From: a virus
Direction: 5' to 3' (one strand)
IMG/VR virus record: IMGVR_UViG_3300042514_000542
Location: 60,370-124,369 of that record
DNA length: 64,000 bases
The position numbers were made by a program, and so were the translations under genes. Numbering within the stretch: position 1 is the stretch's first letter; each line of letters starts with the position of its first letter. The notes under the pieces were generated by a model. That model ran no database searches and was not told where the DNA came from. It worked only from the letters and a program-made list of their open reading frames with translations. Shown piece by piece: positions 1 through 64,000 of the stretch.

Positions 1-56
1 ATAGTAGTCTTCTTGGTGACTCGATACCTACGGTTATTGATTGTTTTCTCTTTCAT
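1..56 (-). CDS. hypothetical protein, 5' part only (ATG at 54-56, ORF open to window edge)
   Basis: Open minus-strand frame from position 1 to ATG at 54-56; a motif copy lies at 86-107 upstream. Confidence 0.3.
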   Translation of the reverse strand, partial: MKEKTINNRRYRVTKKTT

Positions 57-85
57 ATCAGAACCTTATCTATTTTCATAACCAA

Positions 86-107
86 ATTATACTTCGGTTT
101 TAATTAA
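86..107 (-). promoter_or_regulatory. 22-bp intergenic cassette motif copy (stop/TATAAT-like box/start)
   Basis: +strand ATTATACTTCGGTTTTAATTAA; the stop of gene 104..304 lies inside TTAATTAA. Confidence 0.6.
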
Positions 108-304
108 TACTCCCAACCTTCATACTTCTTATAGGTTGGTTGACATTCTGGATCAAGTTTAGCCTTACGTCTTTCTTCCCTCTTCTTGGACTTCTTTAGA
201 AAGTCTCTATACCTTGATCGTTTATGTGAACCATCCTTCTTGGGAAAGTCCATATACCTTTCGATTTGTTCATTCATAATGAGATAATTGTTCAATCTTA
301 TCAA
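104..304 (-). CDS. hypothetical small basic protein (TTG start in track)
   Basis: ORF whose TAA stop is embedded in a motif copy; Lys/Arg-rich product. Confidence 0.35.
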   Translation of the reverse strand: MIRLNNYLIMNEQIERYMDFPKKDGSHKRSRYRDFLKKSKKREERRKAKLDPECQPTYKKYEGWEY

Positions 305-334
305 AAAGTTAAGTCTGTTCCGATAAATAATATT

Positions 335-1030
335 ATGGCAAAGAAGATAAATTTAGATGTTGAGAAGTTGAAAAGTTTAAATGATGAGGGTATGACGATA
401 ACGGAAATAAAATTACATTTTGGAGTCTCGGATGACTTAATTAGAAATTATTTCAAATTATATAATTTAATACCTAATCGAAAGAAGAGGAAATGGTCTG
501 AAGACGAAAAGTTAAAAATTTCTAAAAGAAGAAAGATTTTCCTAAAGGAGAATCCCGATAAACATCCTTGGAGGTCTAAGGATAAGTTTAAATCAGTTCC
601 ATGTGAGAAGGTTAAAGATTTTTTGAATAATTTAGGTGTGAAGTTTATTGAAGAATATGATCCAAATATACACAATAGAACATTTTCTATTGATATTGCC
701 ATGCCCGATAAGTTAATAGCATTAGAGATTAATGGTAATCAACATTACGAGAGTGATGGTAGTTTGAAACCATACTATCAAGAACGTCACGATCTATTAG
801 AATCCAACGGATGGACTGTATATGAAATACATTATAGTGCTTGCTTCAATCTCGATAAGTGGAAAAATTTTGTCGATGAATTAAAGTCATCTAATAATAA
901 GATTAATTTCAATTACTTCGAATATACACCTAACGAAATCAAAAAATGGATATGCTCTGATTGTGGTTGTGATGTTAGCCGTGGATCAATTAGATGTAAA
1001 TCTTGTTATTATATTTCTCGAATAAAATAA
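335..1030 (+). CDS. homing-endonuclease-like protein: N-terminal HTH, PD-(D/E)XK (Vsr/DUF559-like) nuclease core, C-terminal CxxC..CxxC zinc ribbon
   Basis: Probable start is MAKKINLD at 335, not the track's 266. Motif FSIDIAMPDKLIALEINGNQH resembles Vsr-like endonuclease cores. Only + strand gene in its neighbourhood and lacks the cassette motif. Confidence 0.55.
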   Translation: MAKKINLDVEKLKSLNDEGMTITEIKLHFGVSDDLIRNYFKLYNLIPNRKKRKWSEDEKLKISKRRKIFLKENPDKHPWRSKDKFKSVPCEKVKDFLNNLGVKFIEEYDPNIHNRTFSIDIAMPDKLIALEINGNQHYESDGSLKPYYQERHDLLESNGWTVYEIHYSACFNLDKWKNFVDELKSSNNKINFNYFEYTPNEIKKWICSDCGCDVSRGSIRCKSCYYISRIK

Positions 1031-1033
1031 TGG

Positions 1034-1110
1034 TAGCCCCGACACGATTCGAACGTGCATATATCCAATTACCCTTTTTCCTCGTTAGAAGCGAGAGGGG
1101 ATACAAGGCC
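1034..1110 (-). ncRNA. tRNA-like element (possible tRNA-Arg UCU, non-canonical fold)
   Basis: Minus strand: GGCCTTG..UA..TCTCG-CTTCTAA-CGAGG (anticodon-arm-like, TCT)..GCACG-TTCGAAT-CGTGT-CGGGGCT-A-CCA. T-arm, acceptor and CCA are clear; no D-arm could be folded by hand. Confidence 0.3.
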
Positions 1111-1125
1111 ATTGAAAGTTATTTA

Positions 1126-1386
1126 TTATAGAGTCTCATTAATTACACTATACAGTTCCTTCTTCAACTTAATAGCATCCTTAATAATATTATAAGAAAA
1201 CATAATGTCAACCATGCTTACACAAACACTATGAGCATCACGAAGGTCTAGGTTATTATCAAGACAATACTTTGTAGCCTGATTAGAAGCATCTTGCATG
1301 ATGCGTTCAAGATCGGTAACATCATCACCAATGGCAGCACCATATTTGTTATAGAGTCTCTTTTTCATATTACCAAATCTTTCCAA
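1126..1386 (-). CDS. hypothetical protein
   Basis: 86-aa ORF in the minus-strand gene tiling. Confidence 0.45.
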   Translation of the reverse strand: MERFGNMKKRLYNKYGAAIGDDVTDLERIMQDASNQATKYCLDNNLDLRDAHSVCVSMVDIMFSYNIIKDAIKLKKELYSVINETL

Positions 1387-1699
1387 GTGTTTCCATCACT
1401 TTTTCTTTAACTCTTTCGTCCCAGCCAGCAGTTCTATTAACACGACCATTCTTAATAACACCACGATTGGTCTTAGTATTAACAGCAGCAATCCTTATGG
1501 CATCAGCACCCACTTTTCTTGATACACCATTAGGAGTAACAGAAGAGAACACCTTGATTAGAATGTCTGTATTCTTTTTGACTACAAGAGTATATACATA
1601 CTCACCACCTTCGATTACCTTGTTCCAACCCTTATCAGGTTTGAAGAGTGTATCGGTTTCAATTTCTGTAACGGTAACGTATGTTGCAGCCATACACAA
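1370..1699 (-). CDS. hypothetical protein
   Basis: 109-aa ORF; ATG is 8 nt downstream of the TATAAT-like box of the motif copy at ~1705-1727. Confidence 0.5.
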   Translation of the reverse strand: MCMAATYVTVTEIETDTLFKPDKGWNKVIEGGEYVYTLVVKKNTDILIKVFSSVTPNGVSRKVGADAIRIAAVNTKTNRGVIKNGRVNRTAGWDERVKEKVMETLGKIW

Positions 1700-1704
1700 A
1701 TTAT

Positions 1705-1727
1705 AGTTCGGTTTTAATTAATCTCTT
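1705..1727 (-). promoter_or_regulatory. cassette motif copy
   Basis: +strand ATTATAGTTCGGTTTTAATTAA; flanked by the start of 1370..1699 and the stop of 1714..1953. Confidence 0.6.
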
Positions 1728-1953
1728 CCCACAAGTTTTCCAAAGCCTCAAGCATTTCACCTTCATTTCCCTTATAGTATTTCTCAAGATATGTAAAGAA
1801 TCCCGTGAAACCATATTCCTTAAAAGTTTCCCTAAGATTATTCTTATCCCTCCAACGTGTTCCAGACTTTATTTCCTCTAATACACATTTGAAAGCAGCA
1901 TCCTTAAAGTCTTCCATAGCTTTAACTTCTTCTGGAGATAATGTGATCTTCAT
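1714..1953 (-). CDS. hypothetical protein
   Basis: 79-aa ORF; stop inside a motif, start followed by the next motif. Confidence 0.5.
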   Translation of the reverse strand: MKITLSPEEVKAMEDFKDAAFKCVLEEIKSGTRWRDKNNLRETFKEYGFTGFFTYLEKYYKGNEGEMLEALENLWEEIN

Positions 1954-1959
1954 AACAGT

Positions 1960-1980
1960 ATTATAGTTCGGTTTAATTAT
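1960..1980 (-). promoter_or_regulatory. cassette motif copy (one T shorter)
   Basis: +strand ATTATAGTTCGGTTTAATTAT. Confidence 0.55.
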
Positions 1981-2143
1981 CCCTGTTTCTAAGTTCTTCT
2001 AGAATTTCTTCTTGAAGCTGTATTTGACGTTGTTGTGGCGTAATAACAATATCACGGGACACGACATAATATACTCCATAATATACTCCAATTGCTAATG
2101 CAATAGCAAATACAACAGCTACTAAAATTTCAGATGATTTCAT
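1973..2143 (-). CDS. small membrane protein (56 aa, below ORF-track cutoff)
   Basis: Hand translation MKSSEILVAVVFAIALAIGVYYGVYYV...; ATG at 2141-2143; stop in the TTAATTAT box. Confidence 0.35.
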   Translation of the reverse strand: MKSSEILVAVVFAIALAIGVYYGVYYVVSRDIVITPQQRQIQLQEEILEELRNRDN

Positions 2144-2144
2144 A

Positions 2145-2546
2145 TTAGTCTAAGCTCCAATCAATTTCCTCTTCCAATTCACCCACACACTCTTCCGCCC
2201 ATTGAGACTCTCGAAAATTCCTATAAGACATACCAACCCATAAGGAAAGCATAGCCAATAGTGCCAGTTCCAAAGTCTTGTGTTTGGAATGTTCTACATA
2301 GTCTGTAGTGGGAGGTTCCAAATAAGAACCACTATCATACGCCTCATGTCCAACTTCAAACTCCGTGAAGTCTTCATTCGCCATGATAGTAATGCCATCA
2401 AAGTTCATACCCCAATATCCATCCATGTCTTGATAGAACTCATTGGGGAATACACTAATCTTTTGCTTGAGATTACTCTCAACAAATTTTAGAAATACTT
2501 CCACTTCTTTATTAGCGAACTTAATCTGTCTTTCTAGGTTATCCAT
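2145..2546 (-). CDS. hypothetical protein
   Basis: 133-aa ORF followed by a motif copy. Confidence 0.5.
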   Translation of the reverse strand: MDNLERQIKFANKEVEVFLKFVESNLKQKISVFPNEFYQDMDGYWGMNFDGITIMANEDFTEFEVGHEAYDSGSYLEPPTTDYVEHSKHKTLELALLAMLSLWVGMSYRNFRESQWAEECVGELEEEIDWSLD

Positions 2547-2552
2547 GATAGT

Positions 2553-2574
2553 ATTATAGTTCGGTTTTAATTAT
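2553..2574 (-). promoter_or_regulatory. cassette motif copy
   Basis: +strand ATTATAGTTCGGTTTTAATTAT. Confidence 0.6.
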
Positions 2575-2737
2575 TGACAAATAACCAAATTCCCACAATT
2601 ATACATAAAGCAGCCAACAATGAAATTAGTGATAAAATAATTACCAACCAACCACATGTGATTATAATATCTATAATCACCAAAACTGGCAGAAAGATGA
2701 GAAACAATCCTAGATATTTTTTAAATATATTTGACAT
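2567..2737 (-). CDS. small membrane protein (56 aa, hand-called)
   Basis: MSNIFKKYLGLFLIFLPVLVIIDIIITCGWLVIILSLISLLAALCIIVGIWLFVNN; stop in the motif. Confidence 0.35.
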   Translation of the reverse strand: MSNIFKKYLGLFLIFLPVLVIIDIIITCGWLVIILSLISLLAALCIIVGIWLFVNN

Positions 2738-2820
2738 ATTTCTATTAACTAACTTTTATATATTGTGCTATCACTATCAGAATACCAATAATAATCGCAG
2801 CTATTACCATATCATTCATA

Positions 2821-3018
2821 TTAAAAATTTCCAAATTTTTCGTCAGAGGGAAAATCAGATTTGATTAGTTCCTGTATATCCTTCCTAAATTCATAATATT
2901 TGTCAAGAAGTTGACTCGCAACATTATCGGAAAAATATTCTGTATCGAATAATTCGTGAGCAACATTATCGAAGACACTTTCCAGTTCTTCGATAATGTT
3001 CTTTCTATTAGCGTTCAT
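2821..3018 (-). CDS. hypothetical protein
   Basis: 65-aa ORF in the tiling. Confidence 0.4.
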   Translation of the reverse strand: MNANRKNIIEELESVFDNVAHELFDTEYFSDNVASQLLDKYYEFRKDIQELIKSDFPSDEKFGNF

Positions 3019-3250
3019 ATTTAAGAATTAGAGGATTGGTTGGTAAAACATTAGAAAACTTTGCGGGACGTTTATAGTAACCACGAATTTGTTCACCTTT
3101 TTTATTATAGAAATGATTAAGCCTTCCATTAGTGGATGCTACAATCATTTTATGAGTCTTCTTAGCCGATTCAAGCTTCCTATCAAAGTCCTTAATGAAT
3201 AAGCTATAGAAGAATTGTTTAAATGTTCGTTTGTCTTTCTCGTCTTTCAT
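3008..3250 (-). CDS. hypothetical protein
   Basis: 80-aa ORF; motif copy at 3257-3278 upstream. Confidence 0.45.
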   Translation of the reverse strand: MKDEKDKRTFKQFFYSLFIKDFDRKLESAKKTHKMIVASTNGRLNHFYNKKGEQIRGYYKRPAKFSNVLPTNPLILKYER

Positions 3251-3256
3251 ATTGCT

Positions 3257-3278
3257 ATTGTAGTTCGGTTTTAATTAC
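3257..3278 (-). promoter_or_regulatory. cassette motif copy
   Basis: +strand ATTGTAGTTCGGTTTTAATTAC; stop of 3275..3676 inside. Confidence 0.6.
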
Positions 3279-3676
3279 GTAAATCCTACGGTTCCCATCA
3301 AACATTCTGGACGTTCAATGATCTTATATCCATAATCGGACATATCATACTTAAACCAGACCTCATTACTATAATCCTCACCCCACTTAAGTCCATCAAT
3401 ACAATCTAAGTAATGGGTTTCGATCAGTAGGTATTCATAGTATCCTTCACAGATACCATACGGATCATTGGACTTCTTAACAGTCCCAATAAGTTCATCT
3501 TTGTCTAGGAATGATCCACGATACTTTCCACCAGATTGCCAAGCATGATAAAGTTCTTTATCTTCTCTCCACTTATCCTTAGCAACACTATCACGATTTT
3601 TCTCGCATTCCCTATATACTTCCCAAGACTTAATCCAAGTTTCGGGAAATGCTATTAGATGGTGAATTTCTTTCAT
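3275..3676 (-). CDS. hypothetical protein
   Basis: 133-aa ORF. Confidence 0.5.
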   Translation of the reverse strand: MKEIHHLIAFPETWIKSWEVYRECEKNRDSVAKDKWREDKELYHAWQSGGKYRGSFLDKDELIGTVKKSNDPYGICEGYYEYLLIETHYLDCIDGLKWGEDYSNEVWFKYDMSDYGYKIIERPECLMGTVGFT

Positions 3677-3682
3677 ATCAGT

Positions 3683-3704
3683 ATGATATTTCGGTTTTAA
3701 TTAA
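3683..3704 (-). promoter_or_regulatory. cassette motif copy
   Basis: +strand ATGATATTTCGGTTTTAATTAA. Confidence 0.6.
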
Positions 3705-3988
3705 TCAAATTCAAACCCATAGATCACATAATCATTCCCACATTTGATTTCAACTAATCCACCACGATACAAATCAGTATAGTTTTCGTGTAGTTCATCA
3801 AAACCTTCTCTTGTTGGAGAGATTGATATAATGGTTCCTGATTCATAATAATCAGTCCGATACAATGAATCAACTGTTACGGTATAATCATTATAATTAG
3901 GATGGGACTTAGCTACTGATTGTAACTCTTTGATATGATCCCACCTAAGATTCTGTTTCTCTTGATACTCTTTGAGTTTCTTATTCAT
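3701..3988 (-). CDS. hypothetical protein
   Basis: 95-aa ORF. Confidence 0.5.
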   Translation of the reverse strand: MNKKLKEYQEKQNLRWDHIKELQSVAKSHPNYNDYTVTVDSLYRTDYYESGTIISISPTREGFDELHENYTDLYRGGLVEIKCGNDYVIYGFEFD

Positions 3989-4716
3989 GCTTCTAGAAAG
4001 TTCTTATAACGCTTTGTATCAACCACAAACCCACTGGAGTCCTTACGACCTTTACCTAGTGCTACAAGTCCTGCAATGGTATTCTTAGGATCAATGAAGC
4101 GTAGGTCATGCTTAGTTGCATCAATAACTTTCTTACCCTTATACTTGGCGGGAAGTCTCTTATCAAAGACTACCGCTACGTTTCCGCCATTACCCAAGAC
4201 GATATTAACTCGGTCTTGATTATCTTCCTTACGAGAAAATGTAAGGTGATAGTTGGATGGGAACTTACCCATAAGAAAGTTCATAACCCTCTTAAGGTTA
4301 GGTGTGTAATCATAAAATTGAACCGTAGGAAAGTGTTCCATGAAGGTCTTACCATCAAGCTTAACAGTCTCCCATGCAACATCAGAAGTAAGGTTAAGAC
4401 GAAAAGATACTAGCTCACCTTTCTTAGCAGCAGTATTAACCTTGGCATTAATCTCCTTATAGAGTTGGCGAAGGAATGCTTCACGATTCTCATGGAAGAA
4501 CCTAGTCTTTTTAATACGAGCTTGTTGAACCCTTGGATATGCGCCCATTCCAGAACTGAAAAGGCAAGCCTTAATACATCCAGAACTTGCATTAGGACAA
4601 ATGTTCTTACCACCTAATGTATAAGGTGCAAGATGCAAGCCAAAAGAAGTCCAACCATATTTTGTATTCTTCTCCAGTTTAGGATTAGATCGTGATAGTA
4701 GTTTTTGCGTGGTCAT
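3985..4716 (-). CDS. hypothetical protein with Cys cluster (CPNASSGCIKAC), possibly metal-binding
   Basis: 243-aa ORF; ATGA overlap with the downstream gene. Confidence 0.5.
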   Translation of the reverse strand: MTTQKLLSRSNPKLEKNTKYGWTSFGLHLAPYTLGGKNICPNASSGCIKACLFSSGMGAYPRVQQARIKKTRFFHENREAFLRQLYKEINAKVNTAAKKGELVSFRLNLTSDVAWETVKLDGKTFMEHFPTVQFYDYTPNLKRVMNFLMGKFPSNYHLTFSRKEDNQDRVNIVLGNGGNVAVVFDKRLPAKYKGKKVIDATKHDLRFIDPKNTIAGLVALGKGRKDSSGFVVDTKRYKNFLEA

Positions 4717-4722
4717 AGCTAG

Positions 4723-4744
4723 ATTATATTTCGGTTTTAATTAA
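4723..4744 (-). promoter_or_regulatory. cassette motif copy
   Basis: +strand ATTATATTTCGGTTTTAATTAA. Confidence 0.6.
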
Positions 4745-4956
4745 GCCCTACAAACCGTAGAGGTAAAATTCTCTGTATCGAACTCAACAGTAATACTTTC
4801 ACCATAAGTAACCCATGTAGATATAATATCCATAATCTCTTCCTTCTTTTCATCAAAGTCGTCGGAAGTTGCAATATCTTCATAATCCAATGCGTCTTTT
4901 ACAGCATATTCTACTGCATCCGGTGTCTTAAATGATACTCTAATCTTCATACCCAA
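4741..4956 (-). CDS. hypothetical protein
   Basis: 71-aa acidic ORF. Confidence 0.45.
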   Translation of the reverse strand: MGMKIRVSFKTPDAVEYAVKDALDYEDIATSDDFDEKKEEIMDIISTWVTYGESITVEFDTENFTSTVCRA

Positions 4957-4978
4957 ATTGTAGTTCGGTTTTAATTAA
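4957..4978 (-). promoter_or_regulatory. cassette motif copy
   Basis: +strand ATTGTAGTTCGGTTTTAATTAA. Confidence 0.6.
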
Positions 4979-5232
4979 GCACCCTTCAGATAAAGAACAC
5001 CATCATTATCTTCAATAACCATAAATGTTGGATCATCGGAATCTTTAGTAGAACCAATCTTCATAAATTCGAAGTTATCAATAGGTATTGGAGTTGATGT
5101 AATAGTTGTATATATAATAGTGCCATCAGCATCACACATATCCAAAAAATCCAGTAGATTTTTCCAAGTTGTTATATCTAGTTTGTTCATATTATTTTGA
5201 TTTAAGAAAGAGACATAAAGGTTCAATAACAC
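4975..5232 (-). CDS. hypothetical protein
   Basis: 85-aa ORF. Confidence 0.45.
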   Translation of the reverse strand: MLLNLYVSFLNQNNMNKLDITTWKNLLDFLDMCDADGTIIYTTITSTPIPIDNFEFMKIGSTKDSDDPTFMVIEDNDGVLYLKGA

Positions 5233-5497
5233 ATACTCCCATTTGAGTTGCTACATCCGCTTTATGAAAGAAAGTAGGTGCATCAAAGTCATTCTTATAT
5301 ACAAATGCCGTTGTCACTTCATCCAATCTAACAAGAAATTGTGGATGTTCTTTTGTGATATTGTGATTAATTAAGATATCACATAGATGTTCGTATGCCT
5401 TATCAGAAGACTTAATTGGGCCTTGGAATACAAACCCATGAGTTTCGCTATAATCCTTTTTTAATTCCACAATATCCATATTTCTGTAGGTAATCAT
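5192..5497 (-). CDS. hypothetical protein
   Basis: 101-aa ORF. Confidence 0.45.
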   Translation of the reverse strand: MITYRNMDIVELKKDYSETHGFVFQGPIKSSDKAYEHLCDILINHNITKEHPQFLVRLDEVTTAFVYKNDFDAPTFFHKADVATQMGVCVIEPLCLFLKSK

Positions 5498-5503
5498 ATT
5501 GTA

Positions 5504-5525
5504 ATTATATTCCGGTTTTAATTAT
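5504..5525 (-). promoter_or_regulatory. cassette motif copy
   Basis: +strand ATTATATTCCGGTTTTAATTAT. Confidence 0.55.
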
Positions 5526-5572
5526 TGTAAATTAGGTTTAATATGTTTATTAGATTAAAAAGTTTATTAGAA

Positions 5573-5818
5573 TTAACCAATTCTAGTAGCAGCCGCCTTA
5601 ATAGATCCCATGGTGCGTCTATACTTACCAAGTGTATCAAATACTTTATCTTGTTCTTTGGTTAGAAGTTGTGCGATTTCTGTAGCACTTAAAGAAGGAG
5701 ATCTTGTATGTGATTGAATGATACCACGAAGCTTAATCATAAGTTCGTGTGTTACAGCATCGCCATGATTTTGAAATAGTGTACCATCATCTGTCTTGTA
5801 TACTTTTACTTGTTGCAT
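5573..5818 (-). CDS. hypothetical protein
   Basis: 81-aa ORF. Confidence 0.45.
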   Translation of the reverse strand: MQQVKVYKTDDGTLFQNHGDAVTHELMIKLRGIIQSHTRSPSLSATEIAQLLTKEQDKVFDTLGKYRRTMGSIKAAATRIG

Positions 5819-5823
5819 ATCTA

Positions 5824-5845
5824 ATTATACTTCGGTTTTAATTAA
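5824..5845 (-). promoter_or_regulatory. cassette motif copy
   Basis: +strand ATTATACTTCGGTTTTAATTAA; followed by ~200 nt of non-coding sequence. Confidence 0.6.
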
Positions 5846-6047
5846 AGGGATTCTGGTTTCGGCAACGCCATTCCAACGATCTAAGGTTTAACTTTTAATG
5901 TTTAACAACTAAAGGAACAAGTTTTAAGTTTTGAGTTTTATCCCAATTCGAAAATTGTATCGTTGTCATTAACATTATCGGTAGTTCGATTATCCCATTA
6001 CAGGATACTGTGCTGTTGAAACATTGTCACCTACTCCCAGAAATCAT

Positions 6048-6509
6048 TCAAATTTTTGTAGTGCCATTATAGACATCAATATCGTCTTGTAGATCTTCAA
6101 TCTGTTTTTGAACTCTTGTTACATTGGCATCAACTTCCTTACTAGGAATTGTGTTGATATAGTTCACCGTAACGTTGACATACTTACCATCAACATATTC
6201 ACTCTCCTTAAGTTCCTCAATAGGTTGACCAGAACGGAATGAAGTCCAAAATGCTAGTTCAGCCTTAGCTTCTGTAAGCATGATAAGCTTATCAGCAATA
6301 CCAACATTGGCCTTGGCAATCCTAGTCTTAAGATCAATTAGGAATGCCCACTCTTCTTGGAGAGACTTAAGAAGATCATTGGAATTATAATCCTGTTCCA
6401 CACCCTGCTTATACCTATTGTTGGCTACAATTTGTTTTTGTAGCTTGGTGATTCTACCAGTCGTGCGATTCTTTTCCTTTAGTGCTTTTGCGATACTCAT
6501 TGTGTTCAT
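6048..6509 (-). CDS. hypothetical protein
   Basis: 153-aa ORF. Confidence 0.5.
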   Translation of the reverse strand: MNTMSIAKALKEKNRTTGRITKLQKQIVANNRYKQGVEQDYNSNDLLKSLQEEWAFLIDLKTRIAKANVGIADKLIMLTEAKAELAFWTSFRSGQPIEELKESEYVDGKYVNVTVNYINTIPSKEVDANVTRVQKQIEDLQDDIDVYNGTTKI

Positions 6510-6515
6510 AGTTGT

Positions 6516-6537
6516 ATTATAGTTCGGTTTTAATTAA
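6516..6537 (-). promoter_or_regulatory. cassette motif copy
   Basis: +strand ATTATAGTTCGGTTTTAATTAA. Confidence 0.6.
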
Positions 6538-7187
6538 TAACCCCATGCTTTAAGGGTATGTTGGAATGGTTGTGATTCAATTCCTTTAACCAATTCAAGC
6601 ATTTTGGTGGCGATATCATTGATTTCTTTTTGTGCGTGTTCGGATTTTCTAAGTTTTAGAAAGTTTGCAAAGCTTCTCATGTTAAAGGAAACGTCTCCTT
6701 GAATTTGCGAGTTATACGTCTTAAAGAATCGTGCTGATTCCTTTGCCCTCTTACGTCCAAGAATAGGCTCTAGGTCTTTGAGGCATTGATGATAGAGTCT
6801 ATTAGATTCAATAGAAAAATCGTTCAATCTTTCAAGCCAAGTCATGTTTGGTGTCTCCCCATGAATATGGGAAATCTCTACATCCCAATCTTCTGGAAGA
6901 TAATACTTATCCTCTTTAAGTTCTTTATACCTAGCAGACTCCGCATTCATGCTAGAGATACGATGCTTAAGTAAATGAATGTGACTGGCAATATCTGTAT
7001 CTACTAGGAAGTGAACCATTCCTTTTTCGAATGGTGTCTCATGCCCATTCTCCCATAACATCTTAATCAAATTGGGAACACGATTCTTCTTATCTTCGGT
7101 TAGTTCTCTTGAAGTGCTAGTCCATGCTGAACATGCTATAACTTCGTCTGATCCATAGAATCCGATTAGTTCTACTTTATTATCCAT
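6534..7187 (-). CDS. thyX: flavin-dependent thymidylate synthase (ThyX-like)
   Basis: 217 aa; KHRISSMNAESARY matches the ThyX RHR-x7-S-xRY signature region. Confidence 0.55.
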   Translation of the reverse strand: MDNKVELIGFYGSDEVIACSAWTSTSRELTEDKKNRVPNLIKMLWENGHETPFEKGMVHFLVDTDIASHIHLLKHRISSMNAESARYKELKEDKYYLPEDWDVEISHIHGETPNMTWLERLNDFSIESNRLYHQCLKDLEPILGRKRAKESARFFKTYNSQIQGDVSFNMRSFANFLKLRKSEHAQKEINDIATKMLELVKGIESQPFQHTLKAWGY

Positions 7188-7190
7188 ATA

Positions 7191-7667
7191 TTATTGATAC
7201 TGATATGGTTTAACTTCTCTTGGAAGAGGATCAGTAGCACCTTTGGGTAATGATCCGACATTAGTAAAGCTATAATTGATCTTGGACATAGCAGCATTGT
7301 ATTCAGCGGCCAATGAGTTATAACTAGCAATTACACCAGCAACTTCTTGTTCCCAAAGATTGAATTGTTCTTTGTCTGTCCTATCCCAATCCTTACGGGG
7401 AGTTCCCTCGTAACTACCTTCCATTGAAGCTAGACGAGCTTTATATACTTGAACATCTGCAAGTTTCTTATCACATTCGGCAGCAACATTCTTGAACCAT
7501 TCATAACGTTTCAACAGAAGTCTTGGATCAACTTGTTCTTCTGCAACAATAGATGCTTTACCGATCCATGCACATCCTTTACCAAGGACACTGAATGTAA
7601 CCCATCCAACAATAAATGCCAGAACTAATGTTATAATTTTAAGTGTTTTCATATTATTGACTTTCAA
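7191..7667 (-). CDS. membrane-anchored protein (possibly LemA-like)
   Basis: N-terminal transmembrane helix; 158 aa. Confidence 0.4.
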   Translation of the reverse strand: MKVNNMKTLKIITLVLAFIVGWVTFSVLGKGCAWIGKASIVAEEQVDPRLLLKRYEWFKNVAAECDKKLADVQVYKARLASMEGSYEGTPRKDWDRTDKEQFNLWEQEVAGVIASYNSLAAEYNAAMSKINYSFTNVGSLPKGATDPLPREVKPYQYQ

Positions 7668-8199
7668 GATTTAGAACGATGTTCTTAGTGGCAATTGGTT
7701 GTTCCGATATATGAATGATTTGACCACCAGTGAAGAAGTGACTATGATACACACCCTTTGAAGAGAACCAATAAATGTATTCACATGAGCTTCCATATGT
7801 TCCATCATCTTGTAATACTTCTTCTGTTCTTTTGGCTTGACCACCAATATCAACACTCATTCCGTGAAATTGAGAATCGACAAATTCTCCATCATTAGAA
7901 GTTACAGTGTTTGGAGTTAGACGTTTTCCAGAGGATGTTACCTTACCCATTACAGTTGAATAGAGTAGGACTTGTCCACTGTAAGGACTGATAATATATA
8001 GATGTTTGATAGCACCCGGAACATTATCACGTTTAAGTCTTTCAGCGATATTTCTTTGTTCTGTAGTCCAACCATCTTCATCAGTCTGAACATCAACAGT
8101 TTTCTTTGTGACATTTCCAGATGCGGTTGTGGGATTACTTTCTTCGAGACATGATGTAACGAGAAATGGAATTAGTAGTAGTGTTAGTAGTTTCTTCAT
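7654..8199 (-). CDS. lipoprotein
   Basis: Signal peptide MKKLLTLLLIPFLVTSC with lipobox Cys. Confidence 0.5.
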   Translation of the reverse strand: MKKLLTLLLIPFLVTSCLEESNPTTASGNVTKKTVDVQTDEDGWTTEQRNIAERLKRDNVPGAIKHLYIISPYSGQVLLYSTVMGKVTSSGKRLTPNTVTSNDGEFVDSQFHGMSVDIGGQAKRTEEVLQDDGTYGSSCEYIYWFSSKGVYHSHFFTGGQIIHISEQPIATKNIVLNLESQ

Positions 8200-8205
8200 A
8201 GTTGA

Positions 8206-8227
8206 ATTATAGTTCGGTTTTAATTAA
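8206..8227 (-). promoter_or_regulatory. cassette motif copy
   Basis: +strand ATTATAGTTCGGTTTTAATTAA. Confidence 0.6.
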
Positions 8228-8229
8228 GC

Positions 8230-9600
8230 AGATTACGTTTTCGGTCTATGTTGAATACAGAGTTTATTATTTGCTGAGTGTAATCTTATCAAATCACATT
8301 TTTTGCTACGTGTCCTAGCCATTAGACGATACCATCTTATATAGAATGCGATGGCAGCAGGATTCGAACCTACATCACGATCTTAACAGGATATGCATTA
8401 TTTGCTGTTGTGATTTTATTCAAGAGTCTATTTCACTTTGCGGCAGACACATTATAAGTCTTCCTAAGAAGATTGTTATCGTTCGTCCCGTATCTGTTAC
8501 ATATCTATTACTAGACTTAGTTCCACTATCTACCATCGCCGTATCGGTTTCCCGACTCTAACTACCTTAGTGCCGTTATTCAGTTCTCTATATGCTGTTA
8601 GACTCTTTTTATCAGATTTATTATTGTGGCATCGAATCCACTAATGCTTACGCATATTATCCTTGTTGGTTTGCTGTAATAAATCTTTTCAAAATGCCAT
8701 TGTTGTTTGGACTCCAGCGTTTACCAATTCCGCCATACCTCACATTATTAATAACTGTGGAGGCAGTAGGACTTGAACCTACAAGATTTTCATCGGGAGT
8801 TTTGCTTCCTTTTATTTGCTGTTAGCATTTTTATTACAAATTCTGGCTATTCCTAGCTTATTTCCCTTGTTTATGTAGAGCGGGAAATATAAGAGTCGAA
8901 CTTATTAGTAAGATGCGGACAGAATTTTATCAGAACATGTTTTTGGGAAACCGTTCCCTATTAAGGCGGGAGTCGAACCCTAGCCCCACTTAGTTTTGGT
9001 AGTGATTTATTATTTGCTGTTAATGTTCTTATTCAGAAAAAGTGAAGATTAACTCCTATCTTAAGCTCCATATCACAACCTCTGATATGGTGAGGATACC
9101 CGCACGACTTTCATCGTTTTGCATATTTGCTTTTATTTTTGTTTTAGTTGCTGATACTTTTTCTTATACGATTGACGGATATGGAATCGAACCATTTTAG
9201 TTCCCTCGGGCCACCGACAGGTTATTTGATATAATAATTGTTTTAGTTGCTGAAGTCAATCTATCAGAGGACGTTTTTATTTCAATTAACGTTTGATTTT
9301 ATATATTTGCTGAATGTCCTCTTGTTATGGGATTTCCGATTCGTCACCCACTATTCAGCCTTTTATATCTTTCGACACCGCTTGACTGAATCACTTATTG
9401 ATCGTCTTAAATTTCGGATTACGTTTATTTTCAATAACAATGAATTTGGTTATTTGCTGATTGTAATCCTATATCAGATCGCGTTTTTTATTTCCAATAA
9501 TAAGTTAATATTTGCTGAATACGATCTTGTTGATAGTTTTTATTATTTCGAACCGTAGAACTACCAAACTACTGAGATTCTTTTATGTCCTCTACTCATG
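8230..9600 (-). ncRNA. non-coding region with several tRNA-like T-arm/acceptor motifs (possible divergent or decayed tRNA cluster)
   Basis: No credible ORF. Minus-strand GTAGG-TTCGAAT-CCTGC (~8358), GTAGG-TTCAAGT-CCTAC (~8770), ATAAG-TTCGACT-CTTAT (~8893), GGG-TTCGACT-CCC (~8972), ATGG-TTCGATT-CCAT (~9183). TATTTGCTG box recurs ~10 times. Canonical cloverleaves could not be completed by hand. Confidence 0.35.
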
Positions 9601-9638
9601 TATTTAAACATAGAGTAGAGGTTTGTCAACCACGACAA

Positions 9639-11297
9639 TTAGATTTCAACCATATTGAGGATTTCTTGGTCTAGGGCAATGTTGATAAGATCATAAGTAG
9701 TCTTAATCTTACCACTTAGGAAGCTTACAGCACTGGCTGAATATCCGCCCATATAATATACGTTCTGAACATCTTTACCAGTCTCAAACTTCTCACCAGT
9801 TCCTCGACCATATGCATTACTTTGAAGGTTCCAGAGAACAATCACAAAGTTATCTACATAAGCCTTGGAGAATCCAGCATTACGAAGTGTGTCTAGTGCC
9901 GCTTCAACATTAGTTCTACCTAGTGATGCTGGATTAAACTCTGAATCGGACACTGCTAGAATTCCACTAGGAAAATCTGATTCAGGTGTTCCCTCTCTCT
10001 TCATCTTAGCGAAAAGATTAATAACACTTTGGAAGTTAGTTCCACCATAAAAAGAAGACTTATCATTCTTCCACTTATCGACAGGTGTTTGACCAACCCA
10101 TTTCCTAAGTTTAGCATCGGAATTGAATTCAATCCAATGACCTGCAAAGGTTCCTTGTAGGAATTCACTGAAATATAGTGCTAGAGCTTTACCGACATTA
10201 TAACAACTTGATTTAGTTCCCGGACATTGTGAAGACATGCTGCCGCTTACGTCTCTTACCACGATAAGATCAGTAACTTCGTTATCTCTTGCCTTTTGGA
10301 CAAGTGTATCGAATTGCTTATTGATAGTTGCTTCCTTGTTCTTAACACCCATCCAAGAACCTTCAAAGAGTTCATGAACAAATCCAGTATACTTAACGTC
10401 CTTGGTTTCGGGTGCAGTAATCCATGCGGAATACTTGTCACTAAGACCATGATTCTTAAGGAACTTGGACTTAACAAGAATCGACAATGCACGACCATGA
10501 ATCTTATCAAACTCAAGTTCATTGAACTTAGCCTTAGAGATTAGCTTTTGCCAATCATGTGCGGTTCCACTGTTCTTAAGCTTACGATATTGCTTATAGG
10601 TAGAAGGGGTTTCCTTTTGTCCAAAGATCAATGAGCAGATCCACTTAGCGATTGCATTGTTGGATTGTGCATCAATGGTAGTAGCTTGGCTACGTGCTTT
10701 GATTTGTGGGAGATACTTCTTCACAAGATCACAAGTATTCTTGTTATGAAGTCCTGCAAGAATCAATTGACCAAACTTATCCCAATCAAGCTTACGGTTA
10801 TTCCAACCATTATAGCTAAGGTCATATTGAAGCATGGTGAATACATCGTGCCACGATCCAAGAGATACAAACAATAGGATGTTATTCCAGAATGCTTGTG
10901 GAGACTTGTCATGTAGCCAAATCATACGCATAATTGCTTCATGCTTAAGTTCAGTTCCCTTTTGAGGGGATTCAGTCTTAGTTCCATCAGGAAGATTAAC
11001 CGTGCGAGGAATGGTTCTCATAAACAAGGCAAACTTAGTAGCCTTAAGAGGATCTTCACCCCACAACATTTCACAATCTTGTGCGATTTCAGAATACTTA
11101 CGAGGAACTTTATACTTACCTGCTTTGGTGAACTGGTCAGTTAGGGAATCACCAGAACTTGAAAATTTCTTAGCACCGTTACCTGAACGGGTTACATTTG
11201 ATTGAGCCTTTGCATTATTTAGGAATGCATTAACTTCTCCACGGGTGACAGCTTTCTTAGTAGCTACGACTTCTGGTTTGCGTTTGTTTTCGAACAT
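9639..11297 (-). CDS. vWA-domain protein (MIDAS motif DVSGSM; DUF2828-like)
   Basis: 552 aa; LIVVRDVSGSMSS is a von Willebrand A MIDAS motif; unusually long ~90-nt leader. Confidence 0.5.
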   Translation of the reverse strand: MFENKRKPEVVATKKAVTRGEVNAFLNNAKAQSNVTRSGNGAKKFSSSGDSLTDQFTKAGKYKVPRKYSEIAQDCEMLWGEDPLKATKFALFMRTIPRTVNLPDGTKTESPQKGTELKHEAIMRMIWLHDKSPQAFWNNILLFVSLGSWHDVFTMLQYDLSYNGWNNRKLDWDKFGQLILAGLHNKNTCDLVKKYLPQIKARSQATTIDAQSNNAIAKWICSLIFGQKETPSTYKQYRKLKNSGTAHDWQKLISKAKFNELEFDKIHGRALSILVKSKFLKNHGLSDKYSAWITAPETKDVKYTGFVHELFEGSWMGVKNKEATINKQFDTLVQKARDNEVTDLIVVRDVSGSMSSQCPGTKSSCYNVGKALALYFSEFLQGTFAGHWIEFNSDAKLRKWVGQTPVDKWKNDKSSFYGGTNFQSVINLFAKMKREGTPESDFPSGILAVSDSEFNPASLGRTNVEAALDTLRNAGFSKAYVDNFVIVLWNLQSNAYGRGTGEKFETGKDVQNVYYMGGYSASAVSFLSGKIKTTYDLINIALDQEILNMVEI

Positions 11298-11387
11298 ATT
11301 GTTATTATTGGTTTGTTGTTGAAATTTAATTTACTCTATCTTTTTGGTTTGTCAAGCGATTGGCTTGAACTTTCTTTTGTTGAAGCT

Positions 11388-11409
11388 ATTGTATTTCGGT
11401 TTTAATTAA
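11388..11409 (-). promoter_or_regulatory. cassette motif copy
   Basis: +strand ATTGTATTTCGGTTTTAATTAA; serves the vWA gene through a ~90-nt leader with hairpin CAAGCCAATCGCTTG. Confidence 0.55.
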
Positions 11410-11912
11410 TCTTTCAGAACTTGTAGTCTCCATTTAGCCGTTGATCTACTAATCTGTCTCAATTCCTTTTGGTGTCTATGATGATCAATATCATTCTTAG
11501 CTTTATCGTTTAGAATTCTACGATTGGGGATTTTAATATTATCATAATCATATTCACTTATAAATTGTGGAACATAAAAATAAGAATTTACTGTATCCAT
11601 GGGTTTCTTAAATCTCCACCAACTTCCAAGTTGATAACACCAACATTGATATTTTTTCCAGTATTCATTTTTCTTAGATCGCAATCTAATACAAAACAAT
11701 AGACCTTCACGTTTAGGAAAACCGGGATCATCACATCTTTCAATATATCTTAATGGGCCATCATAATCTCTTCCTTCTTTAGCATAAGCTAACAATTCAT
11801 AATCATAACACTCTTCGGGTGTCAATGGTTCTTCATCTTCTTCGATTGGGATCTGATGCATGATACTAGAGAAGTCAGCATACCAATCAAGTTCTTTAAC
11901 TTTTAGTTTCAT
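11406..11912 (-). CDS. hypothetical protein
   Basis: 168-aa ORF. Confidence 0.5.
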   Translation of the reverse strand: MKLKVKELDWYADFSSIMHQIPIEEDEEPLTPEECYDYELLAYAKEGRDYDGPLRYIERCDDPGFPKREGLLFCIRLRSKKNEYWKKYQCWCYQLGSWWRFKKPMDTVNSYFYVPQFISEYDYDNIKIPNRRILNDKAKNDIDHHRHQKELRQISRSTAKWRLQVLKD

Positions 11913-11924
11913 GTCACTATTGTA

Positions 11925-12230
11925 TTATGGTAGATAATGGGTTACAAACCTTTCCTTAGCTTCCTTAAAATTCCTAGCACCACCTTCAAGATAGTGAAAA
12001 ATATTAGCACCGGAAAGGTCAATAACATTTAGTGGTTTAAAGAAATGTCTAAACACATTACCCTTGCAATCAACAATATACCAAAGGAAACCCTTACCAT
12101 TATCCTTCAAAAATTCAGATAGTAAGCATCCACAACTATTCTTATCAAGATTACCAGTTAGCATATCCAATGGTCTTTCGTCTGGTTGCTCCATCATCCA
12201 ATTATAAACATCTGTTATTGTGTATTTCAT
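11925..12230 (-). CDS. hypothetical protein
   Basis: 101-aa ORF. Confidence 0.5.
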   Translation of the reverse strand: MKYTITDVYNWMMEQPDERPLDMLTGNLDKNSCGCLLSEFLKDNGKGFLWYIVDCKGNVFRHFFKPLNVIDLSGANIFHYLEGGARNFKEAKERFVTHYLP

Positions 12231-12236
12231 ATCGTT

Positions 12237-12258
12237 ATTATAGTTCGGTTTTAATTAT
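12237..12258 (-). promoter_or_regulatory. cassette motif copy
   Basis: +strand ATTATAGTTCGGTTTTAATTAT. Confidence 0.6.
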
Positions 12259-12261
12259 GGT

Positions 12262-13032
12262 TCAAACATCCCACAGTCTAGCAAAGAATTCATCAAGTTC
12301 TTCTTTGGTTATCACGACCTTCTTACTAAAGATATAATCATTGATATCATTATAGTTAGTTAAGTTGAAGTTTTCACCATTAACATAAGACCACCATGAA
12401 CCATTCTTTTGTTGATCGGTGCATTCGGTAGCCCAATTATGTCCAATGTTGTGAAGCATTTCATGTTGATCGGCACGACCTTGACCATGTAGTTCTTTGG
12501 GTGAGAAGAATTGATTACAGAACATACTAAGACTATTACGTTCCCAATCCTTTACTCTCCATAGGAAGACATTGGCAACATCATCTTTAGGACATTGGAA
12601 TGCACGGGCATCAAAGATAGCAGGATTTGAATCTGCAAAATCCCAAACGTTGAAGAATTGTTGATAATTTTTAATTACCCAATTCTTATTAAAGTATGCT
12701 GTCATCATTGCAGCAGTAACACTTTCAATCTTATTCTGTCTACCACCAAACCATTGTTGTGTTTCAATGGTATCACTATCATCCAATACAAATGTCACTT
12801 CATCACTTTGAGCATATAAGGCTTTACATCCTTGCATTTGTTTTGCTACCTCTTTAGCAGACTCAAACATACAAGTAATAAGTGTTTGATCGAAAGGTCT
12901 TTGACAACCCTTTGTGAACTGACTAAAGCACTTGCCATCCACTCGTATAACTATAGGAATTTTAGGTAAGAAATAATTCTCACTTATAGATTCATATCGT
13001 TTTATTCTATCCCCCAAAGAGTCATTTTTCAT
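12262..13032 (-). CDS. Thg1-like protein (tRNA-His guanylyltransferase family, 3'-5' polymerase)
   Basis: RIKRYESISENYFLPKIPIVIRVDGKCFSQFTK...RPFD matches the Thg1/TLP N-terminal palm motifs; 256 aa. Confidence 0.55.
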   Translation of the reverse strand: MKNDSLGDRIKRYESISENYFLPKIPIVIRVDGKCFSQFTKGCQRPFDQTLITCMFESAKEVAKQMQGCKALYAQSDEVTFVLDDSDTIETQQWFGGRQNKIESVTAAMMTAYFNKNWVIKNYQQFFNVWDFADSNPAIFDARAFQCPKDDVANVFLWRVKDWERNSLSMFCNQFFSPKELHGQGRADQHEMLHNIGHNWATECTDQQKNGSWWSYVNGENFNLTNYNDINDYIFSKKVVITKEELDEFFARLWDV

Positions 13033-13972
13033 AATTCCATTTATATCCTTTATGTGTTTGTCTTTTCCCTTTACAACAAGCTACGATAGCTGATGGATCA
13101 AATCCAGTCGATTTGATGCTATCCCATGTTTTAATATGGTTATCATTTAAATCCTTTTGTTCAACTCTTATCCTGTTGTTTACGGGTGTGAAATTTATAT
13201 TATTATTCTTAAAGTAGTTTTTGATGCATTTTATAGGAACACCATATTTTTTGTAAAGCCTGTATATTGTATACTCTTCCGTTTTGAAATCTTTAACTAT
13301 ATCTAAATATTTTAAACTATGATCAATTGGTCCATCTTCATCAATTTTAGAATTTTTTAATTGTTTTATCTCCCACTTATGTTTGTATGATTCTACTGGA
13401 CAGTCACCAATATAATTTAAAAAATGTTTAGCAAATATTCGTTTGATATATATTCTGTTATTGGTGAAGTTGATCCATGATTTCCATTCCTGTAATTGCC
13501 CATTTAGAAACTCTAAACTATCTTTATCGAAGGAATCTGTGCATAATTTAATATATCCATGACTCTTATCTAATGAACCATCACCAACATACCATAACAG
13601 AATTATAGTGTTTGTCAACTCTAAATCTTTCGGAACTATTTTAAGTCCTTCTGGATACCACACCATTCTAAGGTTGTAGAATGTTATGCTGCTCTTAGTT
13701 CTTATGCTATAATTTATATATGTCTTCTTTGTTCTCTTATCGTAAATTTCTCTTCTGATCGGACCATCTTTATATCTGGGAGATACCAAGTCTTTAAGTT
13801 GATTCCATACATACTCCACATGATCTAAATTACTACTACCATACATGAAGCAAGAGCTTTTACCCTTTATAGATAAGCACCCATCACCTAATAAGCATCC
13901 TTGAATTACTTCTAATTCGTATTGTGTTAAATTTATTACACTCATACTATTATTTAGTGTAGAGTGTAACAC
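13022..13972 (-). CDS. LAGLIDADG homing endonuclease
   Basis: Two LAGLIDADG-type motifs (LLGDGCL..., LWYVGDGSL); overlaps the Thg1-like gene start by 11 nt. Confidence 0.6.
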   Translation of the reverse strand: MLHSTLNNSMSVINLTQYELEVIQGCLLGDGCLSIKGKSSCFMYGSSNLDHVEYVWNQLKDLVSPRYKDGPIRREIYDKRTKKTYINYSIRTKSSITFYNLRMVWYPEGLKIVPKDLELTNTIILLWYVGDGSLDKSHGYIKLCTDSFDKDSLEFLNGQLQEWKSWINFTNNRIYIKRIFAKHFLNYIGDCPVESYKHKWEIKQLKNSKIDEDGPIDHSLKYLDIVKDFKTEEYTIYRLYKKYGVPIKCIKNYFKNNNINFTPVNNRIRVEQKDLNDNHIKTWDSIKSTGFDPSAIVACCKGKRQTHKGYKWNYEK

Positions 13973-14297
13973 TTTTCACATTTGGACATAAGAAAGTTCC
14001 AGATATAAGAACGGGTCTGGACTCCGCATGAAAAAGACTCTTACTGTCTATGTGAATGGTGGCCGGGAATTCTCTGTATTATTGAACTTGTTTTCCTTGG
14101 CTCTTATAATGATCTTCCACCGGGACTTCCAGCAGTTATAAGACGGTTCTCAACAGCCGACCATTATATAGAATCAATAGTTGAAGGTAGTCATCAGCAC
14201 CCATCATTCGTCCCGATTTTACGGATCTTTTTAAACTCAGATGATATATACGAAGCTCCGAACTACCACTAAATATACCTAGTCTCAACTATTAAAA

Positions 14298-14648
14298 TTA
14301 TTCAGCCTCAGTGTAGGCACTTTCGATATTAGCTGGGCAAAGCTTAATCTTAGAAGGATCAAGATCCTTGAAGTATTTCAATGCCCTTGCTTCAAGACTT
14401 TCAAATGCCGCAAGAACCATAGCTTCACGTTCCAATACCTTTGGAAGTTGATATGATGGAGCCTTAGCACGGGCGATAGCAATATCAATACCAAGCTTCT
14501 TTTCAAAGCGATCCATCGTAGTGTTAAGAAGAGAGAATCCATAAAGGATTTCATCATTCTCACGAATTGCAACCGCAACACCGCGAGGTTGATTGGTTTG
14601 TGCGTTTCTAATATACTGCTTAATTACTGTTTGTTTTTCTGTTTTCAT
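14298..14648 (-). CDS. hypothetical protein
   Basis: 116-aa ORF. Confidence 0.5.
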   Translation of the reverse strand: MKTEKQTVIKQYIRNAQTNQPRGVAVAIRENDEILYGFSLLNTTMDRFEKKLGIDIAIARAKAPSYQLPKVLEREAMVLAAFESLEARALKYFKDLDPSKIKLCPANIESAYTEAE

Positions 14649-14672
14649 AATTTTGTCTTTCGTTGTAATGCT

Positions 14673-14694
14673 ATTGTATTTCGGTTTTAATTAA
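14673..14694 (-). promoter_or_regulatory. cassette motif copy
   Basis: +strand ATTGTATTTCGGTTTTAATTAA. Confidence 0.6.
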
Positions 14695-14993
14695 CTCTTT
14701 TCGAACTTAGCTTTCAATGCTTCATATTGTCTTTTCTCAAATTCAAACTGTCTTTGATTATACTCTACCTCTTGTTTAAGACGAAGTGCTTCTTCCTCGT
14801 CGGTTTCAAGCTTATCACCATATAGAGTGTGTCTATAATAAGACCCATCTTCACAACTGTAATCGTAATCGAGTTTCAAATTGGTGTATTCATCAGAATA
14901 ATAACCAAACTCTTGTGTCAAGCTATCAATGACTTCATAAAGGGTTCCTGAAAAATGTAGTGTTGTAAGAGTATGTGTCTTTATCTTTTTCAT
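14691..14993 (-). CDS. hypothetical protein
   Basis: 100-aa ORF. Confidence 0.5.
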   Translation of the reverse strand: MKKIKTHTLTTLHFSGTLYEVIDSLTQEFGYYSDEYTNLKLDYDYSCEDGSYYRHTLYGDKLETDEEEALRLKQEVEYNQRQFEFEKRQYEALKAKFEKS

Positions 14994-14999
14994 AACGTT

Positions 15000-15021
15000 A
15001 TTGTATTTCGGTTTTAATTAT
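15000..15021 (-). promoter_or_regulatory. cassette motif copy
   Basis: +strand ATTGTATTTCGGTTTTAATTAT. Confidence 0.6.
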
Positions 15022-15156
15022 GTGGGAAGTAGGGGAATTGCACCTAACCGTAAGACTATACGACTACTAACTAGTCTTCACCGTATAATCCCATAAGCCC
15101 TAATCGTTCGTCCTTATTGAACGCGCCTTTACTCTTTAAGACGTAACTTCCCCGTT

Positions 15157-15420
15157 TTAGATCCTATTACCATCTTTATCATACTTGACTTCAAACCTAT
15201 TAGGGTTCTCCTTGTCATATTTGATATACTCTTTGAATTCATTATCAAAGTCTTCAAAAGATGTGAAGTCTTTCCTATCTTGATATTGGTTAATCACCCT
15301 TTCAAGTTTGGTTGGTTTGTAATCATTATGTGAACCAGATGAGAATGAGAATATCAATCCCAATACTGGAATACCCACAATGAAAAGAAATAATACAATT
15401 GCTATAATAATACATTCCAT
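15157..15420 (-). CDS. small membrane protein
   Basis: 87 aa with N-terminal TM helix; 4-nt gap to the NAMPT-like gene. Confidence 0.45.
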   Translation of the reverse strand: MECIIIAIVLFLFIVGIPVLGLIFSFSSGSHNDYKPTKLERVINQYQDRKDFTSFEDFDNEFKEYIKYDKENPNRFEVKYDKDGNRI

Positions 15421-15424
15421 AATT

Positions 15425-16924
15425 TTAGAAGTGTTTTGCTACCCTCTCACGAATCTCTGCAAGCGTCCATTCTCGAATAATTTTCCCGTTGTTGAAGACT
15501 TCAACAAATTCACAATTAAGAACATCATCCCAAGTTGCCTGATCCTTTAGGTAAAATTCACCTTCAAGATCTTTATAGACTGCGAGCAATCCTTTAGCCG
15601 ATTTCTTCATACCACTAGTATCAGTTTTAGGATCTTTGTAAATTTCCACCAATTCTCCATTCTTAACACAAGCTGTAGCTTTACAAGCCCACCCATCAGT
15701 ATCTCTTGTAACCATTTGATATGTAAAACTTCCGATACCCAAAACAAGATTAGTAGATGCGAAACCCTTAGCTTTAAGACCCTCGCAGATTCTTTCTGCT
15801 ACCTCTAAAGTCACTCCATCACCAAGGATAGCACCAACCTTTTCGTGTAGGACTTTATAACCCTTATCATTAACAGTTCCCCCAAAAATATCCCATAGAA
15901 GTTCAACAGTTCCCAATCTTTCGGGACTACCTTCTGGAGCATCAGGATCACCAATGATAATTAGAACATTATCACCACTATCAGGTCTAAATACCGTTTT
16001 ATTAACGAAGTGTCCTTCACGGGAAAGGATAGCCCTTTGCACATCTTCCTCTCTAAGAGTTACGTTTAGGAAAGACCAATAATCGTAGGTGTCAGAAACT
16101 AAGCTAACAATACCATAAGGTTGAACTTCAGTGATGATGTGAAGCATCATTTCCTTCTCGCTTTTATCTCCCCACGAAGAAACCACGCTATGCTCAGTTG
16201 CGCTCACACTACATCCGACTAATTCTTCATCCGAATTAGCATTGTAATACTCTTCGGCAAAGTCTACACCCCAAACAGTATCAGTTCCTACGAAGCTAGT
16301 TAAATGCCCCATATCTACTAATGCAGCAGCCTCGGTTCCCATACAACCACGGGCAGAAAAATTATGACCCTGAAAAGGAACAAATGTTTCGTCACCAGTT
16401 TCCTTAGCATATTTTTCAAGCAAGAGTCTAAACTGATTTGCGGTAGTCGCAGAAGTAGATAAAGGCCAATAATTAGCACTAATAATAGTTTCAAGATAAT
16501 TAGTTACCCAAAAGAAGTTTTCATCATTAGGTTTAGTATTCCAATATTGAAATGTCGGAACCTTATATGGAACCTTACTACCTTCAGGGAGAGCATATAC
16601 TTGGATAGGTAGATACCCTAGATCATGTAATGCTTCCATGTGCTTAGTTCCTACAACATTCTTCTCTCCCAAGTAGTTATTAACCCTTCTAGTAAAGCGT
16701 TTAATTACCTTTTCCTTTGGTTGATCAAAAAATCCATTCCATTGGTTGATGAAAATCTCTTTAATAACATACTGCATACCTAGTGCAACTACATGTTTCG
16801 GAATGTTTTTTCGATAGGATTTTCTAGGAGTTCCATTACTCACTACTTGTTCGGTATCTGGGTGATAAGCGTTCTTATGGAACATTTTATACCCATCAAT
16901 TTGTGTTTCAGCGTTGTTTTGCAT
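15425..16924 (-). CDS. nicotinamide phosphoribosyltransferase family protein (NadV/NAMPT-like; candidate Namat of an NARP1-type NAD+ reconstitution pathway)
   Basis: 499 aa; length and overall sequence match the NAMPT family from memory of phage NadV proteins. Confidence 0.6.
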   Translation of the reverse strand: MQNNAETQIDGYKMFHKNAYHPDTEQVVSNGTPRKSYRKNIPKHVVALGMQYVIKEIFINQWNGFFDQPKEKVIKRFTRRVNNYLGEKNVVGTKHMEALHDLGYLPIQVYALPEGSKVPYKVPTFQYWNTKPNDENFFWVTNYLETIISANYWPLSTSATTANQFRLLLEKYAKETGDETFVPFQGHNFSARGCMGTEAAALVDMGHLTSFVGTDTVWGVDFAEEYYNANSDEELVGCSVSATEHSVVSSWGDKSEKEMMLHIITEVQPYGIVSLVSDTYDYWSFLNVTLREEDVQRAILSREGHFVNKTVFRPDSGDNVLIIIGDPDAPEGSPERLGTVELLWDIFGGTVNDKGYKVLHEKVGAILGDGVTLEVAERICEGLKAKGFASTNLVLGIGSFTYQMVTRDTDGWACKATACVKNGELVEIYKDPKTDTSGMKKSAKGLLAVYKDLEGEFYLKDQATWDDVLNCEFVEVFNNGKIIREWTLAEIRERVAKHF

Positions 16925-16977
16925 AATTTTATTTAATATTTTTGTTGGAATTATTTACGGAGTGACTAAATAATAGT

Positions 16978-17766
16978 ATGAAGTATTCAAAAGAAGAGGA
17001 ATCATTTATTATTGAGAACTACCCCAAATTCGGTGCGACTTATTGTAGTTCGGTTTTAATTAATAGAGATGTAGAAGCTGTCGGAGCTAAAGCTAGACGA
17101 ATGGGATTGCGACATGAAAGCAATTTTAAACATCCATCATTATGTAAAAATTTTTCTATAGACATAATTGAAAATCCGACAAAAGAGTTTGCATACTTAT
17201 TGGGGTTCTTATGGGCAGATGGATATATTTTAAAAAAGATTGATAAGAAAGGATTCAACCATAATAGAATTGTGTGTGAGATAGTGTCCGATGATTTTGA
17301 TATGATATGGAATAATTTTAAAGATTTTAGTAAGTGGTCTGTTAGTAAAAGAAAAAGAAGAGAGAATTGGAAGGAAACCAAAACTGCGACCATTAACAAT
17401 AAATATCTTTACGAATTTCTAGAATCTTTAGGTTTCAAATCTAAGCTTGAAGGATTCGATAAAGTATTTAAATACCTCCAGAAATTCAATCTTATTGATT
17501 ATTTTATATGTGGATTATTTGATGGTGATGGACATACTGATTTTAAAAAATTAATAGAATTATCATCTTCCATTTCCCAGAATTGGAAATCCATTGAAGA
17601 AATATTTAAAATTAATAACATTTCATACGGTCTTTATTATTACAAACATCCTACTAAAAACCATTCTGCATCCATTATTAAGATTCAAAATATTGAAGGT
17701 TTTAACTGGTTCAATAAAAACTTTCTTAAAAATGATATAGGTTTAAAAAGAAAGAGACTTAATTAA
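16978..17766 (+). CDS. LAGLIDADG homing endonuclease (N-terminal HTH-like region)
   Basis: LLGFLWADGY and GLFDGDGH motifs. + strand; its N-terminal codons read through a cassette motif copy at 17042-17063, so the true start may be the internal Met in RRMGLRHE. Confidence 0.55.
   Translation: MKYSKEEESFIIENYPKFGATYCSSVLINRDVEAVGAKARRMGLRHESNFKHPSLCKNFSIDIIENPTKEFAYLLGFLWADGYILKKIDKKGFNHNRIVCEIVSDDFDMIWNNFKDFSKWSVSKRKRRENWKETKTATINNKYLYEFLESLGFKSKLEGFDKVFKYLQKFNLIDYFICGLFDGDGHTDFKKLIELSSSISQNWKSIEEIFKINNISYGLYYYKHPTKNHSASIIKIQNIEGFNWFNKNFLKNDIGLKRKRLN
17042..17063 (-). promoter_or_regulatory. cassette motif copy displaced ~118 nt from the NAMPT-like start by homing-endonuclease insertion
   Basis: +strand ATTGTAGTTCGGTTTTAATTAA, lying inside the + strand endonuclease ORF. 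Confidence 0.5.
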
Positions 17767-18203
17767 ATTGTAAACGTCCACTTAGGTTTCTTAGGATGAA
17801 CGAAGGTGTTAAGAACACACTCAGCAATTCTCTTATGTGACATACCATTAGAACCATTGGCGGAAAAGCACTCACCATCATTCAAATCGGAAGCACAATA
17901 TTCACTAATACCACCAGTAATAGGATATACTAGATCGGGATTTACACCATCCCACCCAAAAAAATCAATAACATTTTGATGTGGGAATGCATCCTTATCA
18001 ATGTATCCTTCATCATTCGGATCATCTGGAATTTCCACTCCACATTCCTTAGCAACATTTTGTGCTACTGCTAGACAACAGCGACCACCATTTTTATACA
18101 TACCTCCGGTAGCCTTCTTCTTATTCTTAATTAGTGCTTCTGCCCAAAGTTGATTGCGTTGTTTGATTTGAGTCTTAGTTGGGTTTAGTAGGTTGTTTTT
18201 CAT
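17763..18203 (-). CDS. hypothetical protein
   Basis: 146-aa ORF. Confidence 0.5.
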   Translation of the reverse strand: MKNNLLNPTKTQIKQRNQLWAEALIKNKKKATGGMYKNGGRCCLAVAQNVAKECGVEIPDDPNDEGYIDKDAFPHQNVIDFFGWDGVNPDLVYPITGGISEYCASDLNDGECFSANGSNGMSHKRIAECVLNTFVHPKKPKWTFTI

Positions 18204-18212
18204 TGTATCAGT

Positions 18213-18234
18213 ATTATAGTTCGGTTTTAATTAA
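18213..18234 (-). promoter_or_regulatory. cassette motif copy
   Basis: +strand ATTATAGTTCGGTTTTAATTAA. Confidence 0.6.
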
Positions 18235-18252
18235 CGGTAAACGACAATTTCT

Positions 18253-19173
18253 TCATAGCTCAATTTTCATGCACACAACTCTCTCATCATGTGGATAGAA
18301 GTATTTGGTAGTCCAATTTTGTTTGGAATTTGTGGTATAAACCTTATCAAAATGCTCAGATACGTTTTTGATGCCATCATAGCAATCAGAGTGTGTGGTG
18401 AATAACATAAGCTTGCCACAATTCTTTTCACGAAGTTTCTTACCAAGGCCAATGAATGTTCCACCCATCGAATTAATATCATCGCAGATAAGTGTAGGAT
18501 GACCACCTAGATCATCAGCACCTACGAAGAACTCCTTAATAGAACCATCCTTGACATCACGAACTTTCTCACAACGAATTAGGTTGAATGTCTTAGCGTG
18601 ATACATGCAAGCAAGGTATTGTGTAATCTTACCTACGCGCTTTCCAGCACCAGCATCAGGACATACGATATTCCATTCCTTTTGGTTGACATCGCTTTGA
18701 ATGATTTGATCAATATATTTCAATTCATCAAGAACAATAACATTGTTAAGCAATGCTGGAGTCACTTCACTATGAGGACAAAGGATAGTAACACTGTTGA
18801 ATCCACAACCATTAATCATATCAGTAAAGACCTTAATGGTTAATGGTTCACCTTCATTACATACGCGGTCTTGACGAGCGGCGGGAAAGTATGGAAGAAT
18901 AAGTCTAATGTCATTAAAACCCATACGACGAGCAGCATCATTTGCCAGAATAATATCAAACAAATCGCCAATCTTATTATATCGTTGAGTGATTACCAGA
19001 GTAGATGCTTCTGGACATGCACATTTGTTAGTAATCTGAAAGTGCGGCTCCCCGCCTTTGAAGTCAAATTTCTTATAGAATACCTCAACACCCTCGAAAG
19101 GTGCGAAGGTTTCATCTAGGTTTAAAACGTATGGTCGTTCTGCTTTCATGTTCCAATGTATATGCTGCTTCAT
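18253..19173 (-). CDS. ribose-phosphate pyrophosphokinase (PRPP synthetase)-like protein; candidate ADPR-pyrophosphate synthetase (Adps) of an NARP1-type pathway
   Basis: 306 aa; LPYFPAARQDR, PDAGAGKR and DDI..MGGT resemble Prs motifs. Confidence 0.55.
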   Translation of the reverse strand: MKQHIHWNMKAERPYVLNLDETFAPFEGVEVFYKKFDFKGGEPHFQITNKCACPEASTLVITQRYNKIGDLFDIILANDAARRMGFNDIRLILPYFPAARQDRVCNEGEPLTIKVFTDMINGCGFNSVTILCPHSEVTPALLNNVIVLDELKYIDQIIQSDVNQKEWNIVCPDAGAGKRVGKITQYLACMYHAKTFNLIRCEKVRDVKDGSIKEFFVGADDLGGHPTLICDDINSMGGTFIGLGKKLREKNCGKLMLFTTHSDCYDGIKNVSEHFDKVYTTNSKQNWTTKYFYPHDERVVCMKIEL

Positions 19174-19179
19174 GTTGCT

Positions 19180-19201
19180 ATTGTAGTTCGGTTTTAATTA
19201 T
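19180..19201 (-). promoter_or_regulatory. cassette motif copy
   Basis: +strand ATTGTAGTTCGGTTTTAATTAT. Confidence 0.6.
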
Positions 19202-19259
19202 GGGGAACGGATAGTAATATTTCATACTATCCGTTCCGAGGTTTCTCTTACTATGAGAA

Positions 19260-20273
19260 TTAAGCAGGATCAAGAGTTACAACAGTAACACCATCCACTT
19301 CATCCCATTCATACCACAAGTCTTGTAGAATGTTTAGAACGGTTTCCTTGGTGATCCAAGCAGGAGAGAAACTATTCTGAATTTGGCGAATAGTAACTTG
19401 ATCATATCCAGCCTCTTCCTTTCTTTGAAGGTAGGTTTGAACCTTTCCGACTTTAGCTAGATACTCTTCATTAACCTCTTCGGTATCATCTTCAATGGTA
19501 TCGAAAACATCTTGACCTTTGCTATCCACAACAGAAGTGAAGATTTCCTCCACGAAGTCAGCAACAACTTCATACTTGGAGACACGGCACTTTTGGAATG
19601 AATAGTCTTTTGGAACAGATACTACATCCTTTGGATTAACCTTAACAAGAATAAGTCTTTGAGAGAATCCACGGGCATAGTCCAATGATCCACAGTGAAG
19701 TCCAAAGCTACATTCATTGGCTCGATTATCATCGACACAGTTACGTGCAACTTCGATCACTTCACCAACACCATTATAGATATGTCCATATTCATCGACA
19801 GTTCCTTGAAGGACTCTTGTTTCGGTATTTCCAGTGGCAGAATAGTAGTCATTTCTAACACCCTTATAGGCAATTAGATCACCATCTTCGGTGATAGGAA
19901 GTTCCTTATAAGAAAGGAAGTCCGTAAGTTCTGCAACAGATTGTGCAGAAGGATTCTCACGAAGCTTTTCCCAAAACTTCTCAAAGTGTTCGATGGGAAG
20001 ACCATCACGAACAATCGAAATAACCTTGGTCTTCAAGGCTTTAGGTAGTGATTCTCCTTGATAGGTAACATCATCACCATTGATAATAAATCCAGCAGAT
20101 GTGATCTTGCTAATTGGATTGATGATTTCCTTCACAGCAGACTCTTGTTCATCCTTCGGTAGTTCAAAGGTCTTAAGAATTCTTGCGTAGTTTTTGTCGG
20201 TTTTCTCGACACGAACCTTCTCACCAGTTGATAGGAGAAGGATGATTGCGTTTGCGTTAGTTATGTAGTTCAT
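19260..20273 (-). CDS. hypothetical protein
   Basis: 337 aa; contains CSFGLHCGSLDYARGF; no family assignable by eye. Confidence 0.5.
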   Translation of the reverse strand: MNYITNANAIILLLSTGEKVRVEKTDKNYARILKTFELPKDEQESAVKEIINPISKITSAGFIINGDDVTYQGESLPKALKTKVISIVRDGLPIEHFEKFWEKLRENPSAQSVAELTDFLSYKELPITEDGDLIAYKGVRNDYYSATGNTETRVLQGTVDEYGHIYNGVGEVIEVARNCVDDNRANECSFGLHCGSLDYARGFSQRLILVKVNPKDVVSVPKDYSFQKCRVSKYEVVADFVEEIFTSVVDSKGQDVFDTIEDDTEEVNEEYLAKVGKVQTYLQRKEEAGYDQVTIRQIQNSFSPAWITKETVLNILQDLWYEWDEVDGVTVVTLDPA

Positions 20274-20323
20274 TTTCTTTGTTTTTGTATTGTAATTCAG
20301 TTTTTTCGTTTGTCAATAGCTAG

Positions 20324-20345
20324 AATGTATTTCGGTTTTAATTAA
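20324..20345 (-). promoter_or_regulatory. cassette motif copy (with a degenerate second copy at ~20288-20307)
   Basis: +strand AATGTATTTCGGTTTTAATTAA; upstream ATTGTAATTCAGTTTTTTCG looks like a decayed copy. Confidence 0.55.
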
Positions 20346-20347
20346 AG

Positions 20348-20557
20348 TTACCTGCAATGGACGATCACATTCCCATCTTCATCAATCTCTCTATAACCAC
20401 CAACCCTTCCAACATCAGTATATGGTGCGCGATCTTCGCAAACTATATCGAACCAGTCATCCGCTTGTTGTTCACCTTGACCTTCATACCATTCAGCCAA
20501 TGCTTTCGCTTGTGCTGGGGTAAGATTAACGAATGTGCATGTCACCTTATCTTTCAT
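20348..20557 (-). CDS. hypothetical protein
   Basis: 69-aa ORF. Confidence 0.45.
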   Translation of the reverse strand: MKDKVTCTFVNLTPAQAKALAEWYEGQGEQQADDWFDIVCEDRAPYTDVGRVGGYREIDEDGNVIVHCR

Positions 20558-20563
20558 ATCAGT

Positions 20564-20585
20564 ATTGTATTTCGGTTTTAATTAA
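20564..20585 (-). promoter_or_regulatory. cassette motif copy
   Basis: +strand ATTGTATTTCGGTTTTAATTAA. Confidence 0.6.
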
Positions 20586-20587
20586 GA

Positions 20588-21046
20588 TCACCAGTCGATC
20601 AGTTTCACTTCTTTTTTGTAGATTCCAAAATTATCATCGCGATAATCCCATCCAGAAAGCCTTTTTTCTATTTTAGCCATTTCTATATAATCTTCATCAG
20701 ATTTAACATTTGTATCAACCTTTGGTTGAATCATCAAAATATGGGTATCATAATAATCTTTTCTACTTAAATTGTAGTAATGATAAATTAATGTAGGTAC
20801 TCTATACTTTGGTGGTGGTGGAAATCTAGTAATATACCCAACCTTAATCACTTGTCGCTTACCAATGAAAGTTGCGCCAGATGAATGTATATAATCGAAA
20901 CCTAAGTCTTTAATTTTTTTGACTAAATGTTTATCAATATATACCCCCGATAACTGAACACCATCCAATAGTTTAAAAGCTTCTTTAATTTGTTTGTCAA
21001 GACGTTTAATCTCCCCTTCACCATGTATTAATTGTAATTTTTTCAT
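20588..21046 (-). CDS. hypothetical protein
   Basis: 152 aa; ATGA overlap with the rIIA-like gene. Confidence 0.5.
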   Translation of the reverse strand: MKKLQLIHGEGEIKRLDKQIKEAFKLLDGVQLSGVYIDKHLVKKIKDLGFDYIHSSGATFIGKRQVIKVGYITRFPPPPKYRVPTLIYHYYNLSRKDYYDTHILMIQPKVDTNVKSDEDYIEMAKIEKRLSGWDYRDDNFGIYKKEVKLIDW

Positions 21047-21047
21047 A

Positions 21048-22976
21048 TCAATCTTTCATCAACAAAATCTTACGAAGATCCTGTCTAGTAATAGTTGCGT
21101 TGTAGTTGCCAAGAGATTTAAGGATACGTCCACGGGTAGAATTCTCCTTCATAATCTGTACCTTTACATCTTCAAGTTTTCCAAACTTAGAAGGATTTTT
21201 AGCAATATACTTTACAAGCCTATCCTTTGGTTTGGATGCATAGAAAAAGCCTTGAATGGAATATGTAGCATTATTAATGGCTCTTTGACGTTTATCCGCT
21301 TCATCAAATCTAGCCTTAGCGTCAGTATATTCTTGACTACTTGGAAGAATCCAACCAAGTTCCAAAAGGTTCTCAATCATCTTCTTACTATTAGCAGTCC
21401 AAAAATTATAGCGTGTTCCATAATCCTTGGTGGGTGCGATAGTTCTAGCATTGAGTTGATAAATGTTTTCCGTTTCAAGATGCCAATCATCTTCCAAATC
21501 AGCACCCTTGAAAGAATCCTTACGAACTTTTTCATCAAGTTCTTGAGCGGTGTAGTAATCCCTATTTCCATAGGAATTATACACAAGATATTGACCATTA
21601 TCTAGATTGGTATTAACAAGCTTTGGAAGTTTAAGGCTCTTAATATCTACAAAAGCACAATCGGAAATATCAATACTGTCGTCCAAGTTCTTCAACAACT
21701 CAGCATGATCCTTATTAGAAATATATACATATCCATCATAATCATCACCCTTAATAGATTTAAGGGCATTGATGAGACGTTTGTGCCAATTAGTGGTACT
21801 TTGAATGTCTGGAAAGATATAGATTATCTCCTTCGTGGCGGTAGAGTTAGCATAAACTTGTATAACGTGATCCCCAGCATTATCTCTACTACGTCCAACT
21901 TTATAATAATATTTATGAGTTGATGCGAAACAATCCTTGTATGAATAAGAGAACCAATCACCATCATAATTACTACCATGCTGCTCGTTACCAGTTACCA
22001 CAGCACCAAACTTTGGAGTAGTTAGGGCTGATACTTCTTCTTGTGTAATTTTATCTAATGCATCTTCAATCTCCTTAAAGACTTTTTCATTAAGGGGCGT
22101 GTTCTCAATACTCTCACGGGAGATTGGTAGTGATAATTTACCAATAGGAACATCTACCACGACATACTTAAAGAATGAACGGTTGACTCTAGTGGATGTA
22201 TTATATGGATAAATCACACCACCCATTCTCACATAATATTTATTACTATAATAGTCTGGTTCATACTCATATTGATGGAAAGTATATTCACCTACCGTCT
22301 TTGATCGAATTGGACTATATGGCTCGGCTTGGGTTTTATTGTACTGATTATCGAATTTAATATTAGAATTCGGTAGAAAGAATGATACGAATTTGTTGGT
22401 TTTTTGGCTAAAGTCATATACATCTAAAGACTTAACTTCAAGACTGATTTCAATACCTTGTTCCGTAGTAGGTTCTTGGGAGATTTCATAAATCTCACCA
22501 ACAGGGATACCACCATTACCAGCACCTAGAGTGCAGATGTAACTAGTCTTGATACCATTATGATAAGAGGTGATGTAGAAAGTATCACTATAGGCATGTC
22601 CAGCTTTTGAACCCACACCGAATCCACCAATGGAATCATTCTCATTGGTCTTAGTGGATTCGAAATACATACCGAAGACATTACGAACATCGTGATCATT
22701 AAGACCCTTTGCATAATCCCTTACAGCCCAAACCCATTGATTATTCACAGACTTAAGAGAAACATTTACAGCTTCTTTAATCTTATGTTTAACGTGTTCG
22801 TCTTGAGCATTGCAGATGTATTCTCGAATAACTGCAAGGGTTTTATCGGTATAGATACGATCCCGAAGGAAGTAGCTTGCCATTTCCATGCCCTTATTGG
22901 ACATACCCATGATACTCTTGTTATCTTTGATATCGTCAGAGGCGATAGTCTTTGTTGTTAGTATTCCCGTTTTCAT
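21048..22976 (-). CDS. rIIA: rIIA-like protein (GHKL/HATPase_c ATPase domain)
   Basis: 642 aa; N-terminal GHKL ATPase signatures (IREYICNAQDE...GGFGVGSKA); size and context fit T4-like rIIA. Confidence 0.45.
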   Translation of the reverse strand: MKTGILTTKTIASDDIKDNKSIMGMSNKGMEMASYFLRDRIYTDKTLAVIREYICNAQDEHVKHKIKEAVNVSLKSVNNQWVWAVRDYAKGLNDHDVRNVFGMYFESTKTNENDSIGGFGVGSKAGHAYSDTFYITSYHNGIKTSYICTLGAGNGGIPVGEIYEISQEPTTEQGIEISLEVKSLDVYDFSQKTNKFVSFFLPNSNIKFDNQYNKTQAEPYSPIRSKTVGEYTFHQYEYEPDYYSNKYYVRMGGVIYPYNTSTRVNRSFFKYVVVDVPIGKLSLPISRESIENTPLNEKVFKEIEDALDKITQEEVSALTTPKFGAVVTGNEQHGSNYDGDWFSYSYKDCFASTHKYYYKVGRSRDNAGDHVIQVYANSTATKEIIYIFPDIQSTTNWHKRLINALKSIKGDDYDGYVYISNKDHAELLKNLDDSIDISDCAFVDIKSLKLPKLVNTNLDNGQYLVYNSYGNRDYYTAQELDEKVRKDSFKGADLEDDWHLETENIYQLNARTIAPTKDYGTRYNFWTANSKKMIENLLELGWILPSSQEYTDAKARFDEADKRQRAINNATYSIQGFFYASKPKDRLVKYIAKNPSKFGKLEDVKVQIMKENSTRGRILKSLGNYNATITRQDLRKILLMKD

Positions 22977-22983
22977 CGTGGTT

Positions 22984-23005
22984 AGTATATTTCGGTTTTA
23001 ATTAT
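22984..23005 (-). promoter_or_regulatory. cassette motif copy
   Basis: +strand AGTATATTTCGGTTTTAATTAT. Confidence 0.55.
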
Positions 23006-23085
23006 CGTTTTCCAGTAAGTCTTTGAAATATGTGTTTGATCGCAACACCGATCATCCAAATAATTGTTTTAATTGCATCTATCAT
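23002..23085 (-). CDS. 27-aa hydrophobic peptide gene with its own motif copy
   Basis: Hand translation MIDAIKTIIWMIGVAIKHIFQRLTGKR; flanked by motif copies on both sides. Confidence 0.3.
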   Translation of the reverse strand: MIDAIKTIIWMIGVAIKHIFQRLTGKR

Positions 23086-23094
23086 AGTAGCTCT

Positions 23095-23116
23095 ATTGTA
23101 TTTCGGTTTTAATTAA
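23095..23116 (-). promoter_or_regulatory. cassette motif copy
   Basis: +strand ATTGTATTTCGGTTTTAATTAA. Confidence 0.6.
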
Positions 23117-23526
23117 TCATATTCGTTGAACCAAGTAGCATCTCTAGTTGAGATGGGCAATGTCCCACCAGCGAGAACATAACCATCTTCTGCTTTCTTA
23201 AGTTGTGATTTTAGAATCTCAATATGTCGTCTTTTCCTACATAGGAATGCATGTTTAGCGAGTTCTCTGGTTTCGTATGCGAATCTTTTCACGCCATCAT
23301 TACGAACAAATTTACGATATCTTTTGACATCTTCTTCATCATTCAAATTTGTCCAATCAGGAACCACCCAAACTCCTTTAGGTGTTCTTGAAGAAATTAT
23401 AAAAACCCTACACTCCAATCTAGTGTTATGGTTGTAGTAAGTATCTGCGTCATACCTAAACATATAGATATCATTCTCTGGTAAATCCTCTGGTGTAGGT
23501 TTATTAAAAAGTTTCATACGATCCAA
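23113..23526 (-). CDS. hypothetical protein
   Basis: 137-aa ORF. Confidence 0.5.
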   Translation of the reverse strand: MDRMKLFNKPTPEDLPENDIYMFRYDADTYYNHNTRLECRVFIISSRTPKGVWVVPDWTNLNDEEDVKRYRKFVRNDGVKRFAYETRELAKHAFLCRKRRHIEILKSQLKKAEDGYVLAGGTLPISTRDATWFNEYD

Positions 23527-24002
23527 TCTGGTTTATTTTGCTTCCATTGATGAATGTGCTTCTTATCGTGAATGTAATAAAGTCTGTAACAATTTACTGG
23601 ATCGCTTTCGTCAAATTCTGGAAGTGTTCTACAAATAGTATCATCGCTGATAGCTATTGCGAATTTCTGTAGATCATTAGAGTCAAATCCTAATCTCCAA
23701 CTATTGGACTCACACCAATCTAATACATCTTCACTCTTATGACGCTTACCATAACGTTCAGTATATTCATTAGCTGTAGCGTAAGCATGTTCAATAGTCC
23801 ATAGAAAATTATCATAACTAGAACGAATCCATTTCGAAGTCGGATGGTTCTCATGAGTTTTCTTATATGGGGCATCAACACCTTGTAAGTGATACATTGT
23901 GCAAAGCATCTGACAATGTTCAAGCAACATTTTCGTTGCGTGTTTATTAACTTGCCATTTGGCCGATTGAACGGGACAGTTATCAATATGGAACAGGTTC
24001 AT
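23514..24002 (-). CDS. hypothetical protein
   Basis: 162-aa ORF. Confidence 0.5.
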   Translation of the reverse strand: MNLFHIDNCPVQSAKWQVNKHATKMLLEHCQMLCTMYHLQGVDAPYKKTHENHPTSKWIRSSYDNFLWTIEHAYATANEYTERYGKRHKSEDVLDWCESNSWRLGFDSNDLQKFAIAISDDTICRTLPEFDESDPVNCYRLYYIHDKKHIHQWKQNKPDWIV

Positions 24003-24008
24003 AATATG

Positions 24009-24030
24009 ATTATAGTTCGGTTTTAATTAG
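24009..24030 (-). promoter_or_regulatory. cassette motif copy (read through as C-terminal ..LIKTEL of the upstream gene)
   Basis: +strand ATTATAGTTCGGTTTTAATTAG. Confidence 0.6.
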
Positions 24031-24666
24031 CTTGTTTGGAATTACTTCCGAATGCATCCAGTGTGTATCAGTCGTAACATGATTTGGTCTTACCCATTTC
24101 GCCACATTACTTCCAAAGTTTTCATATGCAAATCCATCGGCATTGCGAACTACGTATCCTTCATGCACCTTACGATCCCTATTCATAAAGTCTTCAATAT
24201 ATACTGAAACATTACCGGGACTTCTTTCATCCCATAGAAAAGGCTTGGCTATAATAGGAACATGTTCAATACCCAACAACTGACAGAACTCTACAGTATC
24301 TTTCCAAGACAAGCAATAGTTAGTTTCATCCCAAATGGAGAAACAGTAGAAGTATGATTTAAGATCATCATAACCAATGGAATGTTTAGCGTAAAGATTC
24401 TCACCACACACTCTCCATCCTTCTGGAATGTCATTCTTAATAGATGCATGAAATTGTTTGATCCATGAACGTGATGGATGATCTTTACTATCCAATGAAC
24501 GAGCATGATAATGATCATTATATAGAGTGGAATTTTCACCATCCATCTTTTCGGTGATAATCATTGACTTACCATTGAAGCATGAAGTATCCTTAAGAAT
24601 TTTATCATCAGAAGTCGCTCCCGGCGACCAGTTAAGGTGCTTTGTTCGTGGATACTTAATTTTCAT
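24010..24666 (-). CDS. RNA ligase family protein (nucleotidyltransferase motif I KxDG)
   Basis: 218 aa; N-terminal KYPRTKHL and MIITEKMDGEN match the RNA_ligase (Rnl2/PF09414-like) family. Confidence 0.5.
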   Translation of the reverse strand: MKIKYPRTKHLNWSPGATSDDKILKDTSCFNGKSMIITEKMDGENSTLYNDHYHARSLDSKDHPSRSWIKQFHASIKNDIPEGWRVCGENLYAKHSIGYDDLKSYFYCFSIWDETNYCLSWKDTVEFCQLLGIEHVPIIAKPFLWDERSPGNVSVYIEDFMNRDRKVHEGYVVRNADGFAYENFGSNVAKWVRPNHVTTDTHWMHSEVIPNKLIKTEL

Positions 24667-24672
24667 ACCACT

Positions 24673-24694
24673 ATTGTAGTTCGGTTTTAATTAA
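24673..24694 (-). promoter_or_regulatory. cassette motif copy
   Basis: +strand ATTGTAGTTCGGTTTTAATTAA. Confidence 0.6.
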
Positions 24695-25000
24695 AGGGTT
24701 GATAGAATAGAAGTGCGTTGTTACACCAAAGGAGTTATGATCATCTAGCGACCTAGAGTCACATCCTATGAAACGCAATTCACGAGCATCGCAGCACCTT
24801 TGCAACAGTGTATGGTATCGTCAGCCATTTCTATTTTGCAAGGATGTATGTCTTAGTTGAATTGTATACATACGAATTACCTCTTCTCCACGTTTAGTTC
24901 CATTCATTATAAGGTGGCTACCTCTAAGCCTACTTCCTTCTATTCTATCAATGTGGAACCGTGTTGTAATGATCAACAGTAATAACCTAGCTGAGTTAGC
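24695..25000 (-). ncRNA. ~310-nt GC-richer structured non-coding segment adjacent to a LAGLIDADG endonuclease gene (intron remnant or sRNA?)
   Basis: No ORF; composition differs from flanking sequence; bounded by an intact motif (24673-24694) and a degenerate motif (25001-25029). Confidence 0.3.
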
Positions 25001-25029
25001 ATTGTTATTTCGGTTCCGATCCTATTAAA
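25001..25029 (-). promoter_or_regulatory. degenerate cassette motif copy
   Basis: +strand ATTGTTATTTCGGTTCCGATCCTATTAAA; an insertion disrupts the TTAATTAA box. Confidence 0.4.
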
Positions 25030-25834
25030 TTTTACACCATTTCCTGTCCATTTTAGGAACATCAATAGACAACAGTTTATTTCTCAAATAGATATACTTT
25101 CCAGTCTTTAAATTACCACCAAAAGATAGCTTATATACCATATTTGTATTTTTGATTTTTTTAATCGTGGTATCTATATTACAATAACTAGAAAACACGT
25201 TCTTTATAAATTGTAAAATATCACATGTCCCAATAATGGTAATAATTTGATTTCCATGGCTAGAAGCGATACAACCATCTCCATCTATATACCCTATTAT
25301 ATAGGCCAAAGCATGATTAACTGTTGGTATGTTTTCTGGCGGTTTAATCGTCGCCGTCTTATTCTGAGTAATGTTAAATCTATTAACTAATGTATTAACA
25401 ATATCTGGAACCCCGGTGAATTCACATCCGACATATTTTCCACCACCTCTAAAATAAAGTGGGCCATCATATTTAAAGTGTTCTTTTAACAGATTAACTG
25501 TCTTTAAATCTCTAGAGTGTAGCGTTAAACGAACCCTATTATTGGCTTCATCAATACATCCATCTGCTGCTAACAACCCAACCAAATACCAAGTCGTCAG
25601 ATCATCATTATCGAAAGCCTTCTGATCTATATTATATCTTGAGCCTTTACGTTTACCATTTCTTTTACTTTTACGCACACCAATATCTAAAATAGATCTA
25701 CAAGATTTACATTGGGAAGTGTAAAGGTTTTTACTTTTTGATCTTTTATAAAAAGATTCTAATGGTTTAGTTTCTTTACAGGTTGTGCAGGTTTTGTTGT
25801 TAGTCATACTATTATTTAGTGTGATCAACAACAA
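25025..25834 (-). CDS. LAGLIDADG homing endonuclease with N-terminal zinc finger
   Basis: LVGLLAADGCI and IIGYIDGDGCI motifs; N-terminal CTTCK...CKSC. Confidence 0.6.
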   Translation of the reverse strand: MLLITLNNSMTNNKTCTTCKETKPLESFYKRSKSKNLYTSQCKSCRSILDIGVRKSKRNGKRKGSRYNIDQKAFDNDDLTTWYLVGLLAADGCIDEANNRVRLTLHSRDLKTVNLLKEHFKYDGPLYFRGGGKYVGCEFTGVPDIVNTLVNRFNITQNKTATIKPPENIPTVNHALAYIIGYIDGDGCIASSHGNQIITIIGTCDILQFIKNVFSSYCNIDTTIKKIKNTNMVYKLSFGGNLKTGKYIYLRNKLLSIDVPKMDRKWCKI

Positions 25835-25851
25835 AACCCAAACTAACCACC

Positions 25852-26079
25852 TTAGAATGTAGTAATTTTAGAATTTCTCAATTCACAGGCAATGTCTCTT
25901 GTATCAACATTAACCCATACGCCCATAAATTGGTTTTTCCTAATGAACACCTGTTGTTGTCCACCAATCAAATGAAAACTCCCATCTGCGTTTCTAACTG
26001 CTGTTAAGTTAAAAACTTTAGGTGATTTTAATTGATCCTTATTACGCATCCATCGTTTGTCTCTTTTTGTCTTTGTCAT
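25852..26079 (-). CDS. hypothetical protein
   Basis: 75-aa ORF. Confidence 0.4.
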   Translation of the reverse strand: MTKTKRDKRWMRNKDQLKSPKVFNLTAVRNADGSFHLIGGQQQVFIRKNQFMGVWVNVDTRDIACELRNSKITTF

Positions 26080-26081
26080 AC

Positions 26082-26318
26082 TTATATGTTTTTATTTTTT
26101 ATACCGGGACCATTGAGAAGAAAGTCTTCCACTTCCATCATATTGATTTCATCATCAACCTCTTCCTTAAGTTTACCCAATTCCTTGAATAATTTATCGA
26201 GATTTTCGATGCTGTTTGTAGTAACATCGAAATTACTAATATCTGATATCAACTTGTTGGTTTTTTGTTTCAACTGTTCTATTCTGCCACCCGATTCTTG
26301 TTCTTTGTTCACTGTCAT
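26082..26318 (-). CDS. hypothetical protein
   Basis: 78-aa acidic ORF. Confidence 0.4.
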   Translation of the reverse strand: MTVNKEQESGGRIEQLKQKTNKLISDISNFDVTTNSIENLDKLFKELGKLKEEVDDEINMMEVEDFLLNGPGIKNKNI

Positions 26319-26346
26319 AAAGAATCTATCACACCAAAACGCTTTG

Positions 26347-27009
26347 TCAAGACGTTCTTTGATGGTCTAAAATTTGTATGGATTTTGTTGACATCACATC
26401 TTCAATTTCGGAAAAACTCCAGACACTATTCTTATAGTCCCAACCAACATCCAATCCTTTTTGATATTGTGCATCTGGTTTACGACCTTTATCTTGTAGG
26501 TGGGAATGTCCAGATAATTGCCAAGCCCCACGATTATCCTTGTGCCAAATCCTTAGAGGAAAGTGGTTCATAACAATAATCTGCGTTCCTATCATAATCT
26601 CTTGATGATTTCCTATGAAGGTAAGATTCTTATACTTCAATGGGTAAATCTCCACATCGACAATACCGTATTGTTCTACTATCTGTTCCTTATAAATCCT
26701 ATACATGTTGGATTCATGATTCCCCCACATGACATAAATATTCTTACAATTAAGTCTATCGATCCAACCATTACATTGACCATCGGTAGCATTTAGGAAA
26801 AAATCTCCAAGGAACCACAATGTATCATCCTCACCAACAGTATCATTAATCTCCCTAAGAGTTTGTTCTGCTGCTTCCTCTGCATTATTATATCCACGCA
26901 TTTCCCAAATAGGGGAAGTCCAAGTTTTTGGATCGTGGAAAACATGCCAATCACTACTCCAATAGTGTTTGTTCCTCTGGTCGTATGGGAATTTCAGTAT
27001 TTTGTGCAT
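26347..27009 (-). CDS. metallophosphoesterase (calcineurin-like)
   Basis: 220 aa with GDFF, GNHE and GHSH motifs. Confidence 0.6.
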   Translation of the reverse strand: MHKILKFPYDQRNKHYWSSDWHVFHDPKTWTSPIWEMRGYNNAEEAAEQTLREINDTVGEDDTLWFLGDFFLNATDGQCNGWIDRLNCKNIYVMWGNHESNMYRIYKEQIVEQYGIVDVEIYPLKYKNLTFIGNHQEIMIGTQIIVMNHFPLRIWHKDNRGAWQLSGHSHLQDKGRKPDAQYQKGLDVGWDYKNSVWSFSEIEDVMSTKSIQILDHQRTS

Positions 27010-27253
27010 TTTTTAAATAGTCTACAATTTCGTTTATTGATGATAGCCTATCAGAGACTTCATCATTGTCAATTACTATTAAAACAGGGGTTGACTTTAT
27101 TTTATATTTGGCATATAGATCACTATCCGTTTTACCCTCTTCGTATAATGAAATATAATCGTAGGGTATTCCTTCACTATCTAATCTTCTAAATAACATG
27201 AAGTCAACGCCCCAGCATTTATTGAGAAATAGTATATGATTACTGATATCCAT
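26954..27253 (-). CDS. hypothetical protein (possible thioredoxin/glutaredoxin fold)
   Basis: 99 aa; TPVLIVID resembles a glutaredoxin-type motif; overlaps the metallophosphoesterase start by 56 nt. Confidence 0.35.
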   Translation of the reverse strand: MDISNHILFLNKCWGVDFMLFRRLDSEGIPYDYISLYEEGKTDSDLYAKYKIKSTPVLIVIDNDEVSDRLSSINEIVDYLKNAQNTEIPIRPEEQTLLE

Positions 27254-27425
27254 CCTGATCTTCTAATTCCTCTTCTGTTATATCAGATAAATCAATACAT
27301 TTTCTATACATATCTATCAACCTTTGTGTTACCTCAAAGTATTCTTCAAAATATTTATTGTTAATATATAGAGACTTCATTTTAGTAAGCTCTCCAAATC
27401 TAGGTATAAGTTCATCCTTTTTCAT
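27240..27425 (-). CDS. hypothetical protein
   Basis: 61-aa ORF. Confidence 0.4.
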   Translation of the reverse strand: MKKDELIPRFGELTKMKSLYINNKYFEEYFEVTQRLIDMYRKCIDLSDITEEELEDQDGYQ

Positions 27426-27871
27426 AGCAGTTGTCCAATACGTTGTGAAATGATCTTGTTATCAATACTACCATTAGATAGCTCCAATGCCCTCTTAATG
27501 GCTTTACCCATGTCTTTCTTAGATGTAGCACCAACATCAGCGATAGCTGTTACAATGATATTCTCAACCTCTGCTTCGGTCAATGGTGCTGGTAGGTATT
27601 CATTAAGAATCTCAATCTCATCTTTTTCAATTTTGATAAGATCATCTCTCATAGAGCTTACATAAAGCTTCATTGCATCTTCTCTTGTAGAGACAGCTTT
27701 ACGAACAATACCAAGAATCTCCAATTCACTAACTGGTTCATCAATATTACCCTTAGCCAACGAAGCATTGGTTATAGAATTTTTCAATGCACGAAGAACA
27801 TTCAACCTAGTTGTGTCCTTATCACGCATTGCCTGTTTTAGATCTGTATTTATTTTATCAATCATACTCAA
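27422..27871 (-). CDS. GatB/YqeY-domain protein
   Basis: 149 aa matching the YqeY-like family. Confidence 0.55.
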   Translation of the reverse strand: MSMIDKINTDLKQAMRDKDTTRLNVLRALKNSITNASLAKGNIDEPVSELEILGIVRKAVSTREDAMKLYVSSMRDDLIKIEKDEIEILNEYLPAPLTEAEVENIIVTAIADVGATSKKDMGKAIKRALELSNGSIDNKIISQRIGQLL

Positions 27872-27893
27872 ATTATATTTCGGTTTTAATTAA
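27872..27893 (-). promoter_or_regulatory. cassette motif copy
   Basis: +strand ATTATATTTCGGTTTTAATTAA. Confidence 0.6.
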
Positions 27894-28114
27894 CGCTTTG
27901 GTGTGTATTGTTTTACACACTTATCACAAAGTTCTTCTTCCACTAGGGATACGAACAATGACGTATCATATCCCCTTGAATACATAAGATTAAATGCTGC
28001 CTGAATCCATTGTTGACGACTCTTAGCAAAGTCATTACGTTCTTGTTTAAGAACTCTGATGATTTCCGTCTTACTTAAGTCGGAAAGATCAGTCGGATGT
28101 TGTTCACATTTCAT
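27890..28114 (-). CDS. hypothetical protein
   Basis: 74-aa ORF. Confidence 0.45.
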   Translation of the reverse strand: MKCEQHPTDLSDLSKTEIIRVLKQERNDFAKSRQQWIQAAFNLMYSRGYDTSLFVSLVEEELCDKCVKQYTPKR

Positions 28115-28650
28115 TAGATCGCTACAGTGAACTTCTGACTATCAGAATAATTCTTTGAGTTAGGATCAATAAGATTAATCTTATCAAGAAACTCATAGAT
28201 ATCCTTACATGTATAAGGATATCCCTTAAGTCTCGATTGAATCATCTTAGTGGTCACAGCACCATTATTCTTAAGGTAAGAATAGATTTTCTTTTGAACA
28301 TCGACAGGAATGTTAGTAGACGCCATAGCGGTTTGAACCACAGCAGTAGGTGTAGATTGCGCTGGTGTAATTGTAGTAGGTGATGCTACACCAAATTGAT
28401 ATTCACGATACCCATTAGGATTGTGGGTTTCATTAACACCCTCTAAAATACCATTTTCTAGAAGTTCGAGGAATAGTTCCTTCACATCATCGTGATATAC
28501 ATAATTTTCCTGATATGATGTATCGAGTAAATATACAATATCATTAAGATTTTTTCTAATCACCTTAGTAATATCCCAGATCGAAAACTTAGTAGTTCCG
28601 AATGATTTGATTGCTATAAGGATGGCCGTTGTTGTTTGTATTGTCTTCAT
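28114..28650 (-). CDS. hypothetical protein
   Basis: 178-aa ORF. Confidence 0.5.
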   Translation of the reverse strand: MKTIQTTTAILIAIKSFGTTKFSIWDITKVIRKNLNDIVYLLDTSYQENYVYHDDVKELFLELLENGILEGVNETHNPNGYREYQFGVASPTTITPAQSTPTAVVQTAMASTNIPVDVQKKIYSYLKNNGAVTTKMIQSRLKGYPYTCKDIYEFLDKINLIDPNSKNYSDSQKFTVAI

Positions 28651-28654
28651 AATT

Positions 28655-29890
28655 TTATTTTACTTCTAATAGATATTTGATTCTGATTTGATTTCCATTA
28701 TAGACAATCAATTCGTCATTTAGGAAAGATGTGTTTTGTGGCAATGCCCAGCAGGAATCATATCCAGATGGTAATTGACTGAAAGTATGTTTTGTATAGT
28801 AAGGATTACCCATCACGAAGTCACAGATAAATAACCACCCACTATCACCCTTACCTTGACCCCATCTACCTAGAGTATACCCTAAACTTTTTGATGCTGT
28901 TTCAGATCCGTAAGTCCCGTTTCCAAAGGCTTTTCCGGCTATAGCGACAGTAGATGGTGGACTAGGTTGTAGACCACTTTTTAAAATACTGAGAATATTT
29001 GCGGAAGAACTTCCATGCCACACTTCCTTAACATTCACCGGATTCTTCACAAAGTTAGCATTGTAATCCACAATGTCAACCTCATAAATGTTGATAATTT
29101 TAACATGTTGATAATGATGCATTGGTTTATTCGTGCTATTATACCAATCTTGAATTTTCTTAATAACCTTGGGATCAGTCACCAGAGACATATTGAGATT
29201 GAATACCTTTTCAGTAGAAGGTTTAGTGGCATCAACAGGTGCTTTAAGTGCCATTTCAACACTGTTATCAAGAGCGTCCAATACATCAGATTCCTTCTTA
29301 ACTACATCAACATTTGGAAAGATATTCTCATATAATAATCCACCACCCTTTGGTCTTGGGATGATCTTAAGATAATCATCAATTTTTTGATTGAAATCAT
29401 CCTGACCATTCTTCTTAATGTTTTTGAAGAAGTAATCGAGTAGAATACGTGCCTCTGAGATACCCTCTTTGGTTACGATACCCAAGGGGGTTTGGAATAC
29501 ACCGTTATTGAAACTAATACTAGTTGAGTTGGTGATCTTATGGACATTGCTATCTGCAAGTCTCTTAACAAGAGTCTTAAGACTACTATCCGATAACTTA
29601 ATTTGTGATAAGGCGATATCCGCCAATGACGTATTAGCAATAACCTTATTGGTTACAGCACCTTCCATTAGGACTTTAGCATGAGTATAACCCTTACGTT
29701 CCTTCTCACGGATTTTCTTATCAAAAAATGACTTACCAACACATCCGAAATCCTTTGATTGTGGGTTCTTTGCCCCAACTACACCAAATTCCGCCATAAC
29801 TCTTCCGTCGTCATGTAATTCGGCTTGCCAAAACTTATATGAGTTAGCTTTTAAGTCTGAGAAAACGAGCTTTACTTTTTCTTTTATCAT
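28655..29890 (-). CDS. poly(ADP-ribose) polymerase-like protein (WGR domain + PARP catalytic domain)
   Basis: N-terminal WGR-like YKFWQAEL...FGVVG. C-terminal VWHGSSSANILSILKSGL...TYGSE...IVYNGNQIRIKYLLEVK aligns with the eukaryotic PARP1 catalytic core (LWHGS...IVYDIAQVNLKYLLKLKF) recalled from memory. Confidence 0.65.
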   Translation of the reverse strand: MIKEKVKLVFSDLKANSYKFWQAELHDDGRVMAEFGVVGAKNPQSKDFGCVGKSFFDKKIREKERKGYTHAKVLMEGAVTNKVIANTSLADIALSQIKLSDSSLKTLVKRLADSNVHKITNSTSISFNNGVFQTPLGIVTKEGISEARILLDYFFKNIKKNGQDDFNQKIDDYLKIIPRPKGGGLLYENIFPNVDVVKKESDVLDALDNSVEMALKAPVDATKPSTEKVFNLNMSLVTDPKVIKKIQDWYNSTNKPMHHYQHVKIINIYEVDIVDYNANFVKNPVNVKEVWHGSSSANILSILKSGLQPSPPSTVAIAGKAFGNGTYGSETASKSLGYTLGRWGQGKGDSGWLFICDFVMGNPYYTKHTFSQLPSGYDSCWALPQNTSFLNDELIVYNGNQIRIKYLLEVK

Positions 29891-30171
29891 TAGTATGATT
29901 GTATTTCGGTTTTAATTATTCTTTCTATAACCCACTGTTGATATTGATATCCATCTTTTTGCGGATCATACAAATCATCATTATCAATACAATTCCATGT
30001 GTCTCCGACACGAATAGGAGTAAAACTTAAAAGATCGTTATATGTGTAAGTTAGACCATCACATAAGTTATTTGCGCATGAATACCTATCGGAAGATTCA
30101 TATATACGAATATTCTTTGGAATGTCCGATAACACTATACCGTATACCTTTTCGTGTTCATCCCATGTCAT
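29890..30171 (-). CDS. hypothetical protein
   Basis: 93-aa ORF. Confidence 0.45.
   Translation of the reverse strand: MTWDEHEKVYGIVLSDIPKNIRIYESSDRYSCANNLCDGLTYTYNDLLSFTPIRVGDTWNCIDNDDLYDPQKDGYQYQQWVIERIIKTEIQSY
29898..29919 (-). promoter_or_regulatory. cassette motif copy
   Basis: +strand ATTGTATTTCGGTTTTAATTAT. Confidence 0.6.
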
Positions 30172-31250
30172 AAGTCTAATAGTTGTTCCATTGCCACTTT
30201 CACAAGTTTATCTTCAACCACTCTATCATCAAGTAGACAGAATGCCAATGATGTTTGCCAAGCCTTGAATCTACCAGTGATATATAGTGCCTGTTCCTTA
30301 CGGGTTTCCAAAAGCTTAATATGATTCTTAAGTTCGTATTCTATAATATTGAGAGTATGAACATACTTACCATAAGATTCTGTGACCTTACCGATAAAGT
30401 CCTTACACTTCTCCGCAATTTCGAAATCAAGTGTCGTTTCGATGTAATTATAGAATTCCTTCTCTTCTACAAACTTAGGTGAAGCCAAGAACACATCAAG
30501 AACTTGCTTGATGCCTTTGATACCAGTAGCAAGCTTGTGGAGTTCACAGTATTCATCTGCCTTGATCTTCTTTAATGTTTGACCATCAGGTGAATATAAC
30601 ACTACGCCTTCTTTACCAGTCCATGCTGCAACATCAAGGATACATTCTTCGACAGAATTATATTCATACTTTTCAGGACGATTAACTCCAAACATTTTAG
30701 ATGAACCATCCAATGCGGCTTGATTTGCATATCTCATTGTGCGGTGTCCCACAATACCAACCAAAGTTAAAGTAGGTTCATCATGTTCACGAAGAACAAT
30801 AATGTTTGAAGGAGTGGTCCATTCAAATAACAATGATGATATCCCAGCATCCAACCAATTATTATCAAATGCCTTTGGATACTTCTTTATAAGAAGATCA
30901 ATCTCATGACCATTAGCCATTTGACGAGCATCAACAGTTCCACGGGTTCTTATGATAAGTTCCCCTTTATACTTTGAAACGATTAATAAACTTCCGTCTA
31001 ATTTATGTCGCGCTTCGATCTTCCATGAGTTGTCCCAAGGTTGAAAATCAGGACGCTCACCAAAGTTAGTGAACTTGGCAAAACCTTGTGATACTACAAA
31101 GTTATCAGACTTACGAACAATACAAGAACGGAATCGTGCATTGTCATCAAACCACTTCGTAGCCATATCGACAGGGTTGATCAACCAACATTCATCTCCT
31201 GCTATGGTGCAGTCTTTGAATTTGAATTGTTCTGGATCGGGTAACTTCAT
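30168..31250 (-). CDS. rnlA: RNA ligase 1 (T4 RnlA-like)
   Basis: 360 aa; motif I HKLDGSL (T4 Rnl1 KEDGSL); size matches Rnl1. Confidence 0.55.
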   Translation of the reverse strand: MKLPDPEQFKFKDCTIAGDECWLINPVDMATKWFDDNARFRSCIVRKSDNFVVSQGFAKFTNFGERPDFQPWDNSWKIEARHKLDGSLLIVSKYKGELIIRTRGTVDARQMANGHEIDLLIKKYPKAFDNNWLDAGISSLLFEWTTPSNIIVLREHDEPTLTLVGIVGHRTMRYANQAALDGSSKMFGVNRPEKYEYNSVEECILDVAAWTGKEGVVLYSPDGQTLKKIKADEYCELHKLATGIKGIKQVLDVFLASPKFVEEKEFYNYIETTLDFEIAEKCKDFIGKVTESYGKYVHTLNIIEYELKNHIKLLETRKEQALYITGRFKAWQTSLAFCLLDDRVVEDKLVKVAMEQLLDL

Positions 31251-31432
31251 AGTCTTTTGTATTCTTTTAATAATTCCTTCGCGGCATGTTCTATATCGGG
31301 ATTAAGCCAATCCCGATTTTGAGGTAAATCGTCAATAATAGCTTTCAACAATAACAGACACTCATCAAAATCTTTGTTGCGTTTCGTAATCAATAATTCC
31401 TTATATTCCTCGAATATATTATTCATATGGTA

Positions 31433-31454
31433 AGTATACTTCGGTTTTAATTAA
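31433..31454 (-). promoter_or_regulatory. cassette motif copy
   Basis: +strand AGTATACTTCGGTTTTAATTAA; serves a ~58-aa ORF at ~31255..31428. Confidence 0.55.
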
Positions 31455-31457
31455 TGG

Positions 31458-31490
31458 ACTTACTTGGAAATTTCAACCTCCAAGTAAGTT
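31458..31490 (-). other. perfect 10-bp inverted repeat hairpin downstream of the SPFH gene
   Basis: CTTACTTGGA..TCCAAGTAAG; no U-tract follows on the minus strand, so not a canonical intrinsic terminator. Confidence 0.35.
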
Positions 31491-31495
31491 AAGTT

Positions 31496-32467
31496 TTATT
31501 TCAATTGCATTAGCATATTGGTAGCGTCACCTGTAATCATAGTAGGTGTCTTACCATCCCACTTCTTAACAGCATCAGCCAGAGCATTAGCCTTAATCAT
31601 TTCAATTTCAATATCAACAAGTTTCTTACGTTCTTCGGCAGCAGCAGAGAACTCAATAGCTTGTGCTTTCTGACCTTCGGCTTCTGACAATAGGCGTTTA
31701 TTGATTTCAAGTTGTTGTGCAGTTCTTTGTTTCTCACGCTCAACTTCCATTTCTGCAACATAAGCATCATTAATAGCCTTTTGAATTTCTGGTTGTTCAA
31801 AGAACAGACCTTCAGCAAGACCAATGGATGTAATGGTAATACCATACTTCTTGAAATGTTCAGTGACTTGAGTTTTCAAGGCTTCTGTAATTTCATTTTT
31901 CTCAGATTTACTTTCTTGTAGGGATCTTGATGCAAATTCTTGTGATAGAACTGTGTGAACTCGCTCACGGACATTTTGATCCATAATAGTTGTTAGATCA
32001 CCACCACGATAGTAGTATAGATAAGTCGCTGTATCAGCTTCTTCTACGTGTGCTGATGCGTTAATACCAACACTGAATCCAATAGAATCCCTAGATTCAA
32101 CACCGAAAGTTTTTTCGGATAGATTTATCCTATTACCAGTAGGTTCGGTAATCCAATTTCGAGTAACAGGACTTCTATTAACGGTAATAACCCTAACGGT
32201 TGGAATCCATTCAATACTATGTCCCCATCTACCTACTTGTCTTTCCCTTTGAGGAATTACAATTCGTTTTGCGGCTACCTGATTTTCTTGTAGAAATTCA
32301 ATACTTTCCAATTTCTCCTGATTCTCTGTTCCCATTTCAAGGGGGATTACAAATGCAGTTTCATTGGGTTCAATTTCTACGATTGGGTCAACTCGAACTG
32401 GTTTCATACAAGATGATTGCATAATTACCAGTGCGGCTAGTGTCATTGTTATTAGTGTTTTCTTCAT
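31496..32467 (-). CDS. SPFH/band-7 (stomatin/HflK-like) lipoprotein
   Basis: Signal peptide with lipobox ...IMQSSC; band-7-like coiled region. Confidence 0.5.
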   Translation of the reverse strand: MKKTLITMTLAALVIMQSSCMKPVRVDPIVEIEPNETAFVIPLEMGTENQEKLESIEFLQENQVAAKRIVIPQRERQVGRWGHSIEWIPTVRVITVNRSPVTRNWITEPTGNRINLSEKTFGVESRDSIGFSVGINASAHVEEADTATYLYYYRGGDLTTIMDQNVRERVHTVLSQEFASRSLQESKSEKNEITEALKTQVTEHFKKYGITITSIGLAEGLFFEQPEIQKAINDAYVAEMEVEREKQRTAQQLEINKRLLSEAEGQKAQAIEFSAAAEERKKLVDIEIEMIKANALADAVKKWDGKTPTMITGDATNMLMQLK

Positions 32468-32468
32468 A

Positions 32469-32717
32469 TTATTTCTGTTTTGTTTTTGGTTTGATAATTC
32501 GAACTACGAATAGTCCATAGAAGACAACAGCAGCAACCTTTACCGCTGTTTGTGTGGTTTGCCAAAATTGGTATTCGGCTCTTGCAGCTTGATAATCAAA
32601 TCCCTTAAGGACTTGCTTTGATGCTGCGATTGCAGATTCCCCTTCGAAAAACCATCCGAAGTTGAAGCTGATTATAGTCAGTAATACTGCTATTGTCAAG
32701 TATATATATTTTGTCAT
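32469..32717 (-). CDS. small membrane protein (possible NfeD-like partner of the SPFH protein)
   Basis: 82 aa with two TM helices, directly downstream of the SPFH gene. Confidence 0.4.
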   Translation of the reverse strand: MTKYIYLTIAVLLTIISFNFGWFFEGESAIAASKQVLKGFDYQAARAEYQFWQTTQTAVKVAAVVFYGLFVVRIIKPKTKQK

Positions 32718-32892
32718 ATTTTGTATTGTTAAATGTCTTTCCAGATCAAGCCTTTTCTGAATTTCGTAATTAGTTCTTTTTCCTTAGCTGTCATTACTCT
32801 CTTCTTACTCTTGAATCGAGTAGTCATAGAATCCTTCACAAGACTCTTGGTGTTCATGTGAAAGGTTTTACCCATTGTGTAATATTGTGGCA

Positions 32893-33306
32893 TTATCTTA
32901 GCTTAAGAGACTGTTTAATATTATTCTCATGTCTTTCAAGAATTTCTTCTCCCACACCATGAACGTTCTTACCACCATGACGATTTTCAACCACTAGGAA
33001 TATAACATCCGCATCAAAGTTTTTAGCCTCTTTTTCATAATAGGTAAAATCATTAACTTTGGTATTAGTATTATTCACGATGATATCAGTTACAGTGGAT
33101 TCCTTAAGAGCTTCTTTGAAATTATACATACAAACACTATGGGCATGTGCAAGTTTATTAACATCCCAATTATAATTTCCATCCTTATCAGTAAAGAAAT
33201 CATCAGCACTAACAGAAACCCATCCAATATTTCGAGTAAGTTTTGTGGTTACAAAATCCTTACCAGCACCGGAACATCCTCTCAAAATCCATACAGTTTT
33301 TTTCAT
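32893..33306 (-). CDS. pnk: polynucleotide kinase-like P-loop kinase (T4 Pnk kinase-domain-like)
   Basis: MKKTVWILRGCSGAGKD resembles the T4 Pnk N-terminus MKKIILTIGCPGSGKS; 137 aa, no phosphatase domain. Confidence 0.5.
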   Translation of the reverse strand: MKKTVWILRGCSGAGKDFVTTKLTRNIGWVSVSADDFFTDKDGNYNWDVNKLAHAHSVCMYNFKEALKESTVTDIIVNNTNTKVNDFTYYEKEAKNFDADVIFLVVENRHGGKNVHGVGEEILERHENNIKQSLKLR

Positions 33307-33310
33307 ATTA

Positions 33311-33748
33311 TTATTTCTTAATTTCTATCATTTTAGGCCAATCTGGAAATACCGAATTGTTTTTTCCGTTCGCCACTGTTAAATGTAATCCTCTATAGTT
33401 TTCACCATCAACAATACCTAATTTCTTTTTCATCTGATCAAGGTCTTCAGAAAAGACCTTGAGGTAATACATAAGGAATCCTTTACGATAACCACCTTCA
33501 ATCAAGTAAGGATCATAAGTAAATTCAAACTCTTTCTTATCATACCACATAGCCTTTTTCCAGTTGACTTTGGTATGATGTTTTTGTGAGAAGATTGTAA
33601 TGTGACTTCCATGCCTGGGAGTTCCCATACGAATCCAATAGTGAGTTGAAATAAACCAATAGTAAAGCTTAACGAAATCAGGCGACACATCAAGGACGAT
33701 ACGACCTTTGTGTGGCTCAACTGAAATTTTCCCAATAGCGGTTAACAT
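33311..33748 (-). CDS. 2H phosphoesterase (LigT/cyclic phosphodiesterase-like)
   Basis: Two H-x-T-x motifs (GSHITIF, GLHLTVA) typical of the 2H superfamily. Confidence 0.5.
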   Translation of the reverse strand: MLTAIGKISVEPHKGRIVLDVSPDFVKLYYWFISTHYWIRMGTPRHGSHITIFSQKHHTKVNWKKAMWYDKKEFEFTYDPYLIEGGYRKGFLMYYLKVFSEDLDQMKKKLGIVDGENYRGLHLTVANGKNNSVFPDWPKMIEIKK

Positions 33749-33754
33749 AGGGTT

Positions 33755-33776
33755 AGTGTATTTCGGTTTTAATTAA
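33755..33776 (-). promoter_or_regulatory. cassette motif copy
   Basis: +strand AGTGTATTTCGGTTTTAATTAA. Confidence 0.6.
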
Positions 33777-34485
33777 TTCTTTCTTTAGCTATGTTAAAAT
33801 ACTCTTCGGATATCTCACTACCTATAAAGTTCATATTCATTTCTTTAGCAACTTTTCCAGTAGTTCCAGTTCCCATGAATGGGTCATATACAGTATCACC
33901 ATCAGCACCAAATCTGCGAAGTATTCTTTCAACTAATTGTTCTGGAAATGTTGCCCCATGTCCTTTGATTCTTTTACCTCTGGGTATTTCCCAAATATTA
34001 GGTTCAGTTCCACGACCAAAGTTACATTTAGAAAACATTCTACTTATAGCCTTCTCTTCGTCTTCAAATATTAGAAGTAATTCTGTTCTACTATTTAAAA
34101 CATTGGATTGCATTGCGGGTTGACCATGACCCTTATCCCAAACTATAATGTCTTTTAAGTTATCGGAAAAGTCTCCAATCATCTTAAAAAATGCTCTCTT
34201 ACTTCCAGTGACAATTTGAATATTGTAAAAAACAATATCACCAACCCTTATAAGTTCCTTTAGGATAGAACTGTGTAATTCATAAAATTCTTCAATTGGT
34301 AGGTTATCAGAAAATCCATTATACTTTGTTGAGAATTCTTTAGTTACCTGTCTTGAGCAATACTTACCATTCATAATACGAAGATTCATATTGTATGGTG
34401 GTGAAGTTACAACAATATCTATAGACTTGTCATCCATTCTAGATAAAGTATCTAGACAACTCTCATTATGTAGTATGGTCAACAT
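33769..34485 (-). CDS. DNA methyltransferase (N6-adenine/N4-cytosine, beta-class)
   Basis: DIVVTSPPY motif IV; 238 aa. Confidence 0.6.
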   Translation of the reverse strand: MLTILHNESCLDTLSRMDDKSIDIVVTSPPYNMNLRIMNGKYCSRQVTKEFSTKYNGFSDNLPIEEFYELHSSILKELIRVGDIVFYNIQIVTGSKRAFFKMIGDFSDNLKDIIVWDKGHGQPAMQSNVLNSRTELLLIFEDEEKAISRMFSKCNFGRGTEPNIWEIPRGKRIKGHGATFPEQLVERILRRFGADGDTVYDPFMGTGTTGKVAKEMNMNFIGSEISEEYFNIAKERIN

Positions 34486-34491
34486 GATCTT

Positions 34492-34513
34492 ATTATATTT
34501 CGGTTTTAATTAA
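34492..34513 (-). promoter_or_regulatory. cassette motif copy
   Basis: +strand ATTATATTTCGGTTTTAATTAA. Confidence 0.6.
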
Positions 34514-35157
34514 TTCTTTGTTGTTAAAGGTGTCAGTCCACTCAATCCTGTTACAGTGTCTATTAAAAACACTTCACCATTTCTGGGATTTTTATATCTC
34601 TCGAAATCCTTTACAGACCATCCCAAGAGATACATTAAATAAAGCTTGTTAAACTCTCCGTGAGCTACCACAATATTGTGTTCATACTTACTAGTAGCTA
34701 GAATATGTTGATGGAACAATACTGCGCGTTGGTAACAGTCGGCAAACGACTCACCACCAGAAGGACGGTAATAGAAATTGAAATGTGATTCTGTTTTATT
34801 TCCCATTTCAACAATATCCCTAAGATTACCCCATTCTCTTTCACGTATCAGGGGCAATTCTTCAAATTTATTAATTTGATAGTTTTGATAACCCGTGATC
34901 CTACCATGTAGGATATTTGCTGTTTGGTATGCCCTCTTATAAGAACTATGATATAAATTAAAATTACATCTGGGTTCTCTAGGTGGATTGTCTGATTTAG
35001 CGTCATGTTCAACCAAACTCATAATATCATCAGCCGCATTAATAGCATCATCCTTTCCTCGTTCAGCCAATTCAATATCACAATCTAGATTTCTAAAATA
35101 TTCAGATTTATCGATATTCCCCTTCGACAATCCGTGTCTAACTAAGTAAATTTTCAT
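34510..35157 (-). CDS. histidine phosphatase superfamily protein (phosphoglycerate-mutase-like)
   Basis: N-terminal LVRHGLSKGN (RHG catalytic motif); 215 aa. Confidence 0.55.
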   Translation of the reverse strand: MKIYLVRHGLSKGNIDKSEYFRNLDCDIELAERGKDDAINAADDIMSLVEHDAKSDNPPREPRCNFNLYHSSYKRAYQTANILHGRITGYQNYQINKFEELPLIREREWGNLRDIVEMGNKTESHFNFYYRPSGGESFADCYQRAVLFHQHILATSKYEHNIVVAHGEFNKLYLMYLLGWSVKDFERYKNPRNGEVFLIDTVTGLSGLTPLTTKN

Positions 35158-35160
35158 ATT

Positions 35161-35616
35161 CTATTCCTTAAAGTATGCATCAGTGATCACTTCATTTTTA
35201 TCATAATCAATCACTAACATAGGTGATCCATCGTATCTCACATCATCCCTCAATTGAAGACCCCACTTATAAGTCATACAAAGTGTCATGATATCTATTG
35301 CAAAGAACTTACCAATCAAATCTTTTAGATCAACTTCAGGAAGATCCCACTCGAAACTATGCATGTTGAAGAATGGTTGATCCCTACCATCGAGAGGATC
35401 GTTATCATCAAATATATTAGGATATTCCTCTAACCACACATATGTAGAGGAAGAATTTAATTCCGTTTTTCTAACAGTATATTGTTGACCCGGAACTAGT
35501 TTCTTAGCATCTTCGTTAACGTTAATAAACCAACTTCTAGTAGGCTCTATAAATGTTATCTTCTGCCCTACTTTTGGTAGACCATGTAATATTTTTCTGT
35601 CATTAAACATGCTCAT
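35161..35616 (-). CDS. hypothetical protein
   Basis: 151-aa ORF. Confidence 0.5.
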   Translation of the reverse strand: MSMFNDRKILHGLPKVGQKITFIEPTRSWFINVNEDAKKLVPGQQYTVRKTELNSSSTYVWLEEYPNIFDDNDPLDGRDQPFFNMHSFEWDLPEVDLKDLIGKFFAIDIMTLCMTYKWGLQLRDDVRYDGSPMLVIDYDKNEVITDAYFKE

Positions 35617-36029
35617 AATAGTGGTAGATGGTCTGTTAGACCATCGAATTTGCTCGATTCATGTGGCCCGATTGCAATTGCCGTCTTAGTCTTAACTCCA
35701 TTAAATTCAGTCGCACCGTTGTCGATAATCATATGGGATATTAACCCATTGTCAAGAGCCTTTTGGTGAAGTTCGTCAAGTTCTTGTTCACTGTTGACAT
35801 AGACACAGATTTTACGAAATGAGTTTTTCAACCAATGGTCTATTTCATCGACATGTTTAGATTCTAAGTCTTGATAAAAGTAGTCATCCCTATACACATG
35901 TTGATAATCGTAGTCAACCCGACCACCTTTTGTTAAGAATGACATTGATGCATGACTCGATTGGGCGCACATCTTCCCCTTCCTCATGTTGAGGTCTTTT
36001 CGGATTACTATAACCTGTTTAGTATTCAT
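35613..36029 (-). CDS. peptidyl-tRNA hydrolase PTH2-like
   Basis: RKGKMCAQSSHAS and AIAIGPHE match PTH2 motifs (GKGKIAAQCSHA, AIGPGP). Confidence 0.6.
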   Translation of the reverse strand: MNTKQVIVIRKDLNMRKGKMCAQSSHASMSFLTKGGRVDYDYQHVYRDDYFYQDLESKHVDEIDHWLKNSFRKICVYVNSEQELDELHQKALDNGLISHMIIDNGATEFNGVKTKTAIAIGPHESSKFDGLTDHLPLL

Positions 36030-36370
36030 ATTTCGTTATTAGTGAACCAATTTTCCAGTGTTAGAAATGATATATTTTCTAATGATATATCACAACTAAA
36101 CTCTTTAGTGAGAAAAGTAAAATAAGGACTTATGTTGTGAGTTTTCACATACTCGTCATATTTTACACGAAACCCATTAAAATCATCGTTCAAAATGGTT
36201 GGTTGGTTATCTTTAAACCATGTATTATATTCATCATATGATTTCTTAGAATCTTCATATAATTGCAAAAAATCATACTCTGCCTTTTCCAAGGATTCAT
36301 AGGTAAATGGATATGTGTTCACACCACAATACTCTTCATCGCTATAATACTCTGTTAATACTAATTTCAT
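36026..36370 (-). CDS. hypothetical protein
   Basis: 114-aa ORF. Confidence 0.5.
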   Translation of the reverse strand: MKLVLTEYYSDEEYCGVNTYPFTYESLEKAEYDFLQLYEDSKKSYDEYNTWFKDNQPTILNDDFNGFRVKYDEYVKTHNISPYFTFLTKEFSCDISLENISFLTLENWFTNNEI

Positions 36371-37050
36371 TACTTACAAGTGTAGATTCTCGACGGAACA
36401 TGTCCCCCTTGAAATGTCCCCCAAGGGACTGTCATTGCATCGCCTGTTACGTCCGAAAACTTAGCCATTTTAGGATACCACATCTTATCAGTAATTTTAT
36501 CAACCTTGTCCTTATGGACAAAGATGTGATATCCACCACGGGTTTCCGTTACATCACAGTAGCCACCGCAAAGTTCAATACATGTTTGAAGAGTTTCATC
36601 GTTTTTATCGTCAACATCAAACATGATATACTTTCGTTCACCTACGGACTTTTGGATTTCACTCATTACCTCTTGATGTGGATTAGAATTCTTCCCACCA
36701 CATTCTAGAACAGTAGCAAGCTTGCCAATACTACGCACAGTAGCCTTCCACAGATCCCTTGGACTGATACTGATGTAACATGCCAAAGACTCTTGTGGAA
36801 CGTCTCTACCATCCAATTTATAAGCACCAACCCTGCATTGCATTTGATCGATCTTATCGAAGATATACTCCTTCTTGGAAGTCTTTCTACATAGTTGCCC
36901 TTTGTCGCTTTTAATCCACGGCATTTCGGGGCAATACTTCTTCCTACAAAATAGAGTAAGATAGTATTGTTCGGTTTCCTTACAATCGGGTAGCCATTCA
37001 ATAAACTCTCTCAACTTTTGCTCGTCTTTGATGATTTCGTAATGTTTCAT
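36370..37050 (-). CDS. hypothetical protein, possible AEP-type primase-polymerase fold
   Basis: 226 aa; MFDVDDKND (DxD) and TRGGYHIFV (sGxGxHhh-like) resemble AEP motifs I/II; weak. Confidence 0.35.
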   Translation of the reverse strand: MKHYEIIKDEQKLREFIEWLPDCKETEQYYLTLFCRKKYCPEMPWIKSDKGQLCRKTSKKEYIFDKIDQMQCRVGAYKLDGRDVPQESLACYISISPRDLWKATVRSIGKLATVLECGGKNSNPHQEVMSEIQKSVGERKYIMFDVDDKNDETLQTCIELCGGYCDVTETRGGYHIFVHKDKVDKITDKMWYPKMAKFSDVTGDAMTVPWGTFQGGHVPSRIYTCK

Positions 37051-37056
37051 GTTGTG

Positions 37057-37078
37057 ATTATACTTCGGTTTTAATTAA
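37057..37078 (-). promoter_or_regulatory. cassette motif copy
   Basis: +strand ATTATACTTCGGTTTTAATTAA. Confidence 0.6.
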
Positions 37079-38490
37079 CTCTCTTCCTCCATATCGGCTT
37101 CGTTATTATCCCTCGCAGCGGATTCCTTAATAACAAATTTAGGTGATTTGAATTTTAATGCGGTTCTCTTGGGATTGTTTTCAATTCTAAGAACAATACC
37201 CTCATTAACAACACCAGTGGTGCAAAGTTCACAATCCTTATCAAGATGAGCCTCCTTAAGTTTTGCCAAGAAATTATCATTCCAATCTTTATCCATAGGG
37301 ATATCATCAGCAAACATATCTCTAGCCAATCCAGTATAATATACTGGAACTGTTTTCAATCCAAGATCATGACAAAATTCCTCAATCTCATACCATTCCA
37401 ATTCGTAGATTTTACCTTCAGGTAGGTTACAAGTAATTCTATATACTCGGAATTCGCATTCACCTTTAGCTACACCGTAATCATAACCCTTTTGGATGGT
37501 CGCACCACCGGAGGTATATCCCACAATTTCACCATACACAGTATAACGTTCTGGAATTTCACCCTCAAGTTCTGCTGCAATAACACCCCATACATCATCA
37601 GTATAGTTCCCATCGCGTCTATTCTTAAGAACACTACGACTAGAGTATACGAACTTATATTCCGTGTCTGGAATATTAAGTCCAAGATTGGGTACATAAT
37701 ATCCGATCTTATTAAGAATAGGTCTAGTGATGCTGAATGGTTTCTTACAAAGAATGTTCGCAAAGATCGCAGACGTTCCATGCATCTTAGAAGATACCGT
37801 AATAAAATCATCAGGATTAACTAAGAAGATATTCCTACCAAGATGTTCAGTCTTATAATGAAATGCGAATTGACCATCAACAAGTTGAGATTTGATACCT
37901 TCGGCCTTTCTATTGAACCATGCATTAATAGGCTTATATAGTTTAACACGAATAGGTCTTGGCATGACACCAATGGTTTTCTCAACCCATTTTGGAACAC
38001 GGCTCTTTTTCTCATTAGCTTCACCGCTATTTCTAGCATCACCCTTAACGTATTTCTTGGCTAGAACATCTTCACCAACAGTATCAAAGATATCACCAAG
38101 TTTAAAGGTGTCTTCATCTACTTCATAATATTTTGCTAGTTCGGATACTTTGAATAGGAATCCTTGGGATGGAATGGATCTTAGGCCAATAGCCTTAACA
38201 CGACCATGCTTACCGAAAAATCCCTTGGTTTTTCCATCAGCATTAAGTTCGGCGTTATCTCTAAGATTTGCCCAAGATAGGAACTTAAGAGAAATGGCAC
38301 ATTCTACTGGAAAGTAGACCACAAGATCACCTTCGTTATAAGAACCTTTTCCAATGATAATAGTATTACCAAAGACTTCCACCAAAGAAAGTCTATCTGC
38401 GTTGGGGTGATCCTTAATAACAGGAACCTTTACGACAGTTGGTAGGTAGTTGGGATCTGCACCCTCGCTAATAGTTAATTTTGCTTTCAT
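37075..38490 (-). CDS. rnlB: RNA ligase 2-like enzyme fused to an N-terminal tRNA-binding (Myf/EMAP-II/Trbp111-type) OB domain
   Basis: N-terminus HPNADRLSLVEVFGNTIIIG resembles tRNA-binding domains; KMHGTSAIF matches T4 Rnl2 motif I KIHGTN; 471 aa. Confidence 0.55.
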   Translation of the reverse strand: MKAKLTISEGADPNYLPTVVKVPVIKDHPNADRLSLVEVFGNTIIIGKGSYNEGDLVVYFPVECAISLKFLSWANLRDNAELNADGKTKGFFGKHGRVKAIGLRSIPSQGFLFKVSELAKYYEVDEDTFKLGDIFDTVGEDVLAKKYVKGDARNSGEANEKKSRVPKWVEKTIGVMPRPIRVKLYKPINAWFNRKAEGIKSQLVDGQFAFHYKTEHLGRNIFLVNPDDFITVSSKMHGTSAIFANILCKKPFSITRPILNKIGYYVPNLGLNIPDTEYKFVYSSRSVLKNRRDGNYTDDVWGVIAAELEGEIPERYTVYGEIVGYTSGGATIQKGYDYGVAKGECEFRVYRITCNLPEGKIYELEWYEIEEFCHDLGLKTVPVYYTGLARDMFADDIPMDKDWNDNFLAKLKEAHLDKDCELCTTGVVNEGIVLRIENNPKRTALKFKSPKFVIKESAARDNNEADMEEES

Positions 38491-38496
38491 AGTGTG

Positions 38497-38518
38497 ATTA
38501 TACTTCGGTTTTAATTAA
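38497..38518 (-). promoter_or_regulatory. cassette motif copy (translated as C-terminal ..LIKTEV of the upstream gene)
   Basis: +strand ATTATACTTCGGTTTTAATTAA. Confidence 0.6.
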
Positions 38519-38800
38519 GTCCTTCTTCAGTTCACCAAATGTTTTCGATCTATTATGGTAGCCATATTCAATAATTTCTGATAGATATTTATCATCTTCA
38601 AATCGGGCAACTGGTGAACCAGAAAACATCCAAGATACACTACCACACCATTCAAATTCTGGAAATCCATTATGTCTACCATATTGAACCATAACACAAC
38701 CACAGGGGTCGTTATCAAGACATTCTCTCATATCAACATTTCTATCATCGGGTTGTGATTCAATCCAATCGTGAAATTCTTTAATTTTTACTCTTTTCAT
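38498..38800 (-). CDS. hypothetical protein
   Basis: 100 aa; stop is the TAA of the TATAAT-like box. Confidence 0.5.
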   Translation of the reverse strand: MKRVKIKEFHDWIESQPDDRNVDMRECLDNDPCGCVMVQYGRHNGFPEFEWCGSVSWMFSGSPVARFEDDKYLSEIIEYGYHNRSKTFGELKKDLIKTEV

Positions 38801-38981
38801 TTAATTTCTCTATTTCTTTCTCGGTTTTTTCTTTAATCTTTTTAGCAACTTCCAGCATTTTTAATGCGAAATCATCTGGATGTTTTTCTACATGAATCTC
38901 CCAGAACATGACATACCCAATGGCATTCATCAAGCGTTTACCGTAGATTCTTTTAAGTCTGTATGGATCTTCTTCAAGCAT
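38781..38981 (-). CDS. hypothetical protein
   Basis: 66-aa Lys/Glu-rich ORF. Confidence 0.35.
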   Translation of the reverse strand: MLEEDPYRLKRIYGKRLMNAIGYVMFWEIHVEKHPDDFALKMLEVAKKIKEKTEKEIEKLNEKSKN

Positions 38982-39045
38982 TCTTTACATGTCACTCTTT
39001 TACGTTTCGGTGTAACTCTACCAGACGATTGTGAGAATTCCATAT

Positions 39046-39897
39046 TTATTCAAAATCGCGGATACTATGGATAAAGGGAAATCTGGGAATTTGCTTATCA
39101 GGTGTCTTATTAAAGAAAACCACAGTAGCCAATTTACCAATGTAGTTATCCTTGTTATCTAACAGTTCTTTAAGGTATGCTCTATCACCTTTAATATTGG
39201 AATTGAAACTATGTCCAAGTTCGTTTTCAAAAACCATAGCACCTGCAAGCCCCGCACGATTTCCAACACCTTCCACAATATCAAGAATCTTATACTCTTC
39301 ATCTTGGAATTCTTTCCTCTTAAGAAGATTAGCAGAACGCTTGAATTCATACGGTGTATCGAGTCGAACCATTTGACCCTCATAACCTCTATCAAGATAT
39401 GCACCATAAACTTTATCTAAGGTTTCAAGATCATCAATTCTTTGTGTAGTTACTCTAACAATACAATCGGGAAGATTAAAATTTTCTTTGATTGTTTTGA
39501 TCCAATTTTTACGTTGTCTAAAAGTGTGTTTATCACTGGCAGTATCATACCACCAGAATTGAACCATTTCGGCACTTTCCACCAAATCATCTTTGGTCGG
39601 TTTTTGCTTCTTAATCAAAGATGACATTTTGTTGAAGTCATGCTTCAAATCGTGGTTGTATAATTCACCATCAAGGATCAAATCTGGATACTTTTCAAAT
39701 ACGGGTTCCAGTGCTTCAAGAATATGTGGAATAGTTGCCCAAGGTTTACCATTACGAGACTTTGCCCCATTACGAGTAATCACCGCTCGACAATTATGAA
39801 CTAATATATCATTAGCGTAGAAGTTATGATTATCTTCTACTTCTATATCATATCGATCATAAAAATCTTCTAATTTTTCTATCTTAACAATTTTCAT
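39046..39897 (-). CDS. ATP-dependent DNA ligase C-terminal fragment, preceded by a split-intein C-half (IntC, ~35 aa)
   Basis: Starts MKIVKIEKLEDFYDRYDIEVEDNHNFYANDILVHN|C, closely resembling Npu DnaE IntC (MIKIATRKYLGKQNVYDIGVERDHNFALKNGFIASN|C). Ligase motifs follow: ILDGELY, GYEGQMVR, LLKRK. Confidence 0.7.
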   Translation of the reverse strand: MKIVKIEKLEDFYDRYDIEVEDNHNFYANDILVHNCRAVITRNGAKSRNGKPWATIPHILEALEPVFEKYPDLILDGELYNHDLKHDFNKMSSLIKKQKPTKDDLVESAEMVQFWWYDTASDKHTFRQRKNWIKTIKENFNLPDCIVRVTTQRIDDLETLDKVYGAYLDRGYEGQMVRLDTPYEFKRSANLLKRKEFQDEEYKILDIVEGVGNRAGLAGAMVFENELGHSFNSNIKGDRAYLKELLDNKDNYIGKLATVVFFNKTPDKQIPRFPFIHSIRDFE

Positions 39898-40777
39898 ATT
39901 TATTTAAAATCTCCTCAACTCGTTCTTTATTAATCTCATCATCCCAAATAGTCTCAAAGTTATAATTTAAATTGATTATGTGGTCTTCTTTTATTTTATC
40001 TCTTTGCCATATTTGTTCCGCTGTTAACTTTCCATGGATTGTATTGAACATATCATGTGGTTTATAATATTTTGGATTTGCGTGCCAAAAGCACCCGTTA
40101 ACCTCAATCACCAATTTTTTATTAGGTATGTATATATCAACAATTGGGCAAAACCTTCTCTCCATAATTGGATTGTAAGATTTAAAGTATTCATTTGTTT
40201 CGGTTTCATATTCTACTCCCAAATCGTCTAAAATCTGCAATGTATCTCTATGCGGTTTAGATAATCTAAATGTCTTTCGAAAAAATCCCGGAATCTCCGA
40301 TGGATGCTCGACACCATGATTAGTTATCCAGTAATCTTTAATTTTTTGTTTAATTACAGGAGATTTAAAATTATTATCTACTCCATATGTGTCTAAACAT
40401 TTTAATCTCTTTTGTTCCTTTACTATATTTGACTGGGATATATTTGTTATATTCTCACCATATTTCTCTCTTATAGTTTTAATTTTACTGGCACTAACAC
40501 TTGGAAGGAAACATGTATCGGAAATGTTTCTAGTTTCAACTCCTGTTTCATTTCGTAATCTATCTATAATAACACCAGCACCACCTATAGATATTCCAAT
40601 TTCTTGGAAATACTTGACTATAGAGTTTGCACTCATATGTTCATTAAGATATAAATCAATTAATAAATCATTTGTTATTATTTCTCTAATATATTTTCTT
40701 CTATCGTGATTATTTGGGTGTTTCGACAATACATCTCTATCCAATATCAAGCTTTCAAATTTTTCCTTTTCAGTCAT
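39884..40777 (-). CDS. free-standing Vsr-like (PD-(D/E)XK) homing endonuclease between the intein halves
   Basis: 297 aa; LVIEVNGCFWHANP matches the Vsr signature FxDGCFWHxH; separated by stop codons from the IntN ORF and overlaps the IntC ORF by 14 nt. Confidence 0.6.
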   Translation of the reverse strand: MTEKEKFESLILDRDVLSKHPNNHDRRKYIREIITNDLLIDLYLNEHMSANSIVKYFQEIGISIGGAGVIIDRLRNETGVETRNISDTCFLPSVSASKIKTIREKYGENITNISQSNIVKEQKRLKCLDTYGVDNNFKSPVIKQKIKDYWITNHGVEHPSEIPGFFRKTFRLSKPHRDTLQILDDLGVEYETETNEYFKSYNPIMERRFCPIVDIYIPNKKLVIEVNGCFWHANPKYYKPHDMFNTIHGKLTAEQIWQRDKIKEDHIINLNYNFETIWDDEINKERVEEILNKYENC

Positions 40778-40816
40778 CTATATTATTTAGTCAAAACTGG
40801 ATGGTTTCAACCAAAA

Positions 40817-41506
40817 TTAGATGGAATTTTTTAAAGTTTCTGTTCCATCCAATTCATCGACTCTTCGCCAACATTTAAGATTATCTACCCAAACTCTATG
40901 ATTACCAGTAAGAACTAACTCTTTACCACTGTCTGTTGTAATTTTATACCAATTAGATGTTTTCTCTTTTATGTCTACTCCGTTCAACATAACACATTTT
41001 ATAGACTTGTATTCATTCTCCCCTGTAGTCTCGTTATAAGTTTTAATTTTTGGTAAATCTGTTGTCATAGAATCTAGAAATAATTCATACAACTCATGTA
41101 TCTTCATATCTTCATTTTCTAATGATATCATACTATATCCATGCAAACATCCATCAAGCTTGGGTTGACTATATACAGGAAATTTTACCTTATCTTTACG
41201 GTCTTCCCATTTCTTAGCAAGCATGGGTTCTACGTATTCAGAGGTGTCGATCTTTGAGATATCAACATGATATCCAGTGTCCTTCTTCTTAGTCCAAGAT
41301 GCTTGTGCTTCGAATAACGCCTGTTCTTCTGGTGTTCTTTGATTTGCACGATTTTCGTTTGTAACTAAACAGACAGTCCATTCCGTAGTCTGTAACTTGC
41401 CATTAAGTTGTCCATGAATAGTTCTATACGAATCTTTTTCGATTTCTACAGTCCATGTTTGAATCGCTCCCGTATTTGTTCGGGAATATAATGTGGGTAG
41501 TTGCAT
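40817..41506 (-). CDS. ATP-dependent DNA ligase N-terminal fragment (through motif I KLDG) fused to a split-intein N-half (IntN, ~120 aa)
   Basis: KVKFPVYSQPKLDG|CLHGYSM... cf. T4 gp30 KFPAFAQLKADGARC. Intein block B ELVLTGNHRVWVDN; ends ...LKNSI then stop. Confidence 0.7.
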   Translation of the reverse strand: MQLPTLYSRTNTGAIQTWTVEIEKDSYRTIHGQLNGKLQTTEWTVCLVTNENRANQRTPEEQALFEAQASWTKKKDTGYHVDISKIDTSEYVEPMLAKKWEDRKDKVKFPVYSQPKLDGCLHGYSMISLENEDMKIHELYELFLDSMTTDLPKIKTYNETTGENEYKSIKCVMLNGVDIKEKTSNWYKITTDSGKELVLTGNHRVWVDNLKCWRRVDELDGTETLKNSI

Positions 41507-41513
41507 GTGATGA

Positions 41514-41535
41514 TTATAGTTCGGTTTTAATTAAT
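41514..41535 (-). promoter_or_regulatory. cassette motif copy (printed coordinates may be off by 1 nt here)
   Basis: +strand ATTATAGTTCGGTTTTAATTAA; encodes the C-terminal ..LIKTEL of the YopX gene. Confidence 0.6.
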
Positions 41536-41957
41536 TCGGGATTTTCGTAGATATTTCCAATAATTTCATATTTTTTAAAATCCTTGGATGTGTGGTTAAA
41601 GGCTCTACCGACTACTTCTGACTTAGATTCTCCGATCCTTCTATATATGTAAGGTGAATTAAAACTACCATCATAAAAGTCCACAACCATAAGAAATCTC
41701 AAATCTATTCCTTGCATCTGATGAAAGTTTTTAGATATAGTTTCTAAGATATCTCCCTCATAAATCTCTTTACCGTTTTTATCTTTAAATCCAGTGAATT
41801 GCATAACCTTAGAATACTTCAACCAATCATTGAAATCCCACACATCACCACCCCGACCACTCATTGAGTTATGTTCTACATGATGTTTTTCAATACCATG
41901 ATGCATTTTATCATTATACCACGCTCTAAATTTAATTTCTCTATTCATATCATTCAA
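41514..41957 (-). CDS. YopX-family protein
   Basis: 147 aa; EIKFRAWYNDKM... and C-terminal EIIGNIYENPEL match the YopX domain. Confidence 0.55.
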   Translation of the reverse strand: MNDMNREIKFRAWYNDKMHHGIEKHHVEHNSMSGRGGDVWDFNDWLKYSKVMQFTGFKDKNGKEIYEGDILETISKNFHQMQGIDLRFLMVVDFYDGSFNSPYIYRRIGESKSEVVGRAFNHTSKDFKKYEIIGNIYENPELIKTEL

Positions 41958-42175
41958 CCATCATAAACTCCAAGCTGTCTCCAACCTCTTCTTCCCCAAA
42001 CAAAATCACAACCATCCTTGTGTCCACTCTCGTCTGTAATATCAACTAACCCTTTACAATTTTCACAACATTTAAAATTGTCCAAATCAGAATTTTTTAA
42101 CTTAGTCCCATCAAACGGACAATACCAATATCCATCTTGATCATAATTGGCTAGACATTTGGGACATCTTATCAT
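41954..42175 (-). CDS. zinc-ribbon protein
   Basis: 73 aa with CPKC...CP and CCENCK Cys pairs. Confidence 0.45.
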   Translation of the reverse strand: MIRCPKCLANYDQDGYWYCPFDGTKLKNSDLDNFKCCENCKGLVDITDESGHKDGCDFVWGRRGWRQLGVYDG

Positions 42176-42717
42176 AATGGAATGTATACTGAACTTTTTG
42201 GCTTCTCTGTAGGCTTCATTTCCCCATTATCTATATCATAGATGATAAATTCAACAGGGAATTTTGATTCAATATCCTTAAGGATAGCTTCTACAATGAT
42301 CCACGAACCACCAGCACGAACAGATGCCATACCGTATGGAATACCAATAGTGAATGGAGATTCTAGTTTACATAGTCGATCACATGCTCTATAGATAGCA
42401 TCATATAGATAGTCATACCTACAGTTCCTATTTAAAGGATGACCATCATTACCGATACCAACTTGGCCATATAGATTAATGACCAACCTATTATCAGGTA
42501 GAATTGCGACTGAACTTCTACCGAGTTTATCGCTCTTTTGAGCTATCATACTACTACCCATGAGATTATCATGATAATCTAAGTCTGCTTGATAAACCTC
42601 TGGCCATTTTTCCTTAAGGTAGTATGCAATACCACTACCCATAACACATTCGATATTGGCACAATGCATTGCAACATCCCAATCCCCGTCAAGCAAATTT
42701 CCTTTTTTATATTTCAT
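42172..42717 (-). CDS. macro-domain protein (ADP-ribose binding/hydrolase)
   Basis: KKGNLLDGDWDVAMHCANIECVMGSGIAYYL fits the macro-domain N-terminal signature. Confidence 0.55.
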   Translation of the reverse strand: MKYKKGNLLDGDWDVAMHCANIECVMGSGIAYYLKEKWPEVYQADLDYHDNLMGSSMIAQKSDKLGRSSVAILPDNRLVINLYGQVGIGNDGHPLNRNCRYDYLYDAIYRACDRLCKLESPFTIGIPYGMASVRAGGSWIIVEAILKDIESKFPVEFIIYDIDNGEMKPTEKPKSSVYIPL

Positions 42718-43109
42718 ATATATTTTTCTGTTTTAATAAATGACTCTGTATGAGTTTCGTTCAAGATTTTATACTTCATATCTGGATAATGTAGTTCCAT
42801 ATATAAGTCTAACTCATCTTCATTTAAAGCGCATACAAAAAACTTCTTTTCATCAATACCAACCTCATACATATTATGTAGAATGGTATCGTAATAGATG
42901 ACTTTGTAAACTCTACCATAACCGACACGAATAGCGTATTCAGCAAATAAGAAAAACACACAGATGACCATCCACCAATTAGTATCAGTTCCGAATATCC
43001 AACCAACACCACCAAACTTACACATTAAGAGCAATCCGATAATTGACATGATCCAGCCCCACCAATCAAATGGTTTAAATAATCTACCTACTTCTTTTGG
43101 TGTGTTCAT
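42714..43109 (-). CDS. membrane protein
   Basis: 131 aa with two or three TM helices. Confidence 0.5.
   Translation of the reverse strand: MNTPKEVGRLFKPFDWWGWIMSIIGLLLMCKFGGVGWIFGTDTNWWMVICVFFLFAEYAIRVGYGRVYKVIYYDTILHNMYEVGIDEKKFFVCALNEDELDLYMELHYPDMKYKILNETHTESFIKTEKYI
42718..42745 (-). promoter_or_regulatory. degenerate cassette motif copy
   Basis: +strand ATATATTTTTCTGTTTTAATAAATGA upstream of the macro-domain gene start. Confidence 0.35.
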
Positions 43110-43291
43110 TTGGTTCCTAATTTTTGTTTAATCGCTTCTTCAAGTTTATCTATGACTTTGGTCAATTCCGGTGTCTTTCCAATATTTTCCTTTTTATATA
43201 GTTTGAAATATCTCTCCCTCAAAGAGACTAATACTTCATCTACAGGTTCGGGTTCTACTTTCTTTTTTCGTTTAGCAGCCATTATACCCAA
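43106..43291 (-). CDS. hypothetical protein
   Basis: 61-aa ORF. Confidence 0.4.
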   Translation of the reverse strand: MGIMAAKRKKKVEPEPVDEVLVSLRERYFKLYKKENIGKTPELTKVIDKLEEAIKQKLGTK

Positions 43292-43473
43292 TCCTCCTTT
43301 TTACCATATGCATAAAAATGATTAGTGTTGTTTCTAATTGAGCCTTCTGCATGACCATCCCAATAACACGTATTTGATAGTTCTTCCATCTTCTCACGAA
43401 TAGAGTTTAACTCTTCTGCGCCATACCCCCACTCATCTTTCAGTTCCTTTAGTAGTGTCGTAATCATAGTCAT
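43282..43473 (-). CDS. hypothetical protein
   Basis: 63-aa ORF. Confidence 0.4.
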   Translation of the reverse strand: MTMITTLLKELKDEWGYGAEELNSIREKMEELSNTCYWDGHAEGSIRNNTNHFYAYGKKEDWV

Positions 43474-43475
43474 AG

Positions 43476-43497
43476 TATAGTTCGGTTTTAATTAATA
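43476..43497 (-). promoter_or_regulatory. cassette motif copy
   Basis: +strand ...TATAGTTCGGTTTTAATTAA. Confidence 0.55.
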
Positions 43498-44072
43498 CCA
43501 AGTGCATTGAGCATCTGAATCTTCAATTTTTCAAAATCATCTTTTTGATATCCCATTTTCTCTTTCCATACTTCAAACTCATTAACTCTTACGAATTGTT
43601 CTTTTGGTAGATTGTTTAGGAATGCGGCTTTACCATATTGTTCTCTGGAATGTTCACAATACGGTAGATTATCAACCAATATGTTATGAGTGTTGACGAA
43701 CTTGGGATTTACTTCTATGGATAAAATATCTTCTCTCGAAAAAATATTCGAATTTGGATCAAACCCCAATTCAAGTTTCTTATTACACCATCTTATGTAG
43801 TCCCCTACTGATGCTGTTAGAATATAGACATTATCATGCCCTACCAATTCTCTGGAAAATTTGATAAGATCATCCGTCCACGATCTTTTACAGGTAACAT
43901 ACCATTCTATTTCACCATGAACATCCCAACCCTTGGGATTCACGTAAAACTTCTCACATCTCCAATGTTCACCATACATGTCAATCAATTGATCAGCATG
44001 TTTCTCATGGTCGGCGTATAAGCTGTGGGCAAGGCATTCGTCGTAATCGAGCATAATAACTCTTTTTTTCAT
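43488..44072 (-). CDS. hypothetical protein, possible HAD-like hydrolase (5'-nucleotidase-like)
   Basis: N-terminal IMLDYDECL resembles HAD motif I; weak. Confidence 0.4.
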   Translation of the reverse strand: MKKRVIMLDYDECLAHSLYADHEKHADQLIDMYGEHWRCEKFYVNPKGWDVHGEIEWYVTCKRSWTDDLIKFSRELVGHDNVYILTASVGDYIRWCNKKLELGFDPNSNIFSREDILSIEVNPKFVNTHNILVDNLPYCEHSREQYGKAAFLNNLPKEQFVRVNEFEVWKEKMGYQKDDFEKLKIQMLNALGIN

Positions 44073-44086
44073 ATTTTTTGTAGATT

Positions 44087-45100
44087 ATGGTGTGTGATAG
44101 GTTAAATATATTTATGCGAAAGTCAAAAATTAGTTTAGCAGATGAAGAAGCGATTGTCAATCAGTATTTAAAGGAAAAAAATGTAGAAAAATTAAGATCT
44201 AAATATAAAACATCATTTAAAGATATTAAAAATATTCTAATTAAAAATAATATATATTCAGGTAGAAGATCAACTTCATTGAATTTAAAATATTTTGAAA
44301 ATATAGATAGTAATGAAAAAGCTTATTGGTTAGGATTTATTTCGGCTGATGGATCTTTGTCTAAAAATGGGTATAAATTATCCTTTGGTGTTAAGGATTC
44401 TGATATATTAGAAAAATTTAAAAGAGCCATATCATCTGGAAGCCCTGTATCAGATTTCAACGTATATGATGAGAGGACAGATAAAACTTACAATAGATAT
44501 AGTCTTCAGATATGTTCTAAAGAATTTTGCCAATATATAAGAAATCATGGAGTTGATGAAAACAAGTCAAAAGTATTCAAATTCCCAAAGATTGATGAGA
44601 AATATTACTCCCATTTTATTAGAGGGTTATATGACGGTGATGGTAGTATATGTATAGTCAAATCCAAGGTTATAGAGAATATCAACTTTAGGGCAAATAT
44701 TATAAGTTCTTTGGAGTGTGTTAACTACATTAAAGTTTATTTAGAAAGCATCAATATCTCATCTAATAAAATATTTTCCAAACACGACCAAAATATTCAC
44801 TATATTACATTTGGAAAGGACGTTATTAAATTTTTAAATTGGATTTATAAAGACTCATCCGAAGAAACTAGGTTGGATAGAAAATACAATAAATTTATCG
44901 ATAATCTACATGATTATAATACCCAACATAAGATTTTTCAAATTAAAAATCATCAAACCGGAGTTACACATAAAGTTAAGAATTTGATTAAATTCTGTAA
45001 AGATAATAATTTAAACGATAATTACTTGAGGTATAATATGACTAATGGAAAAATTCCAACAAAAGGTAAGCACTTAGGATGGGAATTATTACCCAATTAA
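44087..45100 (+). CDS. LAGLIDADG homing endonuclease
   Basis: LGFISADGS and GLYDGDGS motifs; + strand; no cassette motif upstream. Confidence 0.6.
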   Translation: MVCDRLNIFMRKSKISLADEEAIVNQYLKEKNVEKLRSKYKTSFKDIKNILIKNNIYSGRRSTSLNLKYFENIDSNEKAYWLGFISADGSLSKNGYKLSFGVKDSDILEKFKRAISSGSPVSDFNVYDERTDKTYNRYSLQICSKEFCQYIRNHGVDENKSKVFKFPKIDEKYYSHFIRGLYDGDGSICIVKSKVIENINFRANIISSLECVNYIKVYLESINISSNKIFSKHDQNIHYITFGKDVIKFLNWIYKDSSEETRLDRKYNKFIDNLHDYNTQHKIFQIKNHQTGVTHKVKNLIKFCKDNNLNDNYLRYNMTNGKIPTKGKHLGWELLPN

Positions 45101-45104
45101 TCTA

Positions 45105-45839
45105 TCATACTTTATATTCTTTCTCAGAGTCAAAGAAAAATAACTCATTTATATCTACACAGCGACAATATACACCATCAACAGTTTGTCTCATATTGTT
45201 GTGCATATGTCCGTGGAATATTGTTTTACATTCGACCACCTTTACTATTTCACTTACCAATTCTCTCTGGGCGAGACAGTCATGATAAAGTGTTGGGTCT
45301 ACGTCATGAAATCTTTTCCAGTGTGTTGGTATGGTATGTGATGAGTGATTAAACTGTTCGGGACAATCATGTGAAAACATGATATCACATTTCTCTATAA
45401 CTTTATAGTCTATTGGTATTGTTCCTTCGGCAGTCCAATAATCATAATCTTGTCTTCTACTATATCTATCAATGCTTATACCACCAGCAAGTAATAATGC
45501 CTTCTTCCCATTAGGGAATACTGCATATGCATGATCTTTAATTAGGAAAACATTTGAAAATTTCTGATCCCATATTTCATCATATGTTGCATCATGATTA
45601 CCACGGATGATGTAAAAATTAATACCTAAATTATGACATAGTTTATTAGTATTATACAACCACATAGTTGTATTCTTAATGGCATATTCTTTTTTGGCAA
45701 ATCCCAAGCCAACATCACCCAGATGGATAAGATCAACCCCGCCATCAACCCTACTTCCTATGATATCTTTGGTAATTTGTTGTGAATGTGTATCACCTAA
45801 AAGGATCACTTTATCATTTTTGAATTTATAATTTTCCAT
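45105..45839 (-). CDS. metallophosphoesterase
   Basis: GDTH, GDVG and GNHD motifs; 244 aa. Confidence 0.55.
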   Translation of the reverse strand: MENYKFKNDKVILLGDTHSQQITKDIIGSRVDGGVDLIHLGDVGLGFAKKEYAIKNTTMWLYNTNKLCHNLGINFYIIRGNHDATYDEIWDQKFSNVFLIKDHAYAVFPNGKKALLLAGGISIDRYSRRQDYDYWTAEGTIPIDYKVIEKCDIMFSHDCPEQFNHSSHTIPTHWKRFHDVDPTLYHDCLAQRELVSEIVKVVECKTIFHGHMHNNMRQTVDGVYCRCVDINELFFFDSEKEYKV

Positions 45840-46365
45840 TTTCTAATATTTCTCGAATAATTGGCCTTGCGGCACTGTTTGCTGTATGTATATAATACTT
45901 TGGAATACTTACATTACGGGCTTTACAAGCCTTTACCAGATATTCGGCGCAATGCGCCCCTGTTTTGATTTTAAAGTCTTGCCATCCTATCATCTGAAAC
46001 TGTTTTGTCAACTCTTCACTAGTTGGATTTGTGGCTAACTCTCTAGAAACATCCCAAAGATCATTATCAAAACTGACAACATCAGGAATACCTACATCAT
46101 CGATGTATTTAACAAATTCATCATAAGATCTAACGATATCCCAACTACCCTCTGGTATTCCACTCACATCCAATAGATGTTGTTTAATATCCCAAATAAC
46201 CGCTCTTTTCGGCATTCTCACATCATCCAAGAACAGACATCTTTCATGATTGTAATTTACATTACTCTCCTTCTTCTTCCATAATGGACTATCCCAATAT
46301 GCCTTAATATTTGTTACACGGGATCTATCTCCCTTTCCTCCATGCCATGCTTCACTCATAACCAA
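45826..46365 (-). CDS. hypothetical protein
   Basis: 179-aa ORF. Confidence 0.5.
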   Translation of the reverse strand: MVMSEAWHGGKGDRSRVTNIKAYWDSPLWKKKESNVNYNHERCLFLDDVRMPKRAVIWDIKQHLLDVSGIPEGSWDIVRSYDEFVKYIDDVGIPDVVSFDNDLWDVSRELATNPTSEELTKQFQMIGWQDFKIKTGAHCAEYLVKACKARNVSIPKYYIHTANSAARPIIREILENGKL

Positions 46366-46577
46366 GTTAAATCTATTTCTATGTTAAAGTTTTCTTTGTT
46401 TGTCTCAATAATACCTTCTTCTTCGAAATATCTAAGGTAATTTATAAGCTTTTCATCTATAAACCAATTCGACTCTCTAGGTAGATGTGGAAGTGCCATC
46501 AATATGTATATTGCACCTATCTCTTCTAGAGTCATCCCATCAGCTAATTCTAAAGGTAATGTTATTTCCTTTTTCAT
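46356..46577 (-). CDS. hypothetical protein
   Basis: 73-aa ORF. Confidence 0.45.
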   Translation of the reverse strand: MKKEITLPLELADGMTLEEIGAIYILMALPHLPRESNWFIDEKLINYLRYFEEEGIIETNKENFNIEIDLTWL

Positions 46578-47491
46578 ACTTTATATTTTTTCCACACAGC
46601 ACTTTGACCCCTACCAAACTTAAGAAGCTTCATATCGTTTTCAAGTTCAGATAATAGTAGTTTTGCTGTTTGTTCTTGAATACCACAAGTCTCCATCACA
46701 CGATTTAAGGTGATCAATGGAGGCTCATCAATAGCTAGAATGAGTTCTTTTCTTGTTTCTTTGATGGGTTCTTTTTTAACTTTCACTTCTTCGGATTTTT
46801 CGGGTTTTTCATATTCACCGATAAACTCATAACCACCGGATGTAAAAATCGCTTCGTGCATCATTGTAGCACCAAATCTGTTTTTGTAAACATCAAAAAG
46901 TCTAGAATCTTTATTATCCTTGTTCTTCAAGATTTCGATGTTCGTATCAACAGCATATAGAAGGGATGTTCCACCACGTATCTCGCCACTCACTGTCTCT
47001 TGAACAATGAATAGAATGGTACAATCATGATCCTTAGCCCTCTTAACTAGATTATTAGTGAAATATTCATTCTTGGCTTTAGAATTCAGTTCCTCAATAG
47101 TGGTTAAAGTCTGGTAGGAATCGATAACCATAAAGTCCCTATCGGGAATGGTATCCATGATTTCCTCAATATCTGTTATAGTTCCAACTTCAAGGTTTTC
47201 GATACCAAGCCTCTTACAGTTATAGGCTATTTGAAATACTGCTTCCTCACCAGTGGAGTAAGCAACATTATAACCCACATTGGTAAGCATTTCGGCAAGA
47301 GTTAAGGCAAATACGCTCTTACCCACTCCCGGTCTTGCCTTGAGTGTTATAGTAGAACCGGGAAGTATACCACCCATACCAAATATAGCATCCAAGTTAT
47401 CTTCACCCGTTTTAAGCCTGTTAAAAAAAATATCCGGTATTTGAATATCGGATATTTTCGTAAATGGTGTCTTTTCTAAATCCAGTGTCAT
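46574..47491 (-). CDS. RadA/Sms-like RecA-fold ATPase (Sak4-like recombination protein)
   Basis: GGILPGSTITLKARPGVGKS Walker A in a RadA-like context; KNRFG motif near the C-terminus. Confidence 0.5.
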   Translation of the reverse strand: MTLDLEKTPFTKISDIQIPDIFFNRLKTGEDNLDAIFGMGGILPGSTITLKARPGVGKSVFALTLAEMLTNVGYNVAYSTGEEAVFQIAYNCKRLGIENLEVGTITDIEEIMDTIPDRDFMVIDSYQTLTTIEELNSKAKNEYFTNNLVKRAKDHDCTILFIVQETVSGEIRGGTSLLYAVDTNIEILKNKDNKDSRLFDVYKNRFGATMMHEAIFTSGGYEFIGEYEKPEKSEEVKVKKEPIKETRKELILAIDEPPLITLNRVMETCGIQEQTAKLLLSELENDMKLLKFGRGQSAVWKKYKV

Positions 47492-47493
47492 GG

Positions 47494-47515
47494 AGCTAGT
47501 GTATTTCGGTTTTAA
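47494..47515 (-). promoter_or_regulatory. cassette motif copy
   Basis: +strand AGTGTATTTCGGTTTTAATTAA. Confidence 0.6.
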
Positions 47516-47703
47516 TTAACATTATTAATGTGCCAGTAGCTTATTTCTGCATGGAAGTCCTTCTCAGTCTTTATCGACCCCTCCTTTACGTATATAAATG
47601 ATTCAGGTCGTTCATTATCATACCCCCAAATCTCGATCATATTATCATCCACCATCTGGAAACTGTATGACCCAATCACTCCTTCGTATATCGCTTCTTT
47701 CAT
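47512..47703 (-). CDS. hypothetical protein
   Basis: 63-aa ORF. Confidence 0.45.
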   Translation of the reverse strand: MKEAIYEGVIGSYSFQMVDDNMIEIWGYDNERPESFIYVKEGSIKTEKDFHAEISYWHINNVN

Positions 47704-47704
47704 T

Positions 47705-48601
47705 TTATAGTCTTGTTAATACGTTTTTTACTAACGATTTAAATTTATATGTCATTTTGTTATTTGGGAATTGCTTCCAGTATTGTATCACAACTGCGAA
47801 GAATTCATCTGAGTTCAACAACCCATATTCCGGGAAACCCAATTTTTTAGACATGTTAGACCTGATGGTTGGGGTTATTGTCTTACCCTTACCTTTTTTC
47901 ATGGCTTTATAATACATGTCAATCATATCTTGATATGCGTGTTTCAATAAAACCTCTGTCTGTCTTGGTATCTGGTCTGCTACGTGATGGGCATATTCGT
48001 GGATGTAAATATCATGGTCATCCATTTGTTTTGAATTTATAAAAATCGAATCACTAAAATAAAGTCCCCTATCCCTTTTATCACTATGTTTTTTAGTGTC
48101 GGGATTTCTTAATAAATCGGTAATTATAAATGTTGGTCTTCTATTGGGTAGTAAATCTTTTATATAGATCATAAATTTTCTAATCACACTATTTAAAATT
48201 CTATAATTATATGAATTTTTAGAAAAATCACCATCAACAGTATTAGTGTCTATTAGAACTTTCACACCCATATATTCCAAAACTTGAGTGTAATGGGTTT
48301 TAGATGGTTTTTTTAAACCATTTAAATATTTATCAAACTCATTATTCAAAAAGATTGAAGCCTTTTCTGGGTAGATCTCTAATAGATTATCATAACTACT
48401 TCGGATAATTTTATCATTTTCATCATCGAAATCATCCACATCACTATCAGTAATATAATCAATCCAATTCTGTTTAAATTGTGGAGTGTTAAAATCGACA
48501 TTTCCAATGTATGATAGTTCCCTCTTCCTTAGAGGGTTTCTCTGTTTTCTCTCATAAAACAATTTAAATGGCATCATCAATATATTTATCGATTTTTCCA
48601 A
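47705..48601 (-). CDS. hypothetical protein with HExxH zinc-metallopeptidase-like motif
   Basis: HEYAHH motif; 298 aa. Confidence 0.45.
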   Translation of the reverse strand: MEKSINILMMPFKLFYERKQRNPLRKRELSYIGNVDFNTPQFKQNWIDYITDSDVDDFDDENDKIIRSSYDNLLEIYPEKASIFLNNEFDKYLNGLKKPSKTHYTQVLEYMGVKVLIDTNTVDGDFSKNSYNYRILNSVIRKFMIYIKDLLPNRRPTFIITDLLRNPDTKKHSDKRDRGLYFSDSIFINSKQMDDHDIYIHEYAHHVADQIPRQTEVLLKHAYQDMIDMYYKAMKKGKGKTITPTIRSNMSKKLGFPEYGLLNSDEFFAVVIQYWKQFPNNKMTYKFKSLVKNVLTRL

Positions 48602-49179
48602 GATTTATAGTGATCATCGCAGAGAGATTTATACCAGTTCTCCGTTCGAAGAACTCCTACATCACCACATTTTTCACAAGTTGTAGTGGATTTTCCTAGA
48701 ATTTCATCAAGTTTTCGATACTCCTCATAATATAATTTATAATCCTCACCATAGAAATCACCTTGATCACGTAATTCTCCGAATTTCTCTTTGAAAATAC
48801 AAGTCTTATAGTGAACATCATGACCTTTAGATTTAGCATCATCTAGTAACTTCTTCATTTCCGTGAAATATTCACGGATGATTTCTTTCCAGCCAATACC
48901 ACATTCAAAACCATATCGAAGATTTGTTAGGTCTTCTTTTTTCATATTCACTTCTGGGCAAAAGTTATGGTATCTATCATACCATTCTTCTACATATGGT
49001 GATAACTCCAAAGTGAATTCGGGAAACTCATTAACAAGATCCCACCATTCCTCACTTATATTACTTTTTACAAATTCCATACTTTCGATTATTTTTCCAC
49101 CAGATTCAATTATAAATCTGATTGGACAGTATTTCTTCTTCCCTAGCTTTCTTAAGCTTATAATGGGTCGATTCTTCAT
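48586..49179 (-). CDS. hypothetical protein
   Basis: 197-aa ORF. Confidence 0.5.
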   Translation of the reverse strand: MKNRPIISLRKLGKKKYCPIRFIIESGGKIIESMEFVKSNISEEWWDLVNEFPEFTLELSPYVEEWYDRYHNFCPEVNMKKEDLTNLRYGFECGIGWKEIIREYFTEMKKLLDDAKSKGHDVHYKTCIFKEKFGELRDQGDFYGEDYKLYYEEYRKLDEILGKSTTTCEKCGDVGVLRTENWYKSLCDDHYKSWKNR

Positions 49180-49183
49180 GCAC

Positions 49184-49205
49184 CCACTATACTTCGGTTT
49201 TAATT
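49184..49205 (-). promoter_or_regulatory. cassette motif copy
   Basis: +strand ...CTATACTTCGGTTTTAATTAA. Confidence 0.6.
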
Positions 49206-50277
49206 AAGCCTTTATCGTGCAACCAAGTGTAGAGATGTTCGCCTTACCATTGGATATAAGAACTTGTTCTACAGAGAAAAGATCCTTATCCTCACCGACA
49301 CTTACGATGTTGAAACCTTGTTGCCAATTCATTCCCGAACCGTATGCAGCGTCCAATGAACATAAACAACCACCTTCGAATCCATAATACTGTTTCTCTG
49401 GACGACCACCAATAGATGGAACTCTTTGGCATGATGATCCAATTCTATGAGTGTGACCATGTAGAATGGATGTGTGCCACTTATCAAGTTCACCCCTAGC
49501 AGACGCACCCCCATTTTTTCGAACCGTTTCACCATGAGTTACAATAAGACCATTAAGATCTACGTAATCGACATGTTCGACCTTATCCTTAAATTCTCCC
49601 ATGAATACATTTTCATATGAGAGAATATCAGTAATGTTTGATAAACTTCCAAGCTCTCCAAGTCTATCTGACAGATATCGTCTCCATCTACCACTAACAG
49701 ATTGTCCCGAATGGTTACTAACCGTTTCGTAAATCTTAGCACCACCAGAAACACCAATCAACTCATGTAGGAAAGCATGATATGCTTCTCTCTCTGATTG
49801 AAGCGACCAACTATTCTTAAGATCTTTTGGATATTTTGAAATAGCCAAGAAGTCCATTGTGTCGCCATTTAGAATGATGGTCTTTGGCTTTAATTGAAAT
49901 ATTGTTTCAAGAAAAATATCAATCGCCTTCTTATCCTCACAACCGAAGTGGAAATCGGAACCAACAACGGCATAATCATTAAGCGTTATTTTTGACGAGT
50001 TTTCGTATTTGGGTTCAATCTTAATCGGTGCTAATTGTGATAGGAACTCAAGAACCTCATCTTCATTCCTTTGAAACCTTTTAGGTTTATCTCTTTGGAG
50101 ATTATCATTGATATACGGGACGACATCAGGAACTCCTGTTCCGTCAACCCCAAAATCTTCGATATATGCTCTATACCAATCTGCTGCTGTTGACTTGGCA
50201 ACACCAAACTCTTCTTTAATTTGGCTATACGTATAACCGTTTTGCCTCGCTGAAATTACCTGTTGTTTTACATTCAT
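49204..50277 (-). CDS. HTH-domain + metallophosphoesterase protein
   Basis: N-terminal helix-turn-helix (YSQIKEEFGVAKSTAADWYRAY); GSDFH, NGDTMD, THGE and GHTH phosphoesterase motifs. Confidence 0.5.
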   Translation of the reverse strand: MNVKQQVISARQNGYTYSQIKEEFGVAKSTAADWYRAYIEDFGVDGTGVPDVVPYINDNLQRDKPKRFQRNEDEVLEFLSQLAPIKIEPKYENSSKITLNDYAVVGSDFHFGCEDKKAIDIFLETIFQLKPKTIILNGDTMDFLAISKYPKDLKNSWSLQSEREAYHAFLHELIGVSGGAKIYETVSNHSGQSVSGRWRRYLSDRLGELGSLSNITDILSYENVFMGEFKDKVEHVDYVDLNGLIVTHGETVRKNGGASARGELDKWHTSILHGHTHRIGSSCQRVPSIGGRPEKQYYGFEGGCLCSLDAAYGSGMNWQQGFNIVSVGEDKDLFSVEQVLISNGKANISTLGCTIKA

Positions 50278-50291
50278 ATTTTATTTTTATT

Positions 50292-50507
50292 TTACATTCT
50301 ATCATAGGTATCTTTCAATTCATTGAAAAATGCCATAATCTCTGCTTGAGATGGTTTAGTATCCATATCGGTGAGTTCATCCTTCGCGTCCTCATATGTA
50401 TCATGACTACTACGTATTGTCAAGCGACCAGAATGAACATCTTTCATCAAAATAACGAAAGTTCCATCCTTCTGTGGTTGAATTTTATATTTAACGTGTT
50501 CCTTCAC
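50292..50507 (-). CDS. hypothetical protein
   Basis: 71-aa ORF. Confidence 0.45.
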   Translation of the reverse strand: MKEHVKYKIQPQKDGTFVILMKDVHSGRLTIRSSHDTYEDAKDELTDMDTKPSQAEIMAFFNELKDTYDRM

Positions 50508-50512
50508 TTCTA

Positions 50513-51487
50513 TTATTTATTCTTTCCGGCGTAAAACTGAACCGTTGAGGTTAATGCATCGATATGATCGAATAGGTCGAATTGTCTATAATAATATCTT
50601 GACTCCAAGGCATATCTGAAATCGTGACCCTTTCGATCTTCTACAAATTTAATCTTTGGTTCGATCATTAAAATTTTACCGATATCCTCAATCATTTTTA
50701 AATTTGTCATTTCAACACCAGATCCAATATTATAAACTTTCCCAGATTCTCCAATTTCAGCAATTTCTAAAATACTCTTATTATGATCATCAACATATAT
50801 CCACTCTCTTATATTCTCACCTGTTCCATATACAGGAACACTCTTACCAGATAAAATATTTCTAATGATTGTCGGTATTAGTTTTTCATCATGTTGATGT
50901 GAGCCAAAGTTATTACAGCAACGGGTCGTTACAATATCTAATCCGAAAGTTTCAGCATATGAATTAGCAACTAAATCTGCCGATGCTTTAGATGCTGAAT
51001 ATGGACTTCTTGGATTTAGATTTGAATCTTCCGTAAATGGTTTTTGATGTGCTTTTAAATGACCATAGACTTCATCGGTGGAAATATTAATCACTCTAGC
51101 TTGTGGTTGTTTCAACCTAACCATCTCAAGTAACTTTGTGATACCCATAACATTGTTATAGATGAATGCCTGTGGTCCACTAATACTTCTATCAACATGA
51201 GATTCTGCTGCAAAGTGAAATATGTAGTCAAACTTCGTCTTGTTTATGTGACCATTCCAGAAGAAATCACTATCTGGATCTAGATTACATAAATCGAAGG
51301 GGATTTCCTCATACTTGTTTTCGTTTTGGAAAAAGTGGGTTGACATTTTTCTATGACCAACACCCCATTTATCTACATTTACTATAAACATTTTTTTATA
51401 GTTTTTATCAATGTATTCTATAAAGTTACTTCCTATGAAGCCGCAACATCCAGTTAAAAGGATATTTTTATTGTTTAAATCTACCAT
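50513..51487 (-). CDS. rmlB: dTDP-glucose 4,6-dehydratase (RmlB/NAD-dependent epimerase-dehydratase family)
   Basis: LLTGCCGFIGSNF Rossmann motif, HFAAESHVDRS, YSASK catalytic motif; 324 aa. Confidence 0.65.
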   Translation of the reverse strand: MVDLNNKNILLTGCCGFIGSNFIEYIDKNYKKMFIVNVDKWGVGHRKMSTHFFQNENKYEEIPFDLCNLDPDSDFFWNGHINKTKFDYIFHFAAESHVDRSISGPQAFIYNNVMGITKLLEMVRLKQPQARVINISTDEVYGHLKAHQKPFTEDSNLNPRSPYSASKASADLVANSYAETFGLDIVTTRCCNNFGSHQHDEKLIPTIIRNILSGKSVPVYGTGENIREWIYVDDHNKSILEIAEIGESGKVYNIGSGVEMTNLKMIEDIGKILMIEPKIKFVEDRKGHDFRYALESRYYYRQFDLFDHIDALTSTVQFYAGKNK

Positions 51488-51492
51488 ATTTT

Positions 51493-51684
51493 TTATTTAA
51501 TTAAATCCCAATATAAACTAAACGTTGCATAGTTCGATTCAAATACCCATGGCGAATCAGGATCTTTTAATCTTATAAAGTCCTTTTTCAAATCGCAACA
51601 TTCTAAAATTCCAATTGATCCGTCATAAATAAGTTTATATCTTCCACCACAAATGATCGGAAATTCATCTTCAAGTGTTATCAT
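51493..51684 (-). CDS. hypothetical protein
   Basis: 63-aa ORF. Confidence 0.4.
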   Translation of the reverse strand: MITLEDEFPIICGGRYKLIYDGSIGILECCDLKKDFIRLKDPDSPWVFESNYATFSLYWDLIK

Positions 51685-51732
51685 TCCTATGTTTTATCAT
51701 TGATTATCCCGTTGTCAAGGGTAAATATCCTT

Positions 51733-52203
51733 ATGGACGAAGAGGAAGACCTTGACCGTGATGTTGATTCTATCATAGCTCAAATTAAAAATCAAGGAAA
51801 AACAATCAAAAATGTTGAAAAAGAAAGACCCGAACTGAATAAGGAGGATCTTGAAAAATTCATCATTGATAATGCTGCGTCTGTTGTTGCGGATTCCATA
51901 GAGATGATTCAAAGCCTCAAAATAGACGTTATGGCTGGGAAAGACTCTAGGATAGTGGAATCTACCGCAGAACTCGTTAAAGCCGTCACAGGTGCTATTG
52001 ACGCTCTTTCTAAGCTTAAGCTGTCTGATGACAAGATCAAGGCACAAAAAGATATTAAGAAAATGGATATTGATGCTAAGGGTGATCAATTAGCACTAGG
52101 TAATCAAGCTGGTGTCTTTTTGAGTAGAGAAGAAATAATTAAAAATCTTTTCAATAGAGTTGAAGAACCTAAGACTACTGAACCGCCCGCAATTGACGTT
52201 TAG
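51733..52203 (+). CDS. hypothetical acidic protein (late-type start; track start 51700 probably too long)
   Basis: GTAAATATCCTT-ATG places a TAAATA late box 6 nt upstream of the ATG at 51733; only + strand gene in the structural block. Confidence 0.45.
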   Translation: MDEEEDLDRDVDSIIAQIKNQGKTIKNVEKERPELNKEDLEKFIIDNAASVVADSIEMIQSLKIDVMAGKDSRIVESTAELVKAVTGAIDALSKLKLSDDKIKAQKDIKKMDIDAKGDQLALGNQAGVFLSREEIIKNLFNRVEEPKTTEPPAIDV

Positions 52204-53120
52204 TTGCCCAATTGTCCAGAATTTGTGTGAAGCAAATACTCTTTATCCCTTTCGATACCGGAAATCTTAATTTTCGATGATCTTATTTCATCTGAATCGA
52301 ACTCATCACCCATAAGATCTAGAACCACTTCTCTCTCCTTATCACCATCCTTAAATACTTTCTTGATTTGTGAATTAGTGGATTTTGAAGTATTTTTCTC
52401 AGAATCGAATGGATTAAATTTTTTCTTATCCCCATACATGCGGAAATCCTCTTCACCTAGATAATCCTCAACCTTTTTGAAAATATCCTCCGATACATCA
52501 TTAACGGTAAGATAAAAATAGGAATCTTTTATCATATAATTCCCAACAGGTTTTATAACCCATTTACCCAACTTCTCTTCTGCGTATCTTGTCTGATTAG
52601 CCTTATCGACAATTGGTAGTGTATTATCAGTTTCAGATGAACTCTTGAGACTACTCCTAAACACATTCTCAGTCTGCTTAATAGAATTGGTAATTGTGGT
52701 CTGAATAAATGGTGGTAATTTATTATATGTGTCTACTGCACATCCAAGCATATAACTACCATCCTCATGGATTGTGTTGTTTTGATGGGAAACTATCCTA
52801 TTACCAAGCATCCCCATTATATCGGGACTATTTACAAAATATTTTTTATCCTTGGAGAATTCACGAACATATGAACCAAGAGGACCATTTAATAAAACTT
52901 CGATATAATACATTATCGAGTAAGTGTCTAAGTCCTTACCCTCTTCGTCAAGCTTATCTATAAACTTCTTAAGTTGTGATAATCCAAGCTCATAGATCTT
53001 TTTGAACTCTACCATGAATTCAATATCCTTCTCGGTAAAAGAATCACCAAGATTTGTAATTGTTTCCAAATCTTCTTTAGTGAAGCACAATGCTCGAAGC
53101 GTTTCAACACGATTATTCAT
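52200..53120 (-). CDS. putative baseplate/tail structural protein
   Basis: 306 aa in the tail module downstream of gp18/gp19. Confidence 0.4.
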   Translation of the reverse strand: MNNRVETLRALCFTKEDLETITNLGDSFTEKDIEFMVEFKKIYELGLSQLKKFIDKLDEEGKDLDTYSIMYYIEVLLNGPLGSYVREFSKDKKYFVNSPDIMGMLGNRIVSHQNNTIHEDGSYMLGCAVDTYNKLPPFIQTTITNSIKQTENVFRSSLKSSSETDNTLPIVDKANQTRYAEEKLGKWVIKPVGNYMIKDSYFYLTVNDVSEDIFKKVEDYLGEEDFRMYGDKKKFNPFDSEKNTSKSTNSQIKKVFKDGDKEREVVLDLMGDEFDSDEIRSSKIKISGIERDKEYLLHTNSGQLGN

Positions 53121-54454
53121 TACTCTACATCCTCCTTAATATCTGATTTAGGTCCAATATACGTTTTTGTTGCAAATATCTGGTTGGTATATAGATCAGC
53201 GAAGAATATATGTCTAACCTCCGTGGCATACCATCTACCTAAAAGCTTTTCATCACTTTTTAAAGCATCCTTAGAGTTCTTCAGTTTCTTGGCCGAAAAT
53301 ATATCTAAAAATTTACCAGAACTTCTTGAGGTGTTTCCGACATTTGTGAATGTTAGTTGAAGATTATAAAATGTAAGAGCGTTGTGAACTTCAGCTTCCA
53401 CAATTTTAATTCCATGATCTACCGAATATGGGAACTTGTATCTCTTAAATCTTTCATCGGTTGAATTATTCTTAATAGCAAAAGGTTTAACCTTACCAGA
53501 ATTTGCCTTAAAAATATCTACAAACTTTTTCGCCCATTTTTTCTTAATTTCTTCAAAATCCAATTTCTTAATTTTTTGCTGACCTAGTGTATGATCATAT
53601 CCAATAACTAGGGAATTGATGAAGTAATCGGATGTCCATGAATACATAGGTGTTGAATATCCAAGACTTCTCAACCCACCGATGTATTCACCAACTTCTG
53701 GCCCAGATGGTGGGTTATTAGGATTATCGAAACCGATATCTGTTACAAGATCACCAAGAGCAAATGCTTCCATTTCATAATCCTTATTATCCTTATATAT
53801 TTTAGATAGTAGATCCAACCTATATTTCTTAGTGGTATCATCATAACTAATGAAGCCCTTCACATAAATCTCATCATCTTTGGCGTAAAATAGTCTCAGG
53901 AAATATCTCATCAAATCCATATATCGAAATGTTGCTGGTGGATAGTAAGTTAATTCAAAGTCACCAGATTCCCAATTTTCTTCATCGACCATATCTTCCC
54001 CAAGAACTTCCTTAAATATTTCTTTTAGAATATCACCAATTTTACCACTATATATTTTCCCATATGGAACCATGTCGGTGAATGCTATAGCTTCCTTAGC
54101 TACCAATGTTAATGTTTTAAAATTTTCTGCGCGGGTCATTGGATTAACGGTATCTGAATCATCTAAAACGACAAATGTGTGTTCAAATCCGATATCATTT
54201 TTAAATTTCGGGTCAACTGGTTTGAATTTTATTAAAAATTCATCCCTACCATCACCCCTTAAAAAATATTCACGCTCCATGAAATCAAATGGATTGGCTA
54301 TGGATATAGTCCCTTCCATAAAGGGTTCGAATACATTATCAATTAATGTCATACCACGGACAGCAGACTTCGTAAATGAAACTTCTTGGTTATCTGGGTT
54401 AGATAACTTGAATTCACATTCATAGTCAATGTCATTAATTTTAAATGTTTCCAT
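53120..54454 (-). CDS. putative baseplate structural protein
   Basis: 444 aa; ATGA-coupled to neighbours. Confidence 0.4.
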   Translation of the reverse strand: METFKINDIDYECEFKLSNPDNQEVSFTKSAVRGMTLIDNVFEPFMEGTISIANPFDFMEREYFLRGDGRDEFLIKFKPVDPKFKNDIGFEHTFVVLDDSDTVNPMTRAENFKTLTLVAKEAIAFTDMVPYGKIYSGKIGDILKEIFKEVLGEDMVDEENWESGDFELTYYPPATFRYMDLMRYFLRLFYAKDDEIYVKGFISYDDTTKKYRLDLLSKIYKDNKDYEMEAFALGDLVTDIGFDNPNNPPSGPEVGEYIGGLRSLGYSTPMYSWTSDYFINSLVIGYDHTLGQQKIKKLDFEEIKKKWAKKFVDIFKANSGKVKPFAIKNNSTDERFKRYKFPYSVDHGIKIVEAEVHNALTFYNLQLTFTNVGNTSRSSGKFLDIFSAKKLKNSKDALKSDEKLLGRWYATEVRHIFFADLYTNQIFATKTYIGPKSDIKEDVE

Positions 54455-54855
54455 TAGTAATGTCTTCCACCAAATATAGTTGAATCTGTAATATCCTGAT
54501 AAATTGCAACTCTTACCGCATCTGAAATATATTTAATCTGAACACCACCATCAACATAAAATGGTGCGCCTGTAAATTTATCCTTATTAAGTAAGTATAA
54601 TATCCACCAACTATCAATATCTCCGTAAATATTATACGAAAGTATTGTCATTGCCATACGACTTGGTGGTGTGTAAAACTCGATGTATTGACTATCGATT
54701 TCTGGGAAGTCAACCTTGTTCAGAATGTTATAGGTGTAAAATTCCTTATCATCGGTTGACTGTTTAAAGACTTTGAAAATACGTTCATAATCTCTTATAT
54801 CCAATGCCGATAGAGATGCTACTTCATTTTGATAATTACCAATATCTATACTCAT
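54454..54855 (-). CDS. putative baseplate/tail protein
   Basis: 133 aa. Confidence 0.4.
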   Translation of the reverse strand: MSIDIGNYQNEVASLSALDIRDYERIFKVFKQSTDDKEFYTYNILNKVDFPEIDSQYIEFYTPPSRMAMTILSYNIYGDIDSWWILYLLNKDKFTGAPFYVDGGVQIKYISDAVRVAIYQDITDSTIFGGRHY

Positions 54856-54856
54856 A

Positions 54857-55744
54857 TTATACTTCTTTCATGAAACCTGCGTGTTCCAACGTAAGTGACT
54901 GGAATGACATTGTTATTTGATATGCTTCTGGGACGATAACACCATTAATTTCTCTTCTGGTTCCTAATAAATTAACTGAAAACTGATTACAGTAAGCCCA
55001 ACGTATGAAACGATGACCGGGAACCTTAACTTTATAAATTCTAGGTGGATCAACGGCAATACTATTCTTCCTCAATGGCCTATTGATTTCTGTTAGTTTA
55101 TGTATGAGTGTTTTATTTTTTTCGATGCTGTCGGGATTTATGGTATTCGATAATACAAATGATACTTCTAATGGTCCATCATTCTTTTCAAACTGATAGA
55201 ACATTGGAGATTCGATATATGTTCCGGGGTTTCCACCAGATCCCATTGTTTTAGCGGCAGACATAATATCCGACCCTGCCGCTTTCATATTACCCTTGAG
55301 AGCATTCCCAGCGGCACTCGCAACACTTCCGGCAGCAGATTTAAGAGATGCACCATCACTTAAATTCATAGCTTGTCCAATACCACCAGCAAGCCCTTTA
55401 GCCCCCTCAAATATATCCCCACCGATACCACCAGAACCACCTATACCATTTTGGAACGTATCACCAAAGGTGTTACCGAATGATCTTACATTATCACCAA
55501 AGAATGGGAAGTTGAAATCGTCTTCCGCTTCTGTAGCCTCACCATACATCTTATCATAAAATGCTTTAGCATCACCACTCCCACCCTCTGTTGCAATTGC
55601 AACAAAGCCCTGAATGGCTTGCATGATCTGATTAGATTTCAACCTATATGACTTCACCCAAACTCTGGGTGCTTTTTTACGCATACCAGAACCTCTTGGA
55701 GAACTTGTCCAATCATATTCCTTAACCACATCATACTTCGACAT
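54857..55744 (-). CDS. Gly-rich tail protein, possible tail-tube-family (gp48/gp54-like) junction protein
   Basis: 295 aa; the C-terminal half loosely resembles the tail-tube fold family; late box CTTAAATAATAAT-ATG upstream. Confidence 0.35.
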   Translation of the reverse strand: MSKYDVVKEYDWTSSPRGSGMRKKAPRVWVKSYRLKSNQIMQAIQGFVAIATEGGSGDAKAFYDKMYGEATEAEDDFNFPFFGDNVRSFGNTFGDTFQNGIGGSGGIGGDIFEGAKGLAGGIGQAMNLSDGASLKSAAGSVASAAGNALKGNMKAAGSDIMSAAKTMGSGGNPGTYIESPMFYQFEKNDGPLEVSFVLSNTINPDSIEKNKTLIHKLTEINRPLRKNSIAVDPPRIYKVKVPGHRFIRWAYCNQFSVNLLGTRREINGVIVPEAYQITMSFQSLTLEHAGFMKEV

Positions 55745-55752
55745 ATTATTAT

Positions 55753-57663
55753 TTAAGCGATGGCATATGGGCTAGATGTAAACCTAGACCTATTGTTTGA
55801 AATTGTCTCCATTTGCTTAGGTGATTGTTGTGGTTGTTGAACAACCGTAACATTACTACCACCAGAACCAGTTCCAGATATTCTCTTGAGTTCATTCAAA
55901 CTATTAGCACCAATATTAACCATAGATGTTAATAATTTGGTTTGTTGCATAGCCTGAGTGTGTAACAATAGTAAGGCTTTAACTTCGGTGTTTGAACCCC
56001 TTATAAGCATAGAAAAATTCTCATTATTACTACCTGTAAAGTTTTCTTTTGATGTTTGGGTTTTAGACTCTTGGATTTTCTTCTCATCCTCCGAGGTGAA
56101 TAGATTTGCGATCCACCCACCAATCTTATCGGCTATACCTCTTAGAACCTTCATAGCACTATCAGCAATGCCAGAAATTGTATCAACGATTCCGGGTATC
56201 CACTTGTTTATCATCTCTTTGGTTTTATCTGCCATTACATTCAAACTATCAGCAAACCATGCACCAGCTTCCTTAGCCTTATCCCAAGCCTTACTAGAAA
56301 AATCTTTAACGGTATTCCACACCTTGGGTGCTTCTTCAGAAACTTTATTCCATGTATCTTTGGCGAAATCTGATGTCTTTTTCCACGCATCTTTTGTAAA
56401 GTCTCCAATAACACTAACGGCATCACCCATTGGTCCTTTAATGTTATCCCAAACACCCTTAACATAGTTTACAACACCCTTAGAAGCATCCTTAGATCCT
56501 CCTTCAGCTATCTTACCACTATTATCTGTCTCATCGTCTAATATACCAAACCATCTCAATGGTGCAGCTAACCAATCAGGTAAATCCTTAAGTTTTTTCT
56601 TAATCCATTCTTTTAAGCGACCCATCCAAGAATTATCCGCTTTAAAGGTTCCTTCTTTTTCTTTTGGGGAATTCAACCATCCAGATAAGACTTCAAAACC
56701 TTTAATTATCATACCACCCGTAGGAACCATAGTTAATAAACCAAGACCTATTTGTTTCAGTCCTTCACCAACATTACCACCCTTAAATGCATCATAAGCC
56801 ATACCGAAACGTTTAAATGTTCCGATAAGTGGAAGATATAATGCATTATCGATTATGGTTTGCCCGATAGTTGCCATCCACCCTTTAATGGTCTTCCAAC
56901 CATTTTCAGGACTTAATGCACCGCCTTTGTCGAACACACCCTTACTTTGGGTAAATGCTATCAATAAATCAGCACCTATAGATAGAAATGGTCCAATACC
57001 GGGAATGAAATTAAGGAATGCTGATATAAGTTCGGCAACACCTAAGAATATATCACCATTCTTAAATGCCTTGATAGCAAATGCAAATCCAATTATACCA
57101 CCAATGAATGGTAATTTCTTTAATAGCTTTAGAGAAAACTTCTTGAGAATTGTTTTTGATAGCATTTTCAATGCCCCCATCATTCCCAATTTACCGATTG
57201 CCGCTACAACCTTACCACCAGCATCACCAAAAAATCCAGATATGGATGCTATAATACCACCAACGGATGCTGCTAATAATGCTAGACCACCTAAAATCAT
57301 AGACATTAAACCACCACCTTTTGTTTCTTCTGATTGTGGTGATGGTGAGGGTGTCACAGCTTTTCTTTGTGACTTTGCTATCGAACTAGATAATGTTTTC
57401 TCTGCCTTATCTTTGGTTTGTTTCTTCTGATATTCAAAGAATAGTGTGTTGAAAAGTGTGAATGTCTCCGTTAGTCTTTTCTTCTCCACACCAGATAGTG
57501 TGGACTTACTTTTTGATTTCTCACCTTCATCTAAGGGAGAATCCTCGGATTTAATGATATTTTTATTAATTAAAGAGTTACCTTTAGGTACACCTCTCTC
57601 TTCAGAAAGTTGGTCTAATAAGCCCAACATCTTACTCAAGAGATTTACAATATCGTCATTCAC
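55753..57663 (-). CDS. putative tape-measure/tail length determinator (gp29-like)
   Basis: 636 aa with Gly-rich hydrophobic segments; GTG start preceded by ATTAAATACTATAT. Confidence 0.4.
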   Translation of the reverse strand: MNDDIVNLLSKMLGLLDQLSEERGVPKGNSLINKNIIKSEDSPLDEGEKSKSKSTLSGVEKKRLTETFTLFNTLFFEYQKKQTKDKAEKTLSSSIAKSQRKAVTPSPSPQSEETKGGGLMSMILGGLALLAASVGGIIASISGFFGDAGGKVVAAIGKLGMMGALKMLSKTILKKFSLKLLKKLPFIGGIIGFAFAIKAFKNGDIFLGVAELISAFLNFIPGIGPFLSIGADLLIAFTQSKGVFDKGGALSPENGWKTIKGWMATIGQTIIDNALYLPLIGTFKRFGMAYDAFKGGNVGEGLKQIGLGLLTMVPTGGMIIKGFEVLSGWLNSPKEKEGTFKADNSWMGRLKEWIKKKLKDLPDWLAAPLRWFGILDDETDNSGKIAEGGSKDASKGVVNYVKGVWDNIKGPMGDAVSVIGDFTKDAWKKTSDFAKDTWNKVSEEAPKVWNTVKDFSSKAWDKAKEAGAWFADSLNVMADKTKEMINKWIPGIVDTISGIADSAMKVLRGIADKIGGWIANLFTSEDEKKIQESKTQTSKENFTGSNNENFSMLIRGSNTEVKALLLLHTQAMQQTKLLTSMVNIGANSLNELKRISGTGSGGSNVTVVQQPQQSPKQMETISNNRSRFTSSPYAIA

Positions 57664-57676
57664 ATATAGTATTTAA

Positions 57677-58399
57677 TCATGAATCGAAAAACGAGACATC
57701 AACATCCAACACTTTATTTGTATTATATGTTAGAACTTCAATTTCCTTAGTTTTCAACTCTTGAATATATGCAATAATCTCTTTATTGATAGTTAGAGGG
57801 AGATTCTCAACGATTTTGAATCTATCCTTAATTGGAAGATTTGATACCTCTAAAGTATCCTCACCAACAGTAAGTTTGTCCACATATTTCACAATTTCAT
57901 ATGTATAAATATTACCGATATTTTTACCAAACTCAGAATCATCCTTTTTAACTGAATCCATTGCCGATTGAATCACCTTGGATTCTGCTGCAAGTGTTGG
58001 AACTTTCAACTCTACCTGAACCGAACCCTTAACAGTTTTTGTGGTTTTTGGTGTATTCTTTTTCGCTGTTTCAATTATTGGTAGTAGATCAATCTCTACT
58101 TCATCTTTAGTTATTTTACTACCAATAACATCTGATCTTAGCTTTAAAACGATGGATAGTTTATCTGTAACCAGAATATCAGATTTTCCCGTATTCTCAA
58201 TAATCACATCATTTAGAACTTTCTGAAATTTTAATGCGGCGATAACACCATCACCAATTGTGCTAATTAAATCCTTTTGTTGTTTGAAGGATAAATTTGA
58301 ACACTCTATGTCTTTTTTCAGAGAGTTTACATAAACCTTGGTTTTTTGATCCTTAATCTCTTGGATCTTTTCTAAAAATGATTTTACATTATCTTCCAT
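57677..58399 (-). CDS. putative tail/baseplate protein
   Basis: 240 aa; TGTAAATAACTTT-ATG late box. Confidence 0.4.
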   Translation of the reverse strand: MEDNVKSFLEKIQEIKDQKTKVYVNSLKKDIECSNLSFKQQKDLISTIGDGVIAALKFQKVLNDVIIENTGKSDILVTDKLSIVLKLRSDVIGSKITKDEVEIDLLPIIETAKKNTPKTTKTVKGSVQVELKVPTLAAESKVIQSAMDSVKKDDSEFGKNIGNIYTYEIVKYVDKLTVGEDTLEVSNLPIKDRFKIVENLPLTINKEIIAYIQELKTKEIEVLTYNTNKVLDVDVSFFDS

Positions 58400-58420
58400 A
58401 AAGTTATTTACATCGACAGT

Positions 58421-59155
58421 TTAAATATTCAAGTTTTGATTCTGATTATCCATCTCTTCCGAATATTTCTCAATATAATATTGAATTTCCATAGGTGTAC
58501 TTTGGAGTAGAATGTTTCCATCAATTCTTTTGGATAATAGGAATATCACATCTTTGAAATAGTATTCATCAAAATTTCCAAACAGTCCTCTTAGGAAAAA
58601 GTATATATCATTTGATAAAAAGTTTAATCTAAAGTCTTTCAGAGATGGGTTATCTACAGAAAATATCTTAGATTTCTCAGAAATGATTTTATTATAAATT
58701 TTGTTATAAATTACAGGTGGTAGATTATCAATAATATCATGTTTCTCCTGTATTGATAGATTTATTAGATTTATAGATATACCAGAAATGTTTATATATT
58801 TTATAATATTATATACTGGAATGAAGTCATCTCTCTGAAATAGGTTTGGTAAACCTATAATAATTTTCAAATCATTCTCTTCTATTACTATATCTTCTGA
58901 TATATCAAAAAGCTGTGATATGATATATGAGAGTTGAATTTTGATGGGTTTATTATTAAAATTGAAATTAATAGTAGAGGATACATCCATATCCCAACAC
59001 TTCAGCAGATTTTCAAATTTCTGAAAAGTATTCGACCCCTCGAAAGAATTGATATACTTTATGAATTGATCGTCGTACCCCTTAGCTAATATTTCAGATA
59101 TATCTTTTAGATCCGAAAAAGTTATTTTACAATTGTTCATAATTTTCACAACCAA
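58421..59155 (-). CDS. putative tail/baseplate protein
   Basis: 244 aa; the track start is TTG, an internal ATG at 59138-59140 is possible. Confidence 0.4.
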   Translation of the reverse strand: MVVKIMNNCKITFSDLKDISEILAKGYDDQFIKYINSFEGSNTFQKFENLLKCWDMDVSSTINFNFNNKPIKIQLSYIISQLFDISEDIVIEENDLKIIIGLPNLFQRDDFIPVYNIIKYINISGISINLINLSIQEKHDIIDNLPPVIYNKIYNKIISEKSKIFSVDNPSLKDFRLNFLSNDIYFFLRGLFGNFDEYYFKDVIFLLSKRIDGNILLQSTPMEIQYYIEKYSEEMDNQNQNLNI

Positions 59156-59726
59156 ATGTAACAGATCTTATCTTAAATTCGGTATCTGCATAATCCAAGG
59201 TGTATCCTTCAACCGCTGTTGGAAACACCTTTTTAAACTTAAATCCCTTGATGAATTGACCACCGTTGGTATATTGTTTGACCACCATAGTCCCTTTTAG
59301 AGATGTTCCCTCTTCAATCAACCCTTTAATACCCAATGCAATCATCCATGGTCTGAAATAATTATGATCAATATCTAATTGGGTTTCCAAGAAATTAACA
59401 GAAAAGCCCCTATCTAGAAAGTTTGATCTGGCATTCAGACCATAACCGGGAAGAAACCCACCCATAGTAGATCCAGACTCCATCGCCACAAATCCCGATG
59501 ATTCATCAGGTAGTGCTACGGATTGTGCTACCAATATATTACCACTCTTAGTCATGGCATTTGGTGAAGTTTTAGCTTGCCATTTTTCACCAGCCTCACT
59601 TAGAACGCTATTAATAGATCCCTCGGATACACCATCTATGCTTACTGACCATATTACTGGTAGATGTAGGAAAAATCTTTGATCACCCGAAAATGCTCCA
59701 AGGAATTCGTTAATACTGTTACTCAC
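59127..59726 (-). CDS. putative tail protein (start revised to GTG at 59724-59726)
   Basis: The track's TTG start at 59759 lies inside a terminator hairpin; CTTAAATAATATT-GTG gives a late-box-flanked start. Confidence 0.4.
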   Translation of the reverse strand: MSNSINEFLGAFSGDQRFFLHLPVIWSVSIDGVSEGSINSVLSEAGEKWQAKTSPNAMTKSGNILVAQSVALPDESSGFVAMESGSTMGGFLPGYGLNARSNFLDRGFSVNFLETQLDIDHNYFRPWMIALGIKGLIEEGTSLKGTMVVKQYTNGGQFIKGFKFKKVFPTAVEGYTLDYADTEFKIRSVTFGCENYEQL

Positions 59727-59747
59727 AATATTATTTAAGTATAAAAA

Positions 59748-59782
59748 CAAAAATCCCAACCGATAAACGATTGGGATTTTAA
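59748..59782 (-). terminator. rho-independent terminator downstream of the tail tube gene
   Basis: Minus strand AAAATCCCAA-tcgtttatcg-GTTGGGATTTT followed by TGTTTTTATAC. Confidence 0.55.
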
Positions 59783-59791
59783 GGATTTTTA

Positions 59792-60358
59792 TTACTTGGC
59801 GAAGTTCTCATACCAGTGATATGAGAATGTTGTCGGAATCGATAGAATTTCACCCGTTCCGTCAGCGATTTGATAACCAATTTCACCAATGGTTTTAATA
59901 GCCATACCAACAAACTTGATCTGTTCAATAACTTCGAAACCCTGACCACCGCTATTATTTTGTCCACATGGAACTGCTAATAGATCCAGAATCATATAAG
60001 ATTCTGGTCCAGGCATACACATTTGTCCAGTAGTAGTTTCATTATCGAATGATGTTCTGGATGCTATTTCGAATTTCTTACGAAGACTTAAATCTTGTGT
60101 GTGATAAAATTCTATAGCATAACTTTCAGAACCCGGATATGATGATTTACCATTAAGGTTGAATGTTTGTCCTGAATAGTTAACTTGCTTATTCTCAATA
60201 TCTCTACCGGGAATTGAAGCTGTTTTAGCGAATACTAAATCAGTCTCCCCGTTCAATGATAGACCGGGAAGTTCGATTTGTTTAACTCTCATGAAGAAAT
60301 CCCTAGCGAATTGTCTTTGAGATGCAAGATTGAAGAATGTGTTGATGTCTGCGGGCAT
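59792..60358 (-). CDS. gp19: tail tube protein (T4 gp19-like)
   Basis: 188 aa; FARDFFMRVKQIELPGL resembles T4 gp19 FARPNLFQVEISYLG; immediately downstream of the sheath gene. Confidence 0.55.
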   Translation of the reverse strand: MPADINTFFNLASQRQFARDFFMRVKQIELPGLSLNGETDLVFAKTASIPGRDIENKQVNYSGQTFNLNGKSSYPGSESYAIEFYHTQDLSLRKKFEIASRTSFDNETTTGQMCMPGPESYMILDLLAVPCGQNNSGGQGFEVIEQIKFVGMAIKTIGEIGYQIADGTGEILSIPTTFSYHWYENFAK

Positions 60359-60381
60359 ATTATTATTTAGTTATAAAGTTA

Positions 60382-62691
60382 TTATCCAATCAATTCTGTG
60401 AAGTTTGCATCGGTGCGAGTTGCGATAAAGCTAACTAAGATGAACTCAGCAGTTCTCACTGGTTTGATGTAAATATCTGCCCTCATCTCATTACTATCGA
60501 TCACTTGAGGTGTATTATTCCTTTCGTCACAAACGATAACGTAGTCATAAATACCTTGATTATTCTTAGCATACTCAAAGATAGGTGTAATAGTGTTGAC
60601 AAATCTTGTTCTAGTGAACTCGGTATTCGGTTCAAAAACAAAGAACACTGAGGCTTTCTTAGTTGGTCTTTCTAGAGCTAAGAAACATCTACGAACATTA
60701 ATTCTATCAAATGCACTTGGTTTTCTACTCATAGTCTTTTGACCGAAGATAGCCATACCTTGTGATGGTGAGAATAGAACTGGGTTAAGATTGCTCTTAT
60801 AGAGTTCGTCACGTTGTTTTTGGTTAGGTGTGATTGCGATATTCACCACATTTCCACTTACTAATCCTCTGGTGTATCCAGCAGGAGCAGACCATGGGAA
60901 TTCAGCGGCATCGTTACGAGCAAACGTTGCACCCGCCACAGGGGAGAATGGAACCCAAATCTTATCACCTAAGAATTCATCATATACTTGCGCCCAGTTT
61001 GCATATACAGCGGCATAGGAAGTATTTTCCAATTCGAATTGGTGTCTCATCGCCCAATAGATATCTGTTTGGAAATTTTTATCTCTATCTGATAGAACTT
61101 TAGTATTCTTACCAGTGATCATAATATGGCGAATTGGGTCTGCGATTAGCATACAGTCACCACGACCACCTGTATTAGATGGAAGGTTACAGAAGTTTTC
61201 AAACTTATTGAAGATTACGCTATAATTAGCTCTAATGTCTTCACCAGCAGCAGTTAAGCTATTGGATGTTCTAAGTTCTTCGATCTTAGCACTTAATGCT
61301 ATTGAGTATGCAGCATCATCGTAGTAAGTGCTAGATAGTCCTTGCATATTCGTTATAACATGGATAGTTCCAAGTCCTGCTTCAACCACAACATCAATGT
61401 CGTAGATTTCGTCATTTTTAACTGCTTCTAATGCTCTTTCAAGTTTTGAAGGAATCGATCCCAACTCTTTGGTTGTGATTTGACCAGAACTAAATGTTCC
61501 GACAGGATATAGGTTATCTGAAACTTCAAGTTGTCCAACAAGTGTTGTATATCCAACAGAATCGATACCAGATACAGTAACACCAGCAGCAGAAAGTGTA
61601 GTTGTTAGCATACGAACCTTACGTGTTGGAATACCAGAAATACCAACAGAAGTCGTTCCAAATTTGTTAGAGACATATGGATTGACAAGAACTTCGATAT
61701 TTCTATCAGTTGAATCTTCACTTTCTAGGAAGAATGATACGAATGGCCCACCCGTTTGATTAGGGCGAGTTCTATACGAATCAATAGATCCTACAATCGC
61801 ACCATCGAGAATATAGTCAAGTTTATATGATTCAGTGGCATAAAGACTCTTACGAAGTTTAAACACACCAATGTTAAGAAGATCATCATCTTCTCTACCG
61901 TCAATGTTATAATCGGTAAGGTTTTCCATGATTTGGGAAATACTACCAGAGTTACCATTTGGTGTTGCGGTTAGTGCAAATTGGAAGGTTCCAAGTGGAA
62001 CGTTTGTGAAGTTCGAAGTAAAGGTTGAAGATACACTTACAGTCTTTGCGCCGATGATCGCATCATAATTAGTTGATGGGTTGATATTAGAGTTATCTGA
62101 AACACCGACATAATAACCTTCAAACTGACTATTGATAGTAGTTTGAGCTTTGTTAAGAATGATAAGACCAGCTTGGCCAAGTGCAGAGAAAGATGAAAGT
62201 TGTGCGCGGTTACAACCAGATTGACTCCATGTGAATAGAGAACCTTCTTGAATTTGGTTATATTGAGTTTCACTAAGAGTTACATGAACAGGATTCCCCA
62301 GAACTATAGTTGAATTAGCAGTAGTTAAATCTGATCTAATAGAAGAAAGGGATGTGGCATATGCTTTAGCAGGATATACCAACGCTGAATATTCCGATCC
62401 GAATCCAGTTCCAGAACCAGCACCATAAGGAAGACGAGAAGTGTAGATATGTGCAGGTGAATTAAGTAATTCTTTAATACCGTGATAGAAATATCTCTCT
62501 GCTGCGTTGGTAGGAACTCCGTAAATTTGATCTAAATCTGCCTTAGACGTAATCTTAATTACCTCGTCTGTATAACCTTGGGATGCATATCCAGCAATGA
62601 AAATGTTCGTTCCTACGTTCTGTGGAGCGATAAGAGATAGATCACGTTCGAAGATTTCGACACCGGGAGATAAAATTGTGCGAGTTGCCAT
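60382..62691 (-). CDS. gp18: tail sheath protein (T4 gp18-like)
   Basis: 769 aa. N-terminus MATRTILSPGVEIFE vs T4 MTLLSPGIELKE. C-terminal WSAPAGYTRG...SAFDRINVRRCF...YDYVIVCDERNNTPQVIDSNEMRADIYIKP aligns with T4 WMSPAGYNRG...SPFDRINVRRLF...YEYRVVCDTTNNTPSVIDRNEFVATFYIQP. Confidence 0.8.
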   Translation of the reverse strand: MATRTILSPGVEIFERDLSLIAPQNVGTNIFIAGYASQGYTDEVIKITSKADLDQIYGVPTNAAERYFYHGIKELLNSPAHIYTSRLPYGAGSGTGFGSEYSALVYPAKAYATSLSSIRSDLTTANSTIVLGNPVHVTLSETQYNQIQEGSLFTWSQSGCNRAQLSSFSALGQAGLIILNKAQTTINSQFEGYYVGVSDNSNINPSTNYDAIIGAKTVSVSSTFTSNFTNVPLGTFQFALTATPNGNSGSISQIMENLTDYNIDGREDDDLLNIGVFKLRKSLYATESYKLDYILDGAIVGSIDSYRTRPNQTGGPFVSFFLESEDSTDRNIEVLVNPYVSNKFGTTSVGISGIPTRKVRMLTTTLSAAGVTVSGIDSVGYTTLVGQLEVSDNLYPVGTFSSGQITTKELGSIPSKLERALEAVKNDEIYDIDVVVEAGLGTIHVITNMQGLSSTYYDDAAYSIALSAKIEELRTSNSLTAAGEDIRANYSVIFNKFENFCNLPSNTGGRGDCMLIADPIRHIMITGKNTKVLSDRDKNFQTDIYWAMRHQFELENTSYAAVYANWAQVYDEFLGDKIWVPFSPVAGATFARNDAAEFPWSAPAGYTRGLVSGNVVNIAITPNQKQRDELYKSNLNPVLFSPSQGMAIFGQKTMSRKPSAFDRINVRRCFLALERPTKKASVFFVFEPNTEFTRTRFVNTITPIFEYAKNNQGIYDYVIVCDERNNTPQVIDSNEMRADIYIKPVRTAEFILVSFIATRTDANFTELIG

Positions 62692-62742
62692 ATTGTTATT
62701 TATCTTTTACTTGACAAACTTTATAAAAGATTAAATACAAAA

Positions 62743-63324
62743 TCAATTTTCATTCAGAATCTCTACATGCATCTGGCTATATAAGAACGTGAAGCCACTT
62801 TCGATCTCTTCACCCTGATCACTTTTTTGATTATATGTAATCTGATCAATGCTTGTTGGAAATGCTTTTATATACTTGAAATGAATTCTCTTCTTTTGGA
62901 ACTCATCAAGACCATAAACAGATAAATCTGTCATATAATCATTGAAATTAGCATCATCTGGAACCAATCCTTTCTGATTATATACACCAGTTTTATGGTC
63001 GTGTAATAAATTCAACCAAGACCATATAGTGAAATAGTTATTATACATGGAGTCCACATTGAATTTAATGTTAACTGGTGGTGGGGAATCCTTACTAAAA
63101 GAAGACTGATACAATGTAGATCCAGCAAATCGAGTTTCCACACCCTTTACGGCAACTTCTGGTATAACTGTTCCAAATACAGAGAATTGAACACTATCTG
63201 GTAAAATGGTGGAATTATTCCTAGTGTATTTGCTGGCAATTGGTTTTAAAATGGAGGGAAGGTCAAAAACAAGTATAAACTTGTCTTGACGGGCTTTATT
63301 TAAGACGCTTTGTTGGATATCCAT
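62743..63324 (-). CDS. tail-tube-family protein (gp19 paralog/gp54-like?)
   Basis: 193 aa; LPDSVQFSVFGTVIPEVAV resembles tube-family strands; GTTAAATAATAAC-ATG late box. Confidence 0.35.
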   Translation of the reverse strand: MDIQQSVLNKARQDKFILVFDLPSILKPIASKYTRNNSTILPDSVQFSVFGTVIPEVAVKGVETRFAGSTLYQSSFSKDSPPPVNIKFNVDSMYNNYFTIWSWLNLLHDHKTGVYNQKGLVPDDANFNDYMTDLSVYGLDEFQKKRIHFKYIKAFPTSIDQITYNQKSDQGEEIESGFTFLYSQMHVEILNEN

Positions 63325-63332
63325 GTTATTAT

Positions 63333-63836
63333 TTAACTACCCAATTTAGTCGAATTCTCTAAAACTGCATTTTCAATGTATTTGACTACATCTTTGGGAA
63401 TAGCTTGAAGGACTGACTCGGCTTTTTTTAAATCGGTTTCTCTATCTGATATATCAAAAGAAAGATGTTTATCGAAAACTCTCCTTTGGGTGTGACCACC
63501 ATGAAATATTGAAACAGATGCCCATAAATTACCTTGATACTCATCAAACCTACAACTCCAAACAAATCTCCAACCACGTTCCTTTCCCCAGTGTTTTTCC
63601 ACTTTTATATTATATGCCTCATCTTCTGTTTTTGGTGGTGGAAACGAGTAGTCATTAGTTTTCCAATCAAATATCAAACCACCAACACCATACTTATCTT
63701 TCGCACCTTTAAAAATTATAGGAGATAAAAATTTCAAAGCTGTCTCTTCCAAACTTTTTGCGTAACCCACTTCTGGTTCTTTTTTTGGAATTTCTCTACC
63801 CAATAATTCACTAATAGCTATTCCTTTCACTGCCAC
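63333..63836 (-). CDS. putative structural protein (GTG start)
   Basis: 167 aa. Confidence 0.4.
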   Translation of the reverse strand: MAVKGIAISELLGREIPKKEPEVGYAKSLEETALKFLSPIIFKGAKDKYGVGGLIFDWKTNDYSFPPPKTEDEAYNIKVEKHWGKERGWRFVWSCRFDEYQGNLWASVSIFHGGHTQRRVFDKHLSFDISDRETDLKKAESVLQAIPKDVVKYIENAVLENSTKLGS

Positions 63837-63857
63837 GATACCAAATCCATCATCAGC

Positions 63858-64000
63858 TACTATATAATTAGCATTATGACCTATTTCACCATTTAATCCT
63901 ACCCAATAATCAATAAACTTTTTAGCTTGTTCTCTTGCGGTTGGACCACTATAAGTTTCAACCGTATCATCAGAATCCCCGCTATGATTTCTATAAGTAA
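63858..64000 (-). CDS. hypothetical protein, 3' part only (runs off window end)
   Basis: Single open minus-strand frame from 64000 to the TAG at 63858-63860. Confidence 0.3.

Follow-up and report, generated by a model that had tools for sequence, protein, structure and literature searches.

A near-invariant 22-base motif recurs 36 times along one strand of the genome of an uncultured, deep-branching T4-like myovirus. It probably serves this phage as its regular promoter for pre-late (early and/or middle) transcription: an element without a −35 that would direct leaderless mRNAs and carry an upstream box read by a lineage-specific factor. If so, the messages concerned would possess neither a leader nor a ribosome-binding site, an unusual design for the T4-like group. 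The DNA analysed, referred to below as the window, is a stretch of 64,000 nucleotides.

A 22-base motif on the coding strand

The motif has the layout AATTAAAACCG, 3–4 nt, TAYAAT, 6 nt, ATG, which places the box AATTAAAACCG at about −26 to −16, with the ATG as +1. Both strands of the window were searched with the minus-strand pattern TTAATTAAAACCGAAMTAYAAT, yielding 15 exact copies and 35 at three or fewer mismatches, where 0.00 exact matches and 0.01 at three mismatches are expected by chance. An indel-tolerant search recovered a 36th copy at 1960–1980, in which one A is absent from the A-run (ATAATTAAACCGAACTATAAT), and these 35 plus one account for the “about 36” copies of an earlier note on this sequence. 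All 36 lie on the minus strand, which is the coding strand, from 86–107 to 49186–49207. No copy was detected on the plus strand of the window at up to three mismatches, nor in the part beyond 49207 that holds the tail module, confirming that the motif is strand- and module-specific. The claim that it delimits nearly every gene was overstated: it precedes about 36 of the roughly 80 genes on the minus strand between 85 and 49210, and those without it mostly start right beside the stop codon of the gene before, or overlap it.

The earlier figure of 6–9 nt for the distance from the end of the motif to the ATG is right, although the spacing is tighter than that range suggests. Of the 36 copies, 27 stand 6 nt from the ATG, two each stand at 7 and 9 nt, and one stands at 5 nt. 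The other four have no adjacent ATG and are followed by leaders of 24, 50, 90 and 117 nt. At approximately two-thirds of the sites the TAA of the upstream ORF falls inside the motif (position 2, 6 or 19), 10–27 nt ahead of the next AUG, a consequence of tight gene packing. At the remaining third or so the upstream ORF stops a few nucleotides before the motif, and the proposal that the motif supplies the upstream stop codon holds for the larger group only. A Shine-Dalgarno (SD)-like 4-mer was found in none of 29 motif-led genes, against a background rate of 9%, in agreement with the reported absence of an SD; the phage as a whole has essentially none. No −35, hairpin or RNA structure accompanies the motif. 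The region is A-rich and unstructured: 82-nt segments around the motif fold at −5.9 kcal/mol, compared with −12.8 for random same-strand segments, and the first 40 nt from the ATG at −1.9, compared with −4.4 for random.

Copies along the array

The first copy of the array, 49186–49207 (all copies are on the minus strand), lies 6 nt from the ATG of 48586–49179 (197 aa). The same 6-nt spacing is seen for 47498–47519, ahead of a DnaB/KaiC-like ATPase gene (46574–47491), for 38497–38518, ahead of an RNA ligase gene (37075–38490), and for 37057–37078, 34492–34513 and 33755–33776, which precede 36370–37050, 33769–34485 and 33311–33748, respectively. It also holds for 41513–41534 (gene 40817–41506), where the upstream ORF runs through the motif and ends at the TAA within TATAAT. 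The gene behind 43474–43495 (43282–43473, 63 aa) has in-frame ATGs at 0 and 6 nt.

The copy at 31433–31454 is 6 nt from the ATG of a 59-aa ORF (31247–31426) that overlaps an Rnl1-like gene (30168–31250); in relatives the motif is found directly 5′ of Rnl1. A PARP/WGR-like gene (28655–29890) starts 7 nt after 29898–29919, and 6 nt separate 27872–27893, 24673–24694 and 24009–24030 from 27422–27865, 24010–24666 (RNA-ligase domain) and 23514–24002 (phrog_624). Together with a 27-aa ORF whose ATG is 9 nt away, 23095–23116 forms a mini-cassette just 111 bp ahead of the next copy, 22984–23005, itself 7 nt from the ATG of rIIA (21048–22976). The small genes described behind the motif are therefore real, as the 27-aa and 59-aa ORFs illustrate. 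Spacings of 6 nt recur at 20564–20585 (20348–20557, 69 aa) and at 19180–19201, which precedes a PRPP synthetase-like gene (18253–19173), while 18213–18234 is 9 nt from the ATG of 17763–18203.

Two of the copies without an adjacent ATG lie in this part of the array. One, at 17042–17063, is 117 nt 5′ of NAMPT (15425–16924) and antisense within the 5′ end of a plus-strand LAGLIDADG ORF (16978–17766). The other, 14673–14694, is followed by a 24-nt leader and then 14298–14648; its orthologue in the related phage L019 has a 6-nt spacer instead. Between them, 15000–15021 is 6 nt from the ATG of 14691–14993. Towards the start of the window the 6-nt spacing is seen at 12237–12258 (gene 11925–12230), 8206–8227 (7654–8199), 6516–6537 (6048–6509), 5504–5525 (two mismatches; 5192–5497), 4957–4978 (4741–4950), 4723–4744 (3985–4716), 3683–3704 (3275–3676), 3257–3278 (3008–3250), 2553–2574 (2145–2546), the copy with the 1-nt deletion (1714–1953) and 1700–1721 (1370–1693); 5824–5845 is 5 nt from the ATG of 5573–5818. 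The copy at 86–107 is 6 nt from the ATG of an ORF that runs past the window start, and in relatives (L002) the array continues past the corresponding edge.

The motif resembles a −10 element placed for leaderless transcription

A logo built from 171 distinct copies in the window and related phages shows T17, A18 and T22, which correspond to −12, −11 and −7, at 99–100%, with the inner positions of the hexamer varying and no conserved positions upstream of the motif. A hexamer with an invariant T, A and final T matches the σ70 −10 element. A C or T immediately precedes the ATG in 155 of the 171 copies, with A as the following base; start sites in E. coli prefer a pyrimidine at −1 and a purine at +1. 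From this geometry we infer promoter activity and a start site at the ATG. TANNNT some 10–12 bp before the start codon is an established signature of leaderless genes (PMC3160421), and in Deinococcus it has been shown experimentally to work as a −10 element (PMC12340547). The suggestion that the motif is promoter-like, with a −10-like hexamer set for leaderless transcripts, is supported in silico.

Hybrid copies in four relatives (L012, L018, L023 and L028) carry a canonical TTGACA exactly 16 nt 5′ of the hexamer, so that the upstream box falls inside the spacer between the two. The remaining two copies without an adjacent ATG stand in tandem with other promoters. Downstream of the copy at 20324–20345 come a canonical TTGACA-N16-TACAAT promoter (from 20316) and, beyond it, rIIB (19260–20273), a tandem kept in L021 and L019; after 11388–11409 come a TTGACA-type promoter (from 11355) and, beyond it, a Ro60-like gene (9639–11297), a tandem kept in L019 and L004. 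Both copies are conserved in three lineages. These ATG-less copies and the TTGACA hybrids favour a promoter over a translation signal. The phage also contains a late-type motif (TAAATA, 5 nt, ATG) that abuts ATGs, as do its canonical σ70-type promoters; all three promoter types, the late type included, have leaderless geometry.

Lineage-specific versions of the upstream box

Orthologues sharing no more than 50–80% protein identity are still preceded by an unaltered motif, which, judging from these comparisons, is under purifying selection. More distant lineages, whose rIIA is 38–42% identical to that in the window, have upstream boxes of their own (TAAAACAC, TAAAACGT and AAAAACTA) in an otherwise matching layout, followed by TAnnnT, mostly 6 nt, and ATG, with a matching strand bias and fixed internal spacing. 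Such discrete versions would be the pattern expected of a promoter co-evolving with its reader. Conservation exceeds the need of a −10 element, as the earlier note had remarked, in keeping with recognition by a dedicated factor. Gene conversion could account in part for how uniform the copies are within the genome.

We scanned 86 proteins of the window against Pfam and found no sigma, MotA, AsiA or RNA polymerase domain among them. The factor is accordingly hypothetical and would be encoded outside the window. If motif promoters are the first used after infection, either a phage factor would be injected with the DNA or the host enzyme would read the box unaided.

Proposed mechanism and alternatives

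In the model that we favour, the TAYAAT 3′ half of the motif would act as a −10 element for a σ70-family factor. Its position exactly 6 nt before the ATG would set the start at the A of the start codon, giving a leaderless mRNA whose 5′-terminal AUG would be bound directly by the ribosome with no need of an SD. The 5′ half (AATTAAAACCG, spanning roughly −26 to −16) may substitute for the missing −35 and serve as the lineage-specific recognition determinant. Its reader would most likely be phage-encoded and co-evolving (an activator, a sigma-remodelling protein or a phage sigma), and less likely the host polymerase through an unusual contact. Downstream genes of each unit would be translated through stop/start coupling. 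In this model the timing class of the promoter is conjectural, as are the factor itself and where it comes from.

An ordinary host-σ70 promoter that dispenses with a phage factor is unlikely but deserves consideration. The box would then be an unusual spacer or proximal element read by the host holoenzyme, possibly through sigma region 3 or the β′ zipper, a contact for which the “Z-element” is an example, and uniformity would come from selection for maximal strength and gene conversion among copies. The −10 pattern and start-site geometry fit σ70, the window yielded no gene for such a factor, and the host enzyme must read the motif if these are the first promoters used; T4 early promoters, too, are conserved past the canonical elements (PMC2988021). 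However, discrete box versions at a fixed spacing suit a co-evolving reader better, although different hosts could match this, and the coexistence of TTGACA-N16-TAnAAT promoters in the same genomes suggests two classes with different requirements. We consider it improbable that the motif is instead an RNA-level element, whether for SD-independent translation (re-)initiation or as an endoribonuclease site just before the AUG that releases leaderless mRNAs. The fixed 6-nt spacing without an SD, the A-rich unstructured region suited to ribosome loading and the upstream stop inside the motif all agree with such a role; no terminators were found between motif-led units, so the motif would also lie within longer read-through RNAs, and an additional function at this level is conceivable. 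Against this, ATG-less copies are conserved in several lineages, hybrid copies have canonical −35 hexamers at the correct distance, the pattern of fixed and free positions in the hexamer fits a DNA −10 across lineages and not RNA pairing or structure, and no complementarity to the 3′ end of 16S rRNA was seen by eye. Of the two explanations offered earlier for the excess conservation, a phage-encoded factor or an RNA-level role, the former is favoured, the latter being disfavoured by the ATG-less copies, the hybrids and the folding.

More doubtful still is the idea that a phage-encoded RNA polymerase, whether single-subunit and T7-like or otherwise non-canonical, uses the motif as its promoter, recognising the whole ~22 bp and starting a few nucleotides after CTATA, which would leave leaders of 5–10 nt in place of truly leaderless transcripts. 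Promoters of the T7 group, at ~20 bp, are likewise near-invariant within a genome and discretely different between lineages at a few specificity positions, and the motif starts with TAAT and contains CTATA, a loose likeness to TAATACGACTCACTATA. Yet its 3′ half, unlike those promoters, has the σ70 −10 signature in every lineage (T, A and final T fixed, inner positions free) and can pair with TTGACA at N16, and the Pfam scan of 86 window proteins found no phage RNA polymerase. T4-type late-promoter-like motifs are present, and T4-type phages depend on the host polymerase (PMC2988021). The least probable reading makes the motif a recombination site, a repeated homology patch or site-specific target that shuffles cassettes, a role also proposed for PeSLs, with promoter activity secondary. 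Plasticity is high in this region, where relatives have lost most of the gene adjacencies, and small ORFs have been inserted between the motif and a conserved gene. Junctions with the motif were broken in 69 of 79 cases and those without it in 115 of 159, a modest difference between non-independent loci that lends the earlier notion of a modular shuffling cassette slight support. Nucleotide homology blocks often start exactly at the motif, but they would do so in any case, since it forms an island of conservation where genes begin. A length of 22 bp is on the short side for homologous recombination, and the strict ATG spacing and −10 pattern would be left unexplained.

Comparison with known promoter systems

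Besides the T7-group promoters considered above, three known systems share features with the promoter that we propose. The PeSL/PmSL elements of T4-type phages are also numerous near-identical cassettes between small genes in a plastic non-structural region, conserved past apparent promoter need (PMC4122927). The components of a PeSL are a stem-loop, an AT-rich region, a −35 and a −10 separated by N17, an SD and a start codon (PMC4122927). In the motif, by contrast, conservation is limited to 22 bp; a stem-loop, a −35 at N17 and an SD are all lacking, and we rejected the PeSL reading by definition. MotA/AsiA-dependent middle promoters of T4 similarly pair the host −10 with an upstream box, specific to the phage, in place of the −35, and rIIB, before which the motif stands in tandem with a canonical promoter, is listed among T4 middle-promoter genes (PMC2988021). 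The MotA box, (a/t)(a/t)(a/t)TGCTTtA, is centred at −30 and lies 12 ± 1 bp from the −10 (PMC2988021), whereas AATTAAAACCG differs in sequence and ends 3–4 bp from it. A MotA-type promoter was rejected by definition on both counts; the window proteins gave no MotA, AsiA or sigma domain, and T4 middle transcripts have leaders and an SD, in contrast to the SD-less, leaderless geometry of motif-led genes.

The third likeness is to the Thermus phages phiYS40 and P23-45 and to the “−10 adjacent to ORF” genes of Deinococcus-Thermus and Actinobacteria (PMC3160421, PMC12340547), which share a σ70 −10 without a −35 and a start site at the start codon. The leaderless middle and late promoters of phiYS40 and P23-45, those of phiYS40 reportedly lacking a −35, are likewise numerous within a single large phage genome and lack an SD. 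The phage studied here differs in being T4-like and, as we take from its sample series, in coming from non-thermal waters. Those phage and cellular promoters have only the −10 in common, whereas a second near-invariant box is present here at −26 to −16.

Phage and gene content

The window has a G+C content of 30–39%, and its minus strand holds nearly all genes. Profile searches placed the tail sheath, a tape-measure protein and further tail genes at ~50–64 kb, and identified rIIA, rIIB, nicotinamide phosphoribosyltransferase (NAMPT), PRPP synthetase, three RNA-ligase-type proteins, a Thg1-like enzyme, a Ro60-like RNA-binding protein, a PARP/WGR-like protein, DNA methylases, a DNA ligase, ThyX and several LAGLIDADG endonucleases. 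The top matches of the structural proteins were T4-type myoviruses at no more than 42% identity, a ceiling that also applied to rIIA and the tail sheath when compared with isolates. Megablast against 50,697 phage records returned no near-identical isolate, and the baseplate-region protein encoded at 53120–54454 had no tblastn match; a metagenomic contig contains the window sequence at 100% identity. We take the phage to be uncultured, deep-branching and T4-like. Flavobacterium phage immuto was rejected as a relative, given the presence of a family A polymerase, and six single matches in genome collections were discarded as clues to the host, each proving unrelated to the window in a similarity check.

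A near-invariant element precedes minus-strand genes

The sequence TTAATTAAAACCGAAMTAYAAT occurs in 15 exact copies and in 35 copies with three or fewer mismatches, and a 36th copy at 1960–1980 lacks one A. With only 0.01 expected by chance, this confirms the repeated motif described in the earlier note. Every copy is on the minus strand, within 86–49207, bearing out the statement that the plus-strand endonuclease genes and the tail module at ~50–64 kb are free of it. An ORF-opening ATG follows the end of the motif after 6 nt in 27 of the 36 copies; the gap is 5 nt at one copy, 7 nt at two and 9 nt at two, and the remaining four have no adjacent ATG. The motif was also said to supply the TAA stop of the upstream gene, which holds at roughly two in three sites and fails at the remainder. 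That it delimits nearly every gene was too strong a claim: 29 of the 95 called minus-strand genes are motif-led in a strict test, while 11 follow a late-type motif, 39 abut or overlap the preceding stop and 16 fall in none of these classes. The motif-led genes are fewer than the motif copies because the strict test leaves out the four copies without an adjacent ATG, the one with the deletion, the one ahead of a 27-aa ORF and one whose ORF runs off the window.

The sequence logo proposed in the earlier note drew on 171 distinct copies, taken from the window and related contigs, and yielded a −10-type pattern, with T17, A18 and T22 conserved at 99–100%, T or C at position 19 and A or C at position 21; pattern-based retrieval inflates conservation at motif positions 2–15, and not elsewhere. 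Numbered with the A of the ATG as +1, the invariant bases fall at −12, −11 and −7, which are the best-conserved positions of sigma70 −10 elements by frequency (PMC3160421). A pyrimidine, C or T, occupies position −1 in 155 of 171 copies, followed by A at +1. The upstream block, AATTAAAACCG, lies at about −26 to −16, 3–4 bp from the −10. Upstream of the motif the logo of 171 copies contains no information, and there is therefore no −35 element. At 42716–42738 a degenerate relative, TTTATTAAAACAGAAAAATATAT, is directly followed by the ATG of 42172–42717 and looks like a decayed motif copy within an operon.

The motif as a probable promoter for leaderless mRNAs

The most likely function of the motif is that of a promoter yielding leaderless mRNAs, a reading we hold with reasonable though incomplete confidence, and several results point to function at the level of DNA rather than as an RNA element. 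A TANNNT hexamer 10–12 bp before the start codon is a recognised signature of leaderless genes (PMC3160421), and in Deinococcus this signal was shown by experiment to be a −10 element (PMC12340547). The motif has this TANNNT, with the 6-nt spacer in 27 of 36 window copies and T17, A18 and T22 almost invariant across the 171, and a Shine-Dalgarno (SD)-like 4-mer lies between promoter and start in none of the 29 motif-led genes (background 9%), in agreement with the SD absence reported from the first reading. The one indication of where transcripts begin, the preference for a pyrimidine at −1 and A at +1, supports a 5′ end at the start codon.

Hybrid promoters bear on the same question. In four related loci (L012, L018, L023 and L028) a perfect TTGACA stands exactly 16 nt upstream of the hexamer, the spacer being occupied by (T)TGATTAAAACCG or TTGGTTAAAACCG; the hexamer is therefore where a −10 belongs relative to a canonical −35. 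The motif copies before rIIB (19260–20273) and the Ro60-like gene (9639–11297) have no ATG at the usual distance, yet are kept in three lineages. Just downstream of each, in tandem, sits a canonical promoter, TTGACAAAYCGARAAAC...TAnAAT, at 20316–20288 and 11355–11328, respectively. This type is conserved in relatives (L021 at 11828, L019 at 362 and 9434, L004 at 8998), often 6 nt from the ATG; in the window the gaps to the ATG are longer, at 15 and 30 nt. These canonical promoters may be the true host-only (immediate-early) class.

With the two second promoters, an endonuclease gene insertion and a short leader account for the four copies lacking an adjacent ATG; a tRNA or other non-coding RNA behind them was rejected on a negative ARAGORN search. 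The insertion is a plus-strand LAGLIDADG gene (16978–17766) between the minus-strand motif copy at 17042–17063 and NAMPT (15425–16924), its 5′ end antisense to the motif. In two related loci, L011 and L019, a late-type motif with its start codon likewise lies antisense, immediately ahead of NAMPT, and may mark the same insertion.

An RNA-level role, raised in the earlier note alongside a phage factor, fared less well as a primary function. Motif windows are less structured than random same-strand windows (−5.9 versus −12.8 kcal/mol per 82 nt) and no Rfam family reached its gathering score at the motif, so a structured RNA or known RNA family was rejected. Terminator-like hairpins are not enriched (5 in 1–20000 versus 9.3 expected), nor are sigma70 −35/−10 pairs (85 versus 80.5 expected). 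As there are no terminators between units, the motif must also be transcribed within longer RNAs, and it may have a secondary role there.

Lineage-specific versions of the upstream box

A core scan of viral contigs recovered 32 loci on ~20 contigs from at least 10 metagenomes. Their coding DNA is only 64–80% identical to the window, and their rIIA, RNA ligase, PARP-like and helicase orthologues are 48–81% identical at the protein level, with the motif ahead of them essentially unchanged. In somewhat more distant relatives the three bases between block and hexamer vary; block, hexamer and 6-nt spacer are fixed. A single-sequence rIIA scan of viral contigs found nothing; an rIIA alignment was used to reach distant lineages, in which rIIA is 27–45% identical. 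Several of these have a repeated element of their own, with the same layout and strand restriction: gATAAAACAC-N5-TATAAT-N6-9-ATG in L046 (11 copies per locus), AATAAAACAC-N5-TAnnnT-N6-9-ATG in L048 and L049 (10 copies), AATAAAACGT-N5-TAnnCT-N6-ATG in L050 (8 copies) and TAATAAAAAACTA-N3-TAnnAT-N6-ATG in L044 and L053 (14–15 copies), these counts being coding-strand copies of 8-nt cores, about half of which have the complete TAnnnT-spacer-ATG layout. Versions of the box include TAAAACAC and TAAAACGT, and across lineages they fall into CCG, CAC, CGT and CTA types. The gap between box and hexamer is fixed in each genome, and the hexamer keeps only its T, A and final T. Two more distant rIIA-bearing contigs (L056, 13374–21429; L057, 5715–12385) lack the motif and carry a complex repeat, in which paired GTAAGTC..TATCAACGAGTTACGA flank a G+C-rich hairpin, with 13 and 7 core copies, respectively.

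We regard it as likely but unproven that the upstream box is read by a lineage-specific factor, probably encoded by the phage, our confidence falling just short of an even balance. Such a reader is favoured mainly because the box is near-uniform within a genome and differs in discrete ways between lineages, a pattern that would be expected when a recognition site co-evolves with its reading protein; different hosts, or gene conversion among copies, could also contribute. Pfam searches with 86 window proteins detected no sigma, MotA, AsiA or RNA polymerase domains, and none of these was among the matches listed in PHROG scans of the same proteins. Nor do the 86 include a single-subunit phage RNA polymerase. 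The sole helix-turn-helix match is the N-terminus of 49204–50277. The reader, if it exists, would be encoded outside the window, in the other ~150 kb of the ~210-kb genome.

A late-type motif and near-absence of Shine-Dalgarno sequences

A second motif, TAAATAA-N4-ATG, occurs 10 times versus 0.94 expected: on the minus strand at 63322–63335, 62689–62702, 60356–60369, 58397–58410, 55742–55755, 25805–25818, 16922–16935 and 13943–13956, and on the plus strand at 324–337 and 16967–16980. The genes behind it encode the sheath and other tail proteins, NAMPT and four LAGLIDADG endonucleases, among them the two on the plus strand; in sequence it resembles the T4 late promoter TATAAATA. The T4 late element spans −13 to −6; if that is right, the 5 nt from TAAATA to the ATG put +1 on the A of the start codon. 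The position of this motif, directly against the ATGs of these genes, suggests leaderless late genes as well and late expression of the endonucleases. Leaderless geometry is thus shared by the motif and late-type classes and, in several relatives, by the canonical TTGACA class.

SD-like 4-mers are likewise missing from the 11 late-motif genes and the 16 others, and occur before 7 of the 39 genes that abut or overlap the preceding stop (ATGA or TAATG); at 7 of 95 minus-strand genes, the SD is essentially absent overall, at background level. The stop/start overlaps suggest that translational coupling is the rule for internal genes.

Comparison with known systems

Like T4 middle promoters, the motif has a phage-specific box in place of a −35, and, as at MotA-dependent promoters, a good sigma70 −10 is found without a −35. 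Box sequence and geometry nevertheless place the motif outside the MotA class: the MotA box, (a/t)(a/t)(a/t)TGCTTtA, is centred at −30 and lies 12±1 bp from the −10 (PMC2988021), versus 3–4 bp for AATTAAAACCG at −26 to −16. The other proposed parallel, the PeSL, comprises a stem-loop, −35, N17, −10, SD and start codon (PMC4122927); stem-loop, −35 and SD are all missing here, so the motif is no PeSL, and since the upstream ORF mostly ends inside the motif there is no room for the stem-loop. The idea of modular shuffling found weak support: motif junctions have lost upstream adjacency in 69 of 79 cases and other junctions in 115 of 159, counts drawn from redundant loci in a plastic region where small genes are hard to detect. 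A further likeness is to phiYS40, a Thermus phage whose middle and late promoters are reportedly (an account by Sevostyanova from 2007) leaderless and devoid of a −35.

Among other promoter types, the T4 late promoter (gp55; TATAAATA at about −10) does not fit, the motif having TAYAAT instead. An extended −10 would place TGn directly upstream of the hexamer, where positions −15 and −14 are both A and −13 is variable. Bacteroidetes sigmaA promoters have TTTG at −33 and TAnnTTTG at −7, and TTTG-N17-22-TAnnTTTG had no matches versus 2.9 expected. A sigma28-like reading draws on the likeness of CCGAAATA to GCCGATAA; there is no TAAA at N15, and TAnnnT suits sigma70 better. An A/T-rich box near −25 together with leaderless genes recalls an archaeal TATA box, a reading rejected in view of the bacterial −10 pattern, the hybrids with TTGACA, the late motif of T4 type, rIIA/rIIB and the T4-like sheath genes. 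A LAGLIDADG target site was ruled out, since a phage with 36 of them in its genome would destroy itself, and it is the late-type motif that precedes the endonuclease genes. Every paper listed by full-text literature searches with the motif sequence bore a title on an unrelated subject.

Implications

The repetition noted at first reading therefore stands, and its interpretation is partly supported. T4-type phages are the textbook case of staged redirection of host RNA polymerase, and their mRNAs have leaders and SD sites. Tentatively, and as a doubtful proposition, the whole uncultured T4-like clade might run an essentially leaderless, SD-free programme, in which canonical sigma70, motif and late classes all start at the ATG and the main class needs a phage-encoded factor that reads the −26 to −16 box and co-evolves with it across lineages. 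We know of no sigma domain or appropriation factor that binds there. On the favoured reading of the motif, a T4-like lineage would apparently be expressed from leaderless mRNAs, with a new kind of −35 substitute adjoining the −10 element. Sister lineages would supply natural ‘specificity variants’ of this substitute, so that the reader could be found by phylogenetic co-variation, and these variants might provide orthogonal promoter/factor pairs for engineering. Annotation is affected as well: gene callers relying on SD sites will mis-start genes in such phages, and exact start codons can be read from the motif, which also delimits transcription units.

RNA-related genes and a tRNA-like stretch

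Motif-driven genes at ~9600–41000 form a dense RNA-repair and tRNA-related island, with the three RNA-ligase-type proteins, the Thg1-like, Ro60-like and PARP/WGR-like proteins, a PTH2 peptidyl-tRNA hydrolase, a cyclic-phosphate-processing receiver domain, a histidine phosphatase and a YqeY-like protein. Two window proteins match the ATP-dependent DNA ligase family and two match an intein splicing domain; we guess them to be the neighbouring ORFs 39046–39897 and 39884–40777, in which case the ligase gene at ~39046–40777 would be split or intein-bearing, with a late-type motif preceding the upstream ORF.

Right after the Ro60-like gene, 1.4 kb of the minus strand (8230–9640) lacks ORFs, starting with TTGACA-N17-TAAATA at 9629. 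ARAGORN and Rfam find nothing in this stretch and fold z-scores are weak. It contains about six tRNA-like modules in permuted order, the T-arm and 3′ acceptor strand ahead of the 5′ acceptor strand and D-arm, with 11 copies of CAGCAAATAA between the modules. The predicted fold of 8690–8835, with an outer stem, T-arm, closed acceptor-like stem and D-arm, would correspond to the architecture of a YrlA-type Y RNA.

What the first reader, a model, noticed from the sequence alone, without database searches (positions are those of the whole stretch)
12262..38490. Unusually complete tRNA/RNA repair toolkit
The window holds eight relevant genes:
- Rnl1-like ligase (30168-31250)
- Rnl2-like ligase with tRNA-binding domain (37075-38490)
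- a third small KxDG ligase (24010-24666)
- Pnk-like kinase without phosphatase domain (32893-33306)
- 2H cyclic phosphodiesterase (33311-33748)
- histidine phosphatase (34510-35157)
- Thg1-like 3'-5' polymerase (12262-13032)
- PTH2-like peptidyl-tRNA hydrolase (35613-36029)

T4 uses only Pnk + Rnl1 to reverse anticodon-nuclease (PrrC) cleavage. This phage appears equipped to heal 2',3'-cyclic-phosphate and 5'-OH ends, to rebuild damaged tRNA 5' ends and to release stalled peptidyl-tRNA. That would be a broad counter-defence against tRNA-targeting toxins such as PrrC, RloC, colicin-like nucleases and VapC-type cleavage.
Basis: partly seen in the sequence, partly recalled or inferred. Interest (0 to 1): 0.7.

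Follow-up and report, generated by a model that had tools for sequence, protein, structure and literature searches.

The report
Phage RNA-repair gene set, plus tRNA-mimic RNAs
An uncultured T4-like phage really does carry three RNA ligases, an RNA end-kinase, several phosphate-removing enzymes, a tRNA 5'-end rebuilder and a peptidyl-tRNA hydrolase; such expanded RNA-repair sets are already described for large phages, but this one also has a Ro-like protein followed by an unannotated array of tRNA-mimicking small RNAs.

Summary
Observation confirmed. All eight ORFs exist at the stated coordinates on the minus strand. Seven pass Pfam's curated thresholds. The eighth ("2H") has two invariant HxT motifs and a confident model whose top 19 PDB matches are all 2H enzymes.

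Corrections:
- Thg1 is a bacterial-type Thg1-like protein.
- The 2H protein is a new subfamily. Its nearest structure is the anti-CBASS nuclease Acb1, so its substrate is open.

- two metallophosphoesterases, one a frequent Rnl1 neighbour
- a cREC cyclic-phosphate domain
- a YqeY/GatB-like protein
- a Ro-like protein (9639-11297)
- a tandem array of structured small RNAs (about 8292-9526), some with tRNA-like T-arm, acceptor-hairpin and D-arm modules, conserved in 6 of 6 related loci

Interpretation partly supported. The enzymes are loosely but recurrently linked in relatives, which fits RNA end-healing, sealing and tRNA rescue. RNA substrates and the counter-defence role are inferred, not shown. 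"Unusually complete" is overstated: Iyer et al. 2021 list nearly every component for large phages.

Verdict: a new member of a known kind, of modest interest. The RNA array is the most original element.

The parts
37075..38490 (-). Rnl5-type ATP-dependent RNA ligase: N-terminal OB module, an insert of about 110 aa, then a nucleotidyltransferase domain. It has no Rnl2-type C-terminal domain.
   Evidence: - Pfam PHA02142 OB-fold plus RNA_ligase.
- NCBIfam TIGR02306 (DRB0094 family) matches the N-domain, 4.6e-10, below the equivalog cut-off.
- Family profile against the PDB: NgrRnl N-domain 1.5e-5; T4 Rnl2 NTase 6.7e-5.
- K234, E320, E429-G430 and K445/K447 are invariant.
35613..36029 (-). PTH2-type peptidyl-tRNA hydrolase
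   Evidence: - Pfam PTH2, 105.6 bits (cut-off 23).
- NCBIfam TIGR00283, 91.9 bits (cut-off 82).
- 4-nt overlaps with both neighbouring ORFs.
- Found near the 2H gene in 11 of 53 related loci.
34510..35157 (-). Branch-1 histidine phosphatase. Substrate unknown; candidate 2'- or 3'-phosphomonoesterase.
   Evidence: - Pfam His_Phos_1, 75.4 bits.
- RHG motif at residues 7-9.
- Only sub-threshold NCBIfam matches (CobC-like, 44 bits).
- Within 10 kb of the 2H gene in 31 of 53 loci, including distant L062/L063.
33311..33748 (-). 2H-superfamily phosphoesterase of a previously unannotated subfamily (about 145 aa)
   Evidence: - No Pfam or NCBIfam hit.
- 53 homologs, all unannotated.
- H48, T50 and H121 invariant; T123 nearly so.
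- Model pLDDT 88.5.
- In the BFVD viral library the best hits are uncharacterised phage proteins.
32893..33306 (-). Stand-alone P-loop kinase of the polynucleotide 5'-kinase clade, with no phosphatase domain
   Evidence: - Pfam AAA_33, 28.6 bits.
- phrog_505 polynucleotide kinase, 8.6e-8.
- Family profile against the PDB: Pnkp1, CthPnkp kinase and T4 Pnk are the top full-length hits.
- Invariant GK, ADD aspartate and ENRHGG.NVH lid.
- Starts 4 nt after the 2H stop.
- Abuts 2H also in L006, L012, L013 and L058.
30168..31250 (-). Rnl1-family RNA ligase (distant from T4 Rnl1)
   Evidence: - Pfam RNA_lig_T4_1, 46.5 bits.
- phrog_562, 6.5e-34 over residues 32-356.
- T4 Rnl1 structures 2c5u/9do4 at E 2.4e-4, with motifs I, IV and V aligned.
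- At most 30% identity to any cultured phage.
26347..27009 (-). Calcineurin-like metallophosphoesterase 1.
   Evidence: - Pfam Metallophos, 29.9 bits.
- phrog_547 phosphoesterase, 5.7e-31.
- Lies 0.3-2 kb from Rnl1 in L003-L006 and L010.
- Within 10 kb of 2H in 38 of 53 loci, and adjacent to it in the most distant pair, L059/L060.
24010..24666 (-). Minimal (nucleotidyltransferase-only) ligase of the RNA_ligase/PF09414 superfamily
   Evidence: - Pfam, 112.9 bits.
- About 2,000 cluster representatives; stand-alone forms of about 215 aa are common.
- Some relatives are fused to HNH.
- Motif I is KMDGEN.
- Best PDB profile hits are weak: 3qwu 2e-4, NgrRnl 8e-3.
- RNA versus DNA substrate is not resolved.
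12262..13032 (-). Bacterial-type Thg1-like protein (TLP), a 3'-5' nucleotidyltransferase
   Evidence: - Pfam Thg1, 105.3 bits.
- Best PDB match is the B. thuringiensis TLP 4kgk, 9e-40, against eukaryotic Thg1 at 1e-10 or weaker; RVDG and SDE retained.
- Conserved in three related contigs; in the two where both genes were located it lies about 17-18 kb from the core.
   Evidence: - Pfam cREC_REC, 54.2 bits (cut-off 27).
- Overlaps by 14 nt the start of the downstream metallophosphoesterase gene.
45105..45839 (-). Calcineurin-like metallophosphoesterase 2, paired with cREC
   Evidence: - Pfam Metallophos, 33.1 bits.
- phrog_1649 metallo-phosphoesterase, 3.3e-16.
27422..27871 (-). YqeY/GatB-C-terminal-like protein (a putative tRNA-binding fold) inside the cluster
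   Evidence: - Pfam YqeY, 125.5 bits.
- phrog_1460 'tRNA amidotransferase'.
- Conserved near Rnl1 and 2H in 11 loci and in L013.
9639..11297 (-). Ro-like / DUF2828 / vWFA 'RNA-binding protein'
   Evidence: - Pfam DUF7788, 41.3 bits.
- phrog_850 'RNA-binding protein', 9e-32.
- 510 phage records hold homologs; the mycobacteriophage ones are annotated 'Ro-like RNA binding protein'.
- Pfam's TROVE model did not match at E <= 0.01.
8292..9526 (-). Tandem array of at least 6 structured small-RNA units (11 motif copies).

Each unit has:
- a 6-8 bp terminal stem
- a CAGCA(A/U)N motif
- a variable payload
- a UGA(U/A)A tail

Three payloads are tRNA-like modules in the order T-arm, 7-bp closed acceptor-like hairpin, D-arm, with T-arms starting at 8905, 8782 and 8373.
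   Evidence: - Not called by ARAGORN or by Rfam at gathering scores.
- 6 stem-closed units against 0.6 expected.
- 3 strict T-AS-D modules against 0.04 expected.
- 7 of the window's 11 CAGCAAAT copies lie here.
- Terminal stem: 100% of 54 cells paired, 6 of 7 pairs with double changes, 0 of 500 shuffles as high.
- The same units follow the homologous gene in L065/L190, L191, L192, L193 and the cultured Leptolyngbya phage Lbo-JY46.
28655..29890 (-). PARP-like ADP-ribosyltransferase next to Rnl1; its membership of the toolkit is uncertain
   Evidence: - Pfam PARP, 88.1 bits, with weak WGR and PARP_reg matches.
- H-Y-E triad aligned to human PARP1.
- Adjacent to Rnl1 only in close relatives.

Best explanation
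The window comes from an uncultured T4-like myovirus of about 207 kb. Its early or accessory region carries a loosely clustered set of genes for repairing broken RNA ends and rescuing tRNA.

**Proposed mechanism** (inferred from the known chemistry of each family)
1. [quoted passage not shown]
2. The stand-alone Pnk-clade kinase phosphorylates the 5'-OH.
3. The 3' end is healed by one or more phosphoesterases encoded nearby, rather than by a fused T4-type HAD phosphatase:
   - The 2H enzyme would open the cyclic phosphate to a 2'-phosphate, as in the yeast/plant Trl1 route.
   - The calcineurin-like metallophosphoesterase would act like the phosphatase module of bacterial Pnkp.
   - The cREC protein, or the histidine phosphatase acting as a monoesterase, are further candidates.
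4. Rnl1 seals breaks in loops. The Rnl5-type ligase seals nicks in duplex regions. The minimal ligase has an unknown preference.
5. The Thg1-like protein refills 5'-truncated acceptor stems using the 3' strand as template.
6. PTH2 releases peptides from damaged or stalled peptidyl-tRNA.

A Ro-like protein with its array of Y-RNA-like, tRNA-mimicking small RNAs lies in the same window, next to the Thg1-like gene. It probably adds an RNA quality-control or scaffolding arm, as Ro60 and Y RNAs do in bacterial RNA-repair operons.

**Shown here**
- the family identity of each protein and intact catalytic motifs
- recurrent genomic linkage in relatives
- the conserved secondary structure of the small RNAs and their linkage to the Ro-like gene

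**Inferred**
- RNA as the substrate
- the division of labour among the enzymes
- the order of the steps
- the counter-defence purpose
For: **Family identities**

**Gene packing**
- 22 same-strand genes with gaps of -56 to +69 nt.

**Synteny**
- The full set is kept in order in L001 and L013.
- Around 2H in 53 loci: metallophosphoesterase 38, Rnl1 32, histidine phosphatase 31, kinase 21, large ligase 17, PTH2 11. All are on the same strand, even though gene order differs between sub-lineages.
- 2H and the kinase directly abut in five independent loci. This mirrors the fused kinase-CPD healing domains of Trl1 (PMC10946426 abstract).

**Published framework**
- 2H opens the 2',3'-cyclic phosphate to a 2'-phosphate before ligation. 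RNA ligases, Pnk, 2H, cRec, calcineurin-like enzymes, Thg1, PTH2 and TROVE proteins are described as the RNA-repair complement of large phages (PMC7824862 section 3.4.9; PMC9503650 section 3.7.3).

**Thg1-like protein**
- It is closest to the bacterial TLP clade, the clade associated with 5'-end repair.

**Ro-like protein and RNA array**
- Ro60 and Y RNA sit in the Salmonella rsr-yrlBA-rtcBA RNA-repair operon (PMC7790460). Phage Ro60 homologs bind phage Y-like RNAs (PMC12135203).
Against: - No enzyme's substrate was or could be tested here.
- The 2H protein's nearest solved structure is Acb1, an anti-CBASS cyclic-oligonucleotide nuclease.
- The kinase is marginal in Pfam. Its Walker A reads GAGKD instead of GKS/T in this phage, JGI pipelines call relatives 'uridine kinase', and its P-loop also matches nicotinamide riboside kinase.
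- The histidine phosphatase is generic, and the published lists do not include this family.
- The linkage could partly reflect inherited gene order in one phage lineage rather than selection. The kinase is absent from the 10-kb neighbourhood of 2H in 32 of 53 loci. Thg1 is 17 kb away.
- No KptA/Tpt1 or Macro domain was found among the ORFs scanned to remove a 2'-phosphate.
- The window has no canonical tRNA gene.
- The promoter and terminator scans show no enrichment and do not define an operon.
Confidence: 0.6

Rival explanations
1. Part of the set serves nucleotide-signal and NAD+ counter-defence rather than RNA repair.
- The 2H protein would be an Acb1-like degrader of host cyclic-oligonucleotide immune signals, or a hydrolase of ADP-ribose 1'',2''-cyclic phosphate.
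- The histidine phosphatase, metallophosphoesterases and cREC would process the resulting phosphorylated nucleotides.
- The small kinase would be a nucleoside kinase (for example a nicotinamide riboside kinase) feeding the NAMPT / PRPP-synthetase NAD+ salvage genes in the same window.
- The PARP-like enzyme would consume NAD+.
For: - NAMPT (15425-16924) and PRPP synthetase (18253-19173) are in the window.
- A PARP with an intact H-Y-E triad sits next to Rnl1.
- In the distant loci L062/L063, the 2H homolog lies within 2.6-6.5 kb of a histidine phosphatase, NAMPT and PRPP synthetase.
- The kinase profile also hits nicotinamide riboside kinase (6e-4) over the P-loop.
- Relatives are auto-named 'uridine kinase'.
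- Iyer et al. discuss 2H and calcineurin-like enzymes as counter-signalling enzymes as well (PMC7824862 section 3.4.8).
Against: - The Acb1 match is barely better than the RNA cyclic phosphodiesterase matches (7.2 against 6.2-6.5). In the viral library Acb1 reaches only E 8.5e-3, so the protein is not a member of the Acb1 sequence family.
- The kinase's only full-length PDB matches are polynucleotide kinases.
- 2H is linked more often to Rnl1 (32 of 53) and the kinase (21 of 53) than to NAMPT (3 of 53).
- This reading does not account for three ligases, Thg1 and PTH2.
Confidence: 0.2
2. The enzymes mainly process or maintain the phage's own small RNAs rather than repair host tRNAs. The tRNA-like modules of the array have 7-bp acceptor-like hairpins followed by NCA. 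After RNase P-type cleavage they would give two-piece tRNA mimics, whose ends need kinase, phosphoesterase, ligase, Thg1-like and CCA-type activities.
For: - The array exists, is conserved, and lies about 3 kb from the Thg1-like gene. In L066/L067 a unit lies about 500 nt after Thg1.
- M. smegmatis YrlA, which has a 7-bp acceptor stem, is cut by RNase P and receives CCA in vivo (PMC4201824).
- The window has no canonical tRNA genes.
- In FelixO1-like phages the homologous protein gene precedes a normal array of 19 tRNAs.
Against: - There is no evidence that the RNAs are cleaved or ligated.
- The core repair cluster is 17-30 kb from the array.
- Many phages have similar enzyme sets without such arrays (PMC7824862).
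- The modules lack a convincing anticodon loop: U33 is absent in most.
Confidence: 0.1
3. The co-location has no shared function. These are independently acquired accessory genes sitting in a hypervariable early region, and some ligases act on DNA, for example on nicks with ribonucleotides or in DNA repair alongside the DNA ligase and PARP.
For: - The region is full of mobile DNA: four LAGLIDADG endonuclease genes and a fractured DNA ligase with a split intein.
- The DNA methylase and SPFH genes lie inside the cluster here but are mostly absent from it in relatives.
- The order of the repair genes differs between sub-lineages.
- The substrates of the minimal ligase and the Rnl5-type ligase are unverified.
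- PARP/WGR proteins are DNA-break sensors in eukaryotes.
Against: - The same families stay within 10 kb of each other despite rearrangement.
- The combination matches experimentally reconstituted RNA healing-and-sealing systems family by family: T4 Pnkp+Rnl1, bacterial Pnkp/Hen1 and Trl1.
- Thg1-like protein, PTH2 and YqeY have no DNA role.
Confidence: 0.1

Closest known systems
RNA-repair / ribosome-rescue gene complements of jumbo and T4-sized phages (Iyer, Anantharaman, Krishnan, Burroughs & Aravind 2021, Viruses 13:63, section 3.4.9; Iyer et al. 2022, Viruses 14:1977, section 3.7.3)
   Same: - Multiple non-redundant ATP-dependent RNA ligases in one genome.
- Pnk kinase.
- 2H, cRec and calcineurin-like phosphoesterases.
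- Thg1, PTH2 and a TROVE-like RNA-binding protein.
- NAD+ salvage genes nearby.
- The same proposed purpose: undoing tRNA cleavage by host effectors.
   Different: - The genome is an uncultured T4-like phage with no close GenBank relative.
- One ligase is Rnl5-type, whereas the survey sorts most phage ATP-dependent ligases into the Rnl1 and Rnl2 families.
- The 2H protein is a separate, unannotated subfamily.
- A histidine phosphatase is linked, and the survey does not list this family.
- No KptA, Macro, RlaP or CCA-adding enzyme was found among the window ORFs scanned.
- The Ro-like gene is followed by a long array of small RNAs.
T4 Pnkp + Rnl1 tRNA repair (reversal of PrrC anticodon-nuclease damage)
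   Same: - An Rnl1-family ligase with conserved motifs I, IV and V.
- A Pnk-clade 5'-kinase.
- T4-like phage background: rIIA/rIIB and a tail sheath in the window.
   Different: - The kinase lacks the fused DxDxT (HAD) 3'-phosphatase, so 3'-end healing must come from separate enzymes.
- Rnl1 is only distantly related (E 2.4e-4 to the T4 Rnl1 structure).
- Many additional components are present.
Fungal/plant tRNA ligase Trl1 (ligase + GTP-dependent kinase + 2H cyclic phosphodiesterase)
   Same: - The same three chemistries: sealing ligase, Pnk-clade kinase and 2H enzyme.
- The kinase and 2H genes abut, as the KIN and CPD domains do in Trl1.
   Different: - The proteins are separate, not one polypeptide.
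- No Tpt1/KptA was found to remove the 2'-phosphate that this route leaves.
- It is unknown whether this Rnl1 needs a 2'-phosphate.
- The 2H protein is not shown to act on RNA.
Naegleria gruberi / Deinococcus radiodurans RNA ligases (Rnl5 family)
   Same: - N-terminal OB module plus nucleotidyltransferase domain, with no C-terminal domain.
   Different: - 19% sequence identity.
- An extra segment of about 110 aa between the two domains, partly disordered in the model (residues 151-160 have pLDDT below 50).
- Motif I reads KxHG, as in T4 Rnl2.
Bacterial and phage Ro60-Y RNA (YrlA) ribonucleoproteins (Chen et al. 2014, RNA 20:1715; Thermus phage phiLo phiRo60-Yrl1/2, NAR 2025 gkaf470)
   Same: - An RNA-binding protein with a vWA-like C-terminal region. 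Homologs are annotated Ro-like.
- The gene lies next to small RNAs whose 5' and 3' ends pair in a stem.
- The effector module mimics tRNA in the order (V)-T-acceptor hairpin-D.
- The acceptor-like stem is 7 bp, as in M. smegmatis YrlA.
   Different: - Pfam's TROVE model does not match this protein.
- The RNAs form a tandem array of 6-11 units, not one or two genes.
- The conserved motif is CAGCAAAU next to the stem plus a UGAUAA tail, not the GNCGAA bulge.
- Many units carry no tRNA-like module at all.
- No binding has been shown.

Membership tests
Rnl1 (T4 RnlA) RNA ligase family - ORF 30168-31250 | Covalent nucleotidyltransferase motifs I (KxDG), IV (EGxx) and V (xKxK) in Rnl1 spacing | tested here: met
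   KLDGS, EGVV and KKIK align to T4 Rnl1 K99, E227 and K240/K242.
Rnl1 (T4 RnlA) RNA ligase family - ORF 30168-31250 | Profile match above curated thresholds | tested here: inconclusive
   Pfam RNA_lig_T4_1 scores 46.5 against a cut-off of 28.3, so it is met. The NCBIfam equivalog TIGR02308 scores 48.9 against a cut-off of 242, so it is not met. The protein is a family member, not an ortholog.
Rnl1 (T4 RnlA) RNA ligase family - ORF 30168-31250 | C-terminal domain that gives T4 Rnl1 its tRNA specificity | tested here: inconclusive
   PHROG 562 aligns through residue 356, but the alignment to the T4 structure ends at residue 248.
Rnl5 (NgrRnl/DraRnl) RNA ligase family - ORF 37075-38490 | N-terminal OB module fused to a nucleotidyltransferase domain, with no C-terminal appendage | tested here: met
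   [not shown]
Rnl5 (NgrRnl/DraRnl) RNA ligase family - ORF 37075-38490 | Sealing of 3'-OH/5'-PO4 nicks in duplex RNA | not testable with these tools
   Biochemical property.
Rnl2 (T4 Rnl2 / RNA-editing ligase) family - ORFs 37075-38490 and 24010-24666 | Rnl2-type C-terminal domain after the nucleotidyltransferase domain | tested here: not met
   The large ligase ends with the NTase domain, and its match to T4 Rnl2 covers the NTase only. The small ligase is 218 aa and NTase-only.
Polynucleotide 5'-kinase (Pnk) clade - ORF 32893-33306 | Walker A GxxxxGK[S/T] | tested here: inconclusive
   The Gly and Lys are invariant in the family. This protein and its two closest relatives have GAGKD, while most others have GKS/T.
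Polynucleotide 5'-kinase (Pnk) clade - ORF 32893-33306 | General-base Asp after strand 2 and an Arg-containing lid | tested here: met
   The Asp of the ADD motif and R108-H109 of ENRHGG are invariant. They align with the D35 region of T4 and C. thermocellum Pnk.
Polynucleotide 5'-kinase (Pnk) clade - ORF 32893-33306 | Closest solved relatives are polynucleotide kinases rather than nucleoside or nucleotide kinases | tested here: met
   4xrp at 4e-6, 4gp7 at 2e-5 and 1ly1 at 8e-5 align over most of the length. NRK1 and adenylate kinases match the P-loop only.
2H phosphoesterase superfamily - ORF 33311-33748 | Two HxT/S motifs | tested here: met
   H48-I-T50 and H121-L-T123. H48, T50 and H121 are invariant across 30 sequences.
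2H phosphoesterase superfamily - ORF 33311-33748 | 2H fold | tested here: met
   [not shown]
RNA 2',3'-cyclic phosphodiesterase (ThpR/LigT, Trl1-CPD) function - ORF 33311-33748 | Hydrolysis of RNA 2',3'-cyclic phosphate ends | not testable with these tools
   Only neighbourhood evidence is available.
Acb1 anti-CBASS nuclease family - ORF 33311-33748 | Sequence or structure membership in the Acb1 family | tested here: inconclusive
   [not shown]
Histidine phosphatase superfamily, branch 1 - ORF 34510-35157 | RHG catalytic motif and a profile match above the cut-off | tested here: met
   The N-terminus reads MKIYLVRHG. Pfam scores 75.4 against a cut-off of 21.7. No NCBIfam equivalog is reached.
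Thg1 / Thg1-like protein (TLP) family - ORF 12262-13032 | Thg1 palm domain with catalytic carboxylates; closer to bacterial TLPs than to eukaryotic tRNA-His guanylyltransferases | tested here: met
   Pfam 105.3 bits. 4kgk (BtTLP) at 9e-40, against 3wbz at 1e-10 and human 3otb at 4.5e-5. RVDG and SDE are aligned.
PTH2 peptidyl-tRNA hydrolase - ORF 35613-36029 | Profile match above curated thresholds | tested here: met
   Pfam 105.6 against a cut-off of 23. TIGR00283 91.9 against a cut-off of 82.
cREC domain - ORF 45826-46365 | Profile match above the curated threshold | tested here: met
   PF20274 scores 54.2 against a cut-off of 27.
KptA/Tpt1 RNA 2'-phosphotransferase | Presence of a KptA-family gene to complete the 2H route | tested here: not met
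   No PTS_2-RNA hit in any of the 68 window ORFs scanned against Pfam. The small ORFs, the unknown ORFs and the remaining roughly 140 kb of the genome were not examined.
Ro60/TROVE family - ORF 9639-11297 | TROVE (HEAT-repeat ring) domain | tested here: not met
   Pfam's TROVE model gave no match at E <= 0.01; only DUF7788 matched. No structure prediction was run.
Ro60/TROVE family - ORF 9639-11297 | Homology to phage proteins called Ro-like, and an adjacent Y-like RNA gene | tested here: met
   Full-length tblastn matches to mycobacteriophage 'Ro-like RNA binding protein' genes, E down to 4e-15. That name is an annotation, not an assay. The RNA array lies immediately downstream in 6 of 6 loci.
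YrlA-type Y RNA - array 8292-9526 | Stem formed by the RNA's 5' and 3' ends | tested here: met
   100% of 54 cells paired, 6 of 7 pairs with compensatory changes, 0 of 500 shuffles as high, slid controls 21-38%.
YrlA-type Y RNA - array 8292-9526 | tRNA-like module in the order (V)-T arm-acceptor-like hairpin-D arm | tested here: met
   Three strict modules in the window against 0.04 expected. Homologous modules occur in L065, L066, L191 and L192, with different but pairing acceptor stems.
YrlA-type Y RNA - array 8292-9526 | Conserved GNCGAA(N)G Ro-binding motif | tested here: inconclusive
   Two copies lie in the array (9376, 8487), which is not above the minus-strand background. The conserved motif is CAGCAAAU instead.

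The most novel reading that the evidence does not exclude
The Ro-like protein and its tandem array of Y-RNA-like units form a new phage ribonucleoprotein system. Three units carry tRNA mimics with 7-bp acceptor-like hairpins followed by NCA.

The neighbouring enzymes would work on these RNAs directly: host RNase P, the Thg1-like polymerase, the stand-alone kinase, the phosphoesterases and the three ligases. For example, they could cut, rebuild and re-seal the RNAs into two-piece or permuted tRNA-like molecules. Those molecules would serve as decoys or sponges for host tRNA-targeting nucleases, or as scaffolds that bring damaged tRNAs to the repair enzymes.

In this reading the 'toolkit' is a biosynthetic and scaffolded machine rather than a loose set of repair enzymes.
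Probability: 0.1. Interest if true: 0.8.

Novelty: new member of a known kind. Interest (0 to 1): 0.4.

Why it matters
If the inferred functions hold, this lineage of abundant uncultured T4-like phages repairs RNA by a route different from the T4 textbook case. It would use a kinase with no fused phosphatase together with separate 2H, metallo-, cREC and histidine phosphoesterases, and three ligases of different families.

That offers a natural set of small, separable enzymes for working out which 3'-end chemistry each ligase accepts. It also shows how phages cope with the growing list of tRNA-cleaving defence systems.

The practical gains are modest, because the concept is already in the literature. 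The new items are:
- an unannotated 2H subfamily whose substrate (RNA ends or immune signalling nucleotides) is directly testable
- a recurrent histidine-phosphatase partner
- a compact Rnl5-type phage ligase
- a conserved small-RNA family that current tRNA and Rfam scanners do not detect, lying next to Ro-like genes, including in a cultured Leptolyngbya phage where it could be studied

Tried and rejected
1. A megablast of the 12-kb core against GenBank phages found nothing, so no annotated near relative exists.
2. Direct phmmer searches of the two PF09414 ligases, the kinase and metallophosphoesterase 1 against the PDB gave nothing useful. Family profiles were needed.
3. PHROG and Pfam scans of the conserved unknown ORFs in the cluster (u226 36370-37050, u151 35161-35616, u114, u178, u93, u82) gave no hits. 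Their roles stay unknown.
4. The promoter and terminator scan of 23000-39200 showed no enrichment over shuffles, so it was not used to define operons.
5. I considered whether the small ligase is a fragment created by the upstream LAGLIDADG gene. Rejected: stand-alone forms of about 215 aa are common in the family.
6. I considered a "circularly permuted or split tRNA genes" reading of the 8200-9640 region.
   - The 3'-half-then-5'-half order is real.
   - However, the modules lack convincing anticodon loops.
   - The order matches the published YrlA design, so this reading is kept only as a low-probability novel case.
7. I considered a "tRNA genes with long anticodon-loop introns" reading. ARAGORN's relaxed calls were structurally poor, and one "intron" contained two other T-arms. 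Rejected.
8. I considered whether CAGCAAAT plus TGATAA is a general promoter. Rejected: the motif is confined to the array.
9. A collection-wide DNA pattern scan for the RNA unit returned 120 chance hits, with no arrays and no protein homolog. It was replaced by protein-anchored loci.
10. Rfam at gathering thresholds, and at E <= 1 around the array, gave no meaningful family.
11. The Burroughs & Aravind 2016 NAR paper could not be retrieved.

Full report
**1. What the window is**

GC content is about 35% and nearly all genes are on the minus strand. The window carries the following:
- a tail-sheath gene (60382-62691)
- rIIA (21048-22976) and rIIB (19260-20273)
- ThyX
- an ATP-dependent DNA ligase
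- NAMPT and PRPP synthetase
- several LAGLIDADG homing endonucleases

The sheath is most similar to those of T4-like Pseudomonas phages, cyanophages and a Pelagibacter phage. No GenBank phage matches at the DNA level. Identical proteins sit on a 206,590-bp metagenomic contig, and related IMG/VR contigs are 124-212 kb. This is an uncultured, distant T4-like myovirus.

**2.

All eight ORFs exist as described, and seven pass Pfam's curated cut-offs.

The eighth ORF, 33311-33748, has no database family. Other evidence places it in the 2H superfamily:
- It belongs to a tight family of 53 unannotated proteins of about 145 aa.
- H48 and T50 are invariant, H121 is invariant and T123 nearly so.

The kinase is marginal in Pfam (28.6 against a cut-off of 27). 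A profile of its family has its best full-length matches in the PDB to Capnocytophaga Pnkp1, C. thermocellum Pnkp kinase and T4 Pnk. The general-base Asp and the lid motif are invariant.

Ligase motifs I, IV and V are intact in all three ligases. The histidine phosphatase has RHG. The Thg1-like protein keeps its catalytic carboxylates.

**3. Corrections to the parts list**

- *Thg1.* It is a bacterial-type TLP (BtTLP at 9e-40). This clade is known for templated repair of tRNA 5' ends rather than G-1 addition (established knowledge).
- *Small ligase.* It is a complete member of a large family of NTase-only ligases, some fused to HNH. Its substrate is open.
- *2H protein.* It is neither a recognisable ThpR/LigT nor a recognisable Acb1. 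Acb1 is its nearest solved structure by a small margin. In the viral structure library its nearest neighbours are uncharacterised.

**4.

- Metallophosphoesterase 1 (26347-27009) is a frequent neighbour of Rnl1 and 2H in relatives. Bacterial Pnkp uses this enzyme class as its 2',3'-phosphatase (PMC3675462 abstract).
- A cREC "cyclic-phosphate-processing receiver" protein (45826-46365) overlaps the start of metallophosphoesterase 2 (45105-45839).
- A YqeY/GatB-like protein (27422-27871) sits inside the cluster.
- Further phosphatase-like ORFs lie at 42172-42717, 43488-44072 and 49204-50277.
- No KptA, Macro, RlaP, CCA-adding enzyme or RtcB was seen among the ORFs scanned.

**5. Linkage**

From the large ligase to metallophosphoesterase 1 there are 22 minus-strand genes separated by -56 to +69 nt. 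The closest relative (L001) and a more distant one (L013) keep the same order.

Within 10 kb of the 2H gene, on the same strand, the 53 2H-anchored loci contain:

| Gene | Loci (of 53) |
|---|---|
| metallophosphoesterase | 38 |
| Rnl1 | 32 |
| histidine phosphatase | 31 |
| kinase | 21 |
| large ligase | 17 |
| PTH2 | 11 |

These counts hold although gene order differs between sub-lineages. 2H and the kinase abut in five loci. The DNA methylase and SPFH genes inside the cluster here are mostly absent from the cluster in relatives, so they are not part of the set.

Thg1 is conserved in three related contigs. Its distance from the core could be measured in two of them, and there it is about 17-18 kb.

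Many of these loci belong to one phage lineage, so the linkage is suggestive, not proof of joint function. The promoter and terminator scans were uninformative.

**6. Mechanism**

The best-supported reading is RNA end-healing and sealing plus tRNA rescue, as set out under "best explanation".

The distinctive point is how the 3' end is healed. It is not done by a T4-type fused HAD phosphatase but by separate enzymes. The abutting 2H and kinase genes recall the CPD and KIN domains of Trl1. The 2H route leaves a 2'-phosphate (PMC9503650), and no KptA was found to remove it. The histidine phosphatase, a metallophosphoesterase or a host enzyme would have to do so. Alternatively, the metallophosphoesterase or cREC route yields a clean 2',3'-diol directly. 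All of this is inference.

The main rival reading assigns the 2H protein, the phosphatases and perhaps the kinase to counter-signalling or NAD+/ADP-ribose metabolism. It rests on the Acb1 resemblance and on the NAMPT, PRPP-synthetase and PARP genes in the window.

**7. An unexpected RNA component**

*Where it is.* Downstream of the 552-aa DUF7788/DUF2828 protein (9639-11297) lies 1.4 kb without long ORFs. Homologs of this protein in mycobacteriophages are annotated "Ro-like RNA binding protein".

*What the stretch contains.* ARAGORN and Rfam call nothing there, yet the minus strand contains:
- canonical T-arms and D-arms
- 7 of the window's 11 CAGCAAAT copies
- six units with the signature terminal stem / CAGCAWN / payload / complementary strand / TGAWA, against 0.6 expected

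*The tRNA-like payloads.* Three payloads are tRNA-like modules in the order T-arm, 7-bp closed acceptor-like hairpin (followed by NCA), D-arm. That is 3 observed against 0.04 expected. Four of five such modules, counting relatives, are closed by a stem at the anticodon-stem position.

*Covariation.* Across 8 short units from three phages, the terminal stem pairs in 100% of 54 cells. Six of its 7 pairs show compensatory changes, and none of 500 shuffles reaches the observed score.

*Conservation.* The same units follow the homologous gene in every locus examined:
- L065/L190
- L191
- L192
- L193
- the cultured Leptolyngbya phage Lbo-JY46, where the protein is 44% identical and four units start 9 nt after the stop codon

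In L066/L067 a unit lies about 500 nt after Thg1. In FelixO1-like phages the homologous gene is instead followed by 19 ordinary tRNA genes.

*What it resembles.* The architecture matches YrlA-type Y RNAs, which sit next to Ro60 genes in bacteria and phages (PMC4201824). Phage Ro60-Y-like RNPs have since been reconstituted (PMC12135203). There are three differences here:
- the long tandem array
- the CAGCAAAU and UGAUAA motifs in place of the GNCGAA bulge
- the absence of a Pfam TROVE match

No protein-RNA binding is shown.

**8. Novelty and score**

Expanded RNA-repair sets in large phages, component by component, are already published as comparative-genomic predictions (PMC7824862, PMC9503650). 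Thg1-like genes occur in 164 GenBank phage records. The finding is therefore a new member of a known kind.

The original elements are:
- the unannotated 2H subfamily
- the histidine-phosphatase linkage
- an Rnl5-type ligase in this context
- the Ro-like-associated small-RNA array, a new variant of the Ro/Y-RNA theme that standard scanners do not detect

Interest: 0.4.

Noticed in passing
window 8292-9526 (minus strand); also L065 12116-13012, L066 9203-9322, L068 5662-5955, L190-L193 about 4750-5800: There is a tandem array of structured small-RNA units downstream of the Ro-like/DUF2828 gene. Some units carry tRNA-like T-arm / acceptor-hairpin / D-arm modules. ARAGORN and Rfam do not detect them. 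The array is conserved in 6 of 6 loci with a homolog, including a cultured Leptolyngbya phage.
   Followed up: yes
window 28655-29890 (-), 15425-16924 (-), 18253-19173 (-): A eukaryote-like PARP has weak WGR and regulatory-domain matches and an intact H-Y-E triad. It lies one small ORF away from Rnl1, in a window that also encodes NAMPT and a PRPP synthetase (NAD+ salvage). It could be an NAD+-dependent partner of RNA repair, analogous to KptA, or an unrelated host-modifying enzyme. The adjacency is seen only in close relatives.
   Followed up: partly
window 39046-41506 (-): The ATP-dependent DNA ligase is a 'fractured gene' in three pieces:
- N-extein plus intein N-part (40817-41506)
- a free-standing endonuclease ORF with DUF7487/Vsr-like motifs (39884-40777)
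- a separate ORF starting with an intein C-part (MKIVKIEKLEDFYDRYDIEVEDNHNFYANDILV...) fused to the ligase C-part (39046-39897)

The relative L013 has an uninterrupted 368-aa ligase.
   Followed up: partly
window 13022-13972 (-), 25025-25834 (-), 16978-17766 (+), 44087-45100 (+): Four LAGLIDADG homing-endonuclease genes lie in 32 kb, two of them on the opposite strand to nearly all other genes. One overlaps the start of the Thg1-like gene by 11 nt. No group I intron was detected by Rfam.
   Followed up: no
window 32893-33306 (-), residues 9-16: The kinase's Walker A reads GCSGAGKD, with Asp where Ser/Thr normally coordinates Mg2+. Only the two closest relatives share this. One nearby relative has Lys-Asn and the rest have Lys-Ser/Thr.
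   Followed up: no
window 33769-34485 (-) and 31496-32467 (-): An N6/N4 DNA methyltransferase and an SPFH/Band-7 protein sit inside the repair cluster here but are mostly absent from it in relatives. They look like later insertions. A perfect 12/12 sigma-70 consensus promoter (32699-32671, minus strand) lies just upstream of the SPFH gene.
   Followed up: partly
window 36370-37050 (-), 35161-35616 (-), 36026-36370 (-), 28114-28650 (-): Several ORFs within the cluster have no Pfam or PHROG match but are conserved. u226 and u151 each recur in 11 related loci, and u151 is translationally coupled to PTH2. These are candidates for missing functions such as 2'-phosphate removal.
   Followed up: partly
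window 42172-42717 (-), 43488-44072 (-), 49204-50277 (-): There are three more phosphatase-like ORFs:
- a phrog_335 'phosphatase'
- a weak NIF/HAD-like protein with an LDYDEC motif
- an HTH-plus-metallophosphoesterase protein

The window is unusually rich in phosphoesterases.
   Followed up: no
proteins P0151, P0188, P0192, P0194, P0195, P0197: In several relatives the Rnl5-type ligase occurs as separate OB-only (about 281-324 aa) and NTase-only (259 aa) proteins. This suggests the gene is split in those genomes, perhaps by mobile elements or a frameshift.
   Followed up: no
L011 (Klebsiella phage K64-1, 13146-13553 of NC_027399): A distant homolog (25% identity) of the 2H protein in a 346-kb jumbo phage lies within 5 kb of genes for a tRNA nucleotidyltransferase, a Nudix hydrolase and a macro-domain protein.
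   Followed up: no
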